Shown here: positions 1 to 64,000 of the stretch, one piece after another
Layout of the letters: each line of letters begins with the position of its first letter
Numbering within the stretch: position 1 is the stretch's first letter
Assembly: GCA_964560765.1 (NCBI GenBank)
Contig: CAZLMG010000001.1
Coordinates: forward strand, 5,612 to 69,611
Length of the DNA stretch: 64,000 nucleotides
Direction of reading: 5' to 3'
Origin: an uncultured Oligoflexales bacterium
GTDB taxonomy: Bacteria > Bdellovibrionota_B > Oligoflexia > Oligoflexales > CAZLMG01
Notes under the pieces: model-generated
The model's database searches: none
What the model saw: the letters and a program-made list of their open reading frames with translations, nothing else
What the model was told of the DNA's origin: nothing
Made by a program: the position numbers and the translations under genes

Positions 1-1
1 G

Positions 2-166
2 GTTGCCAACGATCAGTCGGTCAAGGCTGGCGATACCCTGCTCATCATTGAAGCGATGAAGATGGAAAATCGAATACTCGCCCCGGATGATGGCGTCGTC
101 TTCAACCTGCGCACCAGCGACGGGGTCCTGGTGAAGGTGGGCGATGAACTTGTCAGCCTCAAGTAG
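2..166 (+). CDS. C-terminal fragment of a biotin-carrier (biotinyl attachment) domain protein, 5'-truncated by the window edge
   Basis: Frame 2 reads VANDQSVKAGDTLLIIEAMKMENRILAPDDGVVFNLRTSDGVLVKVGDELVSLK*. E-A-M-K-M is the classic biotinyl-lysine motif. This ORF is too short to appear in the ORF track. Confidence 0.75.
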   Translation, partial: VANDQSVKAGDTLLIIEAMKMENRILAPDDGVVFNLRTSDGVLVKVGDELVSLK

Positions 167-674
167 ACAGCACCGCACGCTGCGCAGTTGGCACAGCTGG
201 ATGGCCACGGCCGGGGGGATTGGCCTGGTTCCGAAAGCCCCGGGAACGTTTGGCTCGCTGCCCGGACTGGCGGTGGGCTATGGCCTGGTGCAGTGGACAT
301 TGACACTCCAGGCGCAAAGTTGGTCCATGTCTGCCATTGTTGCCTTGCTCACTGCACTCTTTGCTGCGTCCACCGCTGTCGCTGTACGCGCCATCGCCGG
401 TACAGAGCGCGCTTGGGGCGAGCATGATCCAGGTGCCATCGTCATTGACGAAGTCATCGGGCAAGCCCTAGCCGTCGCCATCATCGCATCGACGACCTGG
501 ATGTCGCTGCTGGCGGCCTTTGTCATGTTTCGAATTCTTGATATTGCCAAACCTTGGCCCATTTCCTGGGTCGATCAGAAAGTGGGTGGAGCCTGGGGCA
601 CCATGCTGGACGATGTTTTGGCCGGGGCCATGGCCGGGGCGTTGGTCTTGGCTGGGCATGCGATTTTTTTGTAA
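144..674 (+). CDS. pgpA: phosphatidylglycerophosphatase A
   Basis: GGIGLVPKAPGTFGSLPGL, IVIDEVIGQ and ILDIAKPWPISW...LDDVLAG are PgpA-type motifs. AAGGTG lies 7 nt upstream of the ATG at 144. An alternative ATG is at 201. Confidence 0.75.
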   Translation: MNLSASSRQHRTLRSWHSWMATAGGIGLVPKAPGTFGSLPGLAVGYGLVQWTLTLQAQSWSMSAIVALLTALFAASTAVAVRAIAGTERAWGEHDPGAIVIDEVIGQALAVAIIASTTWMSLLAAFVMFRILDIAKPWPISWVDQKVGGAWGTMLDDVLAGAMAGALVLAGHAIFL

Positions 675-785
675 ATATATGATTTAACTGATCTTTACCA
701 CGCCTTACCGGCCCGCATCCGGCCTATGCTATAATCGTATTAAACGATTCCATGAAATTGCAGCACATTTCGTAATGCGAGGTCG

Positions 786-1025
786 GTGATGCATGCACGT
801 TCTATGATTCGCTCTTTGAGCATGACGGCGATCGCGGTTTTCGCAACGCTGACTCTGCTCAATAGTTGTGCAAGCGGTGGCGGCGGTACCGTCGTTGGCA
901 ACGAGAGCGGGTCCGCACCCATCAACCAAGAAGAATCTAATGCCTACAAAAAGGCAATTGTGCGCTGTTACAAGATCGGCGGCACGCGCGTCGTCAAAAT
1001 CGAAGGCACCTTGCGCTGTTACTAG
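786..1025 (+). CDS. small lipoprotein, function unknown
   Basis: N-terminus MMHARSMIRSLSMTAIAVFATLTLLNSC has a signal peptide and an LNSC lipobox. Start is GTG 786 or ATG 789. A TATAAT box lies at 730-735. Confidence 0.5.
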   Translation: MMHARSMIRSLSMTAIAVFATLTLLNSCASGGGGTVVGNESGSAPINQEESNAYKKAIVRCYKIGGTRVVKIEGTLRCY

Positions 1026-1197
1026 AAATCTCTGCGAGCGCTGATCTGGCGCTCTAAGGTTTTTCCGCCCCATTTTTCCTGACCCTTTTCCTTGCCCCTC
1101 TTCGCGTCTCCTTTGCTTGCCAAATCCGCTAGTTCCAGTATGATCGGCGATCCAAGGGTCCGCCGCTAACGGCACAAATTTTCATCGTCATTTGTCC

Positions 1198-1644
1198 ATG
1201 TCTGAGGAGTTCTTTGTGGTTGAACGCACGCTTTCCATTATCAAGCCAGACGGCGTAAAGAGAAATCTGATCGGCAAGATCGTTGGCCGCTTTGAAGAAG
1301 AGGGTCTAAAGATTTCTGCCATGAACATGAAGTGGCTGAGCCGGCAAGAAGCCGAAGGCTTCTATGCGGTGCACCGTGCTCGTCCATTCTTTGGCGAGTT
1401 GGTCGACTTCATGGTCTCTGGCCCCGTCGTTATCATGTGCCTCGAAGGCGAAAATGCCATCGCCAAGAACCGCGAAATCATGGGTGCTACAAATCCAGCG
1501 CAAGCCGCCGAAGGCACCATCCGTCGCATGTTCTCCCAGTCCATCGGTGAAAACACCGTACATGGCTCGGACAGCCCCGAAACCGCGCGCCAGGAAGTTG
1601 CCTACTTCTTTCCTGGAACGTCCGTTATGACCAACTTCGCCTGA
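1198..1644 (+). CDS. ndk: nucleoside diphosphate kinase
   Basis: [12 protein letters not shown]...[14 protein letters not shown]...GTIR...NTVHGSDS gives full-length Ndk motifs including the catalytic His. ATG 1198 is preferred over TTG 1192. Confidence 0.95.
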
Positions 1645-1654
1645 GAACTTATTC

Positions 1655-4246
1655 ATGCCTAATTTGACTATCGTCCAGCAGATTGCCGAAGAGTTGAAGA
1701 TCAAAGACTTTCAGGTGGCCAATACGGTCACCTTGATCTTCGAAGAAGATTGTACGATTCCCTTTGTGGCTCGTTACCGCAAAGAAAAGACGGGATCGCT
1801 GGACGAGGTCCAGTTGCGCGATGTTCGCGACCGGTACCAATATCTAGACGAACTAGAGCAGACCAAGCGCAAGTACTTCAAGGTCGTCGAAGAGTTGGCC
1901 GCAAGCCGCGCCGACGTGAAAGCGAAGCTGCCTGAGCTGAAAGCCAAGTTCATGGGCTGCAAGACCAAGCAAGAGCTTGAGGACTTGTACCTGCCCTACA
2001 AGCCCAAGCGCCGCACGCGCGCCCAAATTGCGCGCGAAAAGGGCTTGGAGCCTCTGCTCGATCTCATTCTCAACGGTCGCCGTGAAGTCAACGATCTCGT
2101 GGCTTTGGCCGCCCCCTTTGTCACGGCCAAGGACGCGACCATCGATGCGACGTTACGCGTCGAGGATGCGTCCGCAGCCTTATCCGGGGCTGCCGATATC
2201 ATGGCCGAGCGCGTGGCGGAAACGCCTGAGGTGCGCGCCATGGTCCGCGAAATTAGCAATCAAACGGGAATGCTCCTCGCCGAAAAGGTTGAAAAGCCGA
2301 CGGCGGCTGGCGCAGCGGCAGACAGCGACGGCGACGGCGAAGCCGCTCCTGCAGGCAAAAAGGACGGCAAAGGCAAGAAAGATCGCACCGCCGTCTACGA
2401 AAACTACTACAACTACCGGGAATCGATTCAAGCAGCTCCTTCCCACCGCGTGATGGCGGTGCGACGGGGCGAAGCCGAAAAGGTTTTACGCGTTCAGATC
2501 GAAGTCGATGCCGCCCGCATCGTCAATGCCATGCGCGAAAAGGTGCTTGGGCAAGAGCCGAGCACGGACGCCGTCAAGCAATGGTTGTCACAGGTGGTCG
2601 AGGATGCCTATAAGCGCCTCTTGAGCCCCTCCATTGAAACCGAGATCCGGCTAGATATTCGCCAACGAGCTGAGCAAGAGGCGATTCGCGTCTTCTCCAA
2701 GAACTTGGAAAACTTGCTACTGTTGCCGCCCATTCCCGACAAGACCGTACTGGGTGTCGATCCGGGCTTACGTACAGGTTCGAAGTTGGCTGTGGTCTCC
2801 TCGACGGGTCGGTATCTCGATCATGCGATCATCTATCCGCATCCCGAGAATTTACAACATGCGAAAAACGAAGAGGCTAAGAAAGAGATCTTGCGCCTGA
2901 TCGACGCGCACAAGCCTGAGTATATTGCGATCGGCAACGGCACTGGCAGCCGAGAGATCGATCGTTTTATCCGCCACGTGATGAAAGAGAGCGGTCGCGA
3001 AAAGATCAAGCGCTGCATCGTCAGTGAAGCGGGCGCCAGCGTTTACTCGACAGATGCGATCGCCCGAGAAGAGTTTCCCGATTTGGACCCGACCGTGCGC
3101 AGCGCCGTCAGCATTGCCCGCCGGTTGCAGGATCCGCTTGCCGAGTTGGTGAAGATTGATCCGCGCTCTATCGGCGTCGGTCAATATCAGCATGATGTGA
3201 ATGTGACCCGACTCAAGAGCAGTTTGGAAGAAGTCGTCGAAAGCTGCGTGAACCGTGTCGGCGTCAACGTCAATACTGCCAGCTTTAAACTGCTGTCGTA
3301 TGTGTCCGGCATCGGCCCCGCACTCGCCAAGAGTTTGGTTCAGTTTCGTGACGAAAAAGGTAGCTTCACCAGTCGCGCCGCCCTGCCCAGCGTGGTTGGA
3401 TTTGGCCCGAAAGCGTTTGAACAGGCTGCAGGATTTTTACGCGTACCAAACGGCGAAAACCCACTCGACAACTCCGCCGTGCATCCCGAGCGCTATGAGA
3501 TCGTACAAAAGATGGCGCAAGATCAGGGGCGCCCGATCGAGGAATTTATTGGTAACGCGCAACTGGTGAATGGCATACCGCTAGAAAACTATGTCACGGC
3601 AACGGTCGGGGTTCCAACTCTGCGCGATATCGCGGCGGAGTTGATCAAGCCGGGACGCGACCCGCGTGAAGATGGAACCCGTTTGCACTACTCGGACGAC
3701 GTGACCGAGATTGAAGATTTGAAGATCGGGATGGTTCTCAAAGGCACGATCACTAACGTCACCAACTTCGGCGCCTTTGTCGATATTGGCGTACACCAAG
3801 AGGGCCTCGTTCACATCAGTGAACTGTCCGATCAATTCGTCAAGGACCCGGCCTCTGTGGCTTCGGTCGGCGATGTGGTTGACGTGCGAGTCATCGATGT
3901 CGACGTGGCTCGACGACGCATCAGCTTGAGCTGCCGGACACCAGGTAGCAAGCCAGCTGCAGCTTCCGAACCACGGCCGCAAGGACAGCGTGGACCGCAA
4001 GGTCAAGGCGACCAGCCTCGACGCGATGGCGGCGGGCATCCAGGTCAGCGGGGTTCGAATGATCGTCATCAGCAGCGCCCACAAGCGGCAGCAGGTTCAG
4101 GTCGCGGCCCGCAAAAGGGTGGACATGGCCAGCATGGCGGCGGTCAGCGTGGCGGTGGTGGCGGTGGAGGGGGCGGCCGAGCTCCACAGCCCCAGTACAC
4201 CCTCGAGGATCTGATGAAAAAATTTAACGCGGGATTGAAGAACTGA
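1655..4246 (+). CDS. tex: Tex-like transcription accessory protein (YqgF/HhH/S1 domains) with a long Gly/Gln/Arg-rich C-terminal tail
   Basis: TIPFVARYRKEKTGSLDE and ELEDLYLPYKPKRRTRAQIAREKGLEPL are Tex N-terminal signatures. The C-terminal S1 domain reads GTITNVTNFGAFVDIG...GLVHISEL. The gene starts 11 nt after ndk. Confidence 0.85.
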   Translation: MPNLTIVQQIAEELKIKDFQVANTVTLIFEEDCTIPFVARYRKEKTGSLDEVQLRDVRDRYQYLDELEQTKRKYFKVVEELAASRADVKAKLPELKAKFMGCKTKQELEDLYLPYKPKRRTRAQIAREKGLEPLLDLILNGRREVNDLVALAAPFVTAKDATIDATLRVEDASAALSGAADIMAERVAETPEVRAMVREISNQTGMLLAEKVEKPTAAGAAADSDGDGEAAPAGKKDGKGKKDRTAVYENYYNYRESIQAAPSHRVMAVRRGEAEKVLRVQIEVDAARIVNAMREKVLGQEPSTDAVKQWLSQVVEDAYKRLLSPSIETEIRLDIRQRAEQEAIRVFSKNLENLLLLPPIPDKTVLGVDPGLRTGSKLAVVSSTGRYLDHAIIYPHPENLQHAKNEEAKKEILRLIDAHKPEYIAIGNGTGSREIDRFIRHVMKESGREKIKRCIVSEAGASVYSTDAIAREEFPDLDPTVRSAVSIARRLQDPLAELVKIDPRSIGVGQYQHDVNVTRLKSSLEEVVESCVNRVGVNVNTASFKLLSYVSGIGPALAKSLVQFRDEKGSFTSRAALPSVVGFGPKAFEQAAGFLRVPNGENPLDNSAVHPERYEIVQKMAQDQGRPIEEFIGNAQLVNGIPLENYVTATVGVPTLRDIAAELIKPGRDPREDGTRLHYSDDVTEIEDLKIGMVLKGTITNVTNFGAFVDIGVHQEGLVHISELSDQFVKDPASVASVGDVVDVRVIDVDVARRRISLSCRTPGSKPAAASEPRPQGQRGPQGQGDQPRRDGGGHPGQRGSNDRHQQRPQAAAGSGRGPQKGGHGQHGGGQRGGGGGGGGGRAPQPQYTLEDLMKKFNAGLKN

Positions 4247-5121
4247 TGAGCGCAAAGCCGGCGGTCTTAGGGGTCATTGGTGGTTCAGGCGTCTATCAAA
4301 TGGATGGCGCCAAGAAAATCGCAGAACATCGAGTCGATACGCCGTTTGGCCAACCATCGGATGCGGTCATCGAAGCCGAGGTCGGTGGCCGGCATGTCTA
4401 CTTCTTGCCGCGGCACGGTCGGGGGCACCGCTTCACCCCATCCGAAGTGAACTACCGAGCGAATATCGCTGCCTTGAAACAAATGGGTGCAACCCATGTT
4501 TTGGCGGTGAGCGCCGTCGGCATCATGCGCGAAAATATTCAGCCTGGACACTTGGTCATCCCCGATCAAATCTTCGATCGTACCAAGGGTACGCGGCCTT
4601 CGACCTTTTTTGGCGATGGTGTCGTCGGTCATGTGCAGTTTGCCGATCCCTTCTGCAATGAGTTCCGCGGACTCATCCACCAATCGGCGCAGGTACATAC
4701 AAAAGGTGTGCACTTCGGCGGTACCTATGTGTGCATGGAAGGTCCGCAGTTTTCCACGCGCGCCGAATCGAACTTTTATCGGCAAACACTTGCCCCCGCA
4801 GTGATCGGCATGACGGCTTTGCCCGAGGCAAAGTTGGCGCGGGAAGCCGAGCTTTGCTATGCCATGCTGGCCTTGGCGACCGACTATGATTGCTGGCATG
4901 AATCGGAAGAAGATGTTTCTGTGGAAGCGGTCGTGGCTGTTCTGAAGGCGAATGCGCAACTGGCTAACGCCGTGGTTCGCGAAGTCGCAAAGCAGTTGCC
5001 TGGTGGCGCGACGTGCGCACACCAGCAGGCGGCAAAATTTGCGATCATGACCGCGCCCGACGCCATTCCTCCAGCCGCAAGGCAACGATTGCAGGGACTT
5101 TACGGACATTACCTTGGCTAA
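4246..5121 (+). CDS. mtnP: S-methyl-5'-thioadenosine phosphorylase
   Basis: GVIGGSGVY...PFGQPSD...FLPRHGRGHRFTPSEVNYRANIAALKQMGATHVLAVSAVG and CMEGPQFSTRAES match MTAP. The start overlaps the tex stop (TGATG). Confidence 0.85.
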   Translation: MSAKPAVLGVIGGSGVYQMDGAKKIAEHRVDTPFGQPSDAVIEAEVGGRHVYFLPRHGRGHRFTPSEVNYRANIAALKQMGATHVLAVSAVGIMRENIQPGHLVIPDQIFDRTKGTRPSTFFGDGVVGHVQFADPFCNEFRGLIHQSAQVHTKGVHFGGTYVCMEGPQFSTRAESNFYRQTLAPAVIGMTALPEAKLAREAELCYAMLALATDYDCWHESEEDVSVEAVVAVLKANAQLANAVVREVAKQLPGGATCAHQQAAKFAIMTAPDAIPPAARQRLQGLYGHYLG

Positions 5122-5560
5122 CCCTGGCAACGCCACCAACACGGACCGCTCCGTGGTCCGTGGCGAGTTCTCTTGCTTGGTGTATTACGAAGACACGGAC
5201 TTTACCGGCTTCGTTTATCACGCCAGTTACCTGAAGTTCTGCGAACGAGCCCGCGAGCATCTGCTGGGCATTGAACGCCTACGCGACCTTTTTAGCCGCG
5301 GCATCCACTTTGTCGTGCATCATCTCGACGCGACCTTTCATGCACCCGCAAAACATGCAGACGCCTTGACCGTACGCTCCGAGGTGACGCTGGATGCCAA
5401 ACCAAGACTGACGTTTATCCAGGAAATTTGGCGCGCGGACATGGATGGCCAAGCTCGTAAGCTATTTTCCACTCACATCGACATCGCCGTCTTGAACCAC
5501 GAGAATCGGCCTGTCCGCTTGCCTGACTGGGCGATTGCGCTATTGATGGCACGACATTAG
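5114..5560 (+). CDS. YbgC/4HBT-family acyl-CoA thioesterase
   Basis: The VYYEDTDFTGFVYHASYLKFCERAR hot-dog thioesterase signature is present. The start is uncertain: TTG 5114 or in-frame GTG 5153. Confidence 0.7.
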   Translation: MANPGNATNTDRSVVRGEFSCLVYYEDTDFTGFVYHASYLKFCERAREHLLGIERLRDLFSRGIHFVVHHLDATFHAPAKHADALTVRSEVTLDAKPRLTFIQEIWRADMDGQARKLFSTHIDIAVLNHENRPVRLPDWAIALLMARH

Positions 5561-7785
5561 TCCGCTGTTAGGCGCAAAACCCGTCCCCATTCCGCCACGA
5601 GAAAATCCACATCATCGATGGCATGCTGGGTAACAGAGTGCCAGAGAATTCGTCGCTCATCATCCATGAGGAAGATACCATGCAATGGCACCTCTTCAAA
5701 CTCGTCAAACACTCCGAACATGTGATGAATACTCTGGTCGGCATCTGGTACCGTCGGTAGCGCGTTTACCGTCTCGCCGGTGGCCGTCACGGCCACCGTA
5801 TCGACTCGGTACTTGCCCAAAGTCTCTTGCATCGCCACCAGGCGGCGAAGCTGCTCGTTACAATTTAAGCACGCAGGTCCCGCCGAGAATACTAACAGCT
5901 TGTATCGACCCTTTACCGGTGAAGCCAAATGCTCCGCCGCACTCGGTGCAGCTCCCTGATAGTTTGTGAGGGTCGGGAGTTGCGGATCGATTGGACCAAG
6001 CGTCGCTAAATCCAAGGTTTCCATATAGGCGAAGCCGGCCGGATACGCAGCTCGTTCGGCAGTGTGCCGCGCCTCGGCCCGCTGAATAATCTCTGTGAGG
6101 GTGCCGGGATCTTCCTTGGCTATCGCCAAGCCGGAAAAGTCAGCCAATTGCAACGGAGGCGTCAGTACACGCACCGCTCGAGCCGTTGCTAGCGGCAGCC
6201 ATTCTCCGGAACCCGAAAGCGGCGAACGCGCAGCAAAATGCGCCAAATTTAGCGCATCGGCAGCACCAAGACGAGCAGCGCCATCGGCCGCGCTGGTCAT
6301 CAGCTTCAGCGCCAATTCATGCTCTCCGAGCTGTTGAGCGAGGAGTGCAACTTGCGTCAGTGGAGTCAAAGCGGTCTTTGCCAACTGTTCGATGAAATAT
6401 GCAGGAACGTGATCGTCGTTGCGGCGCAGTGCAATTTCAAACCAGAGGCGAGCATCTTCGAAGTTGGATACAACGCGACGCTGTGCGACTCCAGCGACAA
6501 CCTCTTCATTGCTCAACCGCTCCAATTCAATCAAGGTCGATTCGAGTTGCGGGCGTAATGTTGAAAAGGACGCTGCCAGGTGTGTCCCTGCGCGAATCTG
6601 CAGGCGGAGGATGGCCGCTTGTACCCAACGGTCAAGCTCCAAATCGCCAGTGACCAGATCCGAGAAATAACCCTGGTTCATCAGCACCTGAAACCGTTCC
6701 CAGAGCTGGTAGGCCTCCAGCTGCTGCAAGACGCCAACGGCCAGCGTCGCATGCGAAGCGCGCGATCCAAAGTGTGGCAGCCGACCAAAACGCAGCATGG
6801 CCAAAGCCCGATCGATTCCGTGGCTAGGCTGTCCGGCGGTGCCGGCCAGACGCAAACCAAAATCGCGGAAGTTATGATAGTAATTGTGCTGATTCGCCGG
6901 CATCAGGCGCCGCTCGGCCATCTGTTGGTGATCTACCCGGTGCGCCGCTTCAATGTGTCGGGTGGCATAATAGATATCCTGCGTGGCGTTAAAAATGTGG
7001 GCCGGCATGTGCCAAAGATGGGCCGTCTGGGCCTGGGCAGGGCCAACGATACGTGCCGAATCCAGGGCCTTGTACTCTTCACGCCCATTGTTCCAAAGAT
7101 GGATTTTGTAATGATGCGCTGGATGTCGAGGTGCAGCCGTGAGCACGGCGCGAATCAATTGATCCGTCTCGGCAACGACCCGTTGCTTCTCGGCAACAGC
7201 AAGTTCAGAATCCAGAACGCGGAACAACCAGTTTTGTAATGCCAGAAATGCCTTCGCCTCAACATCCTCCGGAAACTCGGCCACCAGCATTTGCAAATGC
7301 CGCAAATGCTGCTCTTGCTTGAGTTTTGGTGAAGGCAGAGCATTGTCGTACAGGGCAACAATGGCATCAAACCAAATGGCTTCGCGATTTCCGAGGACCA
7401 TCGCCTGCTCCTGCCGCAGGACCATCGCTTGATTGAAATAGTTCAAGCCGCGTTCAAAATCACCGGAGCCAAAAACCGTGTGCACAAAGGCGCCAAGAGC
7501 AAAGATCAACGGGTGCGATGGATTGCGGACCATAGCCTCGCGCATATGCCGCTCTGCTTCCGCGATCCAGAATCCATGGGTGAGCTCCAAGGCATAATCC
7601 ACATGCCGCTGACTGATCTCGTCTAGCCCTGGAATGGGAAAGGAAACCTCGGGACGACGGGTCAGTTCTGCGGGACGCAGCCTTGGGACGTCAAAGGCAA
7701 AGCCCCCACCTTCAGCATGTTGAGCGTGGCTAGTAGCTCCCCACGAGCACAAGATGATGGCGAAAATGGCGGCGATGAAATGCAT
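5557..7785 (-). CDS. secreted helical-repeat (TPR-like) protein with C-terminal thioredoxin-fold (redoxin-like) domain
   Basis: Signal peptide MHFIAAIFAIILCSWGATSHA. The C-terminus reads LLVFSAGPACLNCNEQLRRL...GIFLMDDERRILW, which resembles an AhpC/TSA/redoxin fold with a CxxC. Its stop overlaps the stop of the convergent thioesterase gene. Confidence 0.5.
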   Translation of the reverse strand: MHFIAAIFAIILCSWGATSHAQHAEGGGFAFDVPRLRPAELTRRPEVSFPIPGLDEISQRHVDYALELTHGFWIAEAERHMREAMVRNPSHPLIFALGAFVHTVFGSGDFERGLNYFNQAMVLRQEQAMVLGNREAIWFDAIVALYDNALPSPKLKQEQHLRHLQMLVAEFPEDVEAKAFLALQNWLFRVLDSELAVAEKQRVVAETDQLIRAVLTAAPRHPAHHYKIHLWNNGREEYKALDSARIVGPAQAQTAHLWHMPAHIFNATQDIYYATRHIEAAHRVDHQQMAERRLMPANQHNYYHNFRDFGLRLAGTAGQPSHGIDRALAMLRFGRLPHFGSRASHATLAVGVLQQLEAYQLWERFQVLMNQGYFSDLVTGDLELDRWVQAAILRLQIRAGTHLAASFSTLRPQLESTLIELERLSNEEVVAGVAQRRVVSNFEDARLWFEIALRRNDDHVPAYFIEQLAKTALTPLTQVALLAQQLGEHELALKLMTSAADGAARLGAADALNLAHFAARSPLSGSGEWLPLATARAVRVLTPPLQLADFSGLAIAKEDPGTLTEIIQRAEARHTAERAAYPAGFAYMETLDLATLGPIDPQLPTLTNYQGAAPSAAEHLASPVKGRYKLLVFSAGPACLNCNEQLRRLVAMQETLGKYRVDTVAVTATGETVNALPTVPDADQSIHHMFGVFDEFEEVPLHGIFLMDDERRILWHSVTQHAIDDVDFLVAEWGRVLRLTAD

Positions 7786-7976
7786 AGCAACTCCTTGGCG
7801 CTGGGTATCTTTGCAGCCACTCTATGGTCGGACATTGCGCCCTGTCAAGATGACATAGCCTACCCAAACGCCTCGCCTGCTACAATGTCCGGGAGCAGAT
7901 ATTGCCTTAGGCCGCCCCGAAGGATGGGCCGGTAAAAACGGGGGCTGTGCTATCGTGTTGGAGAGGTAAAAAACTT

Positions 7977-9440
7977 ATGCGCATTCTTTCACTGTTGCAA
8001 TTCGGCGCCGCACTCAGCCTGGCTCAGACCGCGATCGCCCGCCCACCCAACCCGTTTCTGGCCGACTCACCGTGGCCCATTTCCCACGGGCATCCCTACA
8101 ATCAGGGGGCCTCCGACTTGGCCGGTCCCATCCGCGCCAGCAAGATTCAGCAGGCTGCAGGCACGCCGGTGGCGGTGACGCTGGCCGTGTCTGGGGTAGA
8201 TGTCAGAGGGCGCCGAGTGATCTGGGGCACGACCACGGAAGAGGTATTTAAACTTGATCACGAAACGTTTCAGTACATCGACCGAATCCCTAGCGCGACA
8301 CCACAGGGCACAGAAGTGTCTGGCGCCTACAGCCTGGTCGATCGCGATGGCGCCTATGTTGTTCCCGCGGGAAACCAGTTGCGCGTCTATGGAGATCAGC
8401 AGCCGGGCAACTCCCAGTCACGAATCACCCTGCTTCGACAGCTGCAGGTTCCGACTGCGTCGCCCATCGTGGGCTTGACCATGACCTGGGACGGGAGACT
8501 TGTTTTTGTCACAGAGTCGGGACTTGTTGGCTCGGTGAACCGCGAATTGGGTGACGCGAGGTATCTGCTGCTGGAAGATGGGCGAGCGACCATCTCCAAC
8601 TCCATCGCCGCCGATGAGGCAGGAGGGGTCTACATCCTAACGGACAGATACCTGCATCAGGTCAACACACGCGAATCTAAGCTAGAACTCGGTTGGTCTG
8701 CACCCTATCCTTCTGACACCGGAACTTGGCCAGGTCGATTGGGCCCCGGCTCCGGAACTTCGCCGACGCTCATGGGAGTTGATGGTCAAGATGAGTTTGT
8801 CGCCATCACCGATGGCCGTCGGCAGATGCACATGCTGTTGTTTTGGCGGCACGAGATCCCCACCGATTGGCGAGGATTAGCGGGCTACGATCGACGCATC
8901 GCCGCTGCGGAACCCGTAACCTTTGGCTTGAAGGGGCGCAACCGCGCTGCAACTGAGCAATCGCTCACCGCAAGTGGCTATGGCGTCGCCGCCGTCAGCA
9001 ATACTTATGGTGAGCTGAGTCGTTTGCAACGTGCTGGCATCCGTAGGCGCTGCGGCGATACAAAGTGGTGCTACGAAAAGGGACTCATCTATTTATCAAA
9101 CGAACCCAACATTGCCCCGTATGGCGTGGAAAAATTTGAGTGGGATCCCGGATCTCGGCGACTTCGCAGCCAGTGGGCGCGACCCGACATCAGCTGTCCC
9201 AATGGTATCCCCGGCCTGAGTGAAGCTTCGCATGCCTACTACTGTATCGGTCAACGCCGAGCGGACTGGACGTTGGAAGTCCTTGATTGGCGCAGCGGTG
9301 CCAGTCGTAGCACTAGCAAGTTCCCTTGCGGCTTCGGCCGCCGCTGCCCGCAGTACAATAGCTTCTATGCTGGTGTCCAACTGCTTGGCGAGGGCACCCT
9401 GATTACGGGTGCCTATGGCGGGCCCATGCAGTTGAAGTGA
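7977..9440 (+). CDS. secreted protein, function unknown
   Basis: ATG 7977 is preceded by GGAGAGG. Signal peptide MRILSLLQFGAALSLAQTAIA. I recognise no family motif. Confidence 0.5.
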   Translation: MRILSLLQFGAALSLAQTAIARPPNPFLADSPWPISHGHPYNQGASDLAGPIRASKIQQAAGTPVAVTLAVSGVDVRGRRVIWGTTTEEVFKLDHETFQYIDRIPSATPQGTEVSGAYSLVDRDGAYVVPAGNQLRVYGDQQPGNSQSRITLLRQLQVPTASPIVGLTMTWDGRLVFVTESGLVGSVNRELGDARYLLLEDGRATISNSIAADEAGGVYILTDRYLHQVNTRESKLELGWSAPYPSDTGTWPGRLGPGSGTSPTLMGVDGQDEFVAITDGRRQMHMLLFWRHEIPTDWRGLAGYDRRIAAAEPVTFGLKGRNRAATEQSLTASGYGVAAVSNTYGELSRLQRAGIRRRCGDTKWCYEKGLIYLSNEPNIAPYGVEKFEWDPGSRRLRSQWARPDISCPNGIPGLSEASHAYYCIGQRRADWTLEVLDWRSGASRSTSKFPCGFGRRCPQYNSFYAGVQLLGEGTLITGAYGGPMQLK

Positions 9441-9444
9441 CTGA

Positions 9445-10488
9445 TCAGGAAGCGTTTGGCCTCGGTGTATTGGGGCCTGATGGTGGCAGAATCGGCAACG
9501 CTATGTTGGGCTGCTTCCCAGTCAGCGTCCGTAGAAATGCCGAGATCTTTTGAACTTCATCTGTTGGCAATTCCATGCCCAGTTGATGCCGGCCCATGAT
9601 GACAACGACTTCCTCGAGAGTCCAAACCGAGCCATCGTGTAAATAGGGATAAGTCAGCTCGACGTTCCTCAGGGTTGGGACTTTGAAGACGTTACGATCG
9701 TTCTCATCCTTGGTCACCGCAATTCGACCTTCAATCTTTGATGCAGTCGGGAATGCCTTTACCAAGCCAAACTTCTGAAAGGAAGTAGCGCCCACGGCCG
9801 GTCCATTGTGACAACCGACACAGCCCCGCTCTTTAAATAGCTGGTACCCGGCCAGTTCTACTTGATTCAGCGCCTTATCGTTGCCCTCCAGCCACTGATC
9901 AAATCGAGAACCGGGCGTGACTAGCGTCTCCTCGAAAGCAGCGATGGCGCGCTGAACTCTTTCCATGGTGATCTTAGAATCTTTGTAAGCAGCCTGAAAG
10001 AGCGGAGCATACCCGGGAATGGATGCCAATACTTCCACAGCTAATTCATGCGTCGAACCCATCTCGCCTGGATTCGCAACGGGCCCACCAGCTTGCTCCA
10101 CCAAATCCTTGGCACGACCATCCCAAAACTGCGCCACCGAATAGGAGCTATTCAAAACGGTTGGCGAGTTGATCGGCCCAATATTCCACTTGTGACCAAT
10201 TGACGACGGCAAGTTATCGACGCCTCCAGTCGCCAAGTTATGGCAGGAATTGCAGCTGATGAAACCAGACTTGGAAAGGCGTGGATCGAAGAATAGCAAC
10301 CTTCCTAAATTGACTTCCGCCGCGTTGCTAACTTTCGCCGCCTTAATTGGCGCAATTGGCTCATTTGTCCTGACAACTGCGCCCGCCAGAGTGGCCCGGC
10401 CTAAGATACAAACGACAAGACCGACCACCGCAGCCAATCGAGCGATCGCCTTTGCATTTCCATCTTTCATCTCCAAGAACATATGCAT
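9445..10488 (-). CDS. di-haem cytochrome c peroxidase (CCP/MauG family)
   Basis: Two CXXCH sites (CNSCH, CVGCH). FDPRLS, WDGRA, PGEMG and VPTLRNVELTYPYLHDG are CCP hallmarks. An N-terminal signal or anchor is present. Confidence 0.85.
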   Translation of the reverse strand: MHMFLEMKDGNAKAIARLAAVVGLVVCILGRATLAGAVVRTNEPIAPIKAAKVSNAAEVNLGRLLFFDPRLSKSGFISCNSCHNLATGGVDNLPSSIGHKWNIGPINSPTVLNSSYSVAQFWDGRAKDLVEQAGGPVANPGEMGSTHELAVEVLASIPGYAPLFQAAYKDSKITMERVQRAIAAFEETLVTPGSRFDQWLEGNDKALNQVELAGYQLFKERGCVGCHNGPAVGATSFQKFGLVKAFPTASKIEGRIAVTKDENDRNVFKVPTLRNVELTYPYLHDGSVWTLEEVVVIMGRHQLGMELPTDEVQKISAFLRTLTGKQPNIALPILPPSGPNTPRPNAS

Positions 10489-10600
10489 TCTCCTTTTGTT
10501 TGCCCAAGCTCACCTTAGCCGATCTTGTAACATGGAAATAGTTCATTTACTTGATCGCCATGATCGATTAAATCGAACATTCGAAGAGAGAGATAGCATC

Positions 10601-11494
10601 ATGAGCCTCGGCAATCACCTAGAAAAGATCGCCTACTTCCAAACCGTCTGCGAAGCAGGGACCTTTCGCAAGGCATCGCAACTATTACGTTTATCCCAGT
10701 CCAGCCTGAGTGTGGCGGTCACCAAGCTAGAGTCGAGTGTTGGCCGACCACTGTTGATTCGGACAAAACGCGGTGTCCGCCCAACCACCGAGGGCGAGCT
10801 GATGCTGAAATTCGCTCGCGACCTCCGCGTCAGAATGTCGGACCTTTCCGCCAAGATCAACGCGCCTGCTGGATCTGTCGCCGGTCAATTGCGGTTAGGT
10901 GCCTACGACAGCATCGCGATTTACTTGCTGCCTCAGATCGTGCGGCATCTGCAAAAGCAGTTTCCCCATGTCGTGCTTACGGTCGCCATTGGCTCCAGCC
11001 TGCAACTTATGGAAAAGATTTCGGCGGGGGACATCGATATCGCCATCGCTGTCGATCCACCGAACTCCGAGAGAAATCGAACTTTTGAACTCTATCGCGA
11101 CAAGTTCAGCTGCTTCGCCACACGAGATGTTTTACAGCGAGGAGATAAGTTCTCAAAACCAGTCGCCGACTATCTCATCGGCATGTTTTCGGCGCGCGTG
11201 ACGCAGCGGAAAACCTTGGCAGATTTGCTGAATAAGCAGCTTCGTGATGACTCGAAAATCCTGAGCGTTGAAAGTTTCGAAATCGCCAAGTCACTGGCTT
11301 TGCAGGGCCTAGGAGTTGCCGTACTGCCACACCGAGTGGCCGAATTCGGCGGAACAGGTAAACAGCTTCACAAGATCAAAAGTCTGCCTTGTGAATTTGG
11401 CTCGCACCGCATTTGCCTCATTCTCAACGGCGATGACGAGTCACAGAACAGCCTGATCAAAGCCGTAGGTCACGAAATTCGCAAGCTAGTTTGA
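10601..11494 (+). CDS. LysR-family transcriptional regulator
   Basis: The HTH region reads FQTVCEAGTFRKASQLLRLSQSSLSVAVTKLESSVGRPLLIRTKRGVRPTTEGE. The gene is divergent from the peroxidase gene. ATG 10601 gives a typical length of about 297 aa; ATG 10532 is an alternative. Confidence 0.85.
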   Translation: MSLGNHLEKIAYFQTVCEAGTFRKASQLLRLSQSSLSVAVTKLESSVGRPLLIRTKRGVRPTTEGELMLKFARDLRVRMSDLSAKINAPAGSVAGQLRLGAYDSIAIYLLPQIVRHLQKQFPHVVLTVAIGSSLQLMEKISAGDIDIAIAVDPPNSERNRTFELYRDKFSCFATRDVLQRGDKFSKPVADYLIGMFSARVTQRKTLADLLNKQLRDDSKILSVESFEIAKSLALQGLGVAVLPHRVAEFGGTGKQLHKIKSLPCEFGSHRICLILNGDDESQNSLIKAVGHEIRKLV

Positions 11495-11511
11495 ACCCCA
11501 GTACTCGCCGG

Positions 11512-12141
11512 TCAATTCATCCGCTGATAGACGAATGGTCTGTCGACCTGAATACTGCCATCTGCATAGCGGGCGACATATAGGGTATCGCCGTCCACTT
11601 TGATGGTGCTCTTACGACTCTCGCCTTTTGCTCGCTTCGGCTCGCTGCTTGTATCATACGACAGCCCAGAAACATCGACCTCTCGTCCTACCGCCCATTG
11701 TTCCATGCCAAACTGGCGACGCTGTGAAAACGCCCGCGCCACAACTTCCTGATGCACAATGACTCGAGTCCCATCGGCAACAAAGTCATAAGTCGTCCAA
11801 CCTTCCAAATCCGCAGTTGCCTTCGCACTGGCGTTGCGATTCGGCTCGCGATAGGTTACGCGACGCCGCGCCTCGTCACAATTTGGGCCATCAAATCGCG
11901 CCCAGACAAAGGTAAAGGAGTTGGACTGAAACTCAACCCACTCACGGAATGTACTGTCTATTCCGGAGTCCTTCTCGCAGGCCGTGGCAAATTTAGCATC
12001 GCGCAGACCAACAAGTCCGAATGTCGAGCGAGAATCATTGCCACGAGGCGCACCGTCATTGCGCTCATCGCTCTCGGAGTTACAGGCTAGAGGAAACATA
12101 AAAAATAATGGCAGCAACATTGCGCCTACTTTGCGAGACAT
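11512..12141 (-). CDS. lipoprotein, function unknown
   Basis: MSRKVGAMLLPLFFMFPLAC gives a signal peptide with a lipobox-like Cys. Confidence 0.5.
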   Translation of the reverse strand: MSRKVGAMLLPLFFMFPLACNSESDERNDGAPRGNDSRSTFGLVGLRDAKFATACEKDSGIDSTFREWVEFQSNSFTFVWARFDGPNCDEARRRVTYREPNRNASAKATADLEGWTTYDFVADGTRVIVHQEVVARAFSQRRQFGMEQWAVGREVDVSGLSYDTSSEPKRAKGESRKSTIKVDGDTLYVARYADGSIQVDRPFVYQRMN

Positions 12142-12229
12142 CGGCCCCCTCCCAGGTTTAGGTAATGACTGCGGAAGGGGTTATTATCGCAATTTTCAGG
12201 GCGAAACAATGGGGCTTTTTCATGGCGCC

Positions 12230-14257
12230 TTAGCGCGCGATACTACAAGAAACCGTCTGCTGGCATCGATAGCGGCTCAGCCCTCGGATGCTTTGCTCGC
12301 ACTTCGCAAGCGCCTTGGTTGCGACGCGCAATTTATTTTGCTCGAGCTCTGGTGCCGATAGGGAGGCGGCCACATCTTCTCGGACATCGATAGTGTCAGC
12401 TAACACCGCATTCGAGTTCCGATCAAAGATTTGAGCCGAGCACAAGATGACTTGCTTACCACCAGCGTTGGCGGGGGTGCCTGGTTTTTGCGTTCCTGGC
12501 AGACCAATTGACGGCGGCGCCGAGTTTCCGCCCGAATTCTCTGCATAGGCAACAGTTCCAATTCTTTTGAAGTGCTGCCGAAAGACGTCTCGTTGCACGA
12601 TACCGCCCGTGGTCAGAATGTTCCCCATCGCCGCAAACAAGGTGGCGTCGTTGCGAATAATGCGGCGCAGCTCGTCCGGGTTAATGCCGACCTCGCCCGC
12701 CGCCTTCTCCAGAAACAGATTCGCCTCAAAGTGCCGTACGACATTGTGCACCGGGTCGGGCGCATTGGGGTTGATGCCCAACTTTTGCAGAGTTGCCATA
12801 AAGTTGTCACGGTCTAACTTCTGCAAGCGCGTCACTTCATCTGGCTTGTATAGCCTCGCTAATGCGGCCAAGTCGATGTTCGGCGCGACGCCCCCTGCAC
12901 GAAACTTGCTGAGTACCTGATCCTCTTGGAAAATGATCCCTTGCGAGTGGCAACGCATGCAGGAGCGCCCGTTGATCACTTTGCCATCTCTCTGCGCCGG
13001 ATCTTTGACGATGTCCGTCGCATCCACACGCGGAATGTTTCGACTCCGCCCATCGGTCAGCATGTAACCATGCAGTCCGTTGGGCAGGGTGAAAATGATC
13101 TCGCCACCATCGTGCTCAAAGGAGTTGCTAAACGCTTCCCGTGGCCCCAGAGGAAATTGGAAAAGATTCTGGCGATCGATATTGCTGCCAAAGTCGTAGC
13201 TAATCCAAAATGCACCGTTGCCCAAAGGATACGGATGCCGGTCAATCATGCGGTTGTTGGACGAAACTCCAGAGCCGTTGAATCCCGCCCGCACAACATC
13301 GCCCCGCTGCAAGGCCTGCGCAATGGAGTATCCGGGGCCGAAGAGTTGCTGTACCAGAGCATCCACCGTAGCCGGTATCCCCAGCAACTGATCATAAAGT
13401 GGGGGTACTGATGCCACCACGATCAGCCAGTCGCCGCGCATAACCGGACCCTGATCTCCTAACTCTTTGCGCAGGCGCTCAGCTGCTTCTGATGGCAGAT
13501 AGATCTCGTAGTCATCTCGTTGCTTCAGGCTGGACCAATGAGCTGCGGTCAATCCAAAGTCGCGCAAATCGGTGCGAAACAGGGTCAAGTTGGAACCCGC
13601 TACCGGTGCGATGGACGCCAGCGGTTGTCGCGAGATGCTATTTAGAAACTTAACCAAAGCGTCACGATGCACCTGAACTTCAGCTGCATCATACACGGGT
13701 TTGCCATCAGCGAATCGGGCATTAGCGATATGGGCATTGGAAACATAGCGGGTAAAGGCACGGTCGCGCCCATGAACAAGAGTCAGGTCCGCCAACATCA
13801 GTTGATACTGATCTTCGAAGCTAAGGAGGGCCACTTGCGGCACACTAGCATTCACCTCTTTACGCCCCAGGGCCACGATCCAATCATTGATGGCCTGCTT
13901 TTCTGCGGCGCTCAAGGGATCAGCCGCACTGGCTGGTGGCATCTCGTTGCTATTGATGCGCGCCGCCAATTTCGATTGGGCGACGTTGCCTGGCACCACC
14001 AGCCCACGCGCCGCGAGCACATCGACTTGATCGACGAAGTCGAAGCCGCCTTCATCTGCACCATTGGCATGGCAATCACCACAGCGTGCCGTCAATATTT
14101 CTCCGGCCCGCTGCGCTAGAGCCGCAACCTCGGCCGTATCGGCGTGCAGCTCGGCGCGGGGATCGAGTTGCCGAAGGCGACAAGCGCTGGTGACATGCAA
14201 TATGGCGATTAAGACAAATAAGTAGCGCACAGCGGCCCCCTGCCCGAGTGAGGTCAA
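12230..14257 (-). CDS. exported protein with N-terminal PSCyt1-like (planctomycete cytochrome c-like) domain and a second CXXCH site
   Basis: CGDCHANG...GLVVPGNVAQSKL...MPP...LSAAEKQAINDWI matches the PSCyt1 pattern as I recall it. A second CMRCH site lies mid-protein. A signal peptide is present. Confidence 0.55.
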   Translation of the reverse strand: MTSLGQGAAVRYLFVLIAILHVTSACRLRQLDPRAELHADTAEVAALAQRAGEILTARCGDCHANGADEGGFDFVDQVDVLAARGLVVPGNVAQSKLAARINSNEMPPASAADPLSAAEKQAINDWIVALGRKEVNASVPQVALLSFEDQYQLMLADLTLVHGRDRAFTRYVSNAHIANARFADGKPVYDAAEVQVHRDALVKFLNSISRQPLASIAPVAGSNLTLFRTDLRDFGLTAAHWSSLKQRDDYEIYLPSEAAERLRKELGDQGPVMRGDWLIVVASVPPLYDQLLGIPATVDALVQQLFGPGYSIAQALQRGDVVRAGFNGSGVSSNNRMIDRHPYPLGNGAFWISYDFGSNIDRQNLFQFPLGPREAFSNSFEHDGGEIIFTLPNGLHGYMLTDGRSRNIPRVDATDIVKDPAQRDGKVINGRSCMRCHSQGIIFQEDQVLSKFRAGGVAPNIDLAALARLYKPDEVTRLQKLDRDNFMATLQKLGINPNAPDPVHNVVRHFEANLFLEKAAGEVGINPDELRRIIRNDATLFAAMGNILTTGGIVQRDVFRQHFKRIGTVAYAENSGGNSAPPSIGLPGTQKPGTPANAGGKQVILCSAQIFDRNSNAVLADTIDVREDVAASLSAPELEQNKLRVATKALAKCEQSIRGLSRYRCQQTVSCSIAR

Positions 14258-14508
14258 CGATCTGAGGCAGCAAGCAGCAATTTGGGGACCAAGCGGGAAC
14301 GGTGAAGCGCTGGGTAAGTTTCATCAAGGACGTGCAGGCGTTGCCGAGGTGCAGCGGAGCGCCAAACTTTCTGCCAGCTGTCCAATGGGACTCATGGGAA
14401 ACGGCGCTGAGAACCTAACGCAGAAGTAGGACTGTGTTTTCTACGAACGCGTCCTGCCAATAGGGACGATTTCGTGTGCGAGGGGGAGCTCAGGAGTTGT
14501 CGGTTGGT

Positions 14509-15144
14509 TCAATTAGCAAAGATTTGCGTTCCATAGTAAGCGTTACCAATCTTGAAAACGCCGGCTCCCAGCCATGTATAACTGCCTAACATGTTGCGCC
14601 GATGTCCAAAACTGCCAGCCCACATATCGACAAACCTCTGCGCAACATCTTCTGCGGAATTCGCTCCGCCGCCAAAGTACGCGACGTTCTCCGCCAGGAA
14701 GCTCATGGACTCGAGGTCAGAAAATGTCGTGCGATAGAGATCTGAACGCTGCTGGGGAAATCCAGCATGACTTAAAGATCCGCGCTCGGCTTGCTGTCGA
14801 GACCAATCACGCGCCACATACGAGAGCGCTGCATGATGCTTCAGAGGGGATGATGTTGGTCGCAGCTCATTAGTCAAGCGCACGATGGCGGCCTCGACCT
14901 CGCAGGTAAACGTATCGGCGCCGATACATTCTGCCTTCGTGTCGAAGGCTGTAGCATTTTCGGCGGAGTTATCGACTGGGTTTCGCGAGGCTGTGGCATC
15001 CGCGTTCGTCGCTTTTCTGGATGTCTGCGCGCTCATTTGCTGTGCTGTTACTCGATCCGCGCTCTGATTCGCATCCGAATCGTCACCGCACCCCACCGTG
15101 ACCAACGCAAGCACAATCTGCATGGAAAGCCTGAATCGAATCAC
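14509..15144 (-). CDS. CAP/SCP (PR-1-like, YkwD-type) domain lipoprotein
   Basis: VTVGC lipobox. The C-terminal region reads LTNELR...LKHHAALSYVARDWSRQQA...AENVAY...FGHRRNML...WLGAGV, which resembles an SCP domain. Confidence 0.7.
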   Translation of the reverse strand: MIRFRLSMQIVLALVTVGCGDDSDANQSADRVTAQQMSAQTSRKATNADATASRNPVDNSAENATAFDTKAECIGADTFTCEVEAAIVRLTNELRPTSSPLKHHAALSYVARDWSRQQAERGSLSHAGFPQQRSDLYRTTFSDLESMSFLAENVAYFGGGANSAEDVAQRFVDMWAGSFGHRRNMLGSYTWLGAGVFKIGNAYYGTQIFAN

Positions 15145-15314
15145 GACGTCCTCCAGAAAAACGCGACGCCTCCAGCTGCCTATCGCGCTATGAAGTTATC
15201 GGACGACGTCCTGCCTTGTTGCATCGTGGCTAAAACCCACGGAAACCACCTCGAAAATTGGCCTGTATTGCAGGATGCTTGCTTGGTGATAGGGAGGACC
15301 GAAGTGATTTCGCG

Positions 15315-16928
15315 TCAGCGAGGGCGCTGATTTTCGTAGATCAAGGCGATCTCCTCTTCGGAGAGTGCGCGCTCCCAAACGCTTAACTCATCGATGTCGC
15401 CCTTGAAGGTCTCACCAGCCAAAGTAAAGTCCGGAGTCGAACCGAACCTTAGGGAGTAGATGCTCTCAGTTGCCCCTGAGTTTGCGGAATTTTGAAGCAC
15501 ACCATCGAGATAGATTCGACGATGACTTCCATTCCACGTGATAGCAATCATATACCAGGTATCAATGTCGAGAAAACCACCAGAGCCAAGAGGCGCCGTA
15601 AGGGCTGATGTCGAGGAATGAAACGTATAGCGAAATTCGTCTCCGTAAACAAAAATCACCTCAAGAGCGGCAATCGAAGGATCTCCGAATCTAGCGCCGC
15701 CAAAAAATACCCAGTTTGGCTGCGACGAGTTTGGTCGAAACCAGCCAGTGATTGCGCCCTGATTCGTCGAGTAGTTTGGTACGTTTGTCGAACTGATATA
15801 CTCGAGAGCGCCGGCTCCAAGAAAGGCTCCGCCAATGAGTCCAGAGCTCGTCGCTAAATTGCCCGCATTTGGCTTGCTAATCTGAAAAATGTTCGCTGTT
15901 GCAGCGGCGTCCTCCAAGACGTCACCATTGGCCATACTTGCATCGTTCAAATGCAGCAGATGCGTCACGCCCGTCATGTCGATCCATGGATTGGCGGCAC
16001 CCGGATCGGGAAACTCGCGCGGTAACCCAGCCAACGCCGCCGCGTCAAATGCCATGGTGGTGATTCCTGGCGAGAACGGATGGCCTTCCTGCATGGCACA
16101 CAGGCGAAAGCCATACGACAGTTCTGGATCAAGTCCGGTAACAACGGCACTGGTGTCGGCACCGATCTTGTCGCTGGGCTGCACGTACCAAGTCGCGCAA
16201 TCGGGGGGAATTCCCCCTGGCCGGTAAGCTAACTGATAAGAGACACCCGGCGTCGCACTGGCGGTCCAGGTCGCCGTCGCGTCGATACCGTCGGCGCTGC
16301 GAACGACGTTCAACTGTCCAGCATCTCCCGGCGCCGGAGCGCGAACAAAGCCCGGGGGTCCCGACTCTGCATCCGTCAAGCAAACAACCGCGAAATTGCT
16401 GGCACCCACTTTGGCACTGATGGTGAATGTAACAAAGTCGCCGGCATCGGCTTGCGATAGATCGGCGCTATCGACATAGACTTTGTCCGAACCAAGGCCC
16501 GCAACCAAGTCGGGAAGCTCCAGAATCATCGCCACTGCCGCACACGCGTCGACGTCCGCTTTCTCCGCATAAACCCGCAAACGACTGCCACCCTTCGGCT
16601 GGACATCGTCGCCATTCGCCAAGGTCATGGACGTCGCTGCCGCTTGATTCAGCGCATTGTCAATCACCCAAGCGGTTTCTGGCTTGGCATAGCGAATGGC
16701 AATCGTTCCCGACGCCGCATCAAACACACCGGTCGGTACAAAGATATTGGCGCGCCCATCCGGCGTCTCGGCAAGGAACCCAGGAATATCCTCGTCCGAG
16801 TGGGTCGGGCGTTTCTTGGACGTAGGCGAGGAGCCGCTTTCGGCGCTTTGCGCTCCCGGCTTTGTACAGCCAAAAAGTATCGCGAAGCTCGCGACCAGAG
16901 CACCCATTTTTCTGCGAAAGCAGGCCAT
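15315..16928 (-). CDS. lipoprotein with FN3-like and C-terminal LamG/concanavalin-like domain
   Basis: ILFGC lipobox. The Laminin_G_3-type ending is FKGDIDELSVWERALSEEEIALIY. A mid-protein FN3-like segment reads ATWTASATPGVSYQLAYR...VTGLDPELSYGFRL. IPGFL motif at 16773-16787. Confidence 0.65.
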   Translation of the reverse strand: MACFRRKMGALVASFAILFGCTKPGAQSAESGSSPTSKKRPTHSDEDIPGFLAETPDGRANIFVPTGVFDAASGTIAIRYAKPETAWVIDNALNQAAATSMTLANGDDVQPKGGSRLRVYAEKADVDACAAVAMILELPDLVAGLGSDKVYVDSADLSQADAGDFVTFTISAKVGASNFAVVCLTDAESGPPGFVRAPAPGDAGQLNVVRSADGIDATATWTASATPGVSYQLAYRPGGIPPDCATWYVQPSDKIGADTSAVVTGLDPELSYGFRLCAMQEGHPFSPGITTMAFDAAALAGLPREFPDPGAANPWIDMTGVTHLLHLNDASMANGDVLEDAAATANIFQISKPNAGNLATSSGLIGGAFLGAGALEYISSTNVPNYSTNQGAITGWFRPNSSQPNWVFFGGARFGDPSIAALEVIFVYGDEFRYTFHSSTSALTAPLGSGGFLDIDTWYMIAITWNGSHRRIYLDGVLQNSANSGATESIYSLRFGSTPDFTLAGETFKGDIDELSVWERALSEEEIALIYENQRPR

Positions 16929-17024
16929 TTCACTCCCCCTTTTCCCTCCTATCGGAGATTCGGCCCAGAAGTTAAAGAATTCGGCTTACTGGGCCGAAAA
17001 GACTGGGAAAGGGGGCATGGCATC

Positions 17025-18923
17025 GTGCAAGCATTCAGTCGCAGTTTTCGGCTTACCCTGTTGACGCTGATCTTGGCGTTCACTGTGAGTCACTGCACGC
17101 GCGCCAAGAGCAACGGCGAGGCACGACCCGGTTCAACTGGCAGCGAGACCCTACCAGGCTACTTGCGCGATCGACAGCCCATCACTGTAGCTGCTGGTGG
17201 TGTATTGACGGTCAAAGGCGCCACCGCACGCTTTGACGCGGGCAGCTTCGGGGCAGACAAAGTTGGTGACCTACGGGTCCTCAGTCAGCCTTCTATCTCT
17301 CTTGAGCAAGCGTATGTCGTTGGTTCGCCTTTGCGCCTTCAAGTTGAAAATGCGGACGGCGGTCTGGCTCCGGCCGCGGAGCTGCAGCGCCCTTGGCAAT
17401 TGACGATGACTGCAAGTGGCATCACCAATCGAGAAAAACTCTTTATCTTGGTCATTGAAAATCCTGGTGCCACCGATGAGTCCATCTCCTTGGTGCGGAA
17501 CACATCATTCTCAGTTACCGGCGCTGGTGGCGAGATCACCATCGCTTGGCAAACCCGTCGCATCAATGTCGATATCATCTTGTTCGAAGGCGAGCCGCCA
17601 GCGAACGTTACCGAAGGCGTCAGTATCACGCTCATTTCTCCGGCGCGAGGATCGTCAGCGGGTGGCACTGAGTTGACGATTCAAGGTACGGCATTGACAG
17701 CAGAGCTTTCGATTACCATCGATGGAGCCGCATGCATCGGTGCCGTTGTGCATACCAGTAGTCGCATGACCTGCACGACACCAGCGCATGCACCTGGCCC
17801 CGTCATTATCGTCATTTCACAAGTCGGTGCGATACTTGCCAGCTCGAACTACTCCTACGTTGCCAGCGGGTCATCTTTCCTTCTGAACTCCACGGGCGCA
17901 CCGCAAGGGCGATACTACCATCGGGCCGTGTGGACAGGTTCGAAGATGATCGTGCACGGAGGCAGCTGCTCAGCCGACGAAGTGTGTACTAGCATGGGCA
18001 TTTACGATCCAGCTATGGACACATGGCAAGAGGGTGTTGCGGCTACACCGGCAAGTATCGGAGCCCGCGACCATGCTGCCGTCTGGACGGGCAGCCAGCT
18101 ATTAGTGTGGGGAGGTGCGACTGTTGAAAACGAATGGACCAATGCCGGAGCCCTATACGACCCGGCAACCAACAGCTGGACCACCATCTCAAACGTCGAT
18201 GCCCCCGTTTGGCGACAAGGATACACTTCGGTCTGGACAGGAACACATCTCGTCATCTGGGGTGGTCGAGATGCATTTACGTCGCCCACTTCCTACAACA
18301 CCGGAGCCATGTACTCACCCGCTACCGATACTTGGACGGCCATGACTCTGAATGGCGCGCCAGGCGGCGTTTATGGCCCTGTCGCCGCCTGGACAGGAGA
18401 TCGAGTGCTCATTGGTGGCGGACTTGGTGGCGGCAACGCAGGACAGACGACCGTCAAGTTTTTCGATCCGACCACGAACAGTTGGACGCCAGGGGCGAAT
18501 TTTCCAAGCCCCATCTCCCAGGCACCCGCCGGCATGATTGACGGGAAGATATGGGTATGGAGCCGCGGCGGTACTGGTGACAATGACAGCATCGTGACTT
18601 GGAATCCAGTTTCACCTGCCAGCTGGAGCACCTTTGAAGCCCCCGGCCAGCGTAACGCCTTCGCCCATGCTGTCGTGGGCAACAAACTCTTCGTGGCTGG
18701 TGGAATCAACTCGTCGCACAATGAGGCGTACGGAACACTATTGCAATTTAACTCTATAGGTGGAGGTTGGTCGAATCTCGGTACTCCACAAGCATCGCTG
18801 GACCCCCTCACATCAGCGGCTGCGATCAGTACCGGTGGCGAATTTATCGTCTGGGGCGGCACCGAGGACATTTACGATTCAGACGCGGGCATCATTCAAA
18901 GCGGATATATTTACATTCCCTAA
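17025..18923 (+). CDS. exported IPT/TIG plus Kelch-repeat protein
   Basis: The GTG 17025 start gives a signal peptide (M)QAFSRSFRLTLLTLILAFTVSHC. IPT/TIG segment: GGTELTIQGTAL...ITIDGAAC...RMTCTTPAHAPGPVIIV. Repeated [HA]AAVWTGSxxxVWGG Kelch-like blades follow. LPGYL motif at 17151-17165. The upstream part of track ORF 16644.. overlaps the divergent gene and is rejected. Confidence 0.7.
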   Translation: MQAFSRSFRLTLLTLILAFTVSHCTRAKSNGEARPGSTGSETLPGYLRDRQPITVAAGGVLTVKGATARFDAGSFGADKVGDLRVLSQPSISLEQAYVVGSPLRLQVENADGGLAPAAELQRPWQLTMTASGITNREKLFILVIENPGATDESISLVRNTSFSVTGAGGEITIAWQTRRINVDIILFEGEPPANVTEGVSITLISPARGSSAGGTELTIQGTALTAELSITIDGAACIGAVVHTSSRMTCTTPAHAPGPVIIVISQVGAILASSNYSYVASGSSFLLNSTGAPQGRYYHRAVWTGSKMIVHGGSCSADEVCTSMGIYDPAMDTWQEGVAATPASIGARDHAAVWTGSQLLVWGGATVENEWTNAGALYDPATNSWTTISNVDAPVWRQGYTSVWTGTHLVIWGGRDAFTSPTSYNTGAMYSPATDTWTAMTLNGAPGGVYGPVAAWTGDRVLIGGGLGGGNAGQTTVKFFDPTTNSWTPGANFPSPISQAPAGMIDGKIWVWSRGGTGDNDSIVTWNPVSPASWSTFEAPGQRNAFAHAVVGNKLFVAGGINSSHNEAYGTLLQFNSIGGGWSNLGTPQASLDPLTSAAAISTGGEFIVWGGTEDIYDSDAGIIQSGYIYIP

Positions 18924-18964
18924 GCGTTCCAAGGAATTGATGCAAGAAGAGGCTCCGTCCCAAC

Positions 18965-19141
18965 ATGCGCACTTCGCTCTTTCACTTTTTCATCCTGCTA
19001 GCGCTTGCCAGTTGCGGCGATGTTTCCGAACACTTTGCTGATCATGAAGATGCATCGAACTCTGATACTGGCGGCTCCACGGAAAGCTCCGCCCCTACAC
19101 CGGTGAAAGGCGTCAGCAATCCCCCCCCCAGCTGCGACTAG
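18965..19141 (+). CDS. small (58 aa) lipoprotein, not in the ORF track
   Basis: My own translation gives MRTSLFHFFILLALASCGDVSEHFADHEDASNSDTGGSTESSAPTPVKGVSNPPPSCD*. It has a canonical LASC lipobox. There is no strong RBS, and the ORF is short. Confidence 0.4.
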   Translation: MRTSLFHFFILLALASCGDVSEHFADHEDASNSDTGGSTESSAPTPVKGVSNPPPSCD

Positions 19142-19142
19142 G

Positions 19143-19862
19143 CTAGAAGGCTCCGCCGCCACCGACAATGAACGTCTGCTCGCCCGCCAGAATCGTTTCC
19201 GCCCTTAGGGTGAAACCATTGAGATCTATCAGGGCACCTAAGCGTAGGCTGAATTTTTCGTCGCGGTCAAAATCCGCATCAGCATTCACAGCCAGAGTGC
19301 CACTTGTAACCGTCGCTTCGAATTCACCCTTGCTACTGATGATGATGTCCGCGCCTGCATAGGGACGAAACTTGTTATTCACCGCGTGGGCAAAGATGGC
19401 GCCGATATGGACGTCGGTGATGCTGACTTCCGCTTCGATGCGGGCGATGCCGATTTTTTCTTCCAAATCTTCGGACCAGATATTCATCATCAAATAAGGT
19501 ACGACCTGTGACGCCGAGCCCACCTCGAAGCGACCTTGCACGCCACCGCCTACCAGCAAGCCACTGCCTTCGTAATCATACGGCCCTGAATCGATCTCTG
19601 AATCGACGATCATGCCCAATTGCGCAAAGACCGCCAGACTGGAGCCAAATCCGTGGCTCACCGCGCCACCAAAGATCGTTCGCTCTGAATCCGGATCACT
19701 TCTGCCGCTGTCATACTCAATCTCTGATATGGCAAGTCCAAGGGAGTAGCGCAACGCTCCCGTACTGAAGTGATTGCCCGCCGGCATGGCAAACGACAGC
19801 GACCGCGCTTCGATAGAAACGATACAACTTACGGCCAGTGCGAAGAGATGGAAAAGGTGCAT
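19143..19862 (-). CDS. putative outer-membrane beta-barrel protein
   Basis: Signal peptide MHLFHLFALAVSCIVSIEA. The sequence shows an alternating amphipathic pattern, is Gly-rich and ends in a terminal aromatic residue (...GGGGAF*). The ATG 19862 start is preferred over 19916. Confidence 0.5.
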   Translation of the reverse strand: MHLFHLFALAVSCIVSIEARSLSFAMPAGNHFSTGALRYSLGLAISEIEYDSGRSDPDSERTIFGGAVSHGFGSSLAVFAQLGMIVDSEIDSGPYDYEGSGLLVGGGVQGRFEVGSASQVVPYLMMNIWSEDLEEKIGIARIEAEVSITDVHIGAIFAHAVNNKFRPYAGADIIISSKGEFEATVTSGTLAVNADADFDRDEKFSLRLGALIDLNGFTLRAETILAGEQTFIVGGGGAF

Positions 19863-20297
19863 GAAACTCAATCCTCGAGTCGTTTGGGATGACTTCAGTG
19901 ATGCCATAGCGGCCACTGGCAGTCATCCTGTAATGCTCCAAAAACGCCACGCGTACTGTGATATTCAACCCGGTTGAAAGAACTTCATGGAGCCGTCACC
20001 GCACAAACACCCACAACGTAAGCTACTGGACTTAAAAGGTTATCTGCGAATCCTACAGTAGGACATGCAATCCCAGCATCGCAAGGCAGCCATAACACGC
20101 TGTAATTGCATTGATAATAAGGGCCCCCATCTCCGGACATGAAAACCTTTGGCAGGGGCCGACCGCCAACACTTCGATACAACTAATTGTATTTATTAAT
20201 TTATCTTCGTCTGAGCAGATTGGTAACCATCCTGCATTTTGCTTAAGACATCAGCACCCAATTCATGCGGTGAACCTGCGCCAGAGTGGAGCCACTT

Positions 20298-21410
20298 ATG
20301 AGTCACGGTAAACAAAAGCCAAGTCGACGCATCATCGCCGCATCGCTCGTTGCTTTTCTGGCTTTGTCTTTCAGCATGTCCTCGCAGGCACGCTCGCCAT
20401 CAGCACTCATTGAGTTCCTGGCTAGCATCGGACCGGCTCAATCGGCGGACGATTTGCGAGCTATGATGCAGTTGATTGGCGAAGCTACTGGTGGACGACC
20501 ACTTACCTCGCAGGAGTTTAGCGCACTTTCCAATTACGTACGGTCGTCAAACGTCACCGTGAACGCTCCGGGTGTCAACGGGCAAATAGCACTAGTCGTC
20601 GATGGCAAAGCCATCAATGGCGTTATGACGGGGGAAGCACAGCTTGTCGCCATCTCGAAGCCTTATCAGCAACAATTCTGGGAAGCCGTAGCCAAAGGCG
20701 AACGGCCGCCTCCCATGCCAACACCGCGACTCATTCCGGGCAATCAAATTGGGCATTCGCTTCTCCTCGACACCGAAGCCGCAGCTCATGGCATCCAGCA
20801 GCCGTTGAAGCCAGGAGCAGTCATGCGTCCAAACGCCATCTGCAACGGCGCCAATGTCAAGCCACCAGCCACCTCCCCGGCGCCGGCAACTGCGCCTGCT
20901 CCGGCAGCACCGACGGTAGGATCACCTGCAGCTCCAACCACCACGGCGGCGACGCCGCCGCGCCCAACATGGGGCTCCTGTTTGCAACGCGCCGGGAGTG
21001 GCATGGGAGGCGGTCTCGTCGGCGGCTACTTTGGGCAAAAAGTGGGCGGTCAGCTCACGGGGACTCGCGAAGGCGCACACGCTGGTGGATTTCTGGGTGG
21101 CCTCGGGGGCATGGCCGGAGGTCTGTACCTCTTCGGCGGCATGACCGCAACGCAAGCGCTCGGCGCCGCGTTTCTAAGCCCCTACACCATCATCGCCGCT
21201 GAAATCGCAGCCGTAGGCTATCTCGCCGAGGATTTAACGCATTCGATCAACGAATTCGATCGCCTGCAAGCGCAGCTTGGAACGGCCCCACCGAGTGCGC
21301 TGGACAATGTGCCAGGCATCTACCGACCAGAGCATTCAACCTGGTACTCGCACGGCGATGGCTCCAACGCCTATTTTCACTATATGAATCCATTTAACTG
21401 GAGTTGGTAG
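20298..21410 (+). CDS. secreted protein with Pro/Ala-rich linker and C-terminal glycine-zipper hydrophobic region
   Basis: Signal peptide after MSHGKQKPSRR. Linker PPATSPAPATAPAPAAPTVGSPAAPTTTAATPP. The C-terminal region reads GGGLVGGYFGQKVGG...GGFLGGLGGMAGGLYLFGG. Confidence 0.5.
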   Translation: MSHGKQKPSRRIIAASLVAFLALSFSMSSQARSPSALIEFLASIGPAQSADDLRAMMQLIGEATGGRPLTSQEFSALSNYVRSSNVTVNAPGVNGQIALVVDGKAINGVMTGEAQLVAISKPYQQQFWEAVAKGERPPPMPTPRLIPGNQIGHSLLLDTEAAAHGIQQPLKPGAVMRPNAICNGANVKPPATSPAPATAPAPAAPTVGSPAAPTTTAATPPRPTWGSCLQRAGSGMGGGLVGGYFGQKVGGQLTGTREGAHAGGFLGGLGGMAGGLYLFGGMTATQALGAAFLSPYTIIAAEIAAVGYLAEDLTHSINEFDRLQAQLGTAPPSALDNVPGIYRPEHSTWYSHGDGSNAYFHYMNPFNWSW

Positions 21411-21985
21411 CAGATACTGACTGCAACTGACGCGACATCGCACAGCTTTCCAGCCAGACCGAAGTATTGGGACGATGCCCAGGGTTTTGCCGGACGTACC
21501 GCCTAACTTCTGGCAACGCACATTGAAGTAGCCTAATAGGCGGCAGGCGCGCCTTCTATGGGCGCGGGGCGTACCTGCTGCACATGAGCTTGCGATTGTT
21601 GCATCGGGACCTCCTCGGCGTCGTTATCCTTTCAAGATTGCGACCACGCCCAAGCCTCCTTGTATAGACCTTTAATATTGATGTGTTAGGGAAAGTCTGA
21701 TGATCACTTAGTGCCCGAGCTCGCCACCGATATTGCCTCTTTTTACAAGTGATTACGGAGCCCTACAGCCACACGGCGCGATTATCCCTACAGATACTGA
21801 GGCCCTGCGCAATGACCAGCATTTTTCTCGCCATTCTTCGTTGGTTACTCGCCAGCCCCGACATCGCCCAGGCGAGAGGAAAAAGGTACGACACACAATC
21901 GAGAACTGCTGCTTAGCGATGATGCGAGCGAAGCATTAATCGCTGGCCTAGATTTTCCGATAAGTCCCTAAGGAAGGGGCCACTC

Positions 21986-22900
21986 ATGCGTTTCGTTGCC
22001 ATCATCGCTAGTCTTGCGCTGGCTGCTGCCTGCTCGCCAGAACAGGGAGCCAATTCAGCGGCCAACTCGTCGCCCCAATCGGCACGCCCCTCGGATGGTT
22101 CGGAAGGAGTCCCGGGGTACCTATCTGACGTCGTCACGACGCTGTTGAGTTACGATCCAGATACATTGCTTCTTGAGCTAGCAGACAGCACGGGCTCGAT
22201 CCGCTCTTGGTCCGGGACACCTCCTTCCACACGAATTTTGGTCGTGCAGTTGACCTGGGATTCCTTTATCGCCGCCTTGAGTGTGACTCCAGGAAGCCGC
22301 TCCACCCTTGACGGTATGCTCATCTTTCCCATTGAGCCGACATCGAAATGGTCGTTTGAGGCGAAGCTGCGGTTGCCAGCCCACGATCCCATTGTCCTTG
22401 TCCCCGTGCAGCGGCGCGACGATGGAACCTATCAAACCGACATCTTTGCCGATCAGGCCTATCAGGAGTTTCGAGTGCTGCCGTTTGCGCCGCCCCGGCG
22501 CGTCAGCGGAAATCTCGGCGACGCGCCGATGGTGTCTTGGGACATCGACGGAGATGGCGCCGTCACGGCGGCCCGGGACGGACAGATTGTCCTGCGATAC
22601 TTGAGCGGACAAACTGGGTCGATGTTGACATCAGGATTAGATTTGTTCGGTGCCTTGCGCAACAACGCCGAGTCCCTCGAGACGTATTTGAATGCCAGCG
22701 ACGCGCAGTACATGCTGGATGTCGATGCTGATGGCGAGCTTTCGGCTGAACGCGATGGATACCTCTTGCTTCGGCACCTCGCCGGATTCTCTGACGACGA
22801 ACTCATGCGCTTCATGACCAATGCGGCTGCTACGCGAGCGGATGCCCTTAGCGTTGTGCAGCATATACGACGGTTTCTACCAACGCCGATTGCGGAGTGA
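21986..22900 (+). CDS. lipoprotein with two dockerin/EF-hand-like repeats
   Basis: ALAAAC lipobox. VPGYL motif at 22109-22123. DIDGDGAVTAARDGQIVLRYLSG and DVDADGELSAERDGYLLLRHLAG resemble type I dockerin Ca-binding repeats. Confidence 0.55.
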   Translation: MRFVAIIASLALAAACSPEQGANSAANSSPQSARPSDGSEGVPGYLSDVVTTLLSYDPDTLLLELADSTGSIRSWSGTPPSTRILVVQLTWDSFIAALSVTPGSRSTLDGMLIFPIEPTSKWSFEAKLRLPAHDPIVLVPVQRRDDGTYQTDIFADQAYQEFRVLPFAPPRRVSGNLGDAPMVSWDIDGDGAVTAARDGQIVLRYLSGQTGSMLTSGLDLFGALRNNAESLETYLNASDAQYMLDVDADGELSAERDGYLLLRHLAGFSDDELMRFMTNAAATRADALSVVQHIRRFLPTPIAE

Positions 22901-24123
22901 GTGCGGATATGGCGACGCCGGAAAAATCGCAGAAATCTTCCTGGACTGTGGCGCTCGTAAACCAGACGAAGTCCGACGTCAGGGATGAAATTGACAAGGC
23001 CGTTGTTGGCAATTCAGATCTCGGAGTTCGTCTATCCCACATTTTGGCACAGGTGGCGCGCCTCCAAGACGAGGTCAATTCGCCGAATTTGCTGCGCTGC
23101 TTAGTTTATGTCATGTCGGCACTGGTGCATCACGAGCGATTCGGTGGCCTGAGCATGGCGGATGTGGGGAGACTCTTCGAAATCGGCAAACGTATTTTGC
23201 AATGGCGAGGTGTTAAGGCCGGAAAATCTAACCTAGCCTTCCTGCATGGTGAGCTGCATCTGGTCATGAGCCAAATCTTTCGCCGGGAAGGTGAACCACT
23301 TCGCTCGGCCTGGGAGCAGCAGCTTTCGGAGCGAATGTCGGGGGCAACACCAGTCGGCGGGTCGCCAGCACATCAAGCGATGGCCTTGGGCCTGCGCGCC
23401 ATTCGCCTTGGTCATGCCGCCTTGGCTATGCATTCCTTTCAAGATGCACTGAAGGCAGGAATGGCCCCCCCGCAGCGGTGCCGTCTGCAAGTCGAGATGG
23501 TGCGAACATTGCGCCTATGCGGCATGCGAGGTCGAGCACAAGCGGAATGTAATGTCTTCCTGCAATCTGATGGGCTCTCTGCCAACGAAAGGGCGGAATT
23601 GCAATGGGAAGAGAACTGTCTAGCTTTGCATGGACCCGATGCCGACTTAACTCCCCTCCTCGCCTCCGTGAAAAAGGGGCAAGTTCACCATGCTGAGTCC
23701 TACATTCTCGAGGCCTTTATCTGGACTCGCGCTGTATCCAGCACCGAGTGGCTGAAGCGCTATCCGACGGTAAAAAGTCTCGCTCGCAATCCGAACCTGG
23801 ACTTTAGAGGCGCCGGCTTTCTGTATCGCGCAGCGCGCCTGTTAGAGACCAGTTACGACGTCGATATTCCGCTGTTGACTCGTTGCGAAAGGTTAGGTCG
23901 CGTTGTGTTCGAGCGCGACCTGTTGCTTGGCGTCGACAAGGAGCTCCTCGTTCTCGCGGCCACAGCTCGCTGGTTGGTCCGCAATCACTTCTTTCCATTA
24001 GCTTCGCTGGTGATAGCTACTTATCAGGGGCTTTCCCGAACCTTGAGTTCGGGCTCCGCGAGCGACACCCTGGGATTAGTCTGCGATCTCGTTAACAAAG
24101 AGTGGTTTCAATCAGCTGCGTAG
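22897..24123 (+). CDS. hypothetical protein (no signal peptide, helical-looking)
   Basis: Long ORF whose GTG start overlaps the upstream stop (GTGA). An alternative ATG is at 22909. No recognisable motif. Confidence 0.45.
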   Translation: MSADMATPEKSQKSSWTVALVNQTKSDVRDEIDKAVVGNSDLGVRLSHILAQVARLQDEVNSPNLLRCLVYVMSALVHHERFGGLSMADVGRLFEIGKRILQWRGVKAGKSNLAFLHGELHLVMSQIFRREGEPLRSAWEQQLSERMSGATPVGGSPAHQAMALGLRAIRLGHAALAMHSFQDALKAGMAPPQRCRLQVEMVRTLRLCGMRGRAQAECNVFLQSDGLSANERAELQWEENCLALHGPDADLTPLLASVKKGQVHHAESYILEAFIWTRAVSSTEWLKRYPTVKSLARNPNLDFRGAGFLYRAARLLETSYDVDIPLLTRCERLGRVVFERDLLLGVDKELLVLAATARWLVRNHFFPLASLVIATYQGLSRTLSSGSASDTLGLVCDLVNKEWFQSAA

Positions 24124-24160
24124 CAGCGCTGGGGCCAACAACACGACCCAAACGGCAATC

Positions 24161-25999
24161 CTATTCTGCGAATGTCACAAGAGTGGGTGTCGCAAGTTCG
24201 TTGAGCCCACTGCCATCACCTACTTGGCCAAGATTATTAGCACCCCAACAATACACTTCGCCTTCATCAGACAGCGCACACGTATGCCTGGTCCCCGCAG
24301 AGACTCCGACAAATCGCACCCCGTCTGCAGCGACGAGTTGCGGTCGAGAATAGGTGGATGCTGAGGCACCGGTACCAACCTGACTAAAGTCGTTATCACC
24401 CCAGCAATATATCTTGCCAGAGCGAGCCAGTGCGCAGCTGTGATCGCCACCAATCGCCAGACCCAAAAACGTCTCTCCAGGATGCGCCGAAAAATCCACA
24501 GGGACAGCCTGCTCTTCGGTTCCGCTTGTGGCGCCATTGCCAAGTTTACCCTTCTCGGCGGCGCCCCAACAGTACACTCTACCCAATCGATCGATACCGC
24601 AAGCATGTGACTTCGATGACATGCTGAACCAATTGACGTCGATGGCAATAAAATGGATGGACTCACCGCCCTCGTCCCGGATGAGTTTTGCGCTATAATC
24701 GAATTGACCTAGTCCAAGTGACACATTGTAACCAGGTCCCCAGCAATAGGCTTTCCCATCTCTGGTCAAGGCACATGTGTCTGCAGCGCCAGCTGATAAA
24801 GTCAGAGAGGCCACTTCTGCTAATTTTACTTTCGTTGACGGCGCCGACGAGCAGTAAGTTCCGAAGCCAGACGTATCGCACAACTCCCGTTGGGCATCCT
24901 TATCACCCAGGCGCTCGTCACTGTCTAAACCCCAGCAAAATATCTCGCCACCGGCAGTAACCCCACAGGTGTGGGCGCCGCCGACAGCGAAAGCATAGAA
25001 CATACCATTGCCACTGACACTACTGACATTGACCGGCTCAGGACTTTCAACCGGAGCCTGACTGCGATTACCGACGCCAACTTCACCATTAGAATTCTTT
25101 CCCCAGCACTGAATCTCGGTACTTCTAGAGCCGAATAAGGCACAGCTATTACCATAGCCACCCGCCACGTTGCCCGTGCCAGCTTCCAGAGAGATCAATC
25201 GGGGGGTTGTCGCATAATCTCCTGCAACCTGGCTGGTAAGCTGCTTCGTTGAGTTGTGACCCCAGCCATAAACCTCACTTTCGCCAATCGAGCTTTCACG
25301 AACAATAAATGTTAAATCGGCACCAGCATTCAGCTGCAAGTGTCGTACAGGCTCCAAGATAACATCGCCAACAACCGCTGAATACAGAGCCACGGCCGCA
25401 TTGAAAAATGGGAAGTCGCTTTTGAAGATGATTTTGTAAGTATTGCCTTGGACGGGCTCAATCTTCAGCAAAGGTCCAGCCAATAGCAATGTTTTGGTGA
25501 CGGTGGCTCCTTCATTCGCATCCTGCTCCTCCGTGGCGAGAACTTGCAGAAGCACTGCTAGATCGTCGACGGAGCTACCAGATGGTAGGTCTATCTCGAT
25601 CGCCACTTCCATGGGACTTGCTAGCACCAAGTTCACTCCGCTTTCAGCAATGCTAACGTGAAACTGATTGCCAATGATGCCGCCAGCCGCAACCTGGGAA
25701 AACACGACGTGCCCTTCTTTGACCGACACGGTCGTGAACTCGGTGATAAACCCGGCGGGAAATTTGATGCTGATCCGTTCTGCAGCCAAGGTGTCATTGT
25801 CGATGTCAGAGCCGGTAGCCACCTGAGTGATCTTGCCGCCGACACTTTCGCTGGAGTTTGGGGCTTTGCGAACACAACCAGCAAAACTAAACATCGCGAT
25901 CATGACCAGCGCCACATGTATGACCACGGCCACGCCAAGACTGTGCGTGCCATCGATGCGTTCCGACTGCCGGCATTTTGGCATTTCCATAAGTTCCAC
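24161..25999 (-). CDS. RCC1-repeat (beta-propeller) exported protein
   Basis: Repeated xYCWGxNxxGQ[VL]G blades are present: VYCWGANNLGQVGDG, IYCWGDNDFSQVGTG, VYCWGAAEKGKLGNG, IQCWGKNSNGEVGVG. An N-terminal TM/lipobox (FSFAGC) is present. Confidence 0.75.
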   Translation of the reverse strand: MELMEMPKCRQSERIDGTHSLGVAVVIHVALVMIAMFSFAGCVRKAPNSSESVGGKITQVATGSDIDNDTLAAERISIKFPAGFITEFTTVSVKEGHVVFSQVAAGGIIGNQFHVSIAESGVNLVLASPMEVAIEIDLPSGSSVDDLAVLLQVLATEEQDANEGATVTKTLLLAGPLLKIEPVQGNTYKIIFKSDFPFFNAAVALYSAVVGDVILEPVRHLQLNAGADLTFIVRESSIGESEVYGWGHNSTKQLTSQVAGDYATTPRLISLEAGTGNVAGGYGNSCALFGSRSTEIQCWGKNSNGEVGVGNRSQAPVESPEPVNVSSVSGNGMFYAFAVGGAHTCGVTAGGEIFCWGLDSDERLGDKDAQRELCDTSGFGTYCSSAPSTKVKLAEVASLTLSAGAADTCALTRDGKAYCWGPGYNVSLGLGQFDYSAKLIRDEGGESIHFIAIDVNWFSMSSKSHACGIDRLGRVYCWGAAEKGKLGNGATSGTEEQAVPVDFSAHPGETFLGLAIGGDHSCALARSGKIYCWGDNDFSQVGTGASASTYSRPQLVAADGVRFVGVSAGTRHTCALSDEGEVYCWGANNLGQVGDGSGLNELATPTLVTFAE

Positions 26000-26279
26000 C
26001 TCGTAACCAGTATTTCGGCAGAATTGATGGAAAGATTGAGATGCAGGCAGCGATCTTTATGGCCAGGGAAAACGATGCCTGGAGTCTCCCCGACAGAATC
26101 GAATTGTGTTTTTCTTTCCGATAGTTACAAACAGGATGCGATCCGACATTGCACACAGTAGACACGTCAGTCGATACCGTTAACTGTTGGCCAAGGTGAG
26201 ACATCCAGCGGCATTTACTGGATCTTATTCCTTTTCTTCGCGGTCCGCGAGCCGCGCGTTGGTACCGGTATGCGACAGC

Positions 26280-27659
26280 TTACGGAACCGCACTCAGATA
26301 GTCGATCAACCGCTGCAGTTCCGTTGCGCCAATCGTCCGCCCTTGCGGCATCTTTCCCACATCACCATCCGGACGCTGGATGCGATCTAGAATTGCTGCG
26401 CGATTATTGACGACCACGCGATAGTTATCCACGTAAGTGCTGAGGCCTGAACCACTACTATGACAAGTCCCGCCACCGCAACTGCCGCGTATAATGGGAT
26501 TGATTTGTACGTTGAACGCGATTTCCTCGGGCGATAGCTTGCGCTCTTGCAGGTAAGGAATGTCGCGATCGAGGGCCACGTTCTCCTTGGTTCCGTCGTC
26601 GATCTCAAATGAAATTTCAACGGCTGAACCGCGCGGTATCGTGGTTGGTAACTTCATCACGAGCTCGCCTGGCGTATAGCGCCACGAGGTAAATTCGGTC
26701 TTATCCGCTGTCAGCTGTATACTTTCCCACATGGCCCTCACGGGCAAATCCGCGAGCCAGTAGCGGCTGTTGGTTCCGTCGCCAACAAATGAATCAAAGA
26801 AGTAGGCAAACGTGTTCTTGCACAAGCTCTCTACAAGTCCGCCACTTTGCTGGGCTAAACGAAGGACCAAGTTTCGGCGAACGTAATCCGCGGCATTGGT
26901 CAGGCGCCCTGTCGAGATTTCGCACCCTTCCCAATCAGGAACAATGGCCGAAACACTCCAGCGGCCCACGCCTTTTCTCTCATTGAGTAACTTGGTGATG
27001 TCGTCTGGCAAAAGTTGCTCGGCGGTCTCGTCACTGTGATGGACGTACACAACCGCGAGAAACGCTCCATCGCGGAAAAAACCAGCGCTGCGACTTTCCG
27101 GCAAGGTACTGCGCTCAAACATGCGCTTAAGTGCCGTCAATGGCTGTTGCGACTGGGATAAGTTTGCGGGTGCCATGCGCTGACGAATGAGCGTTGAAAA
27201 GTCGGTCCTGTCCTTGGTTAAGATTGCGGGCCCGTCGACTTCCGTCAGCTCACCTGCAAACACCGTCTGCGGCGTGCCCTCAGGAGGCCGCGGCGGGATG
27301 CCCGCCGAAAGAAACCCCACTTGCACGTCCAGCTCGCTGAAGAGCAGTCGGGTGGCCAGGGTCGAGCCAGCTTGCGCCAGACGGTCGGCAAACGGTGCGC
27401 CCGCCAGAACTCCCGTTGTCTCGCCGATGACAAGAACATCGACGGGCGTAAAGCGGTAGTCGGCAGTAAATTCTAAGCGCACGCGGCCATCTTCACCAAC
27501 CGTCAAGTCCGCATCATCCATATTCTGCTGCTTGCCATCCTCGACACCAACGCCGTTGCTTTCGGCGGAAACACCGCCGCAGCTGGAAAGAAACAGCTTG
27601 GCGGTTGTCAACAAGACTGCGCGCTTCCAGGATGGAACATACCACCGTGGCGAATTCAT
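26280..27659 (-). CDS. lipoprotein with C-terminal PSCyt1-like segment carrying a CX4CH site
   Basis: LFLSSC lipobox. The C-terminus CGGGTCHSSG...ILDRIQRPDGDVGKMPQG...ELQRLIDYL resembles the PSCyt1 pattern. It is the last gene of a four-gene minus-strand operon. Confidence 0.5.
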   Translation of the reverse strand: MNSPRWYVPSWKRAVLLTTAKLFLSSCGGVSAESNGVGVEDGKQQNMDDADLTVGEDGRVRLEFTADYRFTPVDVLVIGETTGVLAGAPFADRLAQAGSTLATRLLFSELDVQVGFLSAGIPPRPPEGTPQTVFAGELTEVDGPAILTKDRTDFSTLIRQRMAPANLSQSQQPLTALKRMFERSTLPESRSAGFFRDGAFLAVVYVHHSDETAEQLLPDDITKLLNERKGVGRWSVSAIVPDWEGCEISTGRLTNAADYVRRNLVLRLAQQSGGLVESLCKNTFAYFFDSFVGDGTNSRYWLADLPVRAMWESIQLTADKTEFTSWRYTPGELVMKLPTTIPRGSAVEISFEIDDGTKENVALDRDIPYLQERKLSPEEIAFNVQINPIIRGSCGGGTCHSSGSGLSTYVDNYRVVVNNRAAILDRIQRPDGDVGKMPQGRTIGATELQRLIDYLSAVP

Positions 27660-27720
27660 ACTCTCTCCTCTAAGTCATCCCCAGACCCTGACCATCTCGC
27701 CGCATCATTAACGCGAACAA

Positions 27721-29001
27721 CTAAGCCTTATTGGTCACCAATGCCTCGCTCACATACTCAACACCCGCATCAAAGCCCAGAGCCTTGAGCGCAGTCGAAT
27801 ACCAATGCATGGGCCGTGACACCATTTTCGCGCCACTCGACAACGTCACGTCTGTGAAGTTGTTACCCAGCTGTTCCGTGCTCGTATACTGTCCACCCAC
27901 GTAGCCGTTGCGAATCAGATTGGCGGGACCCGACATCATAGCGAACCCAGCACTGCGGTCGCTATTATTCAAACCACGGCCACCATCACTGGTCCAGACG
28001 CAAACCAGATTCGGAATCGCTGCGTGCAGATCTTTCATCGCCTTACCAATCATAGCGGTGCCCGCAAACGGGTCGAGTCGCTTCGAGCCGCCCGGAGTCG
28101 TGAGATTGCCGCCACCGTTGGTATCATCCCACGGCACGGTGATCATAAAGTTACGCGCCACACCGGCCTTGTGCAGGGCGATAACCGCTTGCACTTGTTG
28201 ATCGATGGGATCGGTGTTGGTCGATGCCGAGTTCAGAGCTGGCAGTGCCGTACTGACCTGCTCGGCCAGGGCGGCCAGAGTATCGCGAAATCCGGCGTTC
28301 TTGGTCACGACCCGATCGAACCGATCGAGCATCTCGCGATTCTCTTTCGAGCCAATGATGGGCGCAACGGAATTCTGCAGCGTCGTCGCCAGCTGCGAAG
28401 TACTGGTAAATGTCTTCATGCGACGCATGCCGCCAGAGACAAAGCAGTCAGCCGAATCGTTCGCATCCGAGCGCAGGGATAATCCCAACGGACCAAAGAG
28501 ACCCGTTCCCCCCGAAAGCTCCTCGAAAGCATTGTTGATGCCGCCGAGCCGGGTTGAAACATACGAGTTTTGCAAGCTGTGACCGCCAGTGCCGCTTTCC
28601 CAGCCGTTATTCAGACAAAGCGCCACATCATCCGGCAGACCGACCAAGCTATCTCCGAACAGCTTCGTCAGGCCTAACCCGCGAAATTCGGAAGTGACCT
28701 GCGCCACGCCTTCTTGCGCATCGGCACCTAGTGGAATTTCACCGGGAATGGACTGAAAAAGTGCCGACTGCACCTTGTCGATGATGACGATATGCACCAG
28801 CGTCGCTGGCGATGTCGCCTGCATGGCGTGAGCAACGCCTGCTGAATCCACGCGTGCTATCGCGTTGCCCAACATGCGCATCTGCGGGCTCTGCGGCGCT
28901 AGATCGCGCAGGCTTGCCAAAAACCCTAACCCTACTTGCGAACCCAAGGCGGCTGTGGCGCTATACGAGATAAAATTGCGCCGACTGATTTTGTGACTCA
29001 T
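27721..29001 (-). CDS. Tat-signal exported protein, DUF1501/DUF1552-like (unverified)
   Basis: MSHKISRRNFISYSATAALGS is a twin-arginine-type leader. SDGGRG...SGPANLIRNGYVGG loosely parallels the SEFGR...GGG.kgG region of DUF1501. Adjacency to haem-motif proteins matches the usual pairing. Confidence 0.45.
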   Translation of the reverse strand: MSHKISRRNFISYSATAALGSQVGLGFLASLRDLAPQSPQMRMLGNAIARVDSAGVAHAMQATSPATLVHIVIIDKVQSALFQSIPGEIPLGADAQEGVAQVTSEFRGLGLTKLFGDSLVGLPDDVALCLNNGWESGTGGHSLQNSYVSTRLGGINNAFEELSGGTGLFGPLGLSLRSDANDSADCFVSGGMRRMKTFTSTSQLATTLQNSVAPIIGSKENREMLDRFDRVVTKNAGFRDTLAALAEQVSTALPALNSASTNTDPIDQQVQAVIALHKAGVARNFMITVPWDDTNGGGNLTTPGGSKRLDPFAGTAMIGKAMKDLHAAIPNLVCVWTSDGGRGLNNSDRSAGFAMMSGPANLIRNGYVGGQYTSTEQLGNNFTDVTLSSGAKMVSRPMHWYSTALKALGFDAGVEYVSEALVTNKA

Positions 29002-29058
29002 GTTTCCTCCAAAATATGCTTAAAAGGGTCTCATTTTCATACAGGCAAACAGGCGCGC

Positions 29059-29655
29059 TTAGCTTCTGGCGGCGAACGCCAGCGATGCAATCAGGGTTGA
29101 AATCGCACCGACATAATCGGTACGACACTGCTTGGCAAATTCGCTTGCCATTTCTTCCATGCCAGCATCAGCAGCATCAACAAACGGCAAGGCGCGCATA
29201 ATCATCTCTTGCGCATCGGCGGTGGTATCACACTGACAGAGTGTCAACTCGCCGTAGGCGATCTCTTCCATACAGCGTTGCGCCGCGTTGTGTCCGAGGA
29301 TGGCCAAAGCCATCAGGTACGAGGTACTGGGGCTATCCGCGAAAATCTCACCAAAGCGCAAACCATCGGTCTGCCCGAAGTTCTCGCCATAGACATCAAA
29401 GATGCTGAGCTCTTTACCCTCATCGTCGACTTCGCCCGACATGTCTTTGGATGGGCCAAGGGTCATGTAAAGCGATTGCGCTAACAAGGACGTACCCTTG
29501 AGCTGGATGTTCTCCGTAACTTTCTCTTCCTCAGTCAGGTCGGCATCGTTCTCTTTGCCACCACCGGAGCTGCTTTTGTCATCTTTGCCGCAACTCCATC
29601 CCAGCATGCTTATGACGACGAGCCAAAGGCCCAGCTGTTTGCTTGCAGTGATCAT
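29059..29655 (-). CDS. lipoprotein, function unknown
   Basis: MITASKQLGLWLVVISMLGWSC gives a signal peptide with lipobox, followed by an acidic/Lys-rich linker. Confidence 0.5.
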   Translation of the reverse strand: MITASKQLGLWLVVISMLGWSCGKDDKSSSGGGKENDADLTEEEKVTENIQLKGTSLLAQSLYMTLGPSKDMSGEVDDEGKELSIFDVYGENFGQTDGLRFGEIFADSPSTSYLMALAILGHNAAQRCMEEIAYGELTLCQCDTTADAQEMIMRALPFVDAADAGMEEMASEFAKQCRTDYVGAISTLIASLAFAARS

Positions 29656-29707
29656 AATTTCCCCCTCTAGTTACTGTCATGTACAGGACGCTGAATGGAA
29701 ATTTTGG

Positions 29708-30979
29708 TTACCGGCAGCCGTAGCTTTCCGACAGAAAAAATCCGCGAAACGCTGACTGCAGGGTCTCTCCATTGGTGAGGTAACTTTGTTCAATCGACTT
29801 CACCATGCCTTCGTCAGGCGTGATATTCGCCATCATCTGTGGAACCTGAGTTCCCAGCGCTTGCCCCAAAGTCGGTGCCTTCGCAATCAAGCTGCCCAGG
29901 CCAGCAAGTCCCAGGAACTGTTCGGGCGGCTTTCCTGGGCCGTTGGACCAACAGGAGTTGGGCTCGGCCAAAATTGCCTTCAGGTGCTCGACACTGACTC
30001 CTTGCCGCTCTTGGGCGGGTAATGCTTCGATGTCCGTCAGTTTCAGCAGCTCGCCGCGCGTCCCAAATCGGCGGAATGCAATAGACAACGGAGCCAGATA
30101 GGGTGAGTGGCAACCAGAACAAGTGGATCCTGCCGTCGGTACGGCCGCCGTACCAAAGATCAAGCCTTCTCCGGATACACGTGTATCCGTCGCCGGTACG
30201 CAATCGGCCATGGGAATCAACGGTCCATCCCCAGCTGGGCCGTTGGTCGCAGCCAACAACTGGAAACCCTGGGCGAAATACACGGCCGCCGCTACACGGT
30301 GATAGTTGTTGTTAGGCTTAAAGAATGCTTGCGGGTTATCCGGTGTTGAAGACGCGCGCAAAACGCTGACCAAGCCCAAGAATCCACTACGTTCGGGCGG
30401 CATGATGCACGACACAAAGCCTTCGGTATTGAAAATAGGATAGTCGTAGAGTCGCGCTGTGCGTTGCGAGCACAGAATGTCGCGCGTCTCCCAAAACCAA
30501 GACCACTTCTTGTCTTTATTGCGCAGGAAGAGAATGACCGGTTCTTGTTTTAGGTCCTCAGCAAGTGCCACCGAGGTCGGATCCTGCGGATCATCAGGCG
30601 CGATGTTGCTGACGCGAAACAAACTGGCGATGAAGCGCGTATACCCATCGTCTGCTTGTGGCGACGATAAAACGCCATCGACGAAAGTTTCGGGATTGAA
30701 GTCTGGCGACTGGGCCAATGCCAGTTCCTCTTTGTTCGGCGGCCGACCGTACATGTCTTGGATGACATTGGTGACAAAGACGTGATTCGGCGGAACTTCC
30801 TGGCATTGACTCAGAAAGTTGACCGGCTCGGCGTCGAGTGAATTATCGGTCTTGGGCTGAGGGTGGCTGGCGGCCTTTGAAGGTTCAACCCCACAGCCTC
30901 CGAGGACCTGCGCGACGAGGCATGCTCCCAGCAAAGTGCTGGTTCGCCAAGCCGTCTGGACGTGCTTCATATCCATCAT
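29708..30979 (-). CDS. exported CXXCH-motif protein (DUF1592/DUF1588-like, unverified)
   Basis: A signal peptide with LGGC is present. YGRPPNKEELALA...VLSSPQ and CSGCHSPYLAPL are reminiscent of the haem-motif partners of DUF1552/DUF1501 proteins. Confidence 0.45.
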   Translation of the reverse strand: MMDMKHVQTAWRTSTLLGACLVAQVLGGCGVEPSKAASHPQPKTDNSLDAEPVNFLSQCQEVPPNHVFVTNVIQDMYGRPPNKEELALAQSPDFNPETFVDGVLSSPQADDGYTRFIASLFRVSNIAPDDPQDPTSVALAEDLKQEPVILFLRNKDKKWSWFWETRDILCSQRTARLYDYPIFNTEGFVSCIMPPERSGFLGLVSVLRASSTPDNPQAFFKPNNNYHRVAAAVYFAQGFQLLAATNGPAGDGPLIPMADCVPATDTRVSGEGLIFGTAAVPTAGSTCSGCHSPYLAPLSIAFRRFGTRGELLKLTDIEALPAQERQGVSVEHLKAILAEPNSCWSNGPGKPPEQFLGLAGLGSLIAKAPTLGQALGTQVPQMMANITPDEGMVKSIEQSYLTNGETLQSAFRGFFLSESYGCR

Positions 30980-31190
30980 GGTATTCCTCTAAGCGGCATC
31001 CCAAATCTGGGCCAGGTTCACAGCGCCCGAATCGCGGGCAGAAAGCCCTGTCGACCGCCGCTTGAGGAAGTTTAATGATTTCTGATTTTGACTTGTAGTT
31101 TTAGGGCGTTCCCATAAAGCCTAAAGATTGGGAATGGCCAGGCGCGGAAAGGTTTTCGCACCCCGGCAATTTGATTTGGCAAGAAACTGA

Positions 31191-31973
31191 TTAGCGGCAG
31201 AGTTTTAGCTTCTTGAGCTGCGGATAGAAGCCTTCGTGAGCCTTCAGACCTTGATGCCAGTCCTTGACCGTCATCGGTGTCAAATGGTTTGCGTCCCAAG
31301 GTAGCTCATGCTTTCGGCTTTGGTCATCGAATACCAAGATTCGACCACCGCCGATGCTAGTCACGCCGTCGACAACAACACGACGACGCTCGATACCGCG
31401 CGTCTGATACTCCTGCTTGGCCCGCATCGAATCGACCGAGCAGTTACGGTCAGCGACGATCATCGCCAAGGCTTCATACAAGGAAACAGCGTCGGCATTA
31501 TCGGCGGTCCTTCGTGGCGCGTCCTCCATCAGCTGCGCCAACTCCTGGCGATCGATCGTGCTCGATACCTCGCCGGCGCCAGCAGCGCCTGGAAAGATCT
31601 TTGTTTCGTAACCGAAATAGATGATGCTGTGGAGTCCGGAGGGAGGCGCACCCAATTGCACTTCCACCTCGCCATTGCTGTAGCAAGGGCAGCGGTCGCC
31701 TGTCGGCGTCAGGGAAAGCCGATGATCGGACGTAATTTCGCCAGTGGCGTCCTTTACCACACTCGAACTGAAGAGAATTTCCTTGTTGATATCGACGATC
31801 TCAATCACATAGCTCAAACGCACGGTCTCGCGTTTGTGGACGAATTCCAATTCGCCCTGCAGCGTCTTATTCGACGGCTTGATGCCGCGCTCTTCCGATA
31901 GGGCCGAATTCGTCGTGCGACAGCCCACCAACGCCAGCCCGGAACACAGTATCCCTAGAATGACTACTTTCAT
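31191..31973 (-). CDS. lipoprotein, function unknown
   Basis: The internal ATG 31973 gives MKVVILGILCSGLALVGC, a signal peptide with lipobox. The upstream 67 codons of the track ORF have no signal-peptide logic. Confidence 0.5.
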   Translation of the reverse strand: MKVVILGILCSGLALVGCRTTNSALSEERGIKPSNKTLQGELEFVHKRETVRLSYVIEIVDINKEILFSSSVVKDATGEITSDHRLSLTPTGDRCPCYSNGEVEVQLGAPPSGLHSIIYFGYETKIFPGAAGAGEVSSTIDRQELAQLMEDAPRRTADNADAVSLYEALAMIVADRNCSVDSMRAKQEYQTRGIERRRVVVDGVTSIGGGRILVFDDQSRKHELPWDANHLTPMTVKDWHQGLKAHEGFYPQLKKLKLCR

Positions 31974-32303
31974 CCAATACGCCCTTTCTCTATGGTGAAC
32001 GTGACATCGCGGACACCGCTGTGCCGCAAGAATTTGACGGAAGAAGGCATGCAATCTGGTGACCGATGTGAACAGCGAGATATCGTTGTTGTGCAGGAGG
32101 AAACAGCCGTTTGCATACGCTGCACTTGCTACTGATTTCGAGAAAAGGGGCTGGATAATTAGAGTGATGCTCACATTTCAGACGTCATTTTCTGCATAAA
32201 ATTCCAGGAAAGGAGATAGTTCGATACAATCTTTGGACTTTCAGGAGAAAGGCGCGAGTTTAGGCCCCAAGCGGCCGCTTGGAGCCTGATGTTGCTGATA
32301 TAC

Positions 32304-33422
32304 TTACTCGATCGCCTCAACCGCACAGCCCGTGCTGGTCTTATTGACGGTCACTTTGTTACCGACTTCCTTGCCGTCAACCTTGCCGGAGAATTCCACC
32401 ACATAAGAATTCTCAGCGGCTTTCGTCAAATCATAGGAGACGAATCCGTTCATCGGCTTGCCGTTGGCCGTGCCCGACATATCCATGTTTCCCGCAAACG
32501 CCGGACTCTCGCCGCCGGTTAGACTCAAGTTGAAGGCAACAGACATATTGGTGGTCCCATCCTCGCCACCTTCCAAAATGACCTTCGTTTTGCCACCAAG
32601 AACCACCGTCGACGTCTCTGTGTCCGCATACATTTCCTGCGCACCATTCATGACCATTTTAACTTTTTTGGTCTGGCCATTTTCCTCGCCAGACATTTCG
32701 AAGGTGAGGTCGCTCGCGAACATGGCAGCAACCGTATTCTCGCCTGCACCCGCAGCCATCTCGAAATTTGGCAAGAAAGACCCGAAAATATTCTCGCTGC
32801 CGCTCGACGTCGTCTTCTTGGTTGCCTTGAGGTGATAGGCGTACTTGGTGGTCGTGACTTTGGTCACCGTGTAGTAATCCGGAATCTCTTCTGTCTTTAG
32901 CTCAAAATTTTCGTCGACGTACTCTTGCGGATCAGACAGGCTGGAAAAGAAGGAGTTCACATCGTCCGAATTTTTTGCGAGCGAATTGAAAAAGTCATCA
33001 CAGTCGCCGCCCACCTCTAACCCCTTGCCGAAGTTTTCCAGAGACTCGGTTTCTTCTTCCTCTTCTTCTTCATCAGTTGCCGCGCGTACCAAATTCTTGA
33101 AGCCCATGAATCGCAAGGTGCCCAGAACCGCGGCCGAGGAATCACCGCGCGCGTTGCGGCGCGCGCCGATGGAGCCGCTCAGGCCAAGTTCCGTACGCGC
33201 CTCGCCAACGATCTCAGAGCTTACGTCAGAAATGGCGGTACCGAGGGCAGAAGCGGTGGTCGCCGTATTGGTGAAGTCGCTGGGTACTACCTTGGTCTCC
33301 GGGGGATTGGGGTTGCCGCTGCCACCGCCGCCATCCTCTTCCGAGCCGCATTGCACAACAAATGCCGCCAGGGCCGCCAAAACGCCCGCTTTCATCCATG
33401 CTCGCATGAGATCCCCCGTCAA
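32304..33422 (-). CDS. lipoprotein with poly-Glu tract, function unknown
   Basis: MRAWMKAGVLAALAAFVVQC gives a signal peptide with lipobox, followed by a GGGGSGNPNPP linker and an EEEEEEETE run. Confidence 0.5.
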   Translation of the reverse strand: MTGDLMRAWMKAGVLAALAAFVVQCGSEEDGGGGSGNPNPPETKVVPSDFTNTATTASALGTAISDVSSEIVGEARTELGLSGSIGARRNARGDSSAAVLGTLRFMGFKNLVRAATDEEEEEEETESLENFGKGLEVGGDCDDFFNSLAKNSDDVNSFFSSLSDPQEYVDENFELKTEEIPDYYTVTKVTTTKYAYHLKATKKTTSSGSENIFGSFLPNFEMAAGAGENTVAAMFASDLTFEMSGEENGQTKKVKMVMNGAQEMYADTETSTVVLGGKTKVILEGGEDGTTNMSVAFNLSLTGGESPAFAGNMDMSGTANGKPMNGFVSYDLTKAAENSYVVEFSGKVDGKEVGNKVTVNKTSTGCAVEAIE

Positions 33423-33487
33423 AATGATGGTTTTGGCAGAGTTTACTGCTAATTAGCTCCAGGGACAACCCGCATGAACCTACTTAA

Positions 33488-33511
33488 AAGTTTTTATATA
33501 TAAAAAAACTT
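33488..33511. promoter_or_regulatory. AT-only near-palindrome upstream of sahR-ahcY
   Basis: AAGTTTTTATATATAAAAAAACTT has arms AAGTTTTT and AAAAAAACTT around an ATATAT centre. It is embedded in a striking AT island about 80 nt upstream of the sahR ATG, in otherwise GC-rich DNA. Confidence 0.35.
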
Positions 33512-33590
33512 AAATATAGATTGGACTTCTGCCGATGAGGTTGTTAGGTTCGGGAAATGGGGCGTCAGCCCTCTTCTAGATTAGGATGTT

Positions 33591-34583
33591 ATGGCCCAGC
33601 CTGTGACGATATCGCCGGCAGCGCCCACAGCCCGCCTCGACGAGGAGGCTTTGGCCGCCCTATGCAAAGCAGCGTCCGACCCGCTGCGTATCGATATTAT
33701 GCGCGTGCTGAGCCGCGACTCCTTCGGCGTCCAGGAACTATCCCGCATCTTTGCCATGCCTCAGCCCGGCATGAGCCACCATTTGAAGATATTGGCTAAA
33801 GCCGGGCTGCTCACGACCAAGCGCGAGGGCAATTCCATCTTCTATCGCCGGGCCTTGGTTTCGTCATTACCGCGATTCGCCGATCTACAACACAGCCTCT
33901 ACGCAGCCATCGACTCCTGCACCCTGCCCGATGACCTAACCGCCCGCATCGACGTAGTGCATCAGGAGCGGGCGATGCAGGCACGACAATTTTTTGAGCT
34001 GAACGCGGAAAAATTCGCCGAACAGCAGGCGCAACTCTGTGAACTCAGCCATTACCTGACGAACCTGACGGAAATGTTGTCATTGCTGCCCAAACCCGAA
34101 GCCGCCAGCGTTTTGGAGGTCGGTCCGGGGCACGGAGAACTCCTGGCTCTGGTGGCTGAGCGTTTTGCCCGCGTCGTCGCCTTGGATAGTTCCGACGAGA
34201 TGCTGACCATGGCACGCTCGCGTCGGGAAACAGATCGGCCGAACATTCACTTTGTGCACAGCGACCTGACGCGTTTTTCCGCCAGTGGCGAGCAGTTCAA
34301 CATCGCCATTTTGAATATGGTGCTGCATCATATGCCCTCGCCGCCCGCCGTGTTTCACGAGTTGCGGCGGGTGCTCGCTGATCCAGGCTATCTGCTGCTG
34401 GCCGATCTCTGTCCGCACGAGCAGGAATGGGCGCAAGCATCATGCGGTGACCTGTGGCTAGGTTTCGCACCCGAGGAAGTCGACACATGGGCCAAGGATG
34501 CCGGCTTTGCCCCCATGCAGAGCCAGTACATCGGTTTGAAGAATGGGTTTCAAATACAGCTCAAGCTGTTTGAACGTTGGTGA
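33591..34583 (+). CDS. sahR: SahR-like regulator: ArsR-type wHTH fused to a SAM-methyltransferase-fold effector domain
   Basis: The ArsR HTH reads DPLRIDIMRVLSRDSFGVQELSRIFAMPQPGMSHHLKILAKAGLL. The methyltransferase motif I is VLEVGPGHGELL...VVALDSS. The gene lies immediately upstream of ahcY, which is the context described for SahR. Confidence 0.7.
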   Translation: MAQPVTISPAAPTARLDEEALAALCKAASDPLRIDIMRVLSRDSFGVQELSRIFAMPQPGMSHHLKILAKAGLLTTKREGNSIFYRRALVSSLPRFADLQHSLYAAIDSCTLPDDLTARIDVVHQERAMQARQFFELNAEKFAEQQAQLCELSHYLTNLTEMLSLLPKPEAASVLEVGPGHGELLALVAERFARVVALDSSDEMLTMARSRRETDRPNIHFVHSDLTRFSASGEQFNIAILNMVLHHMPSPPAVFHELRRVLADPGYLLLADLCPHEQEWAQASCGDLWLGFAPEEVDTWAKDAGFAPMQSQYIGLKNGFQIQLKLFERW

Positions 34584-34619
34584 TGATTGGTAATTTTTTC
34601 CCGTGAAAGGAAACGCAAG

Positions 34620-35981
34620 ATGACAAAGCATGATTACAAGGTAGCAGACATGAGTTTGGCGGATTTCGGCCGCCGCGAGATCAAACTCGCCGAACGTGAA
34701 ATGCCAGCCCTGATGGCCCTGCGCAAGCGCTACGGCAAAGAGCAGCCATTGAAGGGCGCGAAAATCATCGGCTGCATTCACATGACCATTCAAACAGCCG
34801 TGCTGATTGAAACATTGGTCGACTTGGGCGCGGAAGTTCGCTGGTCGTCTTGCAATATCTTCTCGACGCAAGATCACGCAGCGGCCGCCATCGCTGCCCG
34901 CGGAATCGCTGTCTATGCCTGGAAGGGACAGACGGTTGAAGAAGGTGATTGGTGCATCGAGCAAACGATTCTCAAAGACGGTAAGCCATGGGATGCCAAC
35001 ATGCTGCTCGACGACGGCGGCGACTTGACGCAAATGGTGCACAATAAGTATCCGCAGATGCTGAACAAGATTCACGGCATCACAGAAGAGACCACCACTG
35101 GCGTGCATCGCTTGATGGACATGATGAAAAAGGGCGAACTGAAAGTGCCCGCTATCAACGTCAACGACTCCATCACCAAATCGAAGAACGACAACAAGTA
35201 CGGCTGCCGCCACAGTTTGAACGACGCCATCAAGCGCGGTACGGACATGCTGCTTTCCGGCAAGAAGGCCCTGGTTATTGGCTACGGCGACGTGGGCAAA
35301 GGATCAGCGCAAAGCTTGCGCCAAGAAGGCATGATCGTGCGCGTGACCGAGATCGATCCGATCTGCGCCATGCAGGCATGCATGGATGGTTATGAAGTTG
35401 TGTCTCCTTACAAGAATGGCATCAATACTGGCAAAGAAGCCGATCTGAATTTATCCCTGTTGCAAAGCACGGATCTGATTGTGACCACCACCGGCAACAT
35501 CAACGTTTGCGATAAGTTCATGCTGGCGAATGTGAAGTCTGGCGCTGTGGTCTGCAACATCGGCCACTTTGATAACGAGATCGACACGCAGTTCTTGCGC
35601 GACAAGTACGAGTGGCAAGAAGTGAAGCCGCAGGTCCACAAGATTCACCGGGATGCCAAGGACGAAGAGAACTACATCATCCTCTTGTCCGAAGGCCGCT
35701 TGGTGAACCTTGGCAACGCCACTGGCCACCCATCGCGCATCATGGACGGCTCGTTCACCAACCAAGTGTTGGCGCAAATGTACCTGTATGAGCGCCGCTG
35801 GGCCGACAAGAAGGACAAGCCCGTGTACTTGACCGTCCTGCCGAAGAAATTAGACGAAGAAGTGGCCAAGCACATGGTCGAGGGCTTTGGTGGCGTGATC
35901 ACCAAGCTAACCAACGATCAGGCCAAGTACATCGGTGTCGAAGTGGAAGGGCCTTTCAAGGCTAACGACTACAAGTACTAA
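34620..35981 (+). CDS. ahcY: adenosylhomocysteinase
   Basis: [66 protein letters not shown] and IGHFDNEID are full-length AhcY hallmarks. ATG 34620 is preferred over 34587. Confidence 0.95.
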
Positions 35982-36002
35982 GATTCTGGATGTATGATGA
36001 CG

Positions 36003-36038
36003 GCGCGGGCTGCGATGGTGGCCCGCGCTTGTTTATTT
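36003..36038. terminator. Rho-independent terminator between convergent ahcY and the 36033 gene
   Basis: GCGCGGGC (36003-36010) pairs perfectly with GCCCGCGC (36021-36028) across a 10-nt loop. TTGTTTATTT follows. Confidence 0.6.
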
Positions 36039-36494
36039 CGGCAATGCCTCGCACCGATTGTTAACACACCGGTTCACGTGGTTTTTGAAATTGTAACCAC
36101 AGTCAAAATTGCACTTGCCACATGTCTTGCCAAAGGCTTGCAATTGCGTCAGAACATCGGAAAAATCTGCGTCCGCATGAATCAGCAGACCGCAACCATA
36201 AGGACATCCCGAGTAGGGGGCGCGAACACAGTCGCTATCCGCGCTGCATGATCGCAGCAGATCGATTTGTGCTTTGATGTCTTTTTGCGTCTCTACACAA
36301 CTGAGCGCTGCACCTGCTCCCGTGGGCTGGGCCTCGGTTGCGGTTTCATGCGACGATTCGGCCGTCGCCTCCTGGTTGCTTTGTCCAGAAGTTGACTCTT
36401 TGGCTGGGGAACCGTTACCTGAATTGCCGTAATGCCTTGCATCACTGCAACCGATCAGCAACAGTACAAAAAGGTAAACGCTGCGTGAGCACAT
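36033..36494 (-). CDS. Cys-rich lipoprotein, function unknown
   Basis: ATG 36494 is preceded by GGGAAGGA. MCSRSVYLFVLLLIGC gives a lipobox. The mature part has a low-complexity linker and then about 12 Cys. Confidence 0.5.
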   Translation of the reverse strand: MCSRSVYLFVLLLIGCSDARHYGNSGNGSPAKESTSGQSNQEATAESSHETATEAQPTGAGAALSCVETQKDIKAQIDLLRSCSADSDCVRAPYSGCPYGCGLLIHADADFSDVLTQLQAFGKTCGKCNFDCGYNFKNHVNRCVNNRCEALPK

Positions 36495-36584
36495 AAGTCC
36501 TTCCCTCATGAAACACATCCAAAGGGAGCGCACTGGCGCTCCCGTGAACTCGTCAAAAATACTTTTGCAAAGAACGCATGAGCA

Positions 36585-37517
36585 CTACGGGGCCGTTGCG
36601 GTGCGCTTTCCGGGGCCCCAATTGAAATCAAGGAGCATCTTTCCATCGCGCAGCATATAGACGATGATGCTTCTGACGACGGCTTCATCTTCGGCGTGAA
36701 CGGGGCTGTACTTGTGATTTGGCATCGAATTACCCTCAGACTTGCTAACCAAACGCATGGGTATCGATTTTGGTGGCGTATGCGAGAAGAAGATCGCTTT
36801 TTCAAAGCCCTTCGCGACAGCCATTTCACTCATGAACTCACTCGAACCTTCCAACTCACCCAAGGCTAAAACGTCGCGATCGAATTTCTTTTTGGCGGCA
36901 GCGCGCTCGATGGACTCGGCATCTCGCGCAATGGCCACGGCCTTGTCAGAGGCGACCACCTTACAATCGGCGATGCGGCCACCAGCATTTGATAGAAAGT
37001 CACCTTCGCGGTAGCGCATCTCCCTTCCAGAAATCTCTAGCGCACCGCTGTCATTGCGAGACTGAATGAATTCAAAGCCGCTTTGACCATCTATGGACTG
37101 AAACGAATAGCATTTGTTACCGTTGGCAACGACGTCATCCCAGCAGCCTTGGGCAACGTATTGACTGATGGTAGCCCTGGTCGACACCAGAGTTGTCAGC
37201 GATTCTCTAGCATTCGGCTCAAGCCAAGGATTGCTGGATCGGATCGATATCCCACGGATGGTAAGGTGCCACATGGAGGGATTTAGGGAATCCCTTTGGG
37301 CGAATACTTCACCCCTAAGTTTGTTTTTGTCATAGCCAGCCTCGTTATCGGCATAATTGAAGACGCGACAGGCTAGCCCTTCGATATTCTCGGCAGGAAC
37401 TGCTGTCGCACTCCAACTCTTTTTGACAGATTCAGACACCGTCGATGCCTGCTGCGTTCGACAGCCTGTCATACTCACACCCACAACAACCACAAGCATT
37501 GGCACTTTCATCAGCAT
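36585..37517 (-). CDS. lipoprotein, function unknown
   Basis: ATG 37517 is preceded by GGAGAAAGTT. MLMKVPMLVVVVGVSMTGC gives a lipobox. Confidence 0.5.
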   Translation of the reverse strand: MLMKVPMLVVVVGVSMTGCRTQQASTVSESVKKSWSATAVPAENIEGLACRVFNYADNEAGYDKNKLRGEVFAQRDSLNPSMWHLTIRGISIRSSNPWLEPNARESLTTLVSTRATISQYVAQGCWDDVVANGNKCYSFQSIDGQSGFEFIQSRNDSGALEISGREMRYREGDFLSNAGGRIADCKVVASDKAVAIARDAESIERAAAKKKFDRDVLALGELEGSSEFMSEMAVAKGFEKAIFFSHTPPKSIPMRLVSKSEGNSMPNHKYSPVHAEDEAVVRSIIVYMLRDGKMLLDFNWGPGKRTATAP

Positions 37518-37741
37518 AACTTTCTCCAAAGAAGTTGTTCGTTCGCCTAACTCCCCCGCTGTTAAAAAACGAAGGCGCTGGTCAATTCTGCACGGGTTTC
37601 AAAGCAAGACTCGCGCTCAAGGAAACCAGCGCTGACTTGGGGCCATAAGCGCTTGGTTTCACTCATGACGGCTGGAAGTGTACCCCGCCGCGGCGCCGCT
37701 AGAGAGCGATTCTGCAATCTGCACTATCGATACAACCAACT

Positions 37742-37758
37742 AAAATCATATTGATTTT
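37742..37758. promoter_or_regulatory. inverted repeat AAAATCA-TAT-TGATTTT in a divergent intergenic region
   Basis: Perfect 7-bp arms with a 3-bp spacer, located between the divergent genes 36585-37517 (-) and 37978-41040 (+). It is a candidate operator only. Confidence 0.25.
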
Positions 37759-37977
37759 GATGGGCCAAATCGTAGCTTTCCCCTTCCAGCGTTGTCACCT
37801 GCGGCAATTCCCCGATTACACAGGTACAATGTGTGGGATCTGAAAAACATGCCTGCCATGTTGCCGCTTCTGCCAGCGCGAAGCGCAAGGCTTTACGCTA
37901 GTTGCAGCCAGTCGACAGTTGCGTATGCATGGCGGTCTTCTTGCAAAGAAGAGCCCAGTCGATAAGGAGCGAGATCA

Positions 37978-40900
37978 GTGTTGCGACACTCCCAACAAGG
38001 GAATCGGGCCACGGGCCGTTGGCTGGTAGGCATAGCTGCGCTCGCCTTGCTGCTCATATCGGCGTGCAAACAGCGGCACGCCATCGGCGAATTGCGCCTG
38101 TCCGCTGAAGGCGAGGCCGGGAATGAGAGTTACCAGCTAGCTCCCGGCGAGCACACATTCTTTCACTGGGGCAGTCGCCAGAGCAATCAACAACAACTTG
38201 AACAGGCGGGTGCGGCTGATGGGGAGCGTTCCCCTCTCGACCAACGCGTTTTTCAGTTGCTGGAACAATGGTATGAACAATCTGGGCGCAGGGATTTTGC
38301 CGGCTCTGGCTTTTATGTCTCTTCGAACCATTTGGATTCAGCTCACTATGGCGCTGATCTGATGATCGCGCAGATTACCGTCGGTAACGGTGGTCTTTTC
38401 GTCCCCTTCGAGCCAAATTTTCGCGACACCTCCAATCAGGCACGCGATCAAAATCGTCAGCAGCAACTGCCCCTCCTCGCCAAATATCGGGCGGATGTTG
38501 GATGGCACGTGATCTCCCGACCGCCTATGCCGAGTGATGACATTCAAATCAGCTTTCGTCGGCCCAAACCCGAAGACTTTCCGGGTGTATGGCGAACCTT
38601 TCCTCAGGATATCTATTCGGAGGAATTCATCAAAGCGGCACATGAAACGCTCTCCATACTATACCGCTCAAAACTTCGGGTCGACGCTAAGACGGCAGAG
38701 GCTGAAGCCTTGCTTGGCGAAGTAGCCCTGCGCGGCATTGCCGAGACTCTGCAAAAGTTCCGTCTCGACCAGCTGCCGAGCTATTTGGAAGATCAGTACC
38801 TACAAGTATTGCAGTCCCTGGCCGTCTTGTATCCAGAGCAATCCAGCGCGGCACGAACGTCCGCCGTGCTTGCGAACTCTAAGATCGCCATTGATCGTGC
38901 ATACAAGGGTGAAACGGTCGCTGTCGTCGCCAGCGCTTGGCCAGAGCTCGATCCCGTGCGCCGCGGGGAATGGCTGAACGCCTTCAGGAAAGACCTCGAT
39001 CAGTCTCGGGCAGCGCTAGCGGACATGATGGCGTTGAGCGAAGCTCTATTGCAAACTGGAGGTTATCAGCAAGATATCCAGCGCATCGTTGAGAACATTC
39101 TCCATCGGTCTGCGAACGGGCAATTGGCCCTCGGCGCGTTCCAGTCGGAGTCGATGCCAGCCGCCAGACGACTATTAGGAGAATCAGCGCCTCAAGTCGT
39201 TGCCAATGCCTTGGTGGCGCAAAGCTCGTTAAAATCGCATTATGCTGGCAGGGTGGGCGACCGCAGCCTAGTCCTGCGCGCCCGCCACCTCCTGTCATCC
39301 GCCCCCTTGCAAGATGCAGAGTTTCGCCAAGCCCTGCTCCAGAGCATAGATCGTCCACGACACTTTACCCCTGTGACAAGCAGCAAAGCCGATTTTCGTT
39401 CGGTGCTCTTTGTGGGCATGTGCGAGCAACTGAGCCTTCACCCGGAGCTAGATACGACAGAGTATCGCCTCGACCTCGCTCGCTTTCACCACAGACTATC
39501 GACACTCAACCCATTGTGGGCGCAGGAGACGGGCGTGCAGATCTACCTGACGGGAAAGGTACTGGACCCAACGGGATTCATGAGTTTTGTGCAACACATT
39601 CAACAAATGGTGCCCGCGAGTGCGAACGATCTGATGATCTCTCTGGACACCATTTCCCGCAACTTGAGTCGGGAGGGCTTCACGACCGCTGACGAACAGC
39701 GCTTTGTGACTCTGCGCAATACGCTGCAAGAGTCAGCCCGCAACCAACCCTCGACCAAGAATCCAAGCGATCGGCTGGCACAGTTGTTTCACTCGCAAGG
39801 ACTGAAATACAGATTCGAACAAGATCAGTTTGTCAAAGGGCGAACGCGCCTGCTAGAGCCCGTCTCAGGGTCGGCAGCATATAGTGAGTTAGCTCGAACT
39901 TACGTTCTGATAGATCCCATCTTTGTGACAGAAGACTTGCGGGCAAAGCAAGCCACGCGCCCCTATGAGCGATTCAATGAGGCCTATTCGGTCGGTGGCG
40001 TTAGCGAAAAGCAACCCACCTGGCAGAACTTTCTCTTTGCTTGGGAAAAAATGGCGGTCGGCTTCTTCGATGATGCCAGAAACATGTCGACCGGCGGAAG
40101 CCCACTGCAAGCATTCCAGATATGGGAACTGGCAGTGCAGCTGCGAGACCTGAACGTGGCCATGTTGTTTGGCAATGTGGAAGGTACTGGCTCGGCATCT
40201 AATGCCGAGGCTTCCTATGATCGCAGTCAATATGTGACGAAAATTTCGCGCAGCGAATGGCTGCGGCAGAACGGCGAACAAAATCGCACTGAACTATCTC
40301 GTTTCTTCGACATTTCAGATGCGGGAATACATATTGAGCTGCGCTTTAAGTCCGTCCAGGCACTAGCCAGCAAATTGCTGGATCCGGGGGAGTTTACGCA
40401 GGGTCAGCAAATCTATGCAGTGGCCGACATGTTGCTGCGCGAGGTTGTAAAAGAATCAGACCCGATACGTCGAGCCGCCAAGGTGCTGTACCTCATGCCC
40501 CGTATGCACCCGTTTAAAAACGGCAACGGCCGTTTGGGCCGCATGTGGGCTGCTCAGATTCTGGTTCGCGCCGGTCTACCCATGCCGGTAGGTTTGCCGA
40601 CGAACGACTTCCTGTTCACCGAGGAGCGCATGCAGCTGGAGGTGCGCAAGGCTTTAGCCATCGGCGCGATCTGGCAACGCGAACTAGAAAAGGCCGCTGC
40701 TGATGGGATGCCCGCCGAGCGGTTCTTTCAAGAAAGGGTTCGCAATCGCCCCCTAGAGGCCTTAACACTGCTCAGCGTGGGGGATTTGACCGCGCTCCAG
40801 ACTATCGTCACCGAGCTAGAAGCAAATCCCGGTCGCATACCAACTTGGTCTGCGGATATGGCGGCGCAGATCGATCGACTCATTTGGGAGAGCCGCGCGG

Positions 40901-49867: not shown

Positions 49868-49929
49868 CACTTGCTCCTTTTGTGATTAGGCGCTCGCCCG
49901 AAGTGTAGCTTCATGAATCACTGATATGT
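49855..49929 (-). repeat. copy B of the duplicated intercistronic element
   Basis: See copy A. On the minus strand, both copies place the pairable segments (G)TGATT and AATCA(C) before AAAAGGAG. Confidence 0.55.
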
Positions 49930-49937
49930 GCACACCT

Positions 49938-51701
49938 TCAGTGCGAAACGCTTCTGGGCGTGAAAAGATCGTGGATAGCCATCTCTGTTGCCCCCAAACT
50001 CTGCACATGCTCTTGCTCTAACTTTTGATCTTCCTGATTTTTCTTGGCCAGGTAGTCCATGAGTCGTTTTTGCGCAGCCGCTAAAAGGGGTGTCTGCGCC
50101 TGACTCAGACCCATCCTGGTCGCAATTACTTGATAGGCACCGAACGCTAGCTCTTCATTGCGACGGCTGAGGGGAGTCGTTGGGATCCAATAAATCTTGT
50201 AGTCACCAGAGCGATCAACTAACGAAAACCCCAGCGGCTCGCCGTTCGCCTGGCTACGAAGAATCGCGATGCCGTCCTCATTGGCCGTCTCCAAAATGCG
50301 GGCATAGACGACGGGCGAGAACTCCTCTTGTGTGGAAAAGAGCACGGATAACTTCAGGGCAATCTGGTCGCTATAGACGCGAGATCGATAGGGCTGTGCC
50401 AGCACGCCACTAGCGCGGAGATAGTCATCGACGATGCCACGAACGGCGCTGGGGAAACTCAAACTTGGGGCGTTGAGAAAGCTCTCCGCCACGCTTCGAA
50501 TATTTGTCATCTCGGTCTGAAACTTGGGCATCGTCGTCACGCGCAGGCTAACGGCCTCGTTCGTCTGCTGAATACGATGCATGATCAGGCTCCAGGCATC
50601 CGCACGCGAAACGCTGTAAACAGACATAACATCGGAGATCAGACGTGCCGGCACAACGATGGGATTCTGATTGGAGGCTAATGGATTGACGACCGCTCGA
50701 CCTATTGCCCGATTGATCTCCACGGCCAATCGGTCCAGCTCAGTGGCGACGCCTGACTGACGTAGACGCGCAGCCGCATAGCGATCATACTGACTCATGG
50801 CCAGCCGATAGAGAGCACTGCCTTGTGGCGTTTGAAAATCTGATTCAACCCATTCCCGCACCAGCTGAATGGCGTTTCGCATGGCCGAGGCCTGATTGTG
50901 GACTTGGATAATGGAATCGCCGTACGATGAATACCAGTCTAAAGCATCTTGCGCCCGCGTGTGCACCATGTGGCGAACGACGTACTCTGCCTGAGTAAAC
51001 GATTCTTTGCGCGTCAGCTCTCGGAACTGCCCCTTAGGCCAGGCAAAGAGCTCCGGTAGCCAGGTAGGCATGCTTATCGTACCGGCCAAAGCTAATGCTG
51101 CAAGTTCACCATGAAACGGGACTTCAACTCCCAAGAAGTACAACGCTGACCAGGCCATCGTCGTCGCCGGAACCGCCAGCATAGCTTTTCCTATGGCGTG
51201 CCGAGTTCGAGCTCGCTGCGAGGGTATCGTCACTCCATCTTCCAGAGCTGGCGTAACCGAAGGTCGCTCCTTCGTTCCAAGCCAGTGCTCTTCTGGCATC
51301 GCAGCCAATTCATTGAGGACGCCCAGCATTTCTTCCTTCATAGCCTTTGGTTCGATTTGCACACTGCGCAGGCGCGGCCGGTTCATCCGTAGGCGGAGAA
51401 GATCTTTTAAGCTGGTAAACATCTCTTTGACGCTATGCGCGACACGATTTTGTGAAAGCACCGGGTGAGATACTTCCGCGACCACAATAGGAATCGTTGC
51501 CTGGCCCGCCGACGCCAAGATCACCTGCGAGTCCACTTGCAAAGCGCCATTGCCAGCCTTGGCCATGACACGCGATAATTCCGCGACTTCTTCAACCAGT
51601 CGCTGCTCGTGCAAGCTTTCGCCCAATTGTTGGCAAGCCTGGTTTTGTCCGCTGGCGGTGGCATGAAAGAGCGCGATCGAGAGAATGATCTTCATTTGCA
51701 T
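49938..51701 (-). CDS. exported protein with a central pair of hydrophobic segments, function unknown
   Basis: The internal ATG 51701 gives MQMKIILSIALFHATASG, a signal peptide. AMLAVPATTMAWSALYFLGV...LAALALAGTISMPTWL looks like a hydrophobic hairpin. The upstream 147 codons of the track ORF are Arg/Ser-rich, overlap the divergent ORF and are rejected. Confidence 0.45.
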   Translation of the reverse strand: MQMKIILSIALFHATASGQNQACQQLGESLHEQRLVEEVAELSRVMAKAGNGALQVDSQVILASAGQATIPIVVAEVSHPVLSQNRVAHSVKEMFTSLKDLLRLRMNRPRLRSVQIEPKAMKEEMLGVLNELAAMPEEHWLGTKERPSVTPALEDGVTIPSQRARTRHAIGKAMLAVPATTMAWSALYFLGVEVPFHGELAALALAGTISMPTWLPELFAWPKGQFRELTRKESFTQAEYVVRHMVHTRAQDALDWYSSYGDSIIQVHNQASAMRNAIQLVREWVESDFQTPQGSALYRLAMSQYDRYAAARLRQSGVATELDRLAVEINRAIGRAVVNPLASNQNPIVVPARLISDVMSVYSVSRADAWSLIMHRIQQTNEAVSLRVTTMPKFQTEMTNIRSVAESFLNAPSLSFPSAVRGIVDDYLRASGVLAQPYRSRVYSDQIALKLSVLFSTQEEFSPVVYARILETANEDGIAILRSQANGEPLGFSLVDRSGDYKIYWIPTTPLSRRNEELAFGAYQVIATRMGLSQAQTPLLAAAQKRLMDYLAKKNQEDQKLEQEHVQSLGATEMAIHDLFTPRSVSH

Positions 51702-52136
51702 AGGATCCTCTAAAGGCAACGTGCCGAGTTCCACTTCGTTGCATTTTTCCAAAATCGCCAGAACATGGAGAAGGAGTCTTACGGGCAAAGATAGCAACAC
51801 ACATGCCATCGTCGCCGCGGATGCATTGCGTCTGAATGCGAGAGACTCACAGGGGAAATCAGCGAAGGCGAGGCGCGTGGGGCTGTTGATGAACTGTGCC
51901 TGCCCTCGGGTCGAGAGACGCAACCTATCGGATCCACTAGCTAATTTCGGTTGTGTCGACGCTCGCTTCGGAAAAAAACTGCGCCTTCCATAACCGCTGC
52001 GATTTCGCGTGGATGCAGCGCTGGATCGCGCGTTTTTCGAGGGCGCATTTTTTGCAAACCGGCTCAGGCGCACACTTCGGCCATGCTGGCCGTTGCCTGC
52101 AGACAAGACAGCAGTCGCGAGATCGGGAGAGCCATC

Positions 52137-52871
52137 GTGCAAGACGCAAACAGGTTTCAGGAGATTCTGAGTGCCATCAAGATCGCACTTAAGAACAACG
52201 GGATGACGTATCGCGATCTGGGGGAAAAGCTAAACATTCCAGAATCGACGATCAAAAAGATGTTTATCGCAAAAGATTGGCCCTACCGACGCCTCCAAGA
52301 TGTCTGCGCCGTGCTAAATCTCGACTTGGCAGATTTATTGGAGTCCGTTCGCCGCCGGAAAGTGACCAATGTCGTCTTCACACCAAAACAAGAGGACTTG
52401 TTTCGAACGCAACCCTTGGCCTTTAAACTCTATTGGTGGTTGGTCTACGAGCGACTGCCGCTAGCGAAGTTTGAAAGCCAGTTTCACTTATCGACCCAAG
52501 AGTCTTTTCATCTTTTGGTTCAACTGGATAAACACGAACTGATCGAGTTGCACCCCAACAATGTCATCCGAGTGCCGGACATTCAGCCAGCGCGTTGGCA
52601 GACCAGCGGTCCCTTTATCACCGAACAAAAGCAGCAATGGGCTGTACAAACGATCAAGGATGCGGCGCGCAGCACCGATGCGGATAGCGACCGCCTTATC
52701 GTCCAATACTTTCGTTTGAGCCCAGACTCCTTCAATGAGCTACAGAATGCCATTCGCGAGCTAGAGCAGGAGTTTGCTCGACGCACCGCTAGAGACCTAA
52801 GCCTGCACGGCAAGGATCTCATCCGGGTACGCATGGCTCTGGGCGTCGCCGAGGGCAGCTTCTTGGAGTGA
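52137..52871 (+). CDS. XRE-family HTH transcriptional regulator with uncharacterised C-terminal domain
   Basis: The HTH reads MTYRDLGEKLNIPESTIKKMFIAKDWPYRRLQDVCAVLNLDLADLL. GTG 52137 lies 6 nt after GGGAGA. An alternative ATG is at 52083. Confidence 0.65.
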   Translation: MQDANRFQEILSAIKIALKNNGMTYRDLGEKLNIPESTIKKMFIAKDWPYRRLQDVCAVLNLDLADLLESVRRRKVTNVVFTPKQEDLFRTQPLAFKLYWWLVYERLPLAKFESQFHLSTQESFHLLVQLDKHELIELHPNNVIRVPDIQPARWQTSGPFITEQKQQWAVQTIKDAARSTDADSDRLIVQYFRLSPDSFNELQNAIRELEQEFARRTARDLSLHGKDLIRVRMALGVAEGSFLE

Positions 52872-52889
52872 AGCTGCCGCAAGCTTCAA

Positions 52890-54560
52890 TCAATAGAGAA
52901 TGATGGGGCTCATGGATGCGGTACTACCCGGTTCGCCGATTTGCTTGACCATCAGCTTGCTGGCGCCAGGAATGTAAATTCCGTGAAATGGGGGATTAGA
53001 GTAGTTCCCAGAAGATCCATAGGTCACTACGTGCAGATTTCCGCCCGGATCGCTCCTGATACGCAGCGCATTGGCACCTTGATCGAGGTAGTCGAACTCT
53101 GCACCAATGCCAGCCACAGTAACTTCGGTCTGCTGTACCACATTGGAGGACGAAACCGAGATATATAGGAGCTTGATTTCCTCGTCCTCAGGAATACTGT
53201 AGTGAAAGAGCATGTGGGTCGTGCCGGCAGTATCGACGTCCATGGCTGAGTAACCACTCGACCGCAGGCCACCTTCGTTCGGACCATGCACCATCCTAAG
53301 CCAATCCCGGTTTCCGCTGGGATGCAGGCGACCAAAGCTTAAACTGACATCCGCCGCCTGATTGGTCGTACAACGAATCGTAAAATACGCGATCCCTGTA
53401 GTTGCAACATGTGTCGTCGTCAACGGCGCTGAACAAGCACCCCCACCGCCATCGTCGGAAATAACACCCGTGCTTGACACGGTATTGCCACCCGCCGCCA
53501 TGTTGATGAGCATGACATTTTTCACCTGCGGGCCCTCGCGGTCCACGACCGCAAAATAGCCGCTCTCATTCATCGAGGCAGACTCCAACATCCGCGTGTG
53601 CTCGGCTACATTGAAAGTAGCGAAAGTCCCCATGGAGCCGGTTCGCTTGCGTGCCGCAACAAACGGTGTAGTCCAGTGCAATCCTTCGACAGCCAGAATC
53701 TCTCCCCCAGAGAGATTCGAAAAACCGACAATGGTCGTCTCGTCGGTATCAAACGCGCGCTGATAGGATGTGTTTTCCGTCCACGCTTGTGGTTGGCCTT
53801 CAAAAATTCGACCGCCCGGCAGGCCGAGAATAAAACTGTCCGTATCCGTAATCTGAGACACGGCAAGGTAGCGGCCCACTTGATGGCTTTCTGTACCGAC
53901 GCGCGTTGTCTCCCAGGCGCCACCCGCATTGGTTGCAAATCCGATGAAACTAAAACTTCCGGTCGAGGTATTCGAGTCCAAGCCAGAAGCCAGCAGCAAA
54001 GCCGCACGTCCAAAATAAGGCTTGTATCCAGCATCGTCCGGTAATGCCGTCGCCACAATCAGCGCCGTACAAGTGAGGCGCGGCTCATCTGCCGGTGGAA
54101 AAATGGTCAGCTTCATGCCATCGCTGCTGAGCTCCATGTTTTCGGACGAAGCCAACGAGAAACGAAAGTTACGATCGGCTGTAGCGGATGAGCCGGAGCG
54201 CTGCTGCAATCCTGCAACAAAATCCGCGCACGGCATCTCACGCGGCGGTCCATACAGCGCCACCACGTAGTCGCCCTCCACCGCACGCGTCAAGGGCACG
54301 ACATAAGACCCATCGGTTTTAGCGCTGACAAATGGGGTGAGATTGATATCTGATAACCACTGATCACGGCTCTCGTAGCCAAAACTTCTCTCGTCAATCA
54401 GGTATCCTGGAATGGTATCTGGCTCGTCGAGGCCCCGCGGCTTCGAACTCGCCGTCGACCCATCCGATCCCGAGGACTGGAGCTTGGCGCAAGAAGCAGC
54501 CAGCGCCGCAATAGCGAGCGTTAGCAAGACCCCCCGAACATTCATTTGCGTTACCATCAT
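52890..54560 (-). CDS. lipoprotein, function unknown
   Basis: LAASC lipobox. IPGYL motif at 54399-54413. Confidence 0.5.
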   Translation of the reverse strand: MMVTQMNVRGVLLTLAIAALAASCAKLQSSGSDGSTASSKPRGLDEPDTIPGYLIDERSFGYESRDQWLSDINLTPFVSAKTDGSYVVPLTRAVEGDYVVALYGPPREMPCADFVAGLQQRSGSSATADRNFRFSLASSENMELSSDGMKLTIFPPADEPRLTCTALIVATALPDDAGYKPYFGRAALLLASGLDSNTSTGSFSFIGFATNAGGAWETTRVGTESHQVGRYLAVSQITDTDSFILGLPGGRIFEGQPQAWTENTSYQRAFDTDETTIVGFSNLSGGEILAVEGLHWTTPFVAARKRTGSMGTFATFNVAEHTRMLESASMNESGYFAVVDREGPQVKNVMLINMAAGGNTVSSTGVISDDGGGGACSAPLTTTHVATTGIAYFTIRCTTNQAADVSLSFGRLHPSGNRDWLRMVHGPNEGGLRSSGYSAMDVDTAGTTHMLFHYSIPEDEEIKLLYISVSSSNVVQQTEVTVAGIGAEFDYLDQGANALRIRSDPGGNLHVVTYGSSGNYSNPPFHGIYIPGASKLMVKQIGEPGSTASMSPIILY

Positions 54561-54768
54561 TGGCTTCCTCGTCGCTCCTGCAAGGGGACATTTGCATTTC
54601 CATCTAAAGCCATGGTCGGCACAACAGCCCGGAAACTTAAGATAGAACTGGCCAATTCCAAAAAATTCAGCAGTCGCCGCGACAGCGCCGGGCCATACGT
54701 AGATTCCTCAAGTAAATATGGGAAGTTGCCGATAGAACCGGGGTGTTTGGTTTATCAGGGAGGGTACC

Positions 54769-55410
54769 TTGCATCGTGCTCCTGGCGTCTTGTTTTTCGC
54801 GCTGGCAACATTTGCCTGCGAAAATATTGGCTTGTTACCAGCCGGTTCGAAGCCAGCGCCACATGCAGAGTTGCAGGCTGCACCTCCAGCTGGGGTGGCA
54901 CAGCCGGCGGAAGAAAATGGCGAGGAATCCTATACCGTCCAAGTGCCCCTAGACCCTAGTGCTCCCGTGATACCTCCGGCAACCAATCAGCAGCATTCGC
55001 ATCCCCTTTCCAGCATCGATATACCTAACGACCCAATCGCCCTATGCACAAATGCCATTTTGAATCCAATCGGCTATCCCCTACCCCAGGAGTCAATGCT
55101 GCCGAACCAAGAGGCCATTGCCAGTTGGCGCAACCACTGCGCCAACGAAATCTGTACGGCAGAAAACAACTACTGTTCACCGGAAATGCTCCCAGGCGGG
55201 CAGCAGTATAAGATCCACTGCAGTCGAACCGTCGTTGAGCGTTGCTTCCGCTTGTGGAATGAGTGCGAAACCATCTTTCGCGGTTGCATGGCGCAATGCG
55301 CAACCCTATTGGCGAGTGGCTTGGCCGATCGCTACCCTAGCTGCGAGCAGAACTGCTACCGGCAGCGGGGCGAGTGCAGTGAATCCCAACTTGGGTATCA
55401 ACCGCTTTAA
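54769..55410 (+). CDS. Cys-rich lipoprotein, function unknown
   Basis: TTG 54769 lies 5-6 nt after GGGAGGG. (M)HRAPGVLFFALATFAC gives a lipobox. The C-terminal half has about 12 Cys. Confidence 0.45.
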   Translation: MHRAPGVLFFALATFACENIGLLPAGSKPAPHAELQAAPPAGVAQPAEENGEESYTVQVPLDPSAPVIPPATNQQHSHPLSSIDIPNDPIALCTNAILNPIGYPLPQESMLPNQEAIASWRNHCANEICTAENNYCSPEMLPGGQQYKIHCSRTVVERCFRLWNECETIFRGCMAQCATLLASGLADRYPSCEQNCYRQRGECSESQLGYQPL

Positions 55411-55706
55411 CCGACCCTTTGGCTGCAGTTCACGGTGATCACCGCAAATTTTCTATGGCTCGACATTAGACTCTGATTTTTCGCACCTAAAAGCACCCTA
55501 ACCATCGGAAATATTTACCTGCAGCGATACCATGCTGTGGAGCGCGCCCATGCCTTAGCTGCCAACCTCGGCGGGGGCTGGGATATTCAGCCGTGAATTC
55601 AGCCGGCTCGCGATGGCCGCTCCCAGGTAAGACCCTTGCAATGGACCACTCTGCGACATGAAGTCGGCGAAGTTAACATCATGAAAATATTTTCGAGGAG
55701 TTCGAC

Positions 55707-56369
55707 ATGCGAGCGGTATTGTGGATGGGATTGATTGCATCTTTGGGCTGTAAGACCACCACGGAAGAGTCGGTCGTCCATGACGGGATCACGCCACATT
55801 GGGGGGAGCTAAACTGCCGCGTGACTCGCTCGGGCCAATTACTAGGAAAGATCAAGCCGGAAATCATCAGTGGCAGTGAACTCGCAAGCGGCAACACAGT
55901 GCTGGTTGCTGGCAGAAAGTTTTCCGTCGTGCTGGAAACCGGTAGCGAGTTCGATACTCAATCCTCGCTGACGATGACTTTGGATGACCAAGTTCTGGAA
56001 GTTTTTGATCCCGGACAGGCAATCTACAAATTGTCAAAGGACGACCGGCAACTGGAGCTACAGTGTTACTACAAGTCCGGACGTTCCTTGCCCGCCCAAA
56101 TACGCTCGGCAAAAATGTCATGCAAAGCCGATCAAGGCGGACAGAAGGTAACGCCCATCAAACACCAGACCATGGCAGGAAATCAAGAGCCTGAACCGTC
56201 GGTATATTTGTATGAAAACCACACAATCGCGGTCAACTTCTTTGAAGGTAATCAGCAGCGCCTCACTGTGGAGCTCGACGGTGCCATGGCGGAAGTGGTT
56301 TCGCCAAAAAATTCCCTGTATAAATTATCTACTGGTGATGGAACGCAGGTGCAGTGCGTTGCCGAGTAG
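55707..56369 (+). CDS. lipoprotein, function unknown
   Basis: The ATG lies after GAGGAG. MRAVLWMGLIASLGC gives a lipobox. Confidence 0.5.
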   Translation: MRAVLWMGLIASLGCKTTTEESVVHDGITPHWGELNCRVTRSGQLLGKIKPEIISGSELASGNTVLVAGRKFSVVLETGSEFDTQSSLTMTLDDQVLEVFDPGQAIYKLSKDDRQLELQCYYKSGRSLPAQIRSAKMSCKADQGGQKVTPIKHQTMAGNQEPEPSVYLYENHTIAVNFFEGNQQRLTVELDGAMAEVVSPKNSLYKLSTGDGTQVQCVAE

Positions 56370-56421
56370 CGCAGCTAGGTGAATCGCATGGCTGCTATTG
56401 CCATGCCTCCATACACTCTGC

Positions 56422-56445
56422 CGCGGGCCGCAAAAGTAGCCCGCG
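56422..56445. terminator. weak hairpin between convergent genes
   Basis: CGCGGGC (56422-56428) pairs with GCCCGCG (56439-56445) across a 10-nt loop. There is no clear T-tract. Confidence 0.3.
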
Positions 56446-56459
56446 CCTACTCATTTCTG

Positions 56460-58199
56460 CTAATCCATTCCCGGCAGATCCGTTCCATCAATTAGCAGCT
56501 GCGGTGCAGCATGATAGGCTGTGGAAACACGGCCGATGTACTGATGAGATTCTAAACAAGGACACATGCGCCCAGTCAGCGGTTCCTTTTTATTCCACGC
56601 ATAGACTGCGCCATTTTCTTCCAGAAAATACCAATTATTGCCGAGTGCGTGGGTTTTGCCCTGGAACCACCATTCATTCTTTCCACCCCAATTGAAGTTG
56701 CTGGGAGCACCGGTCAGCTGCAAATTCCTAGCGACGATGCTAGCCAGATCCAGGCCGCCCATAATGGTGGCGCGGCGGTGGTAATATTCCGCATCCAAAC
56801 GCGCCACCAACTTGCTATGGACGAACGGCTTAGCAAAGTTGGCCTTGGTGTCACGCACATCCCACTCGTAGATAAATCCGTTCGGTAAGAGAAAAAACCA
56901 TACTTTCGGCGTCGTGGCGGTGGCTTCACGGGCAAGCCAATATTCCTGGCGGCCACCCCAATTGAACGATGAAAACTCGCCGCTGGGTTTGTGCGAACTA
57001 GCAAATGCGCCGACCGAAGATGCGGGGTACGTGCCCCCATCAATCAGAGGTTGCGTGTCCGCATAGTACGAAGCAGGGACCCAGCCAATCATTTTGCTAT
57101 AAAGGGCGCCCTTGGCAAAGGTCGTTCGCGTGTCGCGCCGGTCCCAATGATAAATCTGGCCGTTTGGCAGAATAAAGACCTGCCCCGACTTTTGACTCGT
57201 AATCCACTTCTCTTGCCGCCCGCCCCAGTTATACGCGGTGGCCGAACCAAAGAGTTCGTGAGTCAAATCAATCTTGCCCGGGTTGATATCTACACCGGCC
57301 TGCAAGCGAATCCATTCGAGCTCATTGATGACCTTGGTGGCTTGACCAACAACGGCCTCATCACAGAGTTTGCCATTGGAGGATTTGCTAACACCATACA
57401 GGACGAAGCCCTCAACAGTGCGGCGAAAGACTGGCCCGCCGCTATCGCCACTACAGATCATCTGCATGTTGTCGTACCTGGCGTGCAGTGCCATGGCATC
57501 CTTCGTATTTGACGGTATATTGAAAAGGGGAGGACCCAAGACGTTGACTCCCACGCGCAATTGCCCGGATCGATCCGCCGTCCGATTCGCTTCATCGACG
57601 CCATATCCCGCGACCTCAAACTCAGCGCCTGGCTGAAAAGTATAGTCGATACCCAATTCTATGGGAGCAATCCCTTCTACGGGACGGGTTAACGTGACGA
57701 CGGCCAGATCACGTATACTCAGTGCGACCGAGGACTCACTAAAGTCAAAAGCGGGATGCGCCTCAAAACGGCTCAACTCATAGACATTGGCAGGATCGAA
57801 AGTATAAACGGAATACTTGACACCCTTGTACTCCACGAGCCACTCACCTGTTGGCCGACCAAACGTGACCCGTAGCTCTTTCAGCTTGGCCTCGGTATCC
57901 GGCTTGCAGTGGGCTGCAGTCAGCACGTGACTTCGGTTGATCAGTGACCCTGTGCAATGCTGTTGATAATAATTTGTTCCGCCAGACGTGACCTGCTTGA
58001 AGATTCCAGCCACAAACGGCAACTCGGCATGCTGAATTTCGACGCCGTTACGAAGCTGAACCTGCGTCTCGTCGGTCGAGTTCACTGCCGCTCCCGACCT
58101 TGAAGCGGAACTGGATTCACTCTCGGTCTCCTCGACCTTGCCGCAACCGAATGCAATGTGCATGCATGCTAGATACACCAGGGCTATGGTCTTGCGCAT
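56460..58199 (-). CDS. secreted trypsin-like (S1) serine protease with three C-terminal ~90-aa repeats
   Basis: TAAHC (His) and GDSGGP (Ser) are present, and the Asp is probably in SIRDLAVV. Lipobox IAFGC. The repeats are anchored by [YF]NWGG[RK]xExW at aa 324, 413 and 503. Confidence 0.85.
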   Translation of the reverse strand: MRKTIALVYLACMHIAFGCGKVEETESESSSASRSGAAVNSTDETQVQLRNGVEIQHAELPFVAGIFKQVTSGGTNYYQQHCTGSLINRSHVLTAAHCKPDTEAKLKELRVTFGRPTGEWLVEYKGVKYSVYTFDPANVYELSRFEAHPAFDFSESSVALSIRDLAVVTLTRPVEGIAPIELGIDYTFQPGAEFEVAGYGVDEANRTADRSGQLRVGVNVLGPPLFNIPSNTKDAMALHARYDNMQMICSGDSGGPVFRRTVEGFVLYGVSKSSNGKLCDEAVVGQATKVINELEWIRLQAGVDINPGKIDLTHELFGSATAYNWGGRQEKWITSQKSGQVFILPNGQIYHWDRRDTRTTFAKGALYSKMIGWVPASYYADTQPLIDGGTYPASSVGAFASSHKPSGEFSSFNWGGRQEYWLAREATATTPKVWFFLLPNGFIYEWDVRDTKANFAKPFVHSKLVARLDAEYYHRRATIMGGLDLASIVARNLQLTGAPSNFNWGGKNEWWFQGKTHALGNNWYFLEENGAVYAWNKKEPLTGRMCPCLESHQYIGRVSTAYHAAPQLLIDGTDLPGMD

Positions 58200-58530
58200 A
58201 TCGTCTCCTTACTCATGTCGACTGTGGGTGTCTTGATGATGCAAGACTCGGACAAACTTCAGCAGACGGGAAATGACAGCTGCTTTTGCGACGAGGTGGC
58301 GGGCCAAGGCACCGAATAGCGACAGGCGGATGAAAGCGATACCCTCGGAGCAGCAGCTAAGATTCGAGGCTTTATGAGGAAAACTCCTGCGAAGAATCCC
58401 TGCATTGTCTAGTCCAGGCCAGAAGCGGCACAACCCACCCTATCTTACTGATTAAACGTTACTTTTTGGAAATCGCTCCACTCCGCGCCTCGTGCTTCCG
58501 AATGTAGAATTCGTCCCGCTCCGTCCAGCT

Positions 58531-58845
58531 TTAGGCTTTGAGCCACTCCAGCATCAATTCCTTGATCTTGGTTTGATAAGGGGTTCCCTCTTGCTTCGAC
58601 TTGAATCGGAACGCTGCCAACAGCGGCTCAGGAACCTTGATGCTGATGAGCTTGCTGGGATGCTGGGCTCGCGGGTCCACCATCTGGCGAAAGGAATCGA
58701 GAAACTCGACAATTGGCGTGACATCGGCACTCGCATCGAACTTGAGGTCGGGCTCGTGCCGCCATTGAGTGGCTTGAGTTTGCGTTGTTGACTTACTGCG
58801 GGATTTACTTCTGCTTGGCACGCAGTTGCTCCAATACTTTAACAT
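58531..58845 (-). CDS. BrnA-like / ribbon-helix-helix antitoxin-like protein
   Basis: The C-terminus ISIKVPEPLLAAFRFKSKQEGTPYQTKIKELMLEWLK* matches the BrnA pattern (I.IRL....l..lk..A...GipYQtli). An alternative GTG start at 58821 lies 7 nt after GGAG. Confidence 0.5.
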   Translation of the reverse strand: MLKYWSNCVPSRSKSRSKSTTQTQATQWRHEPDLKFDASADVTPIVEFLDSFRQMVDPRAQHPSKLISIKVPEPLLAAFRFKSKQEGTPYQTKIKELMLEWLKA

Positions 58846-59281
58846 CGGCCCGATCCTGTGGCCGCCCTGTTCCAGTTTTCATTTTAATCAAATCATCGAT
58901 GGCGATGACTTGAATTTTCTTCAAGCCAAAATTTTTGGAGACAGACTTAACCTTGGAAAGGTCTGTGGTAATGATGATGTCAACGATCTCGATGGGGTTG
59001 TCTGGGTTGACGAAGCTCCAGGCAATGAGATTACGGTTCTTGATATACTCTTCACGAAATTGGAAGACTTCTTGGGCGGTCACCGGCAGTCTGGGGATCA
59101 GCCCAATGCGCCGCAATGCCCTTTCGCAGCCCACAAAATCATCCAACTTGTGGCGGATGATGCAATCGATATCGACCGTGCCACGCGGAGCGCCCAGAAG
59201 CGCCACCGCGTATCCGCCCACCAAAGCAAACGGAATTTTTTCACTGGCGAATGCGCTGCGAACTCGTTCGAGAAGACTCAA
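58805..59281 (-). CDS. Pol-beta-superfamily nucleotidyltransferase (small, TA-module type)
   Basis: FALVGGYAVALLGAPRGTVDIDCII fits hG[GS]x9-13Dh[DE]h. The C-terminus is GTGRPQDRADVKVLEQL. TTG 59281 lies 7 nt after GAGGGG and downstream of the palindromic operator. ATG 59350 would place the operator inside the CDS. Confidence 0.6.
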   Translation of the reverse strand: MSLLERVRSAFASEKIPFALVGGYAVALLGAPRGTVDIDCIIRHKLDDFVGCERALRRIGLIPRLPVTAQEVFQFREEYIKNRNLIAWSFVNPDNPIEIVDIIITTDLSKVKSVSKNFGLKKIQVIAIDDLIKMKTGTGRPQDRADVKVLEQLRAKQK

Positions 59282-59295
59282 TCCCGCACCCCTCA

Positions 59296-59316
59296 CTGGT
59301 ATATACCAGTATATAC
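59296..59316 (-). promoter_or_regulatory. candidate operator/promoter: tandem GTATATAC palindromes
   Basis: GTATATAC occurs at 59299-59306 and 59309-59316, separated by CA. The first copy is embedded in the perfect 14-bp palindrome CTGGTATATACCAG (59296-59309). The site is about 15 nt upstream of the proposed TTG start. Confidence 0.45.
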
Positions 59317-59325
59317 TACGTCTAG

Positions 59326-59571
59326 TCAGTGGGCAAGTACCGTAAAACATCTACTTTTTACCAAGCCAAACGTGATGCCGACCTCGGCAATGCCCCCGAG
59401 TTGCCCCGCGTGATTCAGATAAGGCAGCCGATCGACTTGCCCGCACTGCTCCACCCAAGGGGCCAGTCCCTCGCGTGAAGAGGCATCAGAGTGCGACGGC
59501 GTCTTGCGCAGCATGCACGAGGCTAGGAGCAGCGACAAGATCGCTGCGGTACCAAGGCTGATTCGACTCAT
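59326..59571 (-). CDS. possible small lipoprotein (81 aa)
   Basis: The internal ATG 59571 gives MSRISLGTAAILSLLLASC, a canonical lipobox. GAGAGG lies 9 nt upstream. The ORF is short and has no other support. Confidence 0.3.
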   Translation of the reverse strand: MSRISLGTAAILSLLLASCMLRKTPSHSDASSREGLAPWVEQCGQVDRLPYLNHAGQLGGIAEVGITFGLVKSRCFTVLAH

Positions 59572-59590
59572 GTTGCAATACCTCTCTAAA

Positions 59591-60835
59591 CTACTTACAG
59601 GCGCAAACTCGCTGCATATTGACAGCTGATCCCGATAACGTGGTCGGTGTTGTATCCCAAAAGAATTTGCGCATATCATGGCGGTAGAAGCATCCTAGCC
59701 CATGCGATGTCGTAATATTTTCAAGGGTCTCATCTGTTTCCGTCAGCTGACGCATGACGTCCTGACAGCGTTCTCGGTTCTCCGCATAGCCAGGCGTCGT
59801 CGTCACTCCACGGTGCCCAATCAAATCGATCGTCGCCTCGTTAGCGCGCATGGAATGGTCCGCACAAACGTCTTCGCAACTTTGCTGGCTCCACAAGTAA
59901 CCGAGAAAATAGCAACTGCCAGGATCATCCGGGATGGTGACGCTGCTGCTTGGGCAACTCAATTCGCCATCATCGCTGGGACTTAAATTGGATGATGAGT
60001 TTTCCGAGCCATCCGCCGCAGCCAATAGAAAGGCCTCCCCATAAGAGGCGATATCGCCATGCAGCGAACAAACGCGCACCCAGATGTCTTCACCGCTATT
60101 TCGGCGTGAAATTTCGGCGCTCGTCACTCCTGCTGGCAGCAGCTCGCTCAACTCGCCGCCGCCACAGGTCATCGGTGGCTTCTTGCCCACGCCGATGGCG
60201 ATGGCATGCGGCAAATCGGCAACGTTGCTCGCAGTTTCGAAGCTGACCGTGAAGGTCTGTTCATCGGTCCAAGACGCAATAAGTCTGAGGACGCCATCTG
60301 TAGCGTCGATGCGCGTAAGCCCCTCGGGCGCATTCTCATCGAAGATTCGTACGAACCCCACAGTATCAGTTAGCAAGGCTGAAAGCCGTGCAGCAAAGCA
60401 AGAAGCGTCGGCAGTGTTATTCACCACCCACGATGGAATCATCAGCTGTTTGCCATGAAAGATGGCACTGGCCATACCGGCAACTTCGGGATCGAAGGTA
60501 CAAAGCTCCCAAAGCATATCCAGCCAATCGCCCATAGGCAGCTGGCCGTCAGCATCGCGAATATCTAATTGGAGTGCGTTGCTACTCGGAGACTCACTTA
60601 GTACATAGGCCAGGTTCACACTTGGAAATTCCACACCGATGCGGTCGTCGTGATACCCTGCATAATTCATCGAATCCGTAGTCCAAACCAAGTAACCGGG
60701 CAGCGGTCGGTCCTCGCCAACTTGGGTCTTTCCGCGTGCGGCGTAGCCGTCTGACGCAGCTTGTGGCGTTGCACGCGTGCATGCCACAGATACGCAGCTG
60801 GTAAGTAAGGCCAAGATGTTTATGAAACGAAGCAT
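59591..60835 (-). CDS. lipoprotein, function unknown
   Basis: MLRFINILALLTSC gives a lipobox. LPGYL motif at 60689-60703. Confidence 0.5.
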   Translation of the reverse strand: MLRFINILALLTSCVSVACTRATPQAASDGYAARGKTQVGEDRPLPGYLVWTTDSMNYAGYHDDRIGVEFPSVNLAYVLSESPSSNALQLDIRDADGQLPMGDWLDMLWELCTFDPEVAGMASAIFHGKQLMIPSWVVNNTADASCFAARLSALLTDTVGFVRIFDENAPEGLTRIDATDGVLRLIASWTDEQTFTVSFETASNVADLPHAIAIGVGKKPPMTCGGGELSELLPAGVTSAEISRRNSGEDIWVRVCSLHGDIASYGEAFLLAAADGSENSSSNLSPSDDGELSCPSSSVTIPDDPGSCYFLGYLWSQQSCEDVCADHSMRANEATIDLIGHRGVTTTPGYAENRERCQDVMRQLTETDETLENITTSHGLGCFYRHDMRKFFWDTTPTTLSGSAVNMQRVCACK

Positions 60836-61408
60836 GCGCTAACTCCCGTGTTCATCACTTGGACCGGTCATGGATTTTCAATGCGTGCGATGTTGGGATC
60901 TTCTGCAAGGCTAGTGCCACCGGGCCGGATGCAGAGGGTGCATGCTTGGCGCCGCTGCGCCATGATCCTAAAATGGCAGAGTGAGTGGGCTTTTCTCGAT
61001 TGGGTAGCTGGGGTCCGGCTGGTAGCGGGCAGAGACCATCATGCACAGCATCGTCTACTCGTGCCACGCAGGGCGGCAGCGGAACACGCAGGTTTGCTGC
61101 CAATCGATCGGAATCAGAACTGAATTCCCACCTTCGTTAGATCGAACATGTCCCAGGCGCGGCGGCTGCGACGAGCGCATCCATAACTATTCGCATTTAT
61201 TACTTAAACTCACTAACCGCTACTACCCACCGGCCTCCTCCAGCCCATGCAAGGCGGCCCGCCGGACGCAGTCCGTATTGGATCTACGCCTGCACCTAGT
61301 AACTTGACGTCCTTTGAGCTGCTGTCTGGGCAAAGCACCCGGACCGTTGCCGTCGCATAAATCTTCAGAAGATCAGGCTTGCCAGCAAATCATATACAGG
61401 TCGGTTAT

Positions 61409-63880
61409 TTAAAAACTCCCAAAGCGCACATAGAGGAGGTCACACGGGCCCACACCCGTACCCCCATGTTCATAGAGGGCATCAGTCACGGCACCCTTCA
61501 GTCGCGCATCGACTTCCGAGATGGCGGCACGCGGACTGGTTCCCGTGCCACGCCAATGCTTCTGCACGATTTCCGCGATAAGCTGGTCGCGATCTTCGAC
61601 GGCCAGTGGCGGATTCCCGGGCACCGCCTCATAGGCTTGGATTTGCCTTTGCAGATGCTCGGTCAAGATGCGAGCAAAGGCATCCCGATCCATCGCCGGT
61701 GTGAACGGCAACACGCCTTGGATGCGATCCACGAGTAATTCTGACAAGCCATCGCGAATTCCAGCTTCTCGCATTTGATACGGATCCGATCCACCGCCGG
61801 TGATGTAGTCCTGACCCGCGTTGGTCGTCAGCAAAATCTTGACGTTGCGCAAACTCACGCGAATGCTTGTGCCTTTTTGATCGCCCGAAGACGTTTTTTC
61901 TGTGACATAGAAGGCTCCCTCTTGAAAAGCCGCCAGTAGGCGATCTTGCGTCGCGCGATCAGCCTTTTCAATCTCATCCAAAATGATGACGGCCTGGCTA
62001 TTCGCTCGTACCGCCTCGGCAATCTCTTGCATCAGGTCCTCACTCGATCTGCCGCCCGTGCGCGAGTACGCGTTCATCTCAATGAGACGCGAGCGATAGC
62101 CCATGTTCTCGGCATAGGCTTTGGCGAATTCTGTCTTGCCGGTGCCGCGCGGCCCCATGAGGAGCATGATCATGTCGGCCTTCTGGTCACCGGGCAGGCG
62201 CACAGAGCTTTGCTTTGTCGCCTGGTATAGGGCTTCGATCGCAGGAGCCCGGTCAACAAAGCGTGCACTCATTGCCGCGCGCAAGCCCTCAATTTTTTGC
62301 CGCATCTTTTGTTGATCGAATTGCGCCGGATCGAGTTGGTACTTTTCCTGCGCCGCAGCATGGACTTCCTCGAAACTGATCGGCTGCTCTGTGCGGTCCT
62401 CGATGCTGCGTTTGGCATGCAGATAATCGACCAGCTTGGCCACCTTTCGAGGTTGGGCACCGATGGCATCAAACTGCTCGGAAAGATCATAGAGGCGCTC
62501 GCAAAGCGGCTGGGGCAACTCCTCGATACCGAATCGCTTGGCCCACAGGTTGATAGCCGCAACAGCTTCGGCACGACTGAGCGGCGGCTTTTTGTACTGC
62601 TCGAACCGGGAATACACAGCCGTCCTGCCGGCATAGGCGGCGTTAAATTCTTGCTCGGTGGAAGTGCCAATGATCCGAATGCGGCCGTCAGCTAAATGAG
62701 GCTTTAGGTACTCCCACACATCGTTGGAGTTCGCGGAGTGCGTACCTTGCCCAGAAAGCGAATGAATCTCATCGATAAACAGGATCAGTGGTGCTTTTGC
62801 CGCGGCATCGGTAAACTCCTTGATGCGGCCCTCAATCTGACCTACGAGGCTGGTGTTTGCTGAGAGCGAGCCGGCATCAATCTGGAATATGGGAGTGTCG
62901 CTTGCCAGCTCAGGATATTGACCTTGAGCCATCTGCCACACAAAGCTCTTCACCAGCTCAGTCTTTCCCGTACCAGCCTCGGCTAAAATGACGACACTGC
63001 CAACCTCGCGCCGCTGCAGGGCCATGCGAATGGCGTTCGCCCCTCTGGTATCCGTCAGCTCGAAAGGCGGTTCGTCTTGACTGATGGATACGGTTAGGTT
63101 GGTGTACCGTTCCGCCAGTTGCGCGACCTCAGGGGGCGTCGTGCTGCCCCGAGACTTTTTCGAGCGAGCGGCTGGAGGCAGGGCCTTCTGCTCCTCAATC
63201 GAAGCATCCGGATCACCCTCGATGGCAGATTCTGTCGAAACCCCCGCCAGTACCAGCAGCTCCTTTGCTAGCGCATAGTGAACCGGTAGTTTGTCGACGG
63301 AATGGACGAAGACAAGGGCTGCATCCTTAGAAGTTGTATAGAACTTCTTCAACTTCAGGGGTGCTTGCCAGCCAGCGCTCTTGAGCATGGTCTGCGCGCC
63401 GAAGTTTGACTCGCGGACAATGACGGTGGCGAACTGTCGATTCTGTTCCCCCAATCGTTCCTGGATTCGGCTTAGCATGGACCGGGCGACCCCTTTGCGG
63501 CGATAGCTCGAATGGACAGCTAAATTTTCCAGATGTATGGAATTGCGATACAGCGAGTAAATGGCAAACCCAACCACTTTCCCCTTGTGCTTCGCCACAA
63601 AGCCAATCGTACTTTTCTTGGACAAGACCGAAACGAGCATTTCCCTTGACCAGGGTTCCTGGAAACTTTGCCGCTCAATCTCTAGGACCGCGTCGACATC
63701 TCGCCGTATCAGCCAATCAAGCTCAACGTCGATCTGGCCACCTTCTGACACCTGCGACGTCACGGGCGCCGTCTTTGGGGTACAGGCCATTGCCGCCATA
63801 AGAGCCATGACTGACACGAGGATGCTGCTGCGCCAAAGCCACGAGTTGCGCATGGCAACGCCAGACATTTGTTTCGTCAT
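61409..63880 (-). CDS. fusion protein: hydrophobic N-terminus + GNAT (RimI-like) acetyltransferase + two ClpA/B-type AAA+ modules
   Basis: GNAT segment: IERQSFQEPWS...IHLENLAVHSSYRRKGVARSML. D1-like module: AEAGTGKTELV, LILFIDEIHSL, IRIIGTSTEQEF. D2-like module: LLMGPRGTGKTEFAKAYAE, VIILDEIEKA, VKILLTTNAG. ATG 63880 lies 7 nt after GGAGGA. Confidence 0.7.
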   Translation of the reverse strand: MTKQMSGVAMRNSWLWRSSILVSVMALMAAMACTPKTAPVTSQVSEGGQIDVELDWLIRRDVDAVLEIERQSFQEPWSREMLVSVLSKKSTIGFVAKHKGKVVGFAIYSLYRNSIHLENLAVHSSYRRKGVARSMLSRIQERLGEQNRQFATVIVRESNFGAQTMLKSAGWQAPLKLKKFYTTSKDAALVFVHSVDKLPVHYALAKELLVLAGVSTESAIEGDPDASIEEQKALPPAARSKKSRGSTTPPEVAQLAERYTNLTVSISQDEPPFELTDTRGANAIRMALQRREVGSVVILAEAGTGKTELVKSFVWQMAQGQYPELASDTPIFQIDAGSLSANTSLVGQIEGRIKEFTDAAAKAPLILFIDEIHSLSGQGTHSANSNDVWEYLKPHLADGRIRIIGTSTEQEFNAAYAGRTAVYSRFEQYKKPPLSRAEAVAAINLWAKRFGIEELPQPLCERLYDLSEQFDAIGAQPRKVAKLVDYLHAKRSIEDRTEQPISFEEVHAAAQEKYQLDPAQFDQQKMRQKIEGLRAAMSARFVDRAPAIEALYQATKQSSVRLPGDQKADMIMLLMGPRGTGKTEFAKAYAENMGYRSRLIEMNAYSRTGGRSSEDLMQEIAEAVRANSQAVIILDEIEKADRATQDRLLAAFQEGAFYVTEKTSSGDQKGTSIRVSLRNVKILLTTNAGQDYITGGGSDPYQMREAGIRDGLSELLVDRIQGVLPFTPAMDRDAFARILTEHLQRQIQAYEAVPGNPPLAVEDRDQLIAEIVQKHWRGTGTSPRAAISEVDARLKGAVTDALYEHGGTGVGPCDLLYVRFGSF

Positions 63881-64000
63881 CAGAAAGTCCTCCATCCACG
63901 CGAGCACGCATTTTTGCGATTGAAGACTGCAAAGAATCGGCCAGCCATGTCCTGGTCGTAATTGCTGATGTTGGCGAGAAAAACGAGCAAGAGGCGACCG

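Follow-up and report, generated by a model that had tools for sequence, protein, structure and literature searches.

A conserved N-terminal module common to five putative lipoproteins with unrelated cargo domains in an uncultured Oligoflexales bacterium

Introduction

Why should exported proteins that differ in almost all of their length have the same few residues near their N-terminus? This is the question raised by a stretch of 64,000 nucleotides (hereafter called the window) in which five long ORFs carry the pentapeptide [ILV]PG[YF]L, beginning 19–27 residues past a lipobox Cys. An earlier note, made from the same sequence, considered this pentapeptide either as a sorting, surface-export, tethering or processing signal, or as the opening strand of an N-terminal module that the proteins have in common. 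The best explanation appears to be a lineage-specific N-terminal lipoprotein module of which the pentapeptide is the invariant core, an answer that is offered tentatively, at somewhat less than even confidence. The five proteins (p1 to p5), their modules and their motif sites are listed in Table 1.

Table 1. Coordinates in the window of the five module-bearing proteins, of their modules and motif sites, and of a neighbouring protease gene (lipoprotein assignments are predicted)
Feature	Position	Strand	Description
p1, protein	15315..16928	minus	Lipoprotein, 537 aa; module, ~150-aa orphan N-domain, fn3, LamG (Laminin_G_3)
p1, module	16767..16868	minus	CTKPGAQSAESGSSPTSKKRPTHSDEDIPGFLAE
p1, motif site	16773-16787	minus	IPGFL; Cys-to-Pro 28 residues
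p2, protein	17025..18923	plus	Lipoprotein, 632 aa; module, ~150-aa orphan N-domain, TIG/IPT, Kelch beta-propeller
p2, module	17094..17171	plus	CTRAKSNGEARPGSTGSETLPGYLRD
p2, motif site	17151-17165	plus	LPGYL; Cys-to-Pro 20 residues, shortest spacer
p3, protein	21986..22900	plus	Lipoprotein, 304 aa; module, ~140-aa N-region, two dockerin/EF-hand-like Asp-rich loops
p3, module	22031..22129	plus	CSPEQGANSAANSSPQSARPSDGSEGVPGYLSD
p3, motif site	22109-22123	plus	VPGYL; Cys-to-Pro 27 residues
p4, protein	52890..54560	minus	Lipoprotein, 556 aa; module, ~150-aa N-domain, C-terminal beta-propeller-like domain
p4, module	54393..54491	minus	CAKLQSSGSDGSTASSKPRGLDEPDTIPGYLID
p4, motif site	54399-54413	minus	IPGYL; Cys-to-Pro 27 residues
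Trypsin-family lipoprotein	56460-58199		Encoded between p4 and p5
p5, protein	59591..60835	minus	Orphan Cys-rich lipoprotein, 414 aa; module at start
p5, module	60683..60781	minus	CTRATPQAASDGYAARGKTQVGEDRPLPGYLVW
p5, motif site	60689-60703	minus	LPGYL; Cys-to-Pro 27 residues

Five Sites and a Discrete Class

On re-reading the sequence, the five sites were found exactly where the earlier note had placed them, on the same strands, and all five lie behind a signal peptide with a lipobox-like Cys. The start of p2 is the GTG at 17025, with the lipobox VSH↓C, and the resulting protein has 632 residues, as has the identical P0007 of an NCBI-derived collection. The note had also located the conservation in the protein and not in the DNA, and this holds: PG[YF]L is encoded by CCT GGG TTC CTT in p1, CCA GGC TAC TTG in p2, CCG GGG TAC CTA in p3, CCA GGA TAC CTG in p4 and CCC GGT TAC TTG in p5. 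The codons differ at every synonymous site, these sites being saturated among the five window copies, which rules out a DNA repeat.

Chance was evaluated against a control set of 1.4 Mb from 80 unrelated bacterial loci, which came from a Tex-protein search of genome contigs (the Tex relatives among the matches listed have at most 51% identity and belong to many phyla). The frequency of PG[YF]L per residue is 2.4e-4 in the window vs 2.0e-5 in this control. The tetrapeptide is found 10–50 residues after the Cys in 5 of the 35 crude lipobox candidates of the window and in 0 of the 414 lipobox-like N-termini of the 1.4 Mb control, and the Poisson probability of at least five such sites by chance is about 1.4e-10. 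A six-frame scan of the window gives eight occurrences of PG[YF]L, including the five sites; the sixth (34383-34394, ADPGYLLL) lies inside a cytoplasmic ArsR-methyltransferase, and the remaining two are in ORFs too short for genes.

An HMM built from 15 modules scores p1 at 61.1 bits, p2 at 42.4, p3 at 53.4, p4 at 62.6 and p5 at 60.9, the next ORF of the window reaching 6.8 bits and the highest score among 9,176 control ORFs being 10 bits. The module is thus real and makes up a discrete class. Lipoproteins in general do not require it, since about 16 other lipobox-type N-termini of the window, including those of CAP, trypsin-like and RCC1-propeller lipoproteins, are devoid of it. The RCC1-propeller lipoprotein at 24161-25999 (CVRKAPNSSES...KFPAGFI), considered as a degenerate sixth member, was rejected, its 6.8 bits reflecting the signal peptide and the first box only. 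The upstream regions of the five genes were also searched for a common promoter motif, with no convincing result.

Anatomy of the Module

The pentapeptide taken as the signal in the earlier note is real, but this definition is too narrow, as it is merely the core of a module that extends about 26–34 residues from the Cys. The whole pattern reads C-T-[KR]-x-x-S-..-A-[ED], disordered spacer, [KR]-[KR]-[PG], acidic run, [ILV]-P-G-[YF]-L-x-[DE]. The post-lipobox box, C-T-[KR]-x-x-S-[NG]-x-A-[ED], starts at the putative lipid-attachment Cys and is followed by a short spacer of variable length, rich in Ser, Gly, Pro and Ala. The basic box [KR]-[KR]-[PG] then keeps a register of -10 to -8 from the Pro that is fixed across families, and a net-acidic run of about six residues connects it to [ILV]-P-G-[YF]-L-x-[DE]. 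The Cys-to-Pro distance is 26–30 residues in 13 of the 15 module sequences (full range 20–32), a conserved, ruler-like spacing.

All 15 module-bearing sequences show a basic n-region, a hydrophobic h-region and an invariant Cys, which is the layout of a signal peptidase II substrate. The lipobox -1 residue is mostly A, G or S, with H or N in four of them (p2, P0005, P0010 and P0015). Such a layout suggests that the module-bearing proteins are lipidated. The tether comprises 24–30 residues (18 in p2), of which 88–100% are disorder-promoting, and residues 1–59 of p4 are predicted by AF2 with pLDDT values below 50. The first 18–30 residues are thus probably a disordered tether, the motif being the start of the ordered sequence.

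Could this boundary be a maturation point? If a protease cut within the module, either in the basic box or at PG↓[YF]L, the cargo would be freed from its anchor or activated, leaving the module as a lipidated pro-peptide. Boundaries between disordered and ordered regions are typical places for such an event, the dibasic box is conserved 8–10 residues ahead of the motif, and the gene of a trypsin-family lipoprotein lies between those of p4 and p5. However, cleavage sites rarely require about 17 conserved residues or a fixed spacing from the Cys, and four of the six families (p1, p2, p3 and P0013) have a basic box with [KR]-P as its last two residues, whereas a Pro at P1' is poorly cut by trypsin- and kexin-like enzymes. 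Moreover, judging from its ...QMICSGDSGGP segment, the neighbouring protease would have Met, not Asp, at the equivalent of chymotrypsin position 189, so that specificity for basic residues is not expected. Processing at the module looks accordingly improbable.

Conservation among Homologues

Homologues on about six further NCBI contigs and on one SRA contig keep the module at 28% overall identity; for one homologue, the Logan contig L081 (3.5 kb) is available. The carriers so far are six families (those of p1 to p5 and P0013) in a handful of assemblies. Rarity cannot be deduced from the exhaustive profile search, since its listed matches have E ≤ 1e-3 and unseen families, for which the leave-one-family-out scores of 20–37 bits fall below this level, would be missed. 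In the search with the N-terminal module profile, p5 matches only itself, as P0009. Alignments of the p4 and p1 families, scanned against metagenomes, gave pattern matches at about chance level and no relatives. Two matches were discarded as unrelated, namely P0012, a repeat protein of 1,710 aa containing TTPGYLFDK and SLPGFLEDK, and P0016, a low-complexity repeat; both have the match internally and are without signal peptide.

The homologues P0014, P0015 and P0017 of p1 retain the module, P0015 having FG-GAP repeats in place of LamG. In the same way, P0013 has the module and about 130 N-terminal residues in common with p3, with a different, Cys-rich C-terminus. In the p4 family, where the module is kept in seven members, the 9-residue window with the highest conservation falls on the motif (0.88 vs a mean column identity of 0.30), and the top eight windows (0.76–0.88) all overlap it. 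The most conserved stretches picked automatically also correspond to the motif in both the p1 and p4 families. Selection is stronger on the module than on the cargo, and in each family conservation continues unbroken from the motif into family-specific sequence.

These data bear on the idea that the signal peptide and tether are a leader cassette, spread by recombination or duplication and persisting without function beyond export. The five copies do lie inside 45 kb, with p1 and p2 as divergent neighbours, and the whole N-terminus is alike between families, as illustrated by CTRAGSNTAE in P0017 (p1 family) and CTRASSNTAE in P0010 (p4 family). However, there is no DNA similarity between the copies, the h-regions of the signal peptides are not conserved between module bearers, and the conservation windows of the p4 family indicate purifying selection specific to the module. 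The latter remains the best-conserved part of paralogues and orthologues down to 28% identity, a divergence that would have erased it under neutral persistence. Such a passive leader is thus very improbable.

Cargo Domains and the Possibility of a Common Base

That the downstream domains are unrelated, as initially proposed, is borne out by Pfam, which recognizes LamG and fn3 in p1, TIG and Kelch in p2 and a weak dockerin-like match in p3 (Dockerin_1, E=0.018, below the family cut-off); the full p4 and p5 proteins have no Pfam domain match. For p4, Foldseek matches of the AF2 model relate the C-terminal domain to BNR-type glycoside hydrolases and PLL lectins, with the reserve attached to a predicted structure. 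Among the five proteins, the best blastp E-values align just the N-terminal 50–70 residues or so. Profile–profile comparison (hhalign) of the 160 residues following the motif gave a homology probability of at most 2% for all ten family pairs, with shallow profiles of 1–7 sequences that could miss remote homology, and in five comparisons (four family pairs) against column-shuffled controls the scores were no higher than those of the shuffles. C-terminal domains are also swapped within families, LamG vs FG-GAP in the p1 family and dockerin-like vs Cys-rich in p3/P0013. The module is independent of the cargo domain.

The other proposal of the earlier note, a first strand of a common N-terminal module, gains no support but is not contradicted either: sequence methods detect no common domain, although a region of about 140–150 residues in four families is compatible with one. 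All families could indeed have one very divergent N-domain of about 145 residues, with [ILV]PGYLx[DE] as its first strand or cap, kept for folding, and the variable C-terminal domains as heads added by domain shuffling. Consistent with this, the motif is followed by about 140–150 residues before the first recognizable domain in four families (fn3 at about 216 in p1, TIG at about 200 in p2, the dockerin-like repeats at about 186 in p3, the propeller at about 200 in p4), and the module and N-region move as a unit with differing C-termini. Two Cys are found about 48–54 residues apart in both the p1 and p4 families (about 53 in p4 itself), whereas p2 and p3 have no Cys in their N-region. The contiguity of conservation beyond the motif also points in this direction, as does the predicted pLDDT of p4, which climbs from the motif onward, and one profile comparison, p3/P0013 vs the p4 family, is borderline (z=2.8; 1 of 45 shuffles scored as high). 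By contrast, the hhalign probabilities given above offer no support, and the p1–p4 score cannot be told apart from that of column-shuffled controls (z=0.6). The AF2 models are too poor for fold comparison (pLDDT 50–60 for the p4 N-domain, mean of 39.8 for p1). The conserved boxes upstream of the motif, in the disordered tether, are left unexplained by a common base domain, which is the main rival reading but which we consider on the whole unlikely, though clearly less so than processing.

Comparison with Known Families and Signals

The motif has no consistent match in Pfam, NCBIfam or PDB, in agreement with the initial impression that it is not a described signal or domain, and no single described domain spans the first 100 residues or so of all five proteins. 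At E ≤ 10, nine N-terminal segments gave scattered matches in Pfam/NCBIfam, each in one member; a PDB profile search of the module returned signal-peptide-like noise alone, and the module proteins have no Pfam match to PF13627 (LptM_cons). Scanned at full length against Pfam and NCBIfam, LPAM-type models included, they gave no match at the N-terminus.

Several short post-lipobox elements have nevertheless been described. All lipoprotein sorting signals defined by experiment lie no more than about 8 residues from the Cys (PMC5080379, PMC12802150), a point against a signal placed about 27 residues away. The Bacteroidota LES, for example, is C-X-K-(D/E)2-X or SDDDD at +2 to +6, defined as K/S/Q followed by at least two D/E, and has been experimentally tested and found strictly position-dependent (PMC5080379). 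Like the module, it is a short mature-N-terminal peptide on a subset of lipoproteins, missing from periplasm-facing ones, common to unrelated cargo, and it combines basic or polar with acidic residues. However, positions +2 to +6 are here T-[KR]-x-x-S (with A/K/S at +4) and contain no acidic run; acidic residues and conserved core are found at +18 to +33, and the core, 20–32 residues from the Cys, has a P-G-[YF]-L that LES is devoid of. The T2SS/GspN motif, GGG or ND(N/D) at P2'–P4', is required but not sufficient, implying further information in the protein (PMC12802150). As is proposed for the module, it marks a lipoprotein subset for a dedicated surface route, but it adjoins the Cys and is compositional (Gly/Ser or Asn/Asp), with no PGYL-like core or fixed distal element, and GGG or ND(N/D) at +2 to +4 occurs in 0 of the 15 module sequences.

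Other comparisons concern the tether and its possible partners. RcsF, Pal and NlpD have linkers of more than 22 disordered residues between lipid and folded domain, whose length matters; disordered linkers are needed for Lol sorting, and the E. coli linker is replaceable by artificial disordered peptides of similar length (doi 10.1101/2021.01.05.425367). Module bearers also have a long disordered tether of more than 22 residues between Cys and folded domain (18 for the p2 tether), which differs in having conserved boxes and in ending with an invariant cross-family motif. The consensus of LptM is CGxKGPLY. Like the module, it is short, conserved and close to the lipid anchor, with Gly, Pro, Leu and Tyr present in both, but directly follows the Cys, has another residue order and belongs to a single family of small proteins. 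This N-terminal peptide of LptM (YifL) sits inside the LptD barrel and thus contacts an outer-membrane machine (PMC12065857). In TbpB-type surface lipoproteins, an N-terminal linker, the anchor peptide, is needed for the complex with the TonB-dependent receptor (PMC7857515). An outer-membrane partner, known for TbpB, is proposed for the module, which also lies in an N-terminal lipoprotein linker; the TbpB peptide is however family-specific, not common to unrelated cargo, and no sequence similarity is seen.

The Lol-avoidance signal for inner-membrane retention in E. coli is Asp at +2, and in P. aeruginosa Narita and Tokuda are said to have identified Lys+3/Ser+4 in 2007. Set against these rules, which may not be those of the host, the module has Thr at +2 in five of six families, K/R at +3 in the p1, p2, p4 and p5 families (P in p3, Q in P0013) and Ser at +4 in two sequences. 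On sequence grounds, some further signal types were dismissed: prepilin-type cleavage (G↓F...E), as no hydrophobic helix follows; the Bacteroidota-type O-glycosylation sequon D-[ST]-[AILVMT], present in the p4 family only; and sortase/exosortase-type signals, which belong to the wrong protein end and the wrong context.

A Candidate Linear Recognition Element

The interpretation that we favour, while giving it slightly less than an even chance, is that the disordered tether ends in a linear element that serves for recognition or docking. This short element would be kept at about 27 residues from the lipid in the membrane and would be read by one partner, common to all cargo families. This partner could be an envelope machine sorting or flipping lipoproteins to the cell surface, or else a scaffold or outer-membrane protein used as a docking site; variable lectin- or adhesin-like heads would then be displayed. 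The existence of the partner and the surface localisation are both presumed here.

This recognition reading takes into account six unrelated cargo families, whose post-motif regions are without homology by blastp and hhalign. Conservation inside the disordered tether is expected for a linear motif and not for the first strand of a fold. The cargo types (beta-propellers, LamG, fn3, TIG and dockerin-like repeats) are consistent with surface display, and a function in the post-Cys region has precedents in LES (PMC5080379), T2SS/GspN (PMC12802150), the disordered linkers of Lol sorting (doi 10.1101/2021.01.05.425367) and LptM (PMC12065857). The contiguous conservation past the motif and the rise in AF2 confidence at the motif would suit a structural role equally well, and the grouping of all five window copies inside 45 kb might be due to a local set of related function or to shared ancestry. 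A more specific proposal, namely a new address tag about 27 residues from the acylated Cys, carried on a patterned disordered tether and read by a dedicated surface-export or docking machine of a thinly sampled lineage, is possible, yet rather doubtful.

Implications

Lipoprotein surface targeting is poorly understood in diderms outside Proteobacteria, Bacteroidota and spirochaetes. If the address tag proved to be true, lipoprotein sorting information need not adjoin the lipid anchor. As a discrete class with varied cargo and a fixed distance from the anchor, the module is a testable candidate signal, as well as a bait for its reader, and its HMM would set one lipoprotein class apart in these genomes. 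Should it prove no more than the opening element of a divergent base domain, it would still represent a new stalk-plus-variable-head lipoprotein architecture in this lineage.

The motif behind the lipobox cysteine

The five [ILV]PG[YF]L sites lie exactly where an earlier note, made from the sequence, had positioned them (see the table). PG[YF]L occurs eight times in the window when all six frames are counted, and five of these occurrences belong to the lipoproteins p1–p5. One of the others is found inside a cytoplasmic ArsR-methyltransferase and two fall in ORFs too short for genes. A signal peptide and a lipobox-type Cys precede the motif in 5/5 proteins, as that note had described. Its claim of conservation at the protein level also holds: the P, G and L codons of p1–p5 differ at every synonymous position, so the motif is not a DNA repeat.

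Features of the five motif-bearing lipoproteins (positions from the ORF listing and a six-frame scan; orphan region, from the motif to the first recognisable domain)
Protein	Motif	Motif position	Strand	Gene	Cys-to-Pro distance (residues)	Orphan region (residues)
p1	IPGFL	16773-16787	-	15315-16928	28	~55-205
p2	LPGYL	17151-17165	+	17025-18923 (GTG start)	20	~50-198
p3	VPGYL	22109-22123	+	21986-22900	27	~48-185
p4	IPGYL	54399-54413	-	52890-54560	27	~55-200
p5	LPGYL	60689-60703	-	59591-60835	27	

Chance expectation was estimated from 80 loci (1.4 Mb) of unrelated bacteria. The frequency of PG[YF]L per residue is 2.4e-4 in the window versus 2.0e-5 in this control. Among control lipobox-like N-termini, 0/414 carry PG[YF]L 10–50 residues past the Cys, versus 5/35 crude lipobox candidates in the window, an excess with a Poisson P of ~1.4e-10. 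Against the 80-locus control, the motif is thus far beyond chance and lineage-specific.

Anatomy of the module

Homologues were recovered for p4 (P0002–P0005, P0010 and P0011) and for p1 (P0014, P0015 and P0017), together with a p3-like protein, P0013. The anatomy was derived from 15 sequences of six families (p1–p5 and P0013), aligned on two anchors, the Cys and the Pro. The earlier description of the motif was correct but too limited in extent: the pentapeptide is only the core of a larger module. Starting from the Cys, position +1 is T in 5/6 families and +2 is K/R in 4/6 (P in p3, Q in P0013), followed by S at +5 and A-[ED] near +8 to +9. After a variable-length spacer comes a basic box, [KR]-[KR]-[PG], at -10 to -8 from the Pro, the register of which is fixed across families. 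A net-acidic run occupies -7 to -2, with [ILV] at -1. The P, G and L of the core are invariant in 6/6 families, the residue before L being Y (or F), and +5 from the Pro is D/E in 5/6. Cross-family likeness can be striking, as for CTRAGSNTAE (P0017, p1 family) and CTRASSNTAE (P0010, p4 family).

The Cys-to-Pro distance is 26–30 residues in 13/15 sequences (full range 20–32), and 88–100% of the tether residues are disorder-promoting. In the AF2 model of p4, predicted confidence (pLDDT) is <50 over residues 1–59 and rises past the motif. Proteolytic processing or shedding at a site within the module is improbable: the basic box ends in [KR]-P in 4/6 families, and a neighbouring trypsin-family protease appears, from its sequence, to lack an Asp189 equivalent.

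The lipobox itself shows a peculiarity. The -1 residue is His or Asn, rather than the usual Gly/Ala/Ser, in p2 (TVSH|C, 17085-17096), P0005 (LTTH|C), P0010 (AVLN|C) and P0015 (ISAN|C), suggesting that the lipobox of this lineage is relaxed.

Unrelated cargo and the orphan region

That the downstream domains are unrelated, as first proposed, is borne out by Pfam, blastp and profile–profile comparison, which find no shared cargo among p1–p5. Pfam identifies fn3 and LamG in p1, TIG and Kelch in p2, and a sub-threshold dockerin-like domain in p3, with no match in p4 or p5. In the AF2 model of p4, the C-terminal two-thirds is predicted to resemble beta-propellers, the matches being BNR-type glycoside hydrolases and PLL lectins. 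The best blastp E-values among p1–p5 align only the N-terminal ~50–70 residues. Within families, the C-terminus is swapped while the module and N-region stay: FG-GAP repeats in P0015 replace the LamG domain of p1, and P0013 has ~130 N-terminal residues in common with p3, with a Cys-rich C-terminus instead.

The stretch that follows the motif raises another, rather unlikely, explanation: a highly divergent domain of ~145 residues would be common to the families, with the motif as its opening element. The distance from the motif to the first recognisable domain is indeed constant (140–150 residues) in four families, and the p1 and p4 families each have two Cys in this stretch, with a similar spacing of ~48–54 residues. 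The orphan regions of p1–p4 may represent one shared base domain that has diverged beyond the reach of sequence methods. However, sequence comparison is unsupportive: over the 160 residues past the motif, hhalign-type profile comparison gives a probability ≤2% in all ten family pairs, and in column-shuffled controls of four family pairs the real scores do not exceed those of the shuffles, with p3/P0013 versus the p4 family as a borderline exception (z=2.8). Such a domain would also leave the boxes upstream of the motif unexplained.

A discrete and uncatalogued class

A module HMM built from the 15 sequences scores 42–63 bits on p1–p5, and the top-scoring control ORF of 9,176 reaches 10 bits. 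The next window ORF, an RCC1-repeat beta-propeller lipoprotein (24161-25999), scores 6.8 bits over the signal peptide and first box only; its post-Cys CVRKAPNSSES is similar to the module's first box, without the basic box or PGYL. The module was not found in the ~16 other lipobox-type N-termini of the window, which include CAP-domain, trypsin-family and RCC1 proteins and many orphans. The module-bearing proteins form a discrete class.

Conservation is centred on the module. Mean column identity is 0.30 across the p4 family (n=7 sequences), and each of the eight top-ranked 9-residue windows along the entire protein takes in part of the motif, with conservation of 0.76–0.88. The most conserved stretches, chosen automatically, are [ED][EAT]PD[TA][IL]PGY and LID[EYR][RS][SF]FG[YF] in the p4 family, and D[EG][EDG]IPG[FY]L[AV] and ET[PSK][DN]G[RL]A[NS][MIV][FL] in the p1 family. 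Selection is, judging from these alignments, acting on the module. A leader cassette inherited neutrally is very hard to credit, being contradicted both by the saturated synonymous sites and by this module-specific conservation.

Pfam-A and NCBIfam give no N-terminal match on full-length p1–p5, in agreement with the earlier note, which did not recognise it as a described signal. Nine isolated N-terminal segments gave no consistent match to these libraries even at E<=10, a PDB profile search returned signal-peptide-like noise only, and a literature search for PGYL combined with lipoprotein yielded no relevant match. The N-terminal module is real, statistically secure and uncatalogued.

The source NCBI contig is 322,807 bp long. 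Homologues are carried by six other NCBI contigs (129,558; 225,948; 174,864; 42,814; 41,125 and 6,190 bp) and one further, SRA-derived contig; two JGI metagenome scans with p4-family and p1-family alignments found no relatives. Searched exhaustively with the profile, 1.84 billion representatives yielded 16 matches at E<=1e-3, namely the training proteins, additional members of the p1 and p4 families, P0013 and a pair of repeat proteins that are unrelated. In a leave-one-family-out test an unseen family would score 20–37 bits, under this cut-off, so the search is uninformative on the number of other module families. A candidate member of 1,710 residues, P0012, was rejected, as it lacks a signal peptide and carries the pattern internally; it is probably a fibre-like protein made of repeats, with no relation to the lipoprotein module. 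Its ~100-residue repeats each contain SNDTTPG[YF]LFDK and DSLPG[FY]LEDK, and [DE]-x-x-P-G-[YF]-L-x-[DE] recurs internally many times.

Genomic neighbourhood

Lipobox-type N-termini, found between 14509 and 61000, are unusually dense in the window, with ~20 in 64 kb, most of them without a Pfam match; examples are 14509-15144, 24161-25999, 29059-33422, 36033-41040, 47476-49870 and 54769-58199. A large share of this region appears to be given over to orphan lipoproteins.

The divergent p1/p2 intergenic region (16929-17024, 96 bp) is almost palindromic. Purine-rich, ribosome-binding-like sites are mirrored at 16935-16945 and 17005-17015, and a perfect 10-nt inverted repeat, TTCGGCCCAG / CTGGGCCGAA (16959-16968 and 16989-16998), is possibly a shared operator. 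A cytoplasmic-looking 408-aa orphan without Pfam match (22897-24123) begins with a GTG that overlaps the p3 stop codon, which suggests co-transcription and translational coupling with p3. Between p4 and p5 sits the trypsin-family lipoprotein (56460-58199), with Met apparently at the chymotrypsin-189 equivalent; its C-terminal half contains three ~100-residue repeats marked by [FY]NWGG[RK]xE[KYW]W and LPNG/EENG-x-[IV]Y-x-W. Two other architectures are unusual: a 1,020-aa protein (37978-41040) combining a lipobox-type N-terminus with a Fic/DOC domain near residues 816-862, and an 832-aa GNAT acetyltransferase fused to two AAA+ modules (61409-63907).

A putative recognition element on a tether

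The module proteins are, in the sense of El Rayes et al. (doi 10.1101/2021.01.05.425367), lipoproteins with a long disordered N-terminal linker. In E. coli, artificial disordered peptides of like length can substitute for the linker sequence (doi 10.1101/2021.01.05.425367). In contrast, the module tether carries a sequence pattern, with an invariant motif at its end. It is like the Bacteroidota lipoprotein export signal (LES) and the T2SS/GspN motif in logic, but differs from each in position and composition. The module is best called a putative lipoprotein N-terminal signal or tether, and the sorting, tethering or processing role first put forward is a plausible hypothesis.

Our preferred reading, held tentatively, is that of a putative linear recognition or docking element, held by its tether ~27 residues from the lipid and read by a common partner. 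It is favoured because the class is discrete and the module independent of its cargo, because the Cys–motif spacing is ruler-like, and because conservation reaches into disordered sequence, with stronger selection on the module than on the cargo. The lectin- or adhesin-like nature of the cargo domains and the lack of the module in other window lipoproteins point the same way. It is weakened by the location of the lipoprotein sorting signals defined to date, which are all found no more than ~8 residues from the Cys (PMC5080379, PMC12802150).

A 257-aa protein encoded between p2 and p3 (19143-19916) has a signal peptide, no Pfam match and a C-terminal ...GGGGAF, an ending typical of an outer-membrane beta-barrel; it is a candidate partner. 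Under the recognition or docking reading, the patterned disordered tether would keep the linear element off the lipid anchor, and a single partner, common to all cargo families, would read it. This partner may be the machine sorting these lipoproteins to the surface, or a docking scaffold or outer-membrane protein.

What the first reader, a model, noticed from the sequence alone, without database searches (positions are those of the whole stretch)
61409..63880. GNAT (RimI-like) acetyltransferase fused to a double ClpA/B-type AAA+ ATPase behind a signal-like hydrophobic N-terminus
**Architecture seen in one ORF**
- A positively charged, hydrophobic N-terminus: MTKQMSGVAMRNSWLWRSSILVSVMALMAAMAC.
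- A GNAT domain with the acetyl-CoA loop R-R-K-G-V-A.
- Two Clp-type nucleotide-binding modules with recognisable Walker A/B and sensor regions.
- No Clp N-domain and no ClpB middle domain that I can see.

**Why it is unusual**
- I know of no characterised protein with a GNAT domain in place of the Clp N-domain.
- The fusion implies coupling of ATP-driven substrate handling with acetylation.

**Two further oddities**
- No in-frame ATG/GTG/TTG start exists between the hydrophobic segment and the GNAT domain. The anchor is therefore part of the protein, which creates a topology problem for an ATPase if it acts as a cleaved signal peptide.
- By eye, the canonical aromatic pore loops (KYRG in D1, GYVG in D2) are not evident. 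The equivalent stretches read NTSLVGQIEGRI and AYSRTGGRSSEDL. The protein may therefore not be a threading unfoldase.
Basis: partly seen in the sequence, partly recalled or inferred. Interest (0 to 1): 0.7.

Follow-up and report, generated by a model that had tools for sequence, protein, structure and literature searches.

The report
Export-signal GNAT fused to ClpA-like ATPase
One gene in an Oligoflexia-like bacterium encodes a RimI-like acetyltransferase fused to a ClpA-type double ATPase behind a lipoprotein export signal; this is odd because both enzyme parts need cofactors found only inside cells, and the gene belongs to a larger, apparently undescribed family of export-signal-bearing Clp-like ATPases.

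Summary
The ORF is real: minus strand, 61409-63880, 823 aa, with GGAGGA 7 nt upstream of the ATG. Its order is a lipoprotein-type signal (Cys33), a disordered tether, a RimI/NAT-like GNAT (53-194), a flexible linker, then two ClpA/B/C-like AAA+ modules. The AlphaFold model has pLDDT 88.

- **ATPase motifs:** both rings keep Walker A/B, sensor and arginine-finger residues.
- **Pore loops:** the D1 pore loop has Leu where ClpA has Tyr; relatives have Tyr or Phe. The D2 GYVG loop is deleted.
- **Missing Clp parts:** there is no Clp_N domain, no M-domain and no ClpP-docking tripeptide.
- **First-reader error:** two in-frame GTGs (63763, 63751) lie after the hydrophobic segment, but neither has a ribosome-binding site.
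- **Rarity:** the GNAT fusion forms three 50%-identity clusters among 1.84 billion representatives.
- **Wider family:** it nests inside at least 140 clusters of ClpA-like ATPases. These share the D2 pore-loop deletion, and most start with classical Sec signal peptides.

No curated model or paper describes either group. My best reading (about 0.45) is an exported Hsp100-type remodeller/acetyltransferase that works where ATP and acetyl-CoA exist, such as inside a target cell. Function is inferred, not shown.

The parts
63785..63880 (-). Signal peptide n- and h-regions (res 1-32), starting at ATG 63880
   Evidence: Three basic residues (K3, R11, R17) precede a 13-residue hydrophobic core. GGAGGA lies 7 nt upstream of the ATG. 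The segment matches a PS51257-like lipoprotein pattern and is modelled as a helix at res 2-31.
63782..63784 (-). Lipobox cysteine (Cys33, A-M-A-C)
   Evidence: A Cys follows a small residue right after the h-region in all four full-length N-termini: MAC, LAC, LSC and NAC. The regex matches 3 of 4.
63725..63781 (-). Disordered tether after the lipobox (res 34-52); contains in-frame GTGs at 63763 and 63751
   Evidence: pLDDT is below 50 for res 33-47. The two GTG codons have no SD sequence.
63299..63724 (-). RimI/NAT-like GNAT domain (res 53-194), with acetyl-CoA loop RRKGVA at 63485-63502
   Evidence: Pfam Acetyltransf_1 scores 8e-14. rimI TIGR01575 scores 83.1 bits against a cutoff of 86.4. 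PDB RimI 5isv matches at 7.5e-10, and archaeal and eukaryotic NATs also match. The model shows a GNAT fold.
63095..63298 (-). Flexible linker (res 195-262) ending in the Hsp100-type pre-D1 helix (LAERYTNLT)
   Evidence: pLDDT is low around res 215-245. The segment aligns with ClpB 'ALEKYTIDLT'.
62336..63094 (-). AAA+ module D1 (res 263-515): Walker A 62960-62983, pore loop NTSLVGQ 62837-62857, Walker B 62768-62785, Arg finger 62600-62614
   Evidence: The module aligns with ClpA D1 and ClpB. The motif table is and the coordinates. pLDDT exceeds 95.
61412..62335 (-). AAA+ module D2 plus C-terminal small domain (res 516-823): Walker A 62132-62155, pore-loop deletion site 62033-62074, Walker B 61973-61990, extended pre-sensor-1 hairpin 61853-61912, sensor-1 61814-61828, Arg finger 61718-61732, sensor-2 61523-61537
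   Evidence: Pfam AAA and AAA_2 cover res 572-703. Foldseek matches ClpC/ClpA/ClpB chains at E about 1e-33 over 575-600 columns.
61430..61444 (-). Near-C-terminal conserved Cys motif (C813-D-L-L-Y)
   Evidence: The Cys is invariant in the GNAT subfamily and at least 90% conserved in the broader family. The C-x-x-[LIF]-[LF] pattern is visible.
61409..61411 (-). Stop codon (TAA)

Best explanation
The gene encodes an exported, lipid-anchored Hsp100/ClpA-type double-ring ATPase. Its N-terminal domain is a RimI/NAT-like GNAT acetyltransferase.

**Shown**
- The domain order and a confident fold.
- Intact ATP-binding and hydrolysis motifs in both rings.
- A hydrophobic D1 pore loop, and a deleted D2 pore loop partly offset by a longer pre-sensor-1 hairpin.
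- No ClpP-docking loop and no M-domain.
- A lipoprotein-type signal conserved across the subfamily.
- Descent from a large family of Sec-signal-bearing ClpA-like ATPases, in which the usual beta-rich N-domain was swapped for a GNAT.

**Inferred**
- The protein is exported by Sec and lipidated at Cys33.
- It hangs from a membrane, vesicle or cell surface on a roughly 15-residue tether.
- It assembles into a hexamer.
- It acts where ATP and acetyl-CoA are available outside the producer's cytoplasm. The most plausible place is inside, or in contact with the contents of, a target (prey or host) cell. This fits the Bdellovibrionota/Oligoflexia origin of the window.
- The GNAT sits above the D1 pore and binds and/or acetylates a protein substrate. 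RimI relatives acetylate protein N-termini.
- D1 grips and remodels the substrate. D2 hydrolyses ATP without gripping it.
- The machine is a stand-alone remodeller rather than a protease partner.
For: - **Architecture and fold:**
- **Catalytic motifs:** conserved in the subfamily and the parent family.
- **Real fusion:** the same architecture appears in four lineages and in 14 contigs for P0121.
- **Start site:** ATG 63880 has an SD sequence and matches the public call.
- **Lipoprotein signal:** Cys is conserved in 4 of 4 N-termini, and 3 of 4 pass a PS51257-like pattern. Two neighbouring genes in the window also carry lipoboxes. A disordered tether follows the Cys.
- **Parent family:** 78 of 124 full-length members pass a strict signal-peptide test, against 1/111 and 0/114 ordinary Clp controls.
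- **Orientation:** mean flank charge is +2.5 on the N side and -0.6 on the C side. N exceeds C in 89 of 96. The median hydrophobic core is 12 residues, which indicates a signal peptide with N-in orientation rather than a transmembrane anchor.
- **Descent:** the GNAT clade is monophyletic and nested within this family in an NJ tree.
- **Host lineage:** the best named Tex hits are Oligoflexus, Pseudobacteriovorax and Oligoflexales at about 60% identity. Oligoflexia is a group of Bdellovibrionota, a phylum of bacterial predators (PMC8067016).
- **Precedent:** an Hsp100 working outside its producer's cytoplasm is known in Plasmodium HSP101 (PMC6550532).
Against: - No experimental data exist on localisation, lipidation, ATPase activity or acetyltransferase activity.
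- No dedicated signal-peptide predictor was available. The tests are home-made regex and hydropathy rules.
- ATP and acetyl-CoA are not known to be available in a diderm periplasm, so export makes the enzyme useless unless a further delivery step exists. No secretion system or conserved partner gene was found nearby.
- Predation is not demonstrated for this lineage.
- The RimI catalytic Glu103/Tyr115 equivalents are Ile and Leu here. The acetyl-CoA loop is degenerate in P0121 and P0004, so the GNAT may be a binding module rather than an enzyme.
- D1 has Leu, not an aromatic residue, in the window protein.
- Some relatives carry ClpX-like IGF motifs that point to cytoplasmic ClpP as a partner.
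- The NJ tree has no support values.
Confidence: 0.45

Rival explanations
1. The protein is a resident periplasmic or outer-membrane lipoprotein that works in the producer's own envelope. It would either use ATP that reaches the periplasm (for example during predation, or released ATP), or act as an ATP-independent holdase/scaffold with relic nucleotide sites.
For: The export-signal evidence is the same as for the best explanation. Neighbouring genes are lipoproteins and a secreted-type trypsin-like protease. No secretion machinery or partner gene is linked.
Against: Walker A/B, sensor-1, arginine-finger and sensor-2 residues are conserved in both rings across a deep family. This argues for selection on ATP hydrolysis. 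The acetyl-CoA loop is intact in the window protein, and acetyl-CoA has no known periplasmic pool (established knowledge).
Confidence: 0.2
2. The N-terminal hydrophobic segment is an uncleaved membrane tether, and the GNAT-ATPase body stays in the cytoplasm. The protein would be a membrane-proximal quality-control or modification machine with normal access to ATP, acetyl-CoA and, in relatives, ClpP.
For: Three cytoplasm-dependent features support this: ATPase motifs, the acetyl-CoA loop, and ClpX-like IGF loops or tails in a subset of relatives. One relative lies beside clpP-clpX-lon. The window protein's uncharged stretch is 18 residues, which is borderline for a membrane span.
Against: Charge bias (N side +2.5, C side -0.6; N exceeds C in 89 of 96) predicts N-in/C-out, the opposite of what this model needs. 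The median hydrophobic core is 12 residues, and P0121 has only about 13, too short for a span. The conserved lipobox Cys, and the AxA-type sites visible in the listed N-termini of relatives, fit cleaved signals.
Confidence: 0.15
3. Translation starts downstream at GTG 63763 or 63751, giving a soluble cytoplasmic GNAT-ClpA-like protein. The signal-like segment would be untranslated or a minor isoform.
For: Two in-frame GTGs lie just before the GNAT domain. P0121 and P0004 have a Met at the GNAT start. A truncated-contig gene call (P0003) starts there.
Against: The GTGs have no SD sequence, while ATG 63880 has GGAGGA. Signal sequences are conserved in 4 of 4 subfamily members and in most of the parent family, and would not persist if untranslated.
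Confidence: 0.08
4. The ORF is an assembly or frameshift chimera of a separate rimI-like gene and a clpA-like gene.
For: On one metagenome contig the GNAT part (350 aa) and the ATPase part (P0005, 556 aa) are called as two genes overlapping by 49 nt.
Against: The same fusion, with the same linker, occurs in P0002, P0121 (14 contigs from several samples) and P0004. There is no compositional break at the junction. The linker ends in the conserved Hsp100 pre-D1 helix.
Confidence: 0.02

Closest known systems
ClpA (E. coli; PDB 1KSF, 6UQE, 7UIV)
   Same: It has two AAA+ modules without a middle domain. It is the best sequence match (E 2e-33 over res 282-689) and a top structural match. Walker A/B, sensor-1, arginine-finger and sensor-2 residues are all present.
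   Different: This protein has no Clp_N domain (a GNAT instead), no D2 GYVG pore loop, no IGL ClpP-docking loop, Leu for Tyr in the D1 pore loop, and a single D1 arginine finger instead of two. It also carries an N-terminal lipoprotein signal. It scores 155 bits against the ClpA model cutoff of 993.
ClpB/Hsp104 disaggregases
   Same: Both have the double AAA+ architecture and lack a ClpP-docking loop. The pre-D1 helix motif is similar, and structural matches are strong.
   Different: This protein has no coiled-coil M-domain (a large alignment gap), no D2 pore loop and no Clp_N. ClpB and Hsp104 are cytoplasmic.
RimI and the NAT family (bacterial RimI PDB 5ISV, 2CNM; archaeal Ard1; eukaryotic Naa10)
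   Same: The GNAT fold, the PWS motif and the R-x-x-G-x-A acetyl-CoA loop are shared. The rimI model scores 83.1 bits, just under its cutoff of 86.4.
   Different: The RimI Glu103/Tyr115 positions are Ile and Leu. The domain is fused to an ATPase and sits behind an export signal.
Plasmodium HSP101 of the PTEX translocon
   Same: It is an Hsp100/ClpB-type ATPase that works outside the cytoplasm of the cell that makes it, where it unfolds and threads proteins (PMC6550532). This is a resemblance in logic only.
   Different: HSP101 is eukaryotic and keeps a substrate-binding N-terminal domain and the M-domain (PMC6550532). No close sequence kinship to HSP101 was seen. PDB chains named 'Heat shock protein 101' match only D1, at E about 4e-20, and their organism was not checked.
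TmcA/NAT10 (ATP-dependent RNA cytidine acetyltransferases) - from my own knowledge, not tested here
   Same: It is a single polypeptide that couples an NTPase motor to a GNAT acetyltransferase.
   Different: Its NTPase is a helicase-type P-loop, not a double AAA+ ring. Its substrate is RNA, its domain order differs, and it is cytoplasmic.
Torsins (ER-lumenal AAA+) - from my own knowledge
   Same: They are AAA+ proteins with a signal sequence that act in a non-cytosolic compartment and lack canonical aromatic pore loops.
   Different: They have a single AAA+ module, need activator proteins and are eukaryotic. The ER lumen imports ATP.

Membership tests
Hsp100/Clp class-1 (double-ring) AAA+ | Two tandem AAA+ modules with Walker A/B, sensor-1, arginine finger and sensor-2 | tested here: met
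   Pfam finds two AAA stretches. The motifs are aligned. Foldseek matches ClpA/C/B at E about 1e-33 over about 580 columns.
Hsp100/Clp class-1 (double-ring) AAA+ | Clp_N (PF02861) N-terminal domain | tested here: not met
   Pfam finds no PF02861 hit, and a GNAT occupies the N-terminal position.
Hsp100/Clp class-1 (double-ring) AAA+ | Aromatic pore loops in D1 (KYR) and D2 (GYVG) | tested here: not met
   D1 reads SLVG, with Leu for Tyr; relatives have F, Y or L. The D2 loop is deleted in the whole family.
ClpA (NCBIfam TIGR02639 equivalog) | Score above the curated cutoff | tested here: not met
   The score is 155 bits against a cutoff of 993.15.
ClpA/ClpX/ClpC (ClpP partners) | IG[FL] docking tripeptide between D2 sensor-1 and the arginine finger | tested here: not met
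   The segment is 29-31 residues in the GNAT subfamily and has no [ILV]G[FLM]. There is also no IGF-like C-terminal tail.
ClpB/Hsp104 | Coiled-coil middle (M) domain inserted in D1 | tested here: not met
   The alignment shows a gap of roughly 130 columns opposite the ClpB M-domain. The model has no long coiled coil.
RimI (NCBIfam TIGR01575 equivalog) | Score above the curated cutoff | tested here: not met
   The score is 83.1 bits against a cutoff of 86.4, a marginal miss. P0002 scores 74.1 and P0121 scores 52.8.
RimI / GNAT | Acetyl-CoA pyrophosphate-binding loop Q/R-x-x-G-x-G/A | tested here: met
   RRKGVA aligns with RimI QRQGLG. The loop is degenerate in P0121 (QRNRIG) and P0004 (RGRNVG).
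RimI | Catalytic Glu103 and Tyr115 (residue assignment from my knowledge of the Salmonella RimI structure work) | tested here: not met
   The aligned positions are Ile and Leu in the window protein. The Tyr position is L, L, F and L across the four full-length members.
Bacterial lipoproteins (signal peptidase II substrates) | Basic n-region, short h-region, lipobox ending in Cys | tested here: met
   A PS51257-like pattern matches the window protein, P0002 and P0121. P0004 misses by one position. The Cys is conserved in 4 of 4.
Bacterial lipoproteins (signal peptidase II substrates) | Actual cleavage and lipid modification | not testable with these tools
   This needs biochemistry, such as globomycin sensitivity or mass spectrometry.
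Known anti-phage defence ATPases (PADLOC) | Specific match to a defence-system model | tested here: not met
   Only generic AAA+ hits of 33 bits or less were found.

The most novel reading that the evidence does not exclude
The window protein and its parent family may be a previously unrecognised class of exported Hsp100-type machines that Bdellovibrionota-like bacteria deliver into other cells. There they would run on the victim's ATP. The GNAT variant would also use the victim's acetyl-CoA to modify proteins. Relatives with ClpX-like IGF motifs would dock onto the victim's own ClpP and drive uncontrolled proteolysis.
Probability: 0.25. Interest if true: 0.9.

Novelty: new variant of a known kind. 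Interest (0 to 1): 0.7.

Why it matters
Hsp100/Clp ATPases are textbook cytoplasmic machines, and the bacterial periplasm is regarded as free of ATP and acetyl-CoA. This protein carries two cytoplasm-dependent enzyme modules behind a conserved lipoprotein export signal. Its parent family has at least 140 clusters that mostly carry Sec signals and share a deleted D2 pore loop.

If export is real, there are two possibilities. Bacteria may deploy AAA+ unfoldases and acetyltransferases as weapons or tools in other cells. Alternatively, nucleotide-driven protein remodelling may occur in an envelope compartment.

The protein is also a natural test case for two mechanistic questions. One is what a double-ring Hsp100 can do with only one pore-loop-bearing ring. 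The other is what placing a protein N-acetyltransferase at the pore entrance achieves.

Tried and rejected
**Searches that gave nothing useful**
- **Genome-contig scan with the full-length alignment:** the tool chose Walker A/B patterns, so only ordinary ClpA at 25-29% identity came back.
- **Third homolog search, with a 40-member profile of the parent family:** it was swamped by ClpB/C and gave no taxon names.
- **Metagenome-contig scan with a family-specific sub-alignment:** it recovered only the P0121 gene again.
- **Viral-contig scan:** no relative was found, so a phage origin is not supported.
- **Plasmid tblastn with P0253:** only ordinary Clp ATPases at about 25% identity.
- **Cluster look-ups:** no organism names for any family member.
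- **Local tblastn of neighbour proteins against the 80 named loci:** uninformative for taxonomy.
- **Exact look-ups of P0001 and P0002 contigs:** not on record, so the region upstream of the window and the P0002 context could not be seen.
- **PADLOC:** generic AAA+ hits only, so the defence-system idea was dropped.
- **Rfam on the window:** nothing.
- **Promoter and terminator scan:** no more sites than in shuffled sequence.

**Ideas tested and dropped**
- **Conserved operon partner:** the downstream 414-aa lipoprotein is unrelated to the DUF4421 gene downstream of P0121. Contexts of six relatives share nothing.
- **Fold of the parent family's N-domain:** it is beta-rich and weakly propeller-like, with no significant PDB match. 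It gave no functional clue.
- **First crude signal-peptide test:** it produced false positives in controls from a Clp_N helix at about residue 31. It was replaced by a stricter test.

**Literature**
- Four full-text searches found no description of the fusion or of exported bacterial AAA+ proteins.
Full report
**1. The observation**

A single ORF runs on the minus strand from 63880 (ATG) to the TAA stop at 61409-61411 and encodes 823 aa. The mechanical ORF list starts it 27 nt earlier, at a GTG.

ATG 63880 is preceded by GGAGGA with a 7-nt spacer. The public gene call for this contig (P0001: 823 aa, 100% identical, on a 322,807-bp NCBI contig) starts at the same ATG.

That is wrong. GTG codons occur at 63763 (Val40) and 63751 (Val44), although neither has a Shine-Dalgarno sequence. 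The frame stays open upstream to the window edge, so the start rests on the SD sequence, the public call and homologue N-termini.

GC content shows no break along the gene.

**2. Domains**

- **Pfam:** Acetyltransf_1 covers res 63-170 at 8e-14. AAA is found twice (3.8e-26) and AAA_2 once (res 572-703). There is no Clp_N and no ClpB_D2-small hit.
- **NCBIfam:** ClpA scores 2.4e-45 over res 288-744, but only 155 bits against a cutoff of 993. The rimI model scores 83.1 bits against a cutoff of 86.4.
- **PDB sequences:** ClpA matches at E 2e-33 over res 282-689. RimI matches at 7.5e-10. Archaeal and eukaryotic N-terminal acetyltransferases also match.
- **AlphaFold2 model, 98-sequence alignment:** mean pLDDT is 88 and pTM 0.73. 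It shows a helix at 2-31, disorder at 33-47, a GNAT fold at 53-194, a low-confidence linker at about 195-250, and two AAA+ modules with pLDDT above 95.
- **Foldseek:** the top matches are ClpC, ClpA and ClpB chains at E about 1e-33 over 575-600 aligned columns.

**3. Motif anatomy**

D1:
- Walker A is AEAGTGKT and Walker B is ILFIDE.
- There is a single arginine finger (YSRFE), where Clp proteins have RR.
- The pore loop reads N-T-S-L-V-G where ClpA reads G-T-K-Y-R-G. The equivalent residue is Phe in P0002, Tyr in P0121 and Leu in P0004 and P0005.

D2:
- Walker A is GPRGTGKT and Walker B is VIILDE. Sensor-1 Asn687, arginine finger Arg719 and sensor-2 Arg784 are all present.
- The stretch holding the GYVG pore loop is deleted.
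- The pre-sensor-1 beta-hairpin is about 10 residues longer than in ClpB (res 657-676).

Other features:
- There is no M-domain.
- Between D2 sensor-1 and the arginine finger the subfamily has only 29-31 residues and no IG[FL] tripeptide. A ClpP partnership is therefore not expected.

GNAT:
- The acetyl-CoA loop RRKGVA aligns with RimI QRQGLG, and the RimI-type PWS motif is present.
- The positions I know as the RimI catalytic pair (Glu103 and Tyr115) are Ile and Leu.
- The loop is degenerate in P0121 and P0004.

**4. The N-terminus is a lipoprotein-type signal, and it is conserved**

All four full-length subfamily N-termini have a basic n-region, a 12-16-residue hydrophobic core, a small residue and then Cys. 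The endings are MAC|T, LAC|S, LSC|K and NAC|K. Three of the four satisfy a PS51257-like pattern.

The residues after the Cys are disordered, as I would expect for a lipoprotein tether. Two neighbouring genes in the window (56460-58199 and 59591-60835) also have lipoboxes.

**5. How rare is it, and where does it come from?**

A word-indexed search of 5.8 billion clusters found only P0002 (70% identity), P0003/P0121 (41%), P0004 (36%) and P0005 (ATPase part only). Scores then dropped from 478 to 134 bits for ordinary ClpA.

An exhaustive HMMER profile search of 1.84 billion representatives found GNAT-covering matches only in the clusters of P0001 and P0003. P0005 represents the third lineage. 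P0121 occurs on 14 contigs from several freshwater samples. The fusion is therefore genuine and very rare.

The same search listed 147 further representatives that match only the ATPase part (profile positions about 230-800), at 200-464 bits. A handful of the lowest-scoring ones look like ordinary Clp proteins: they have Clp_N-like N-termini and branch with the ClpA outgroup.

These relatives share the D2 pore-loop deletion. They mostly keep an aromatic D1 pore loop and the catalytic motifs.

Most begin with classical Sec signal peptides, often followed by an F-x-F-x-N-G motif. A strict test scores 78 of 124 full-length members as signal-bearing, against 1/111 and 0/114 ordinary Clp controls.

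Flank charges are +2.5 on the N side and -0.6 on the C side. N exceeds C in 89 of 96, and the median hydrophobic core is 12 residues. This predicts export of the body, not a cytoplasmic body on an N-out anchor.

Their N-domains have no Pfam or NCBIfam match. They fold as a beta-rich, weakly propeller-like domain without a significant PDB neighbour.

In an NJ tree rooted on ordinary ClpA, the five GNAT-lineage sequences form one clade nested 12 nodes inside this family (no support values). The simplest history is a domain swap, beta-rich N-domain to GNAT, within a lineage that already carried an export signal.

**6. Organism and context**

The window's Tex protein best matches Oligoflexus, Pseudobacteriovorax, Oligoflexales and Bdellovibrionota proteins at about 60% identity. 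The host is therefore a divergent Oligoflexia-like diderm. Oligoflexia is one of the groups of Bdellovibrionota, a phylum known for predation (PMC8067016).

Most large ORFs in the window have no family assignment. No gene neighbour is conserved between the window, P0121, P0004/P0005 and six parent-family contigs. The protein probably acts without a dedicated operon partner.

There is no relative in viral contigs, none on plasmids, and no specific defence-system match.

**7. Mechanism**

What is shown is the architecture, the conserved catalytic residues, the export-type N-termini and the evolutionary nesting. The rest is inference.

The protein needs ATP, and its acetyl-CoA site looks intact. 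Yet its N-terminus says it leaves the cytoplasm. I therefore favour (about 0.45) an exported, lipid-tethered hexameric remodeller. It would act where those cofactors exist outside the producer, most plausibly in or on a target cell. In this model the GNAT above the D1 pore binds and/or acetylates the substrate, D1 grips it, and D2 acts as a non-gripping ATPase ring.

The rivals are:
- an envelope-resident role (0.2);
- a cytoplasmic body on an uncleaved tether (0.15). This is disfavoured by the charge bias and the short cores, but encouraged by IGF motifs in some relatives;
- a downstream start giving a soluble protein (0.08);
- an assembly chimera (0.02).

**8. Comparison with known systems**

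The ATPase works like, and folds like, ClpA/ClpB/ClpC. It fails the defining tests of each named family: no Clp_N, no GYVG, no IGL loop, no M-domain, and scores far below the curated cutoffs.

The GNAT is RimI/NAT-like but misses the rimI cutoff marginally and lacks RimI's catalytic pair.

Plasmodium HSP101 is the nearest precedent for an Hsp100 working outside its maker's cytoplasm (PMC6550532). From my own knowledge, TmcA/NAT10 is the nearest precedent for an NTPase-GNAT fusion, and torsins for a signal-bearing AAA+ protein without aromatic pore loops.

Four literature searches found no description of this fusion or of exported bacterial AAA+ proteins.

**9. Verdict**

The finding is real and unusual. 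I rate it a new variant of a known kind: an Hsp100-type ATPase with a new N-domain, a lost D2 pore loop and an export signal. It sits inside a sizeable uncharacterised family. Interest is 0.7. The score is held back by the lack of any experimental anchor and by home-made signal-peptide tests.

Noticed in passing
Proteins P0243-P0389 (not in the window); loci L085, L086, L087, L089, L090: This is a large, apparently undescribed family (147 listed 50%-identity representatives, a few of the weakest being ordinary Clp). Members have a Sec signal peptide, a beta-rich N-domain (often with an F-x-F-x-N-G motif), and a ClpA-like double AAA+ body lacking the D2 pore loop. The N-domain has no Pfam or NCBIfam family and no significant PDB fold match.
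   Followed up: partly
P0243 (KPIGFGS), P0253 (NRIGFYR); C-terminal tails of P0256, P0271, P0286, P0306 and others: A subset of the parent family carries a ClpX-like IGF motif exactly where ClpA and ClpX have their ClpP-docking loop (28 of 130). Others carry '(R)RIGF' C-terminal tails (13 of 147, against 0 of 115 Clp controls). This suggests ClpP docking, which conflicts with their export signals. The GNAT subfamily has neither motif.
   Followed up: partly
L089:10001-17207 (GCA_038144835.1, JAYQON010000002.1): The family member P0253 lies convergent to a housekeeping lon-clpX-clpP cluster. This is a single case and may be coincidence.
   Followed up: no
window 61430-61444 (Cys813) and the C-termini of the family: A single Cys about 5-12 residues from the C-terminus, in a C-x-x-[LIF]-[LF] motif, is invariant in the GNAT subfamily and at least 90% conserved in the parent family. 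Its function is unknown.
   Followed up: no
window 61853-61912 (res 657-676): The D2 pre-sensor-1 beta-hairpin is about 10 residues longer than in ClpB. It may partly substitute for the missing D2 pore loop.
   Followed up: no
window 56460-58199 (-): This is a lipoprotein-signal trypsin-like serine protease (Pfam Trypsin, 2.3e-19). Its C-terminal half contains three repeats of about 60 aa with the pattern NWGG(R/K)(Q/N)E.W ... LPNG.IY.W and has no family match.
   Followed up: no
window 58531-59350 (-): Two overlapping genes, a DUF6036 nucleotidyltransferase and a CopG-like antitoxin, look like a toxin-antitoxin pair.
   Followed up: no
window 59591-60835 (-): A 414-aa lipobox-bearing ORF lies directly downstream of the target gene after a 573-nt gap. 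It has no Pfam or PADLOC match and is unrelated to the gene downstream of P0121.
   Followed up: partly
metagenome contig of P0005 (JGI 3300059473): Here the GNAT part (350 aa) and the ATPase part (556 aa) are called as separate genes overlapping by 49 nt. This is either a frameshift or a genuine split version of the fusion. No DNA was available to check.
   Followed up: no
window 1-56000: Most large ORFs (for example 5557-7785, 12230-14257, 37978-41040 and 49938-52142) have no Pfam or NCBIfam match. The recognisable genes include Tex (1655-4246), an ArsR-methyltransferase fusion (33591-34583), AhcY (34587-35981) and a heparinase-like lyase (42401-44575).
   Followed up: partly
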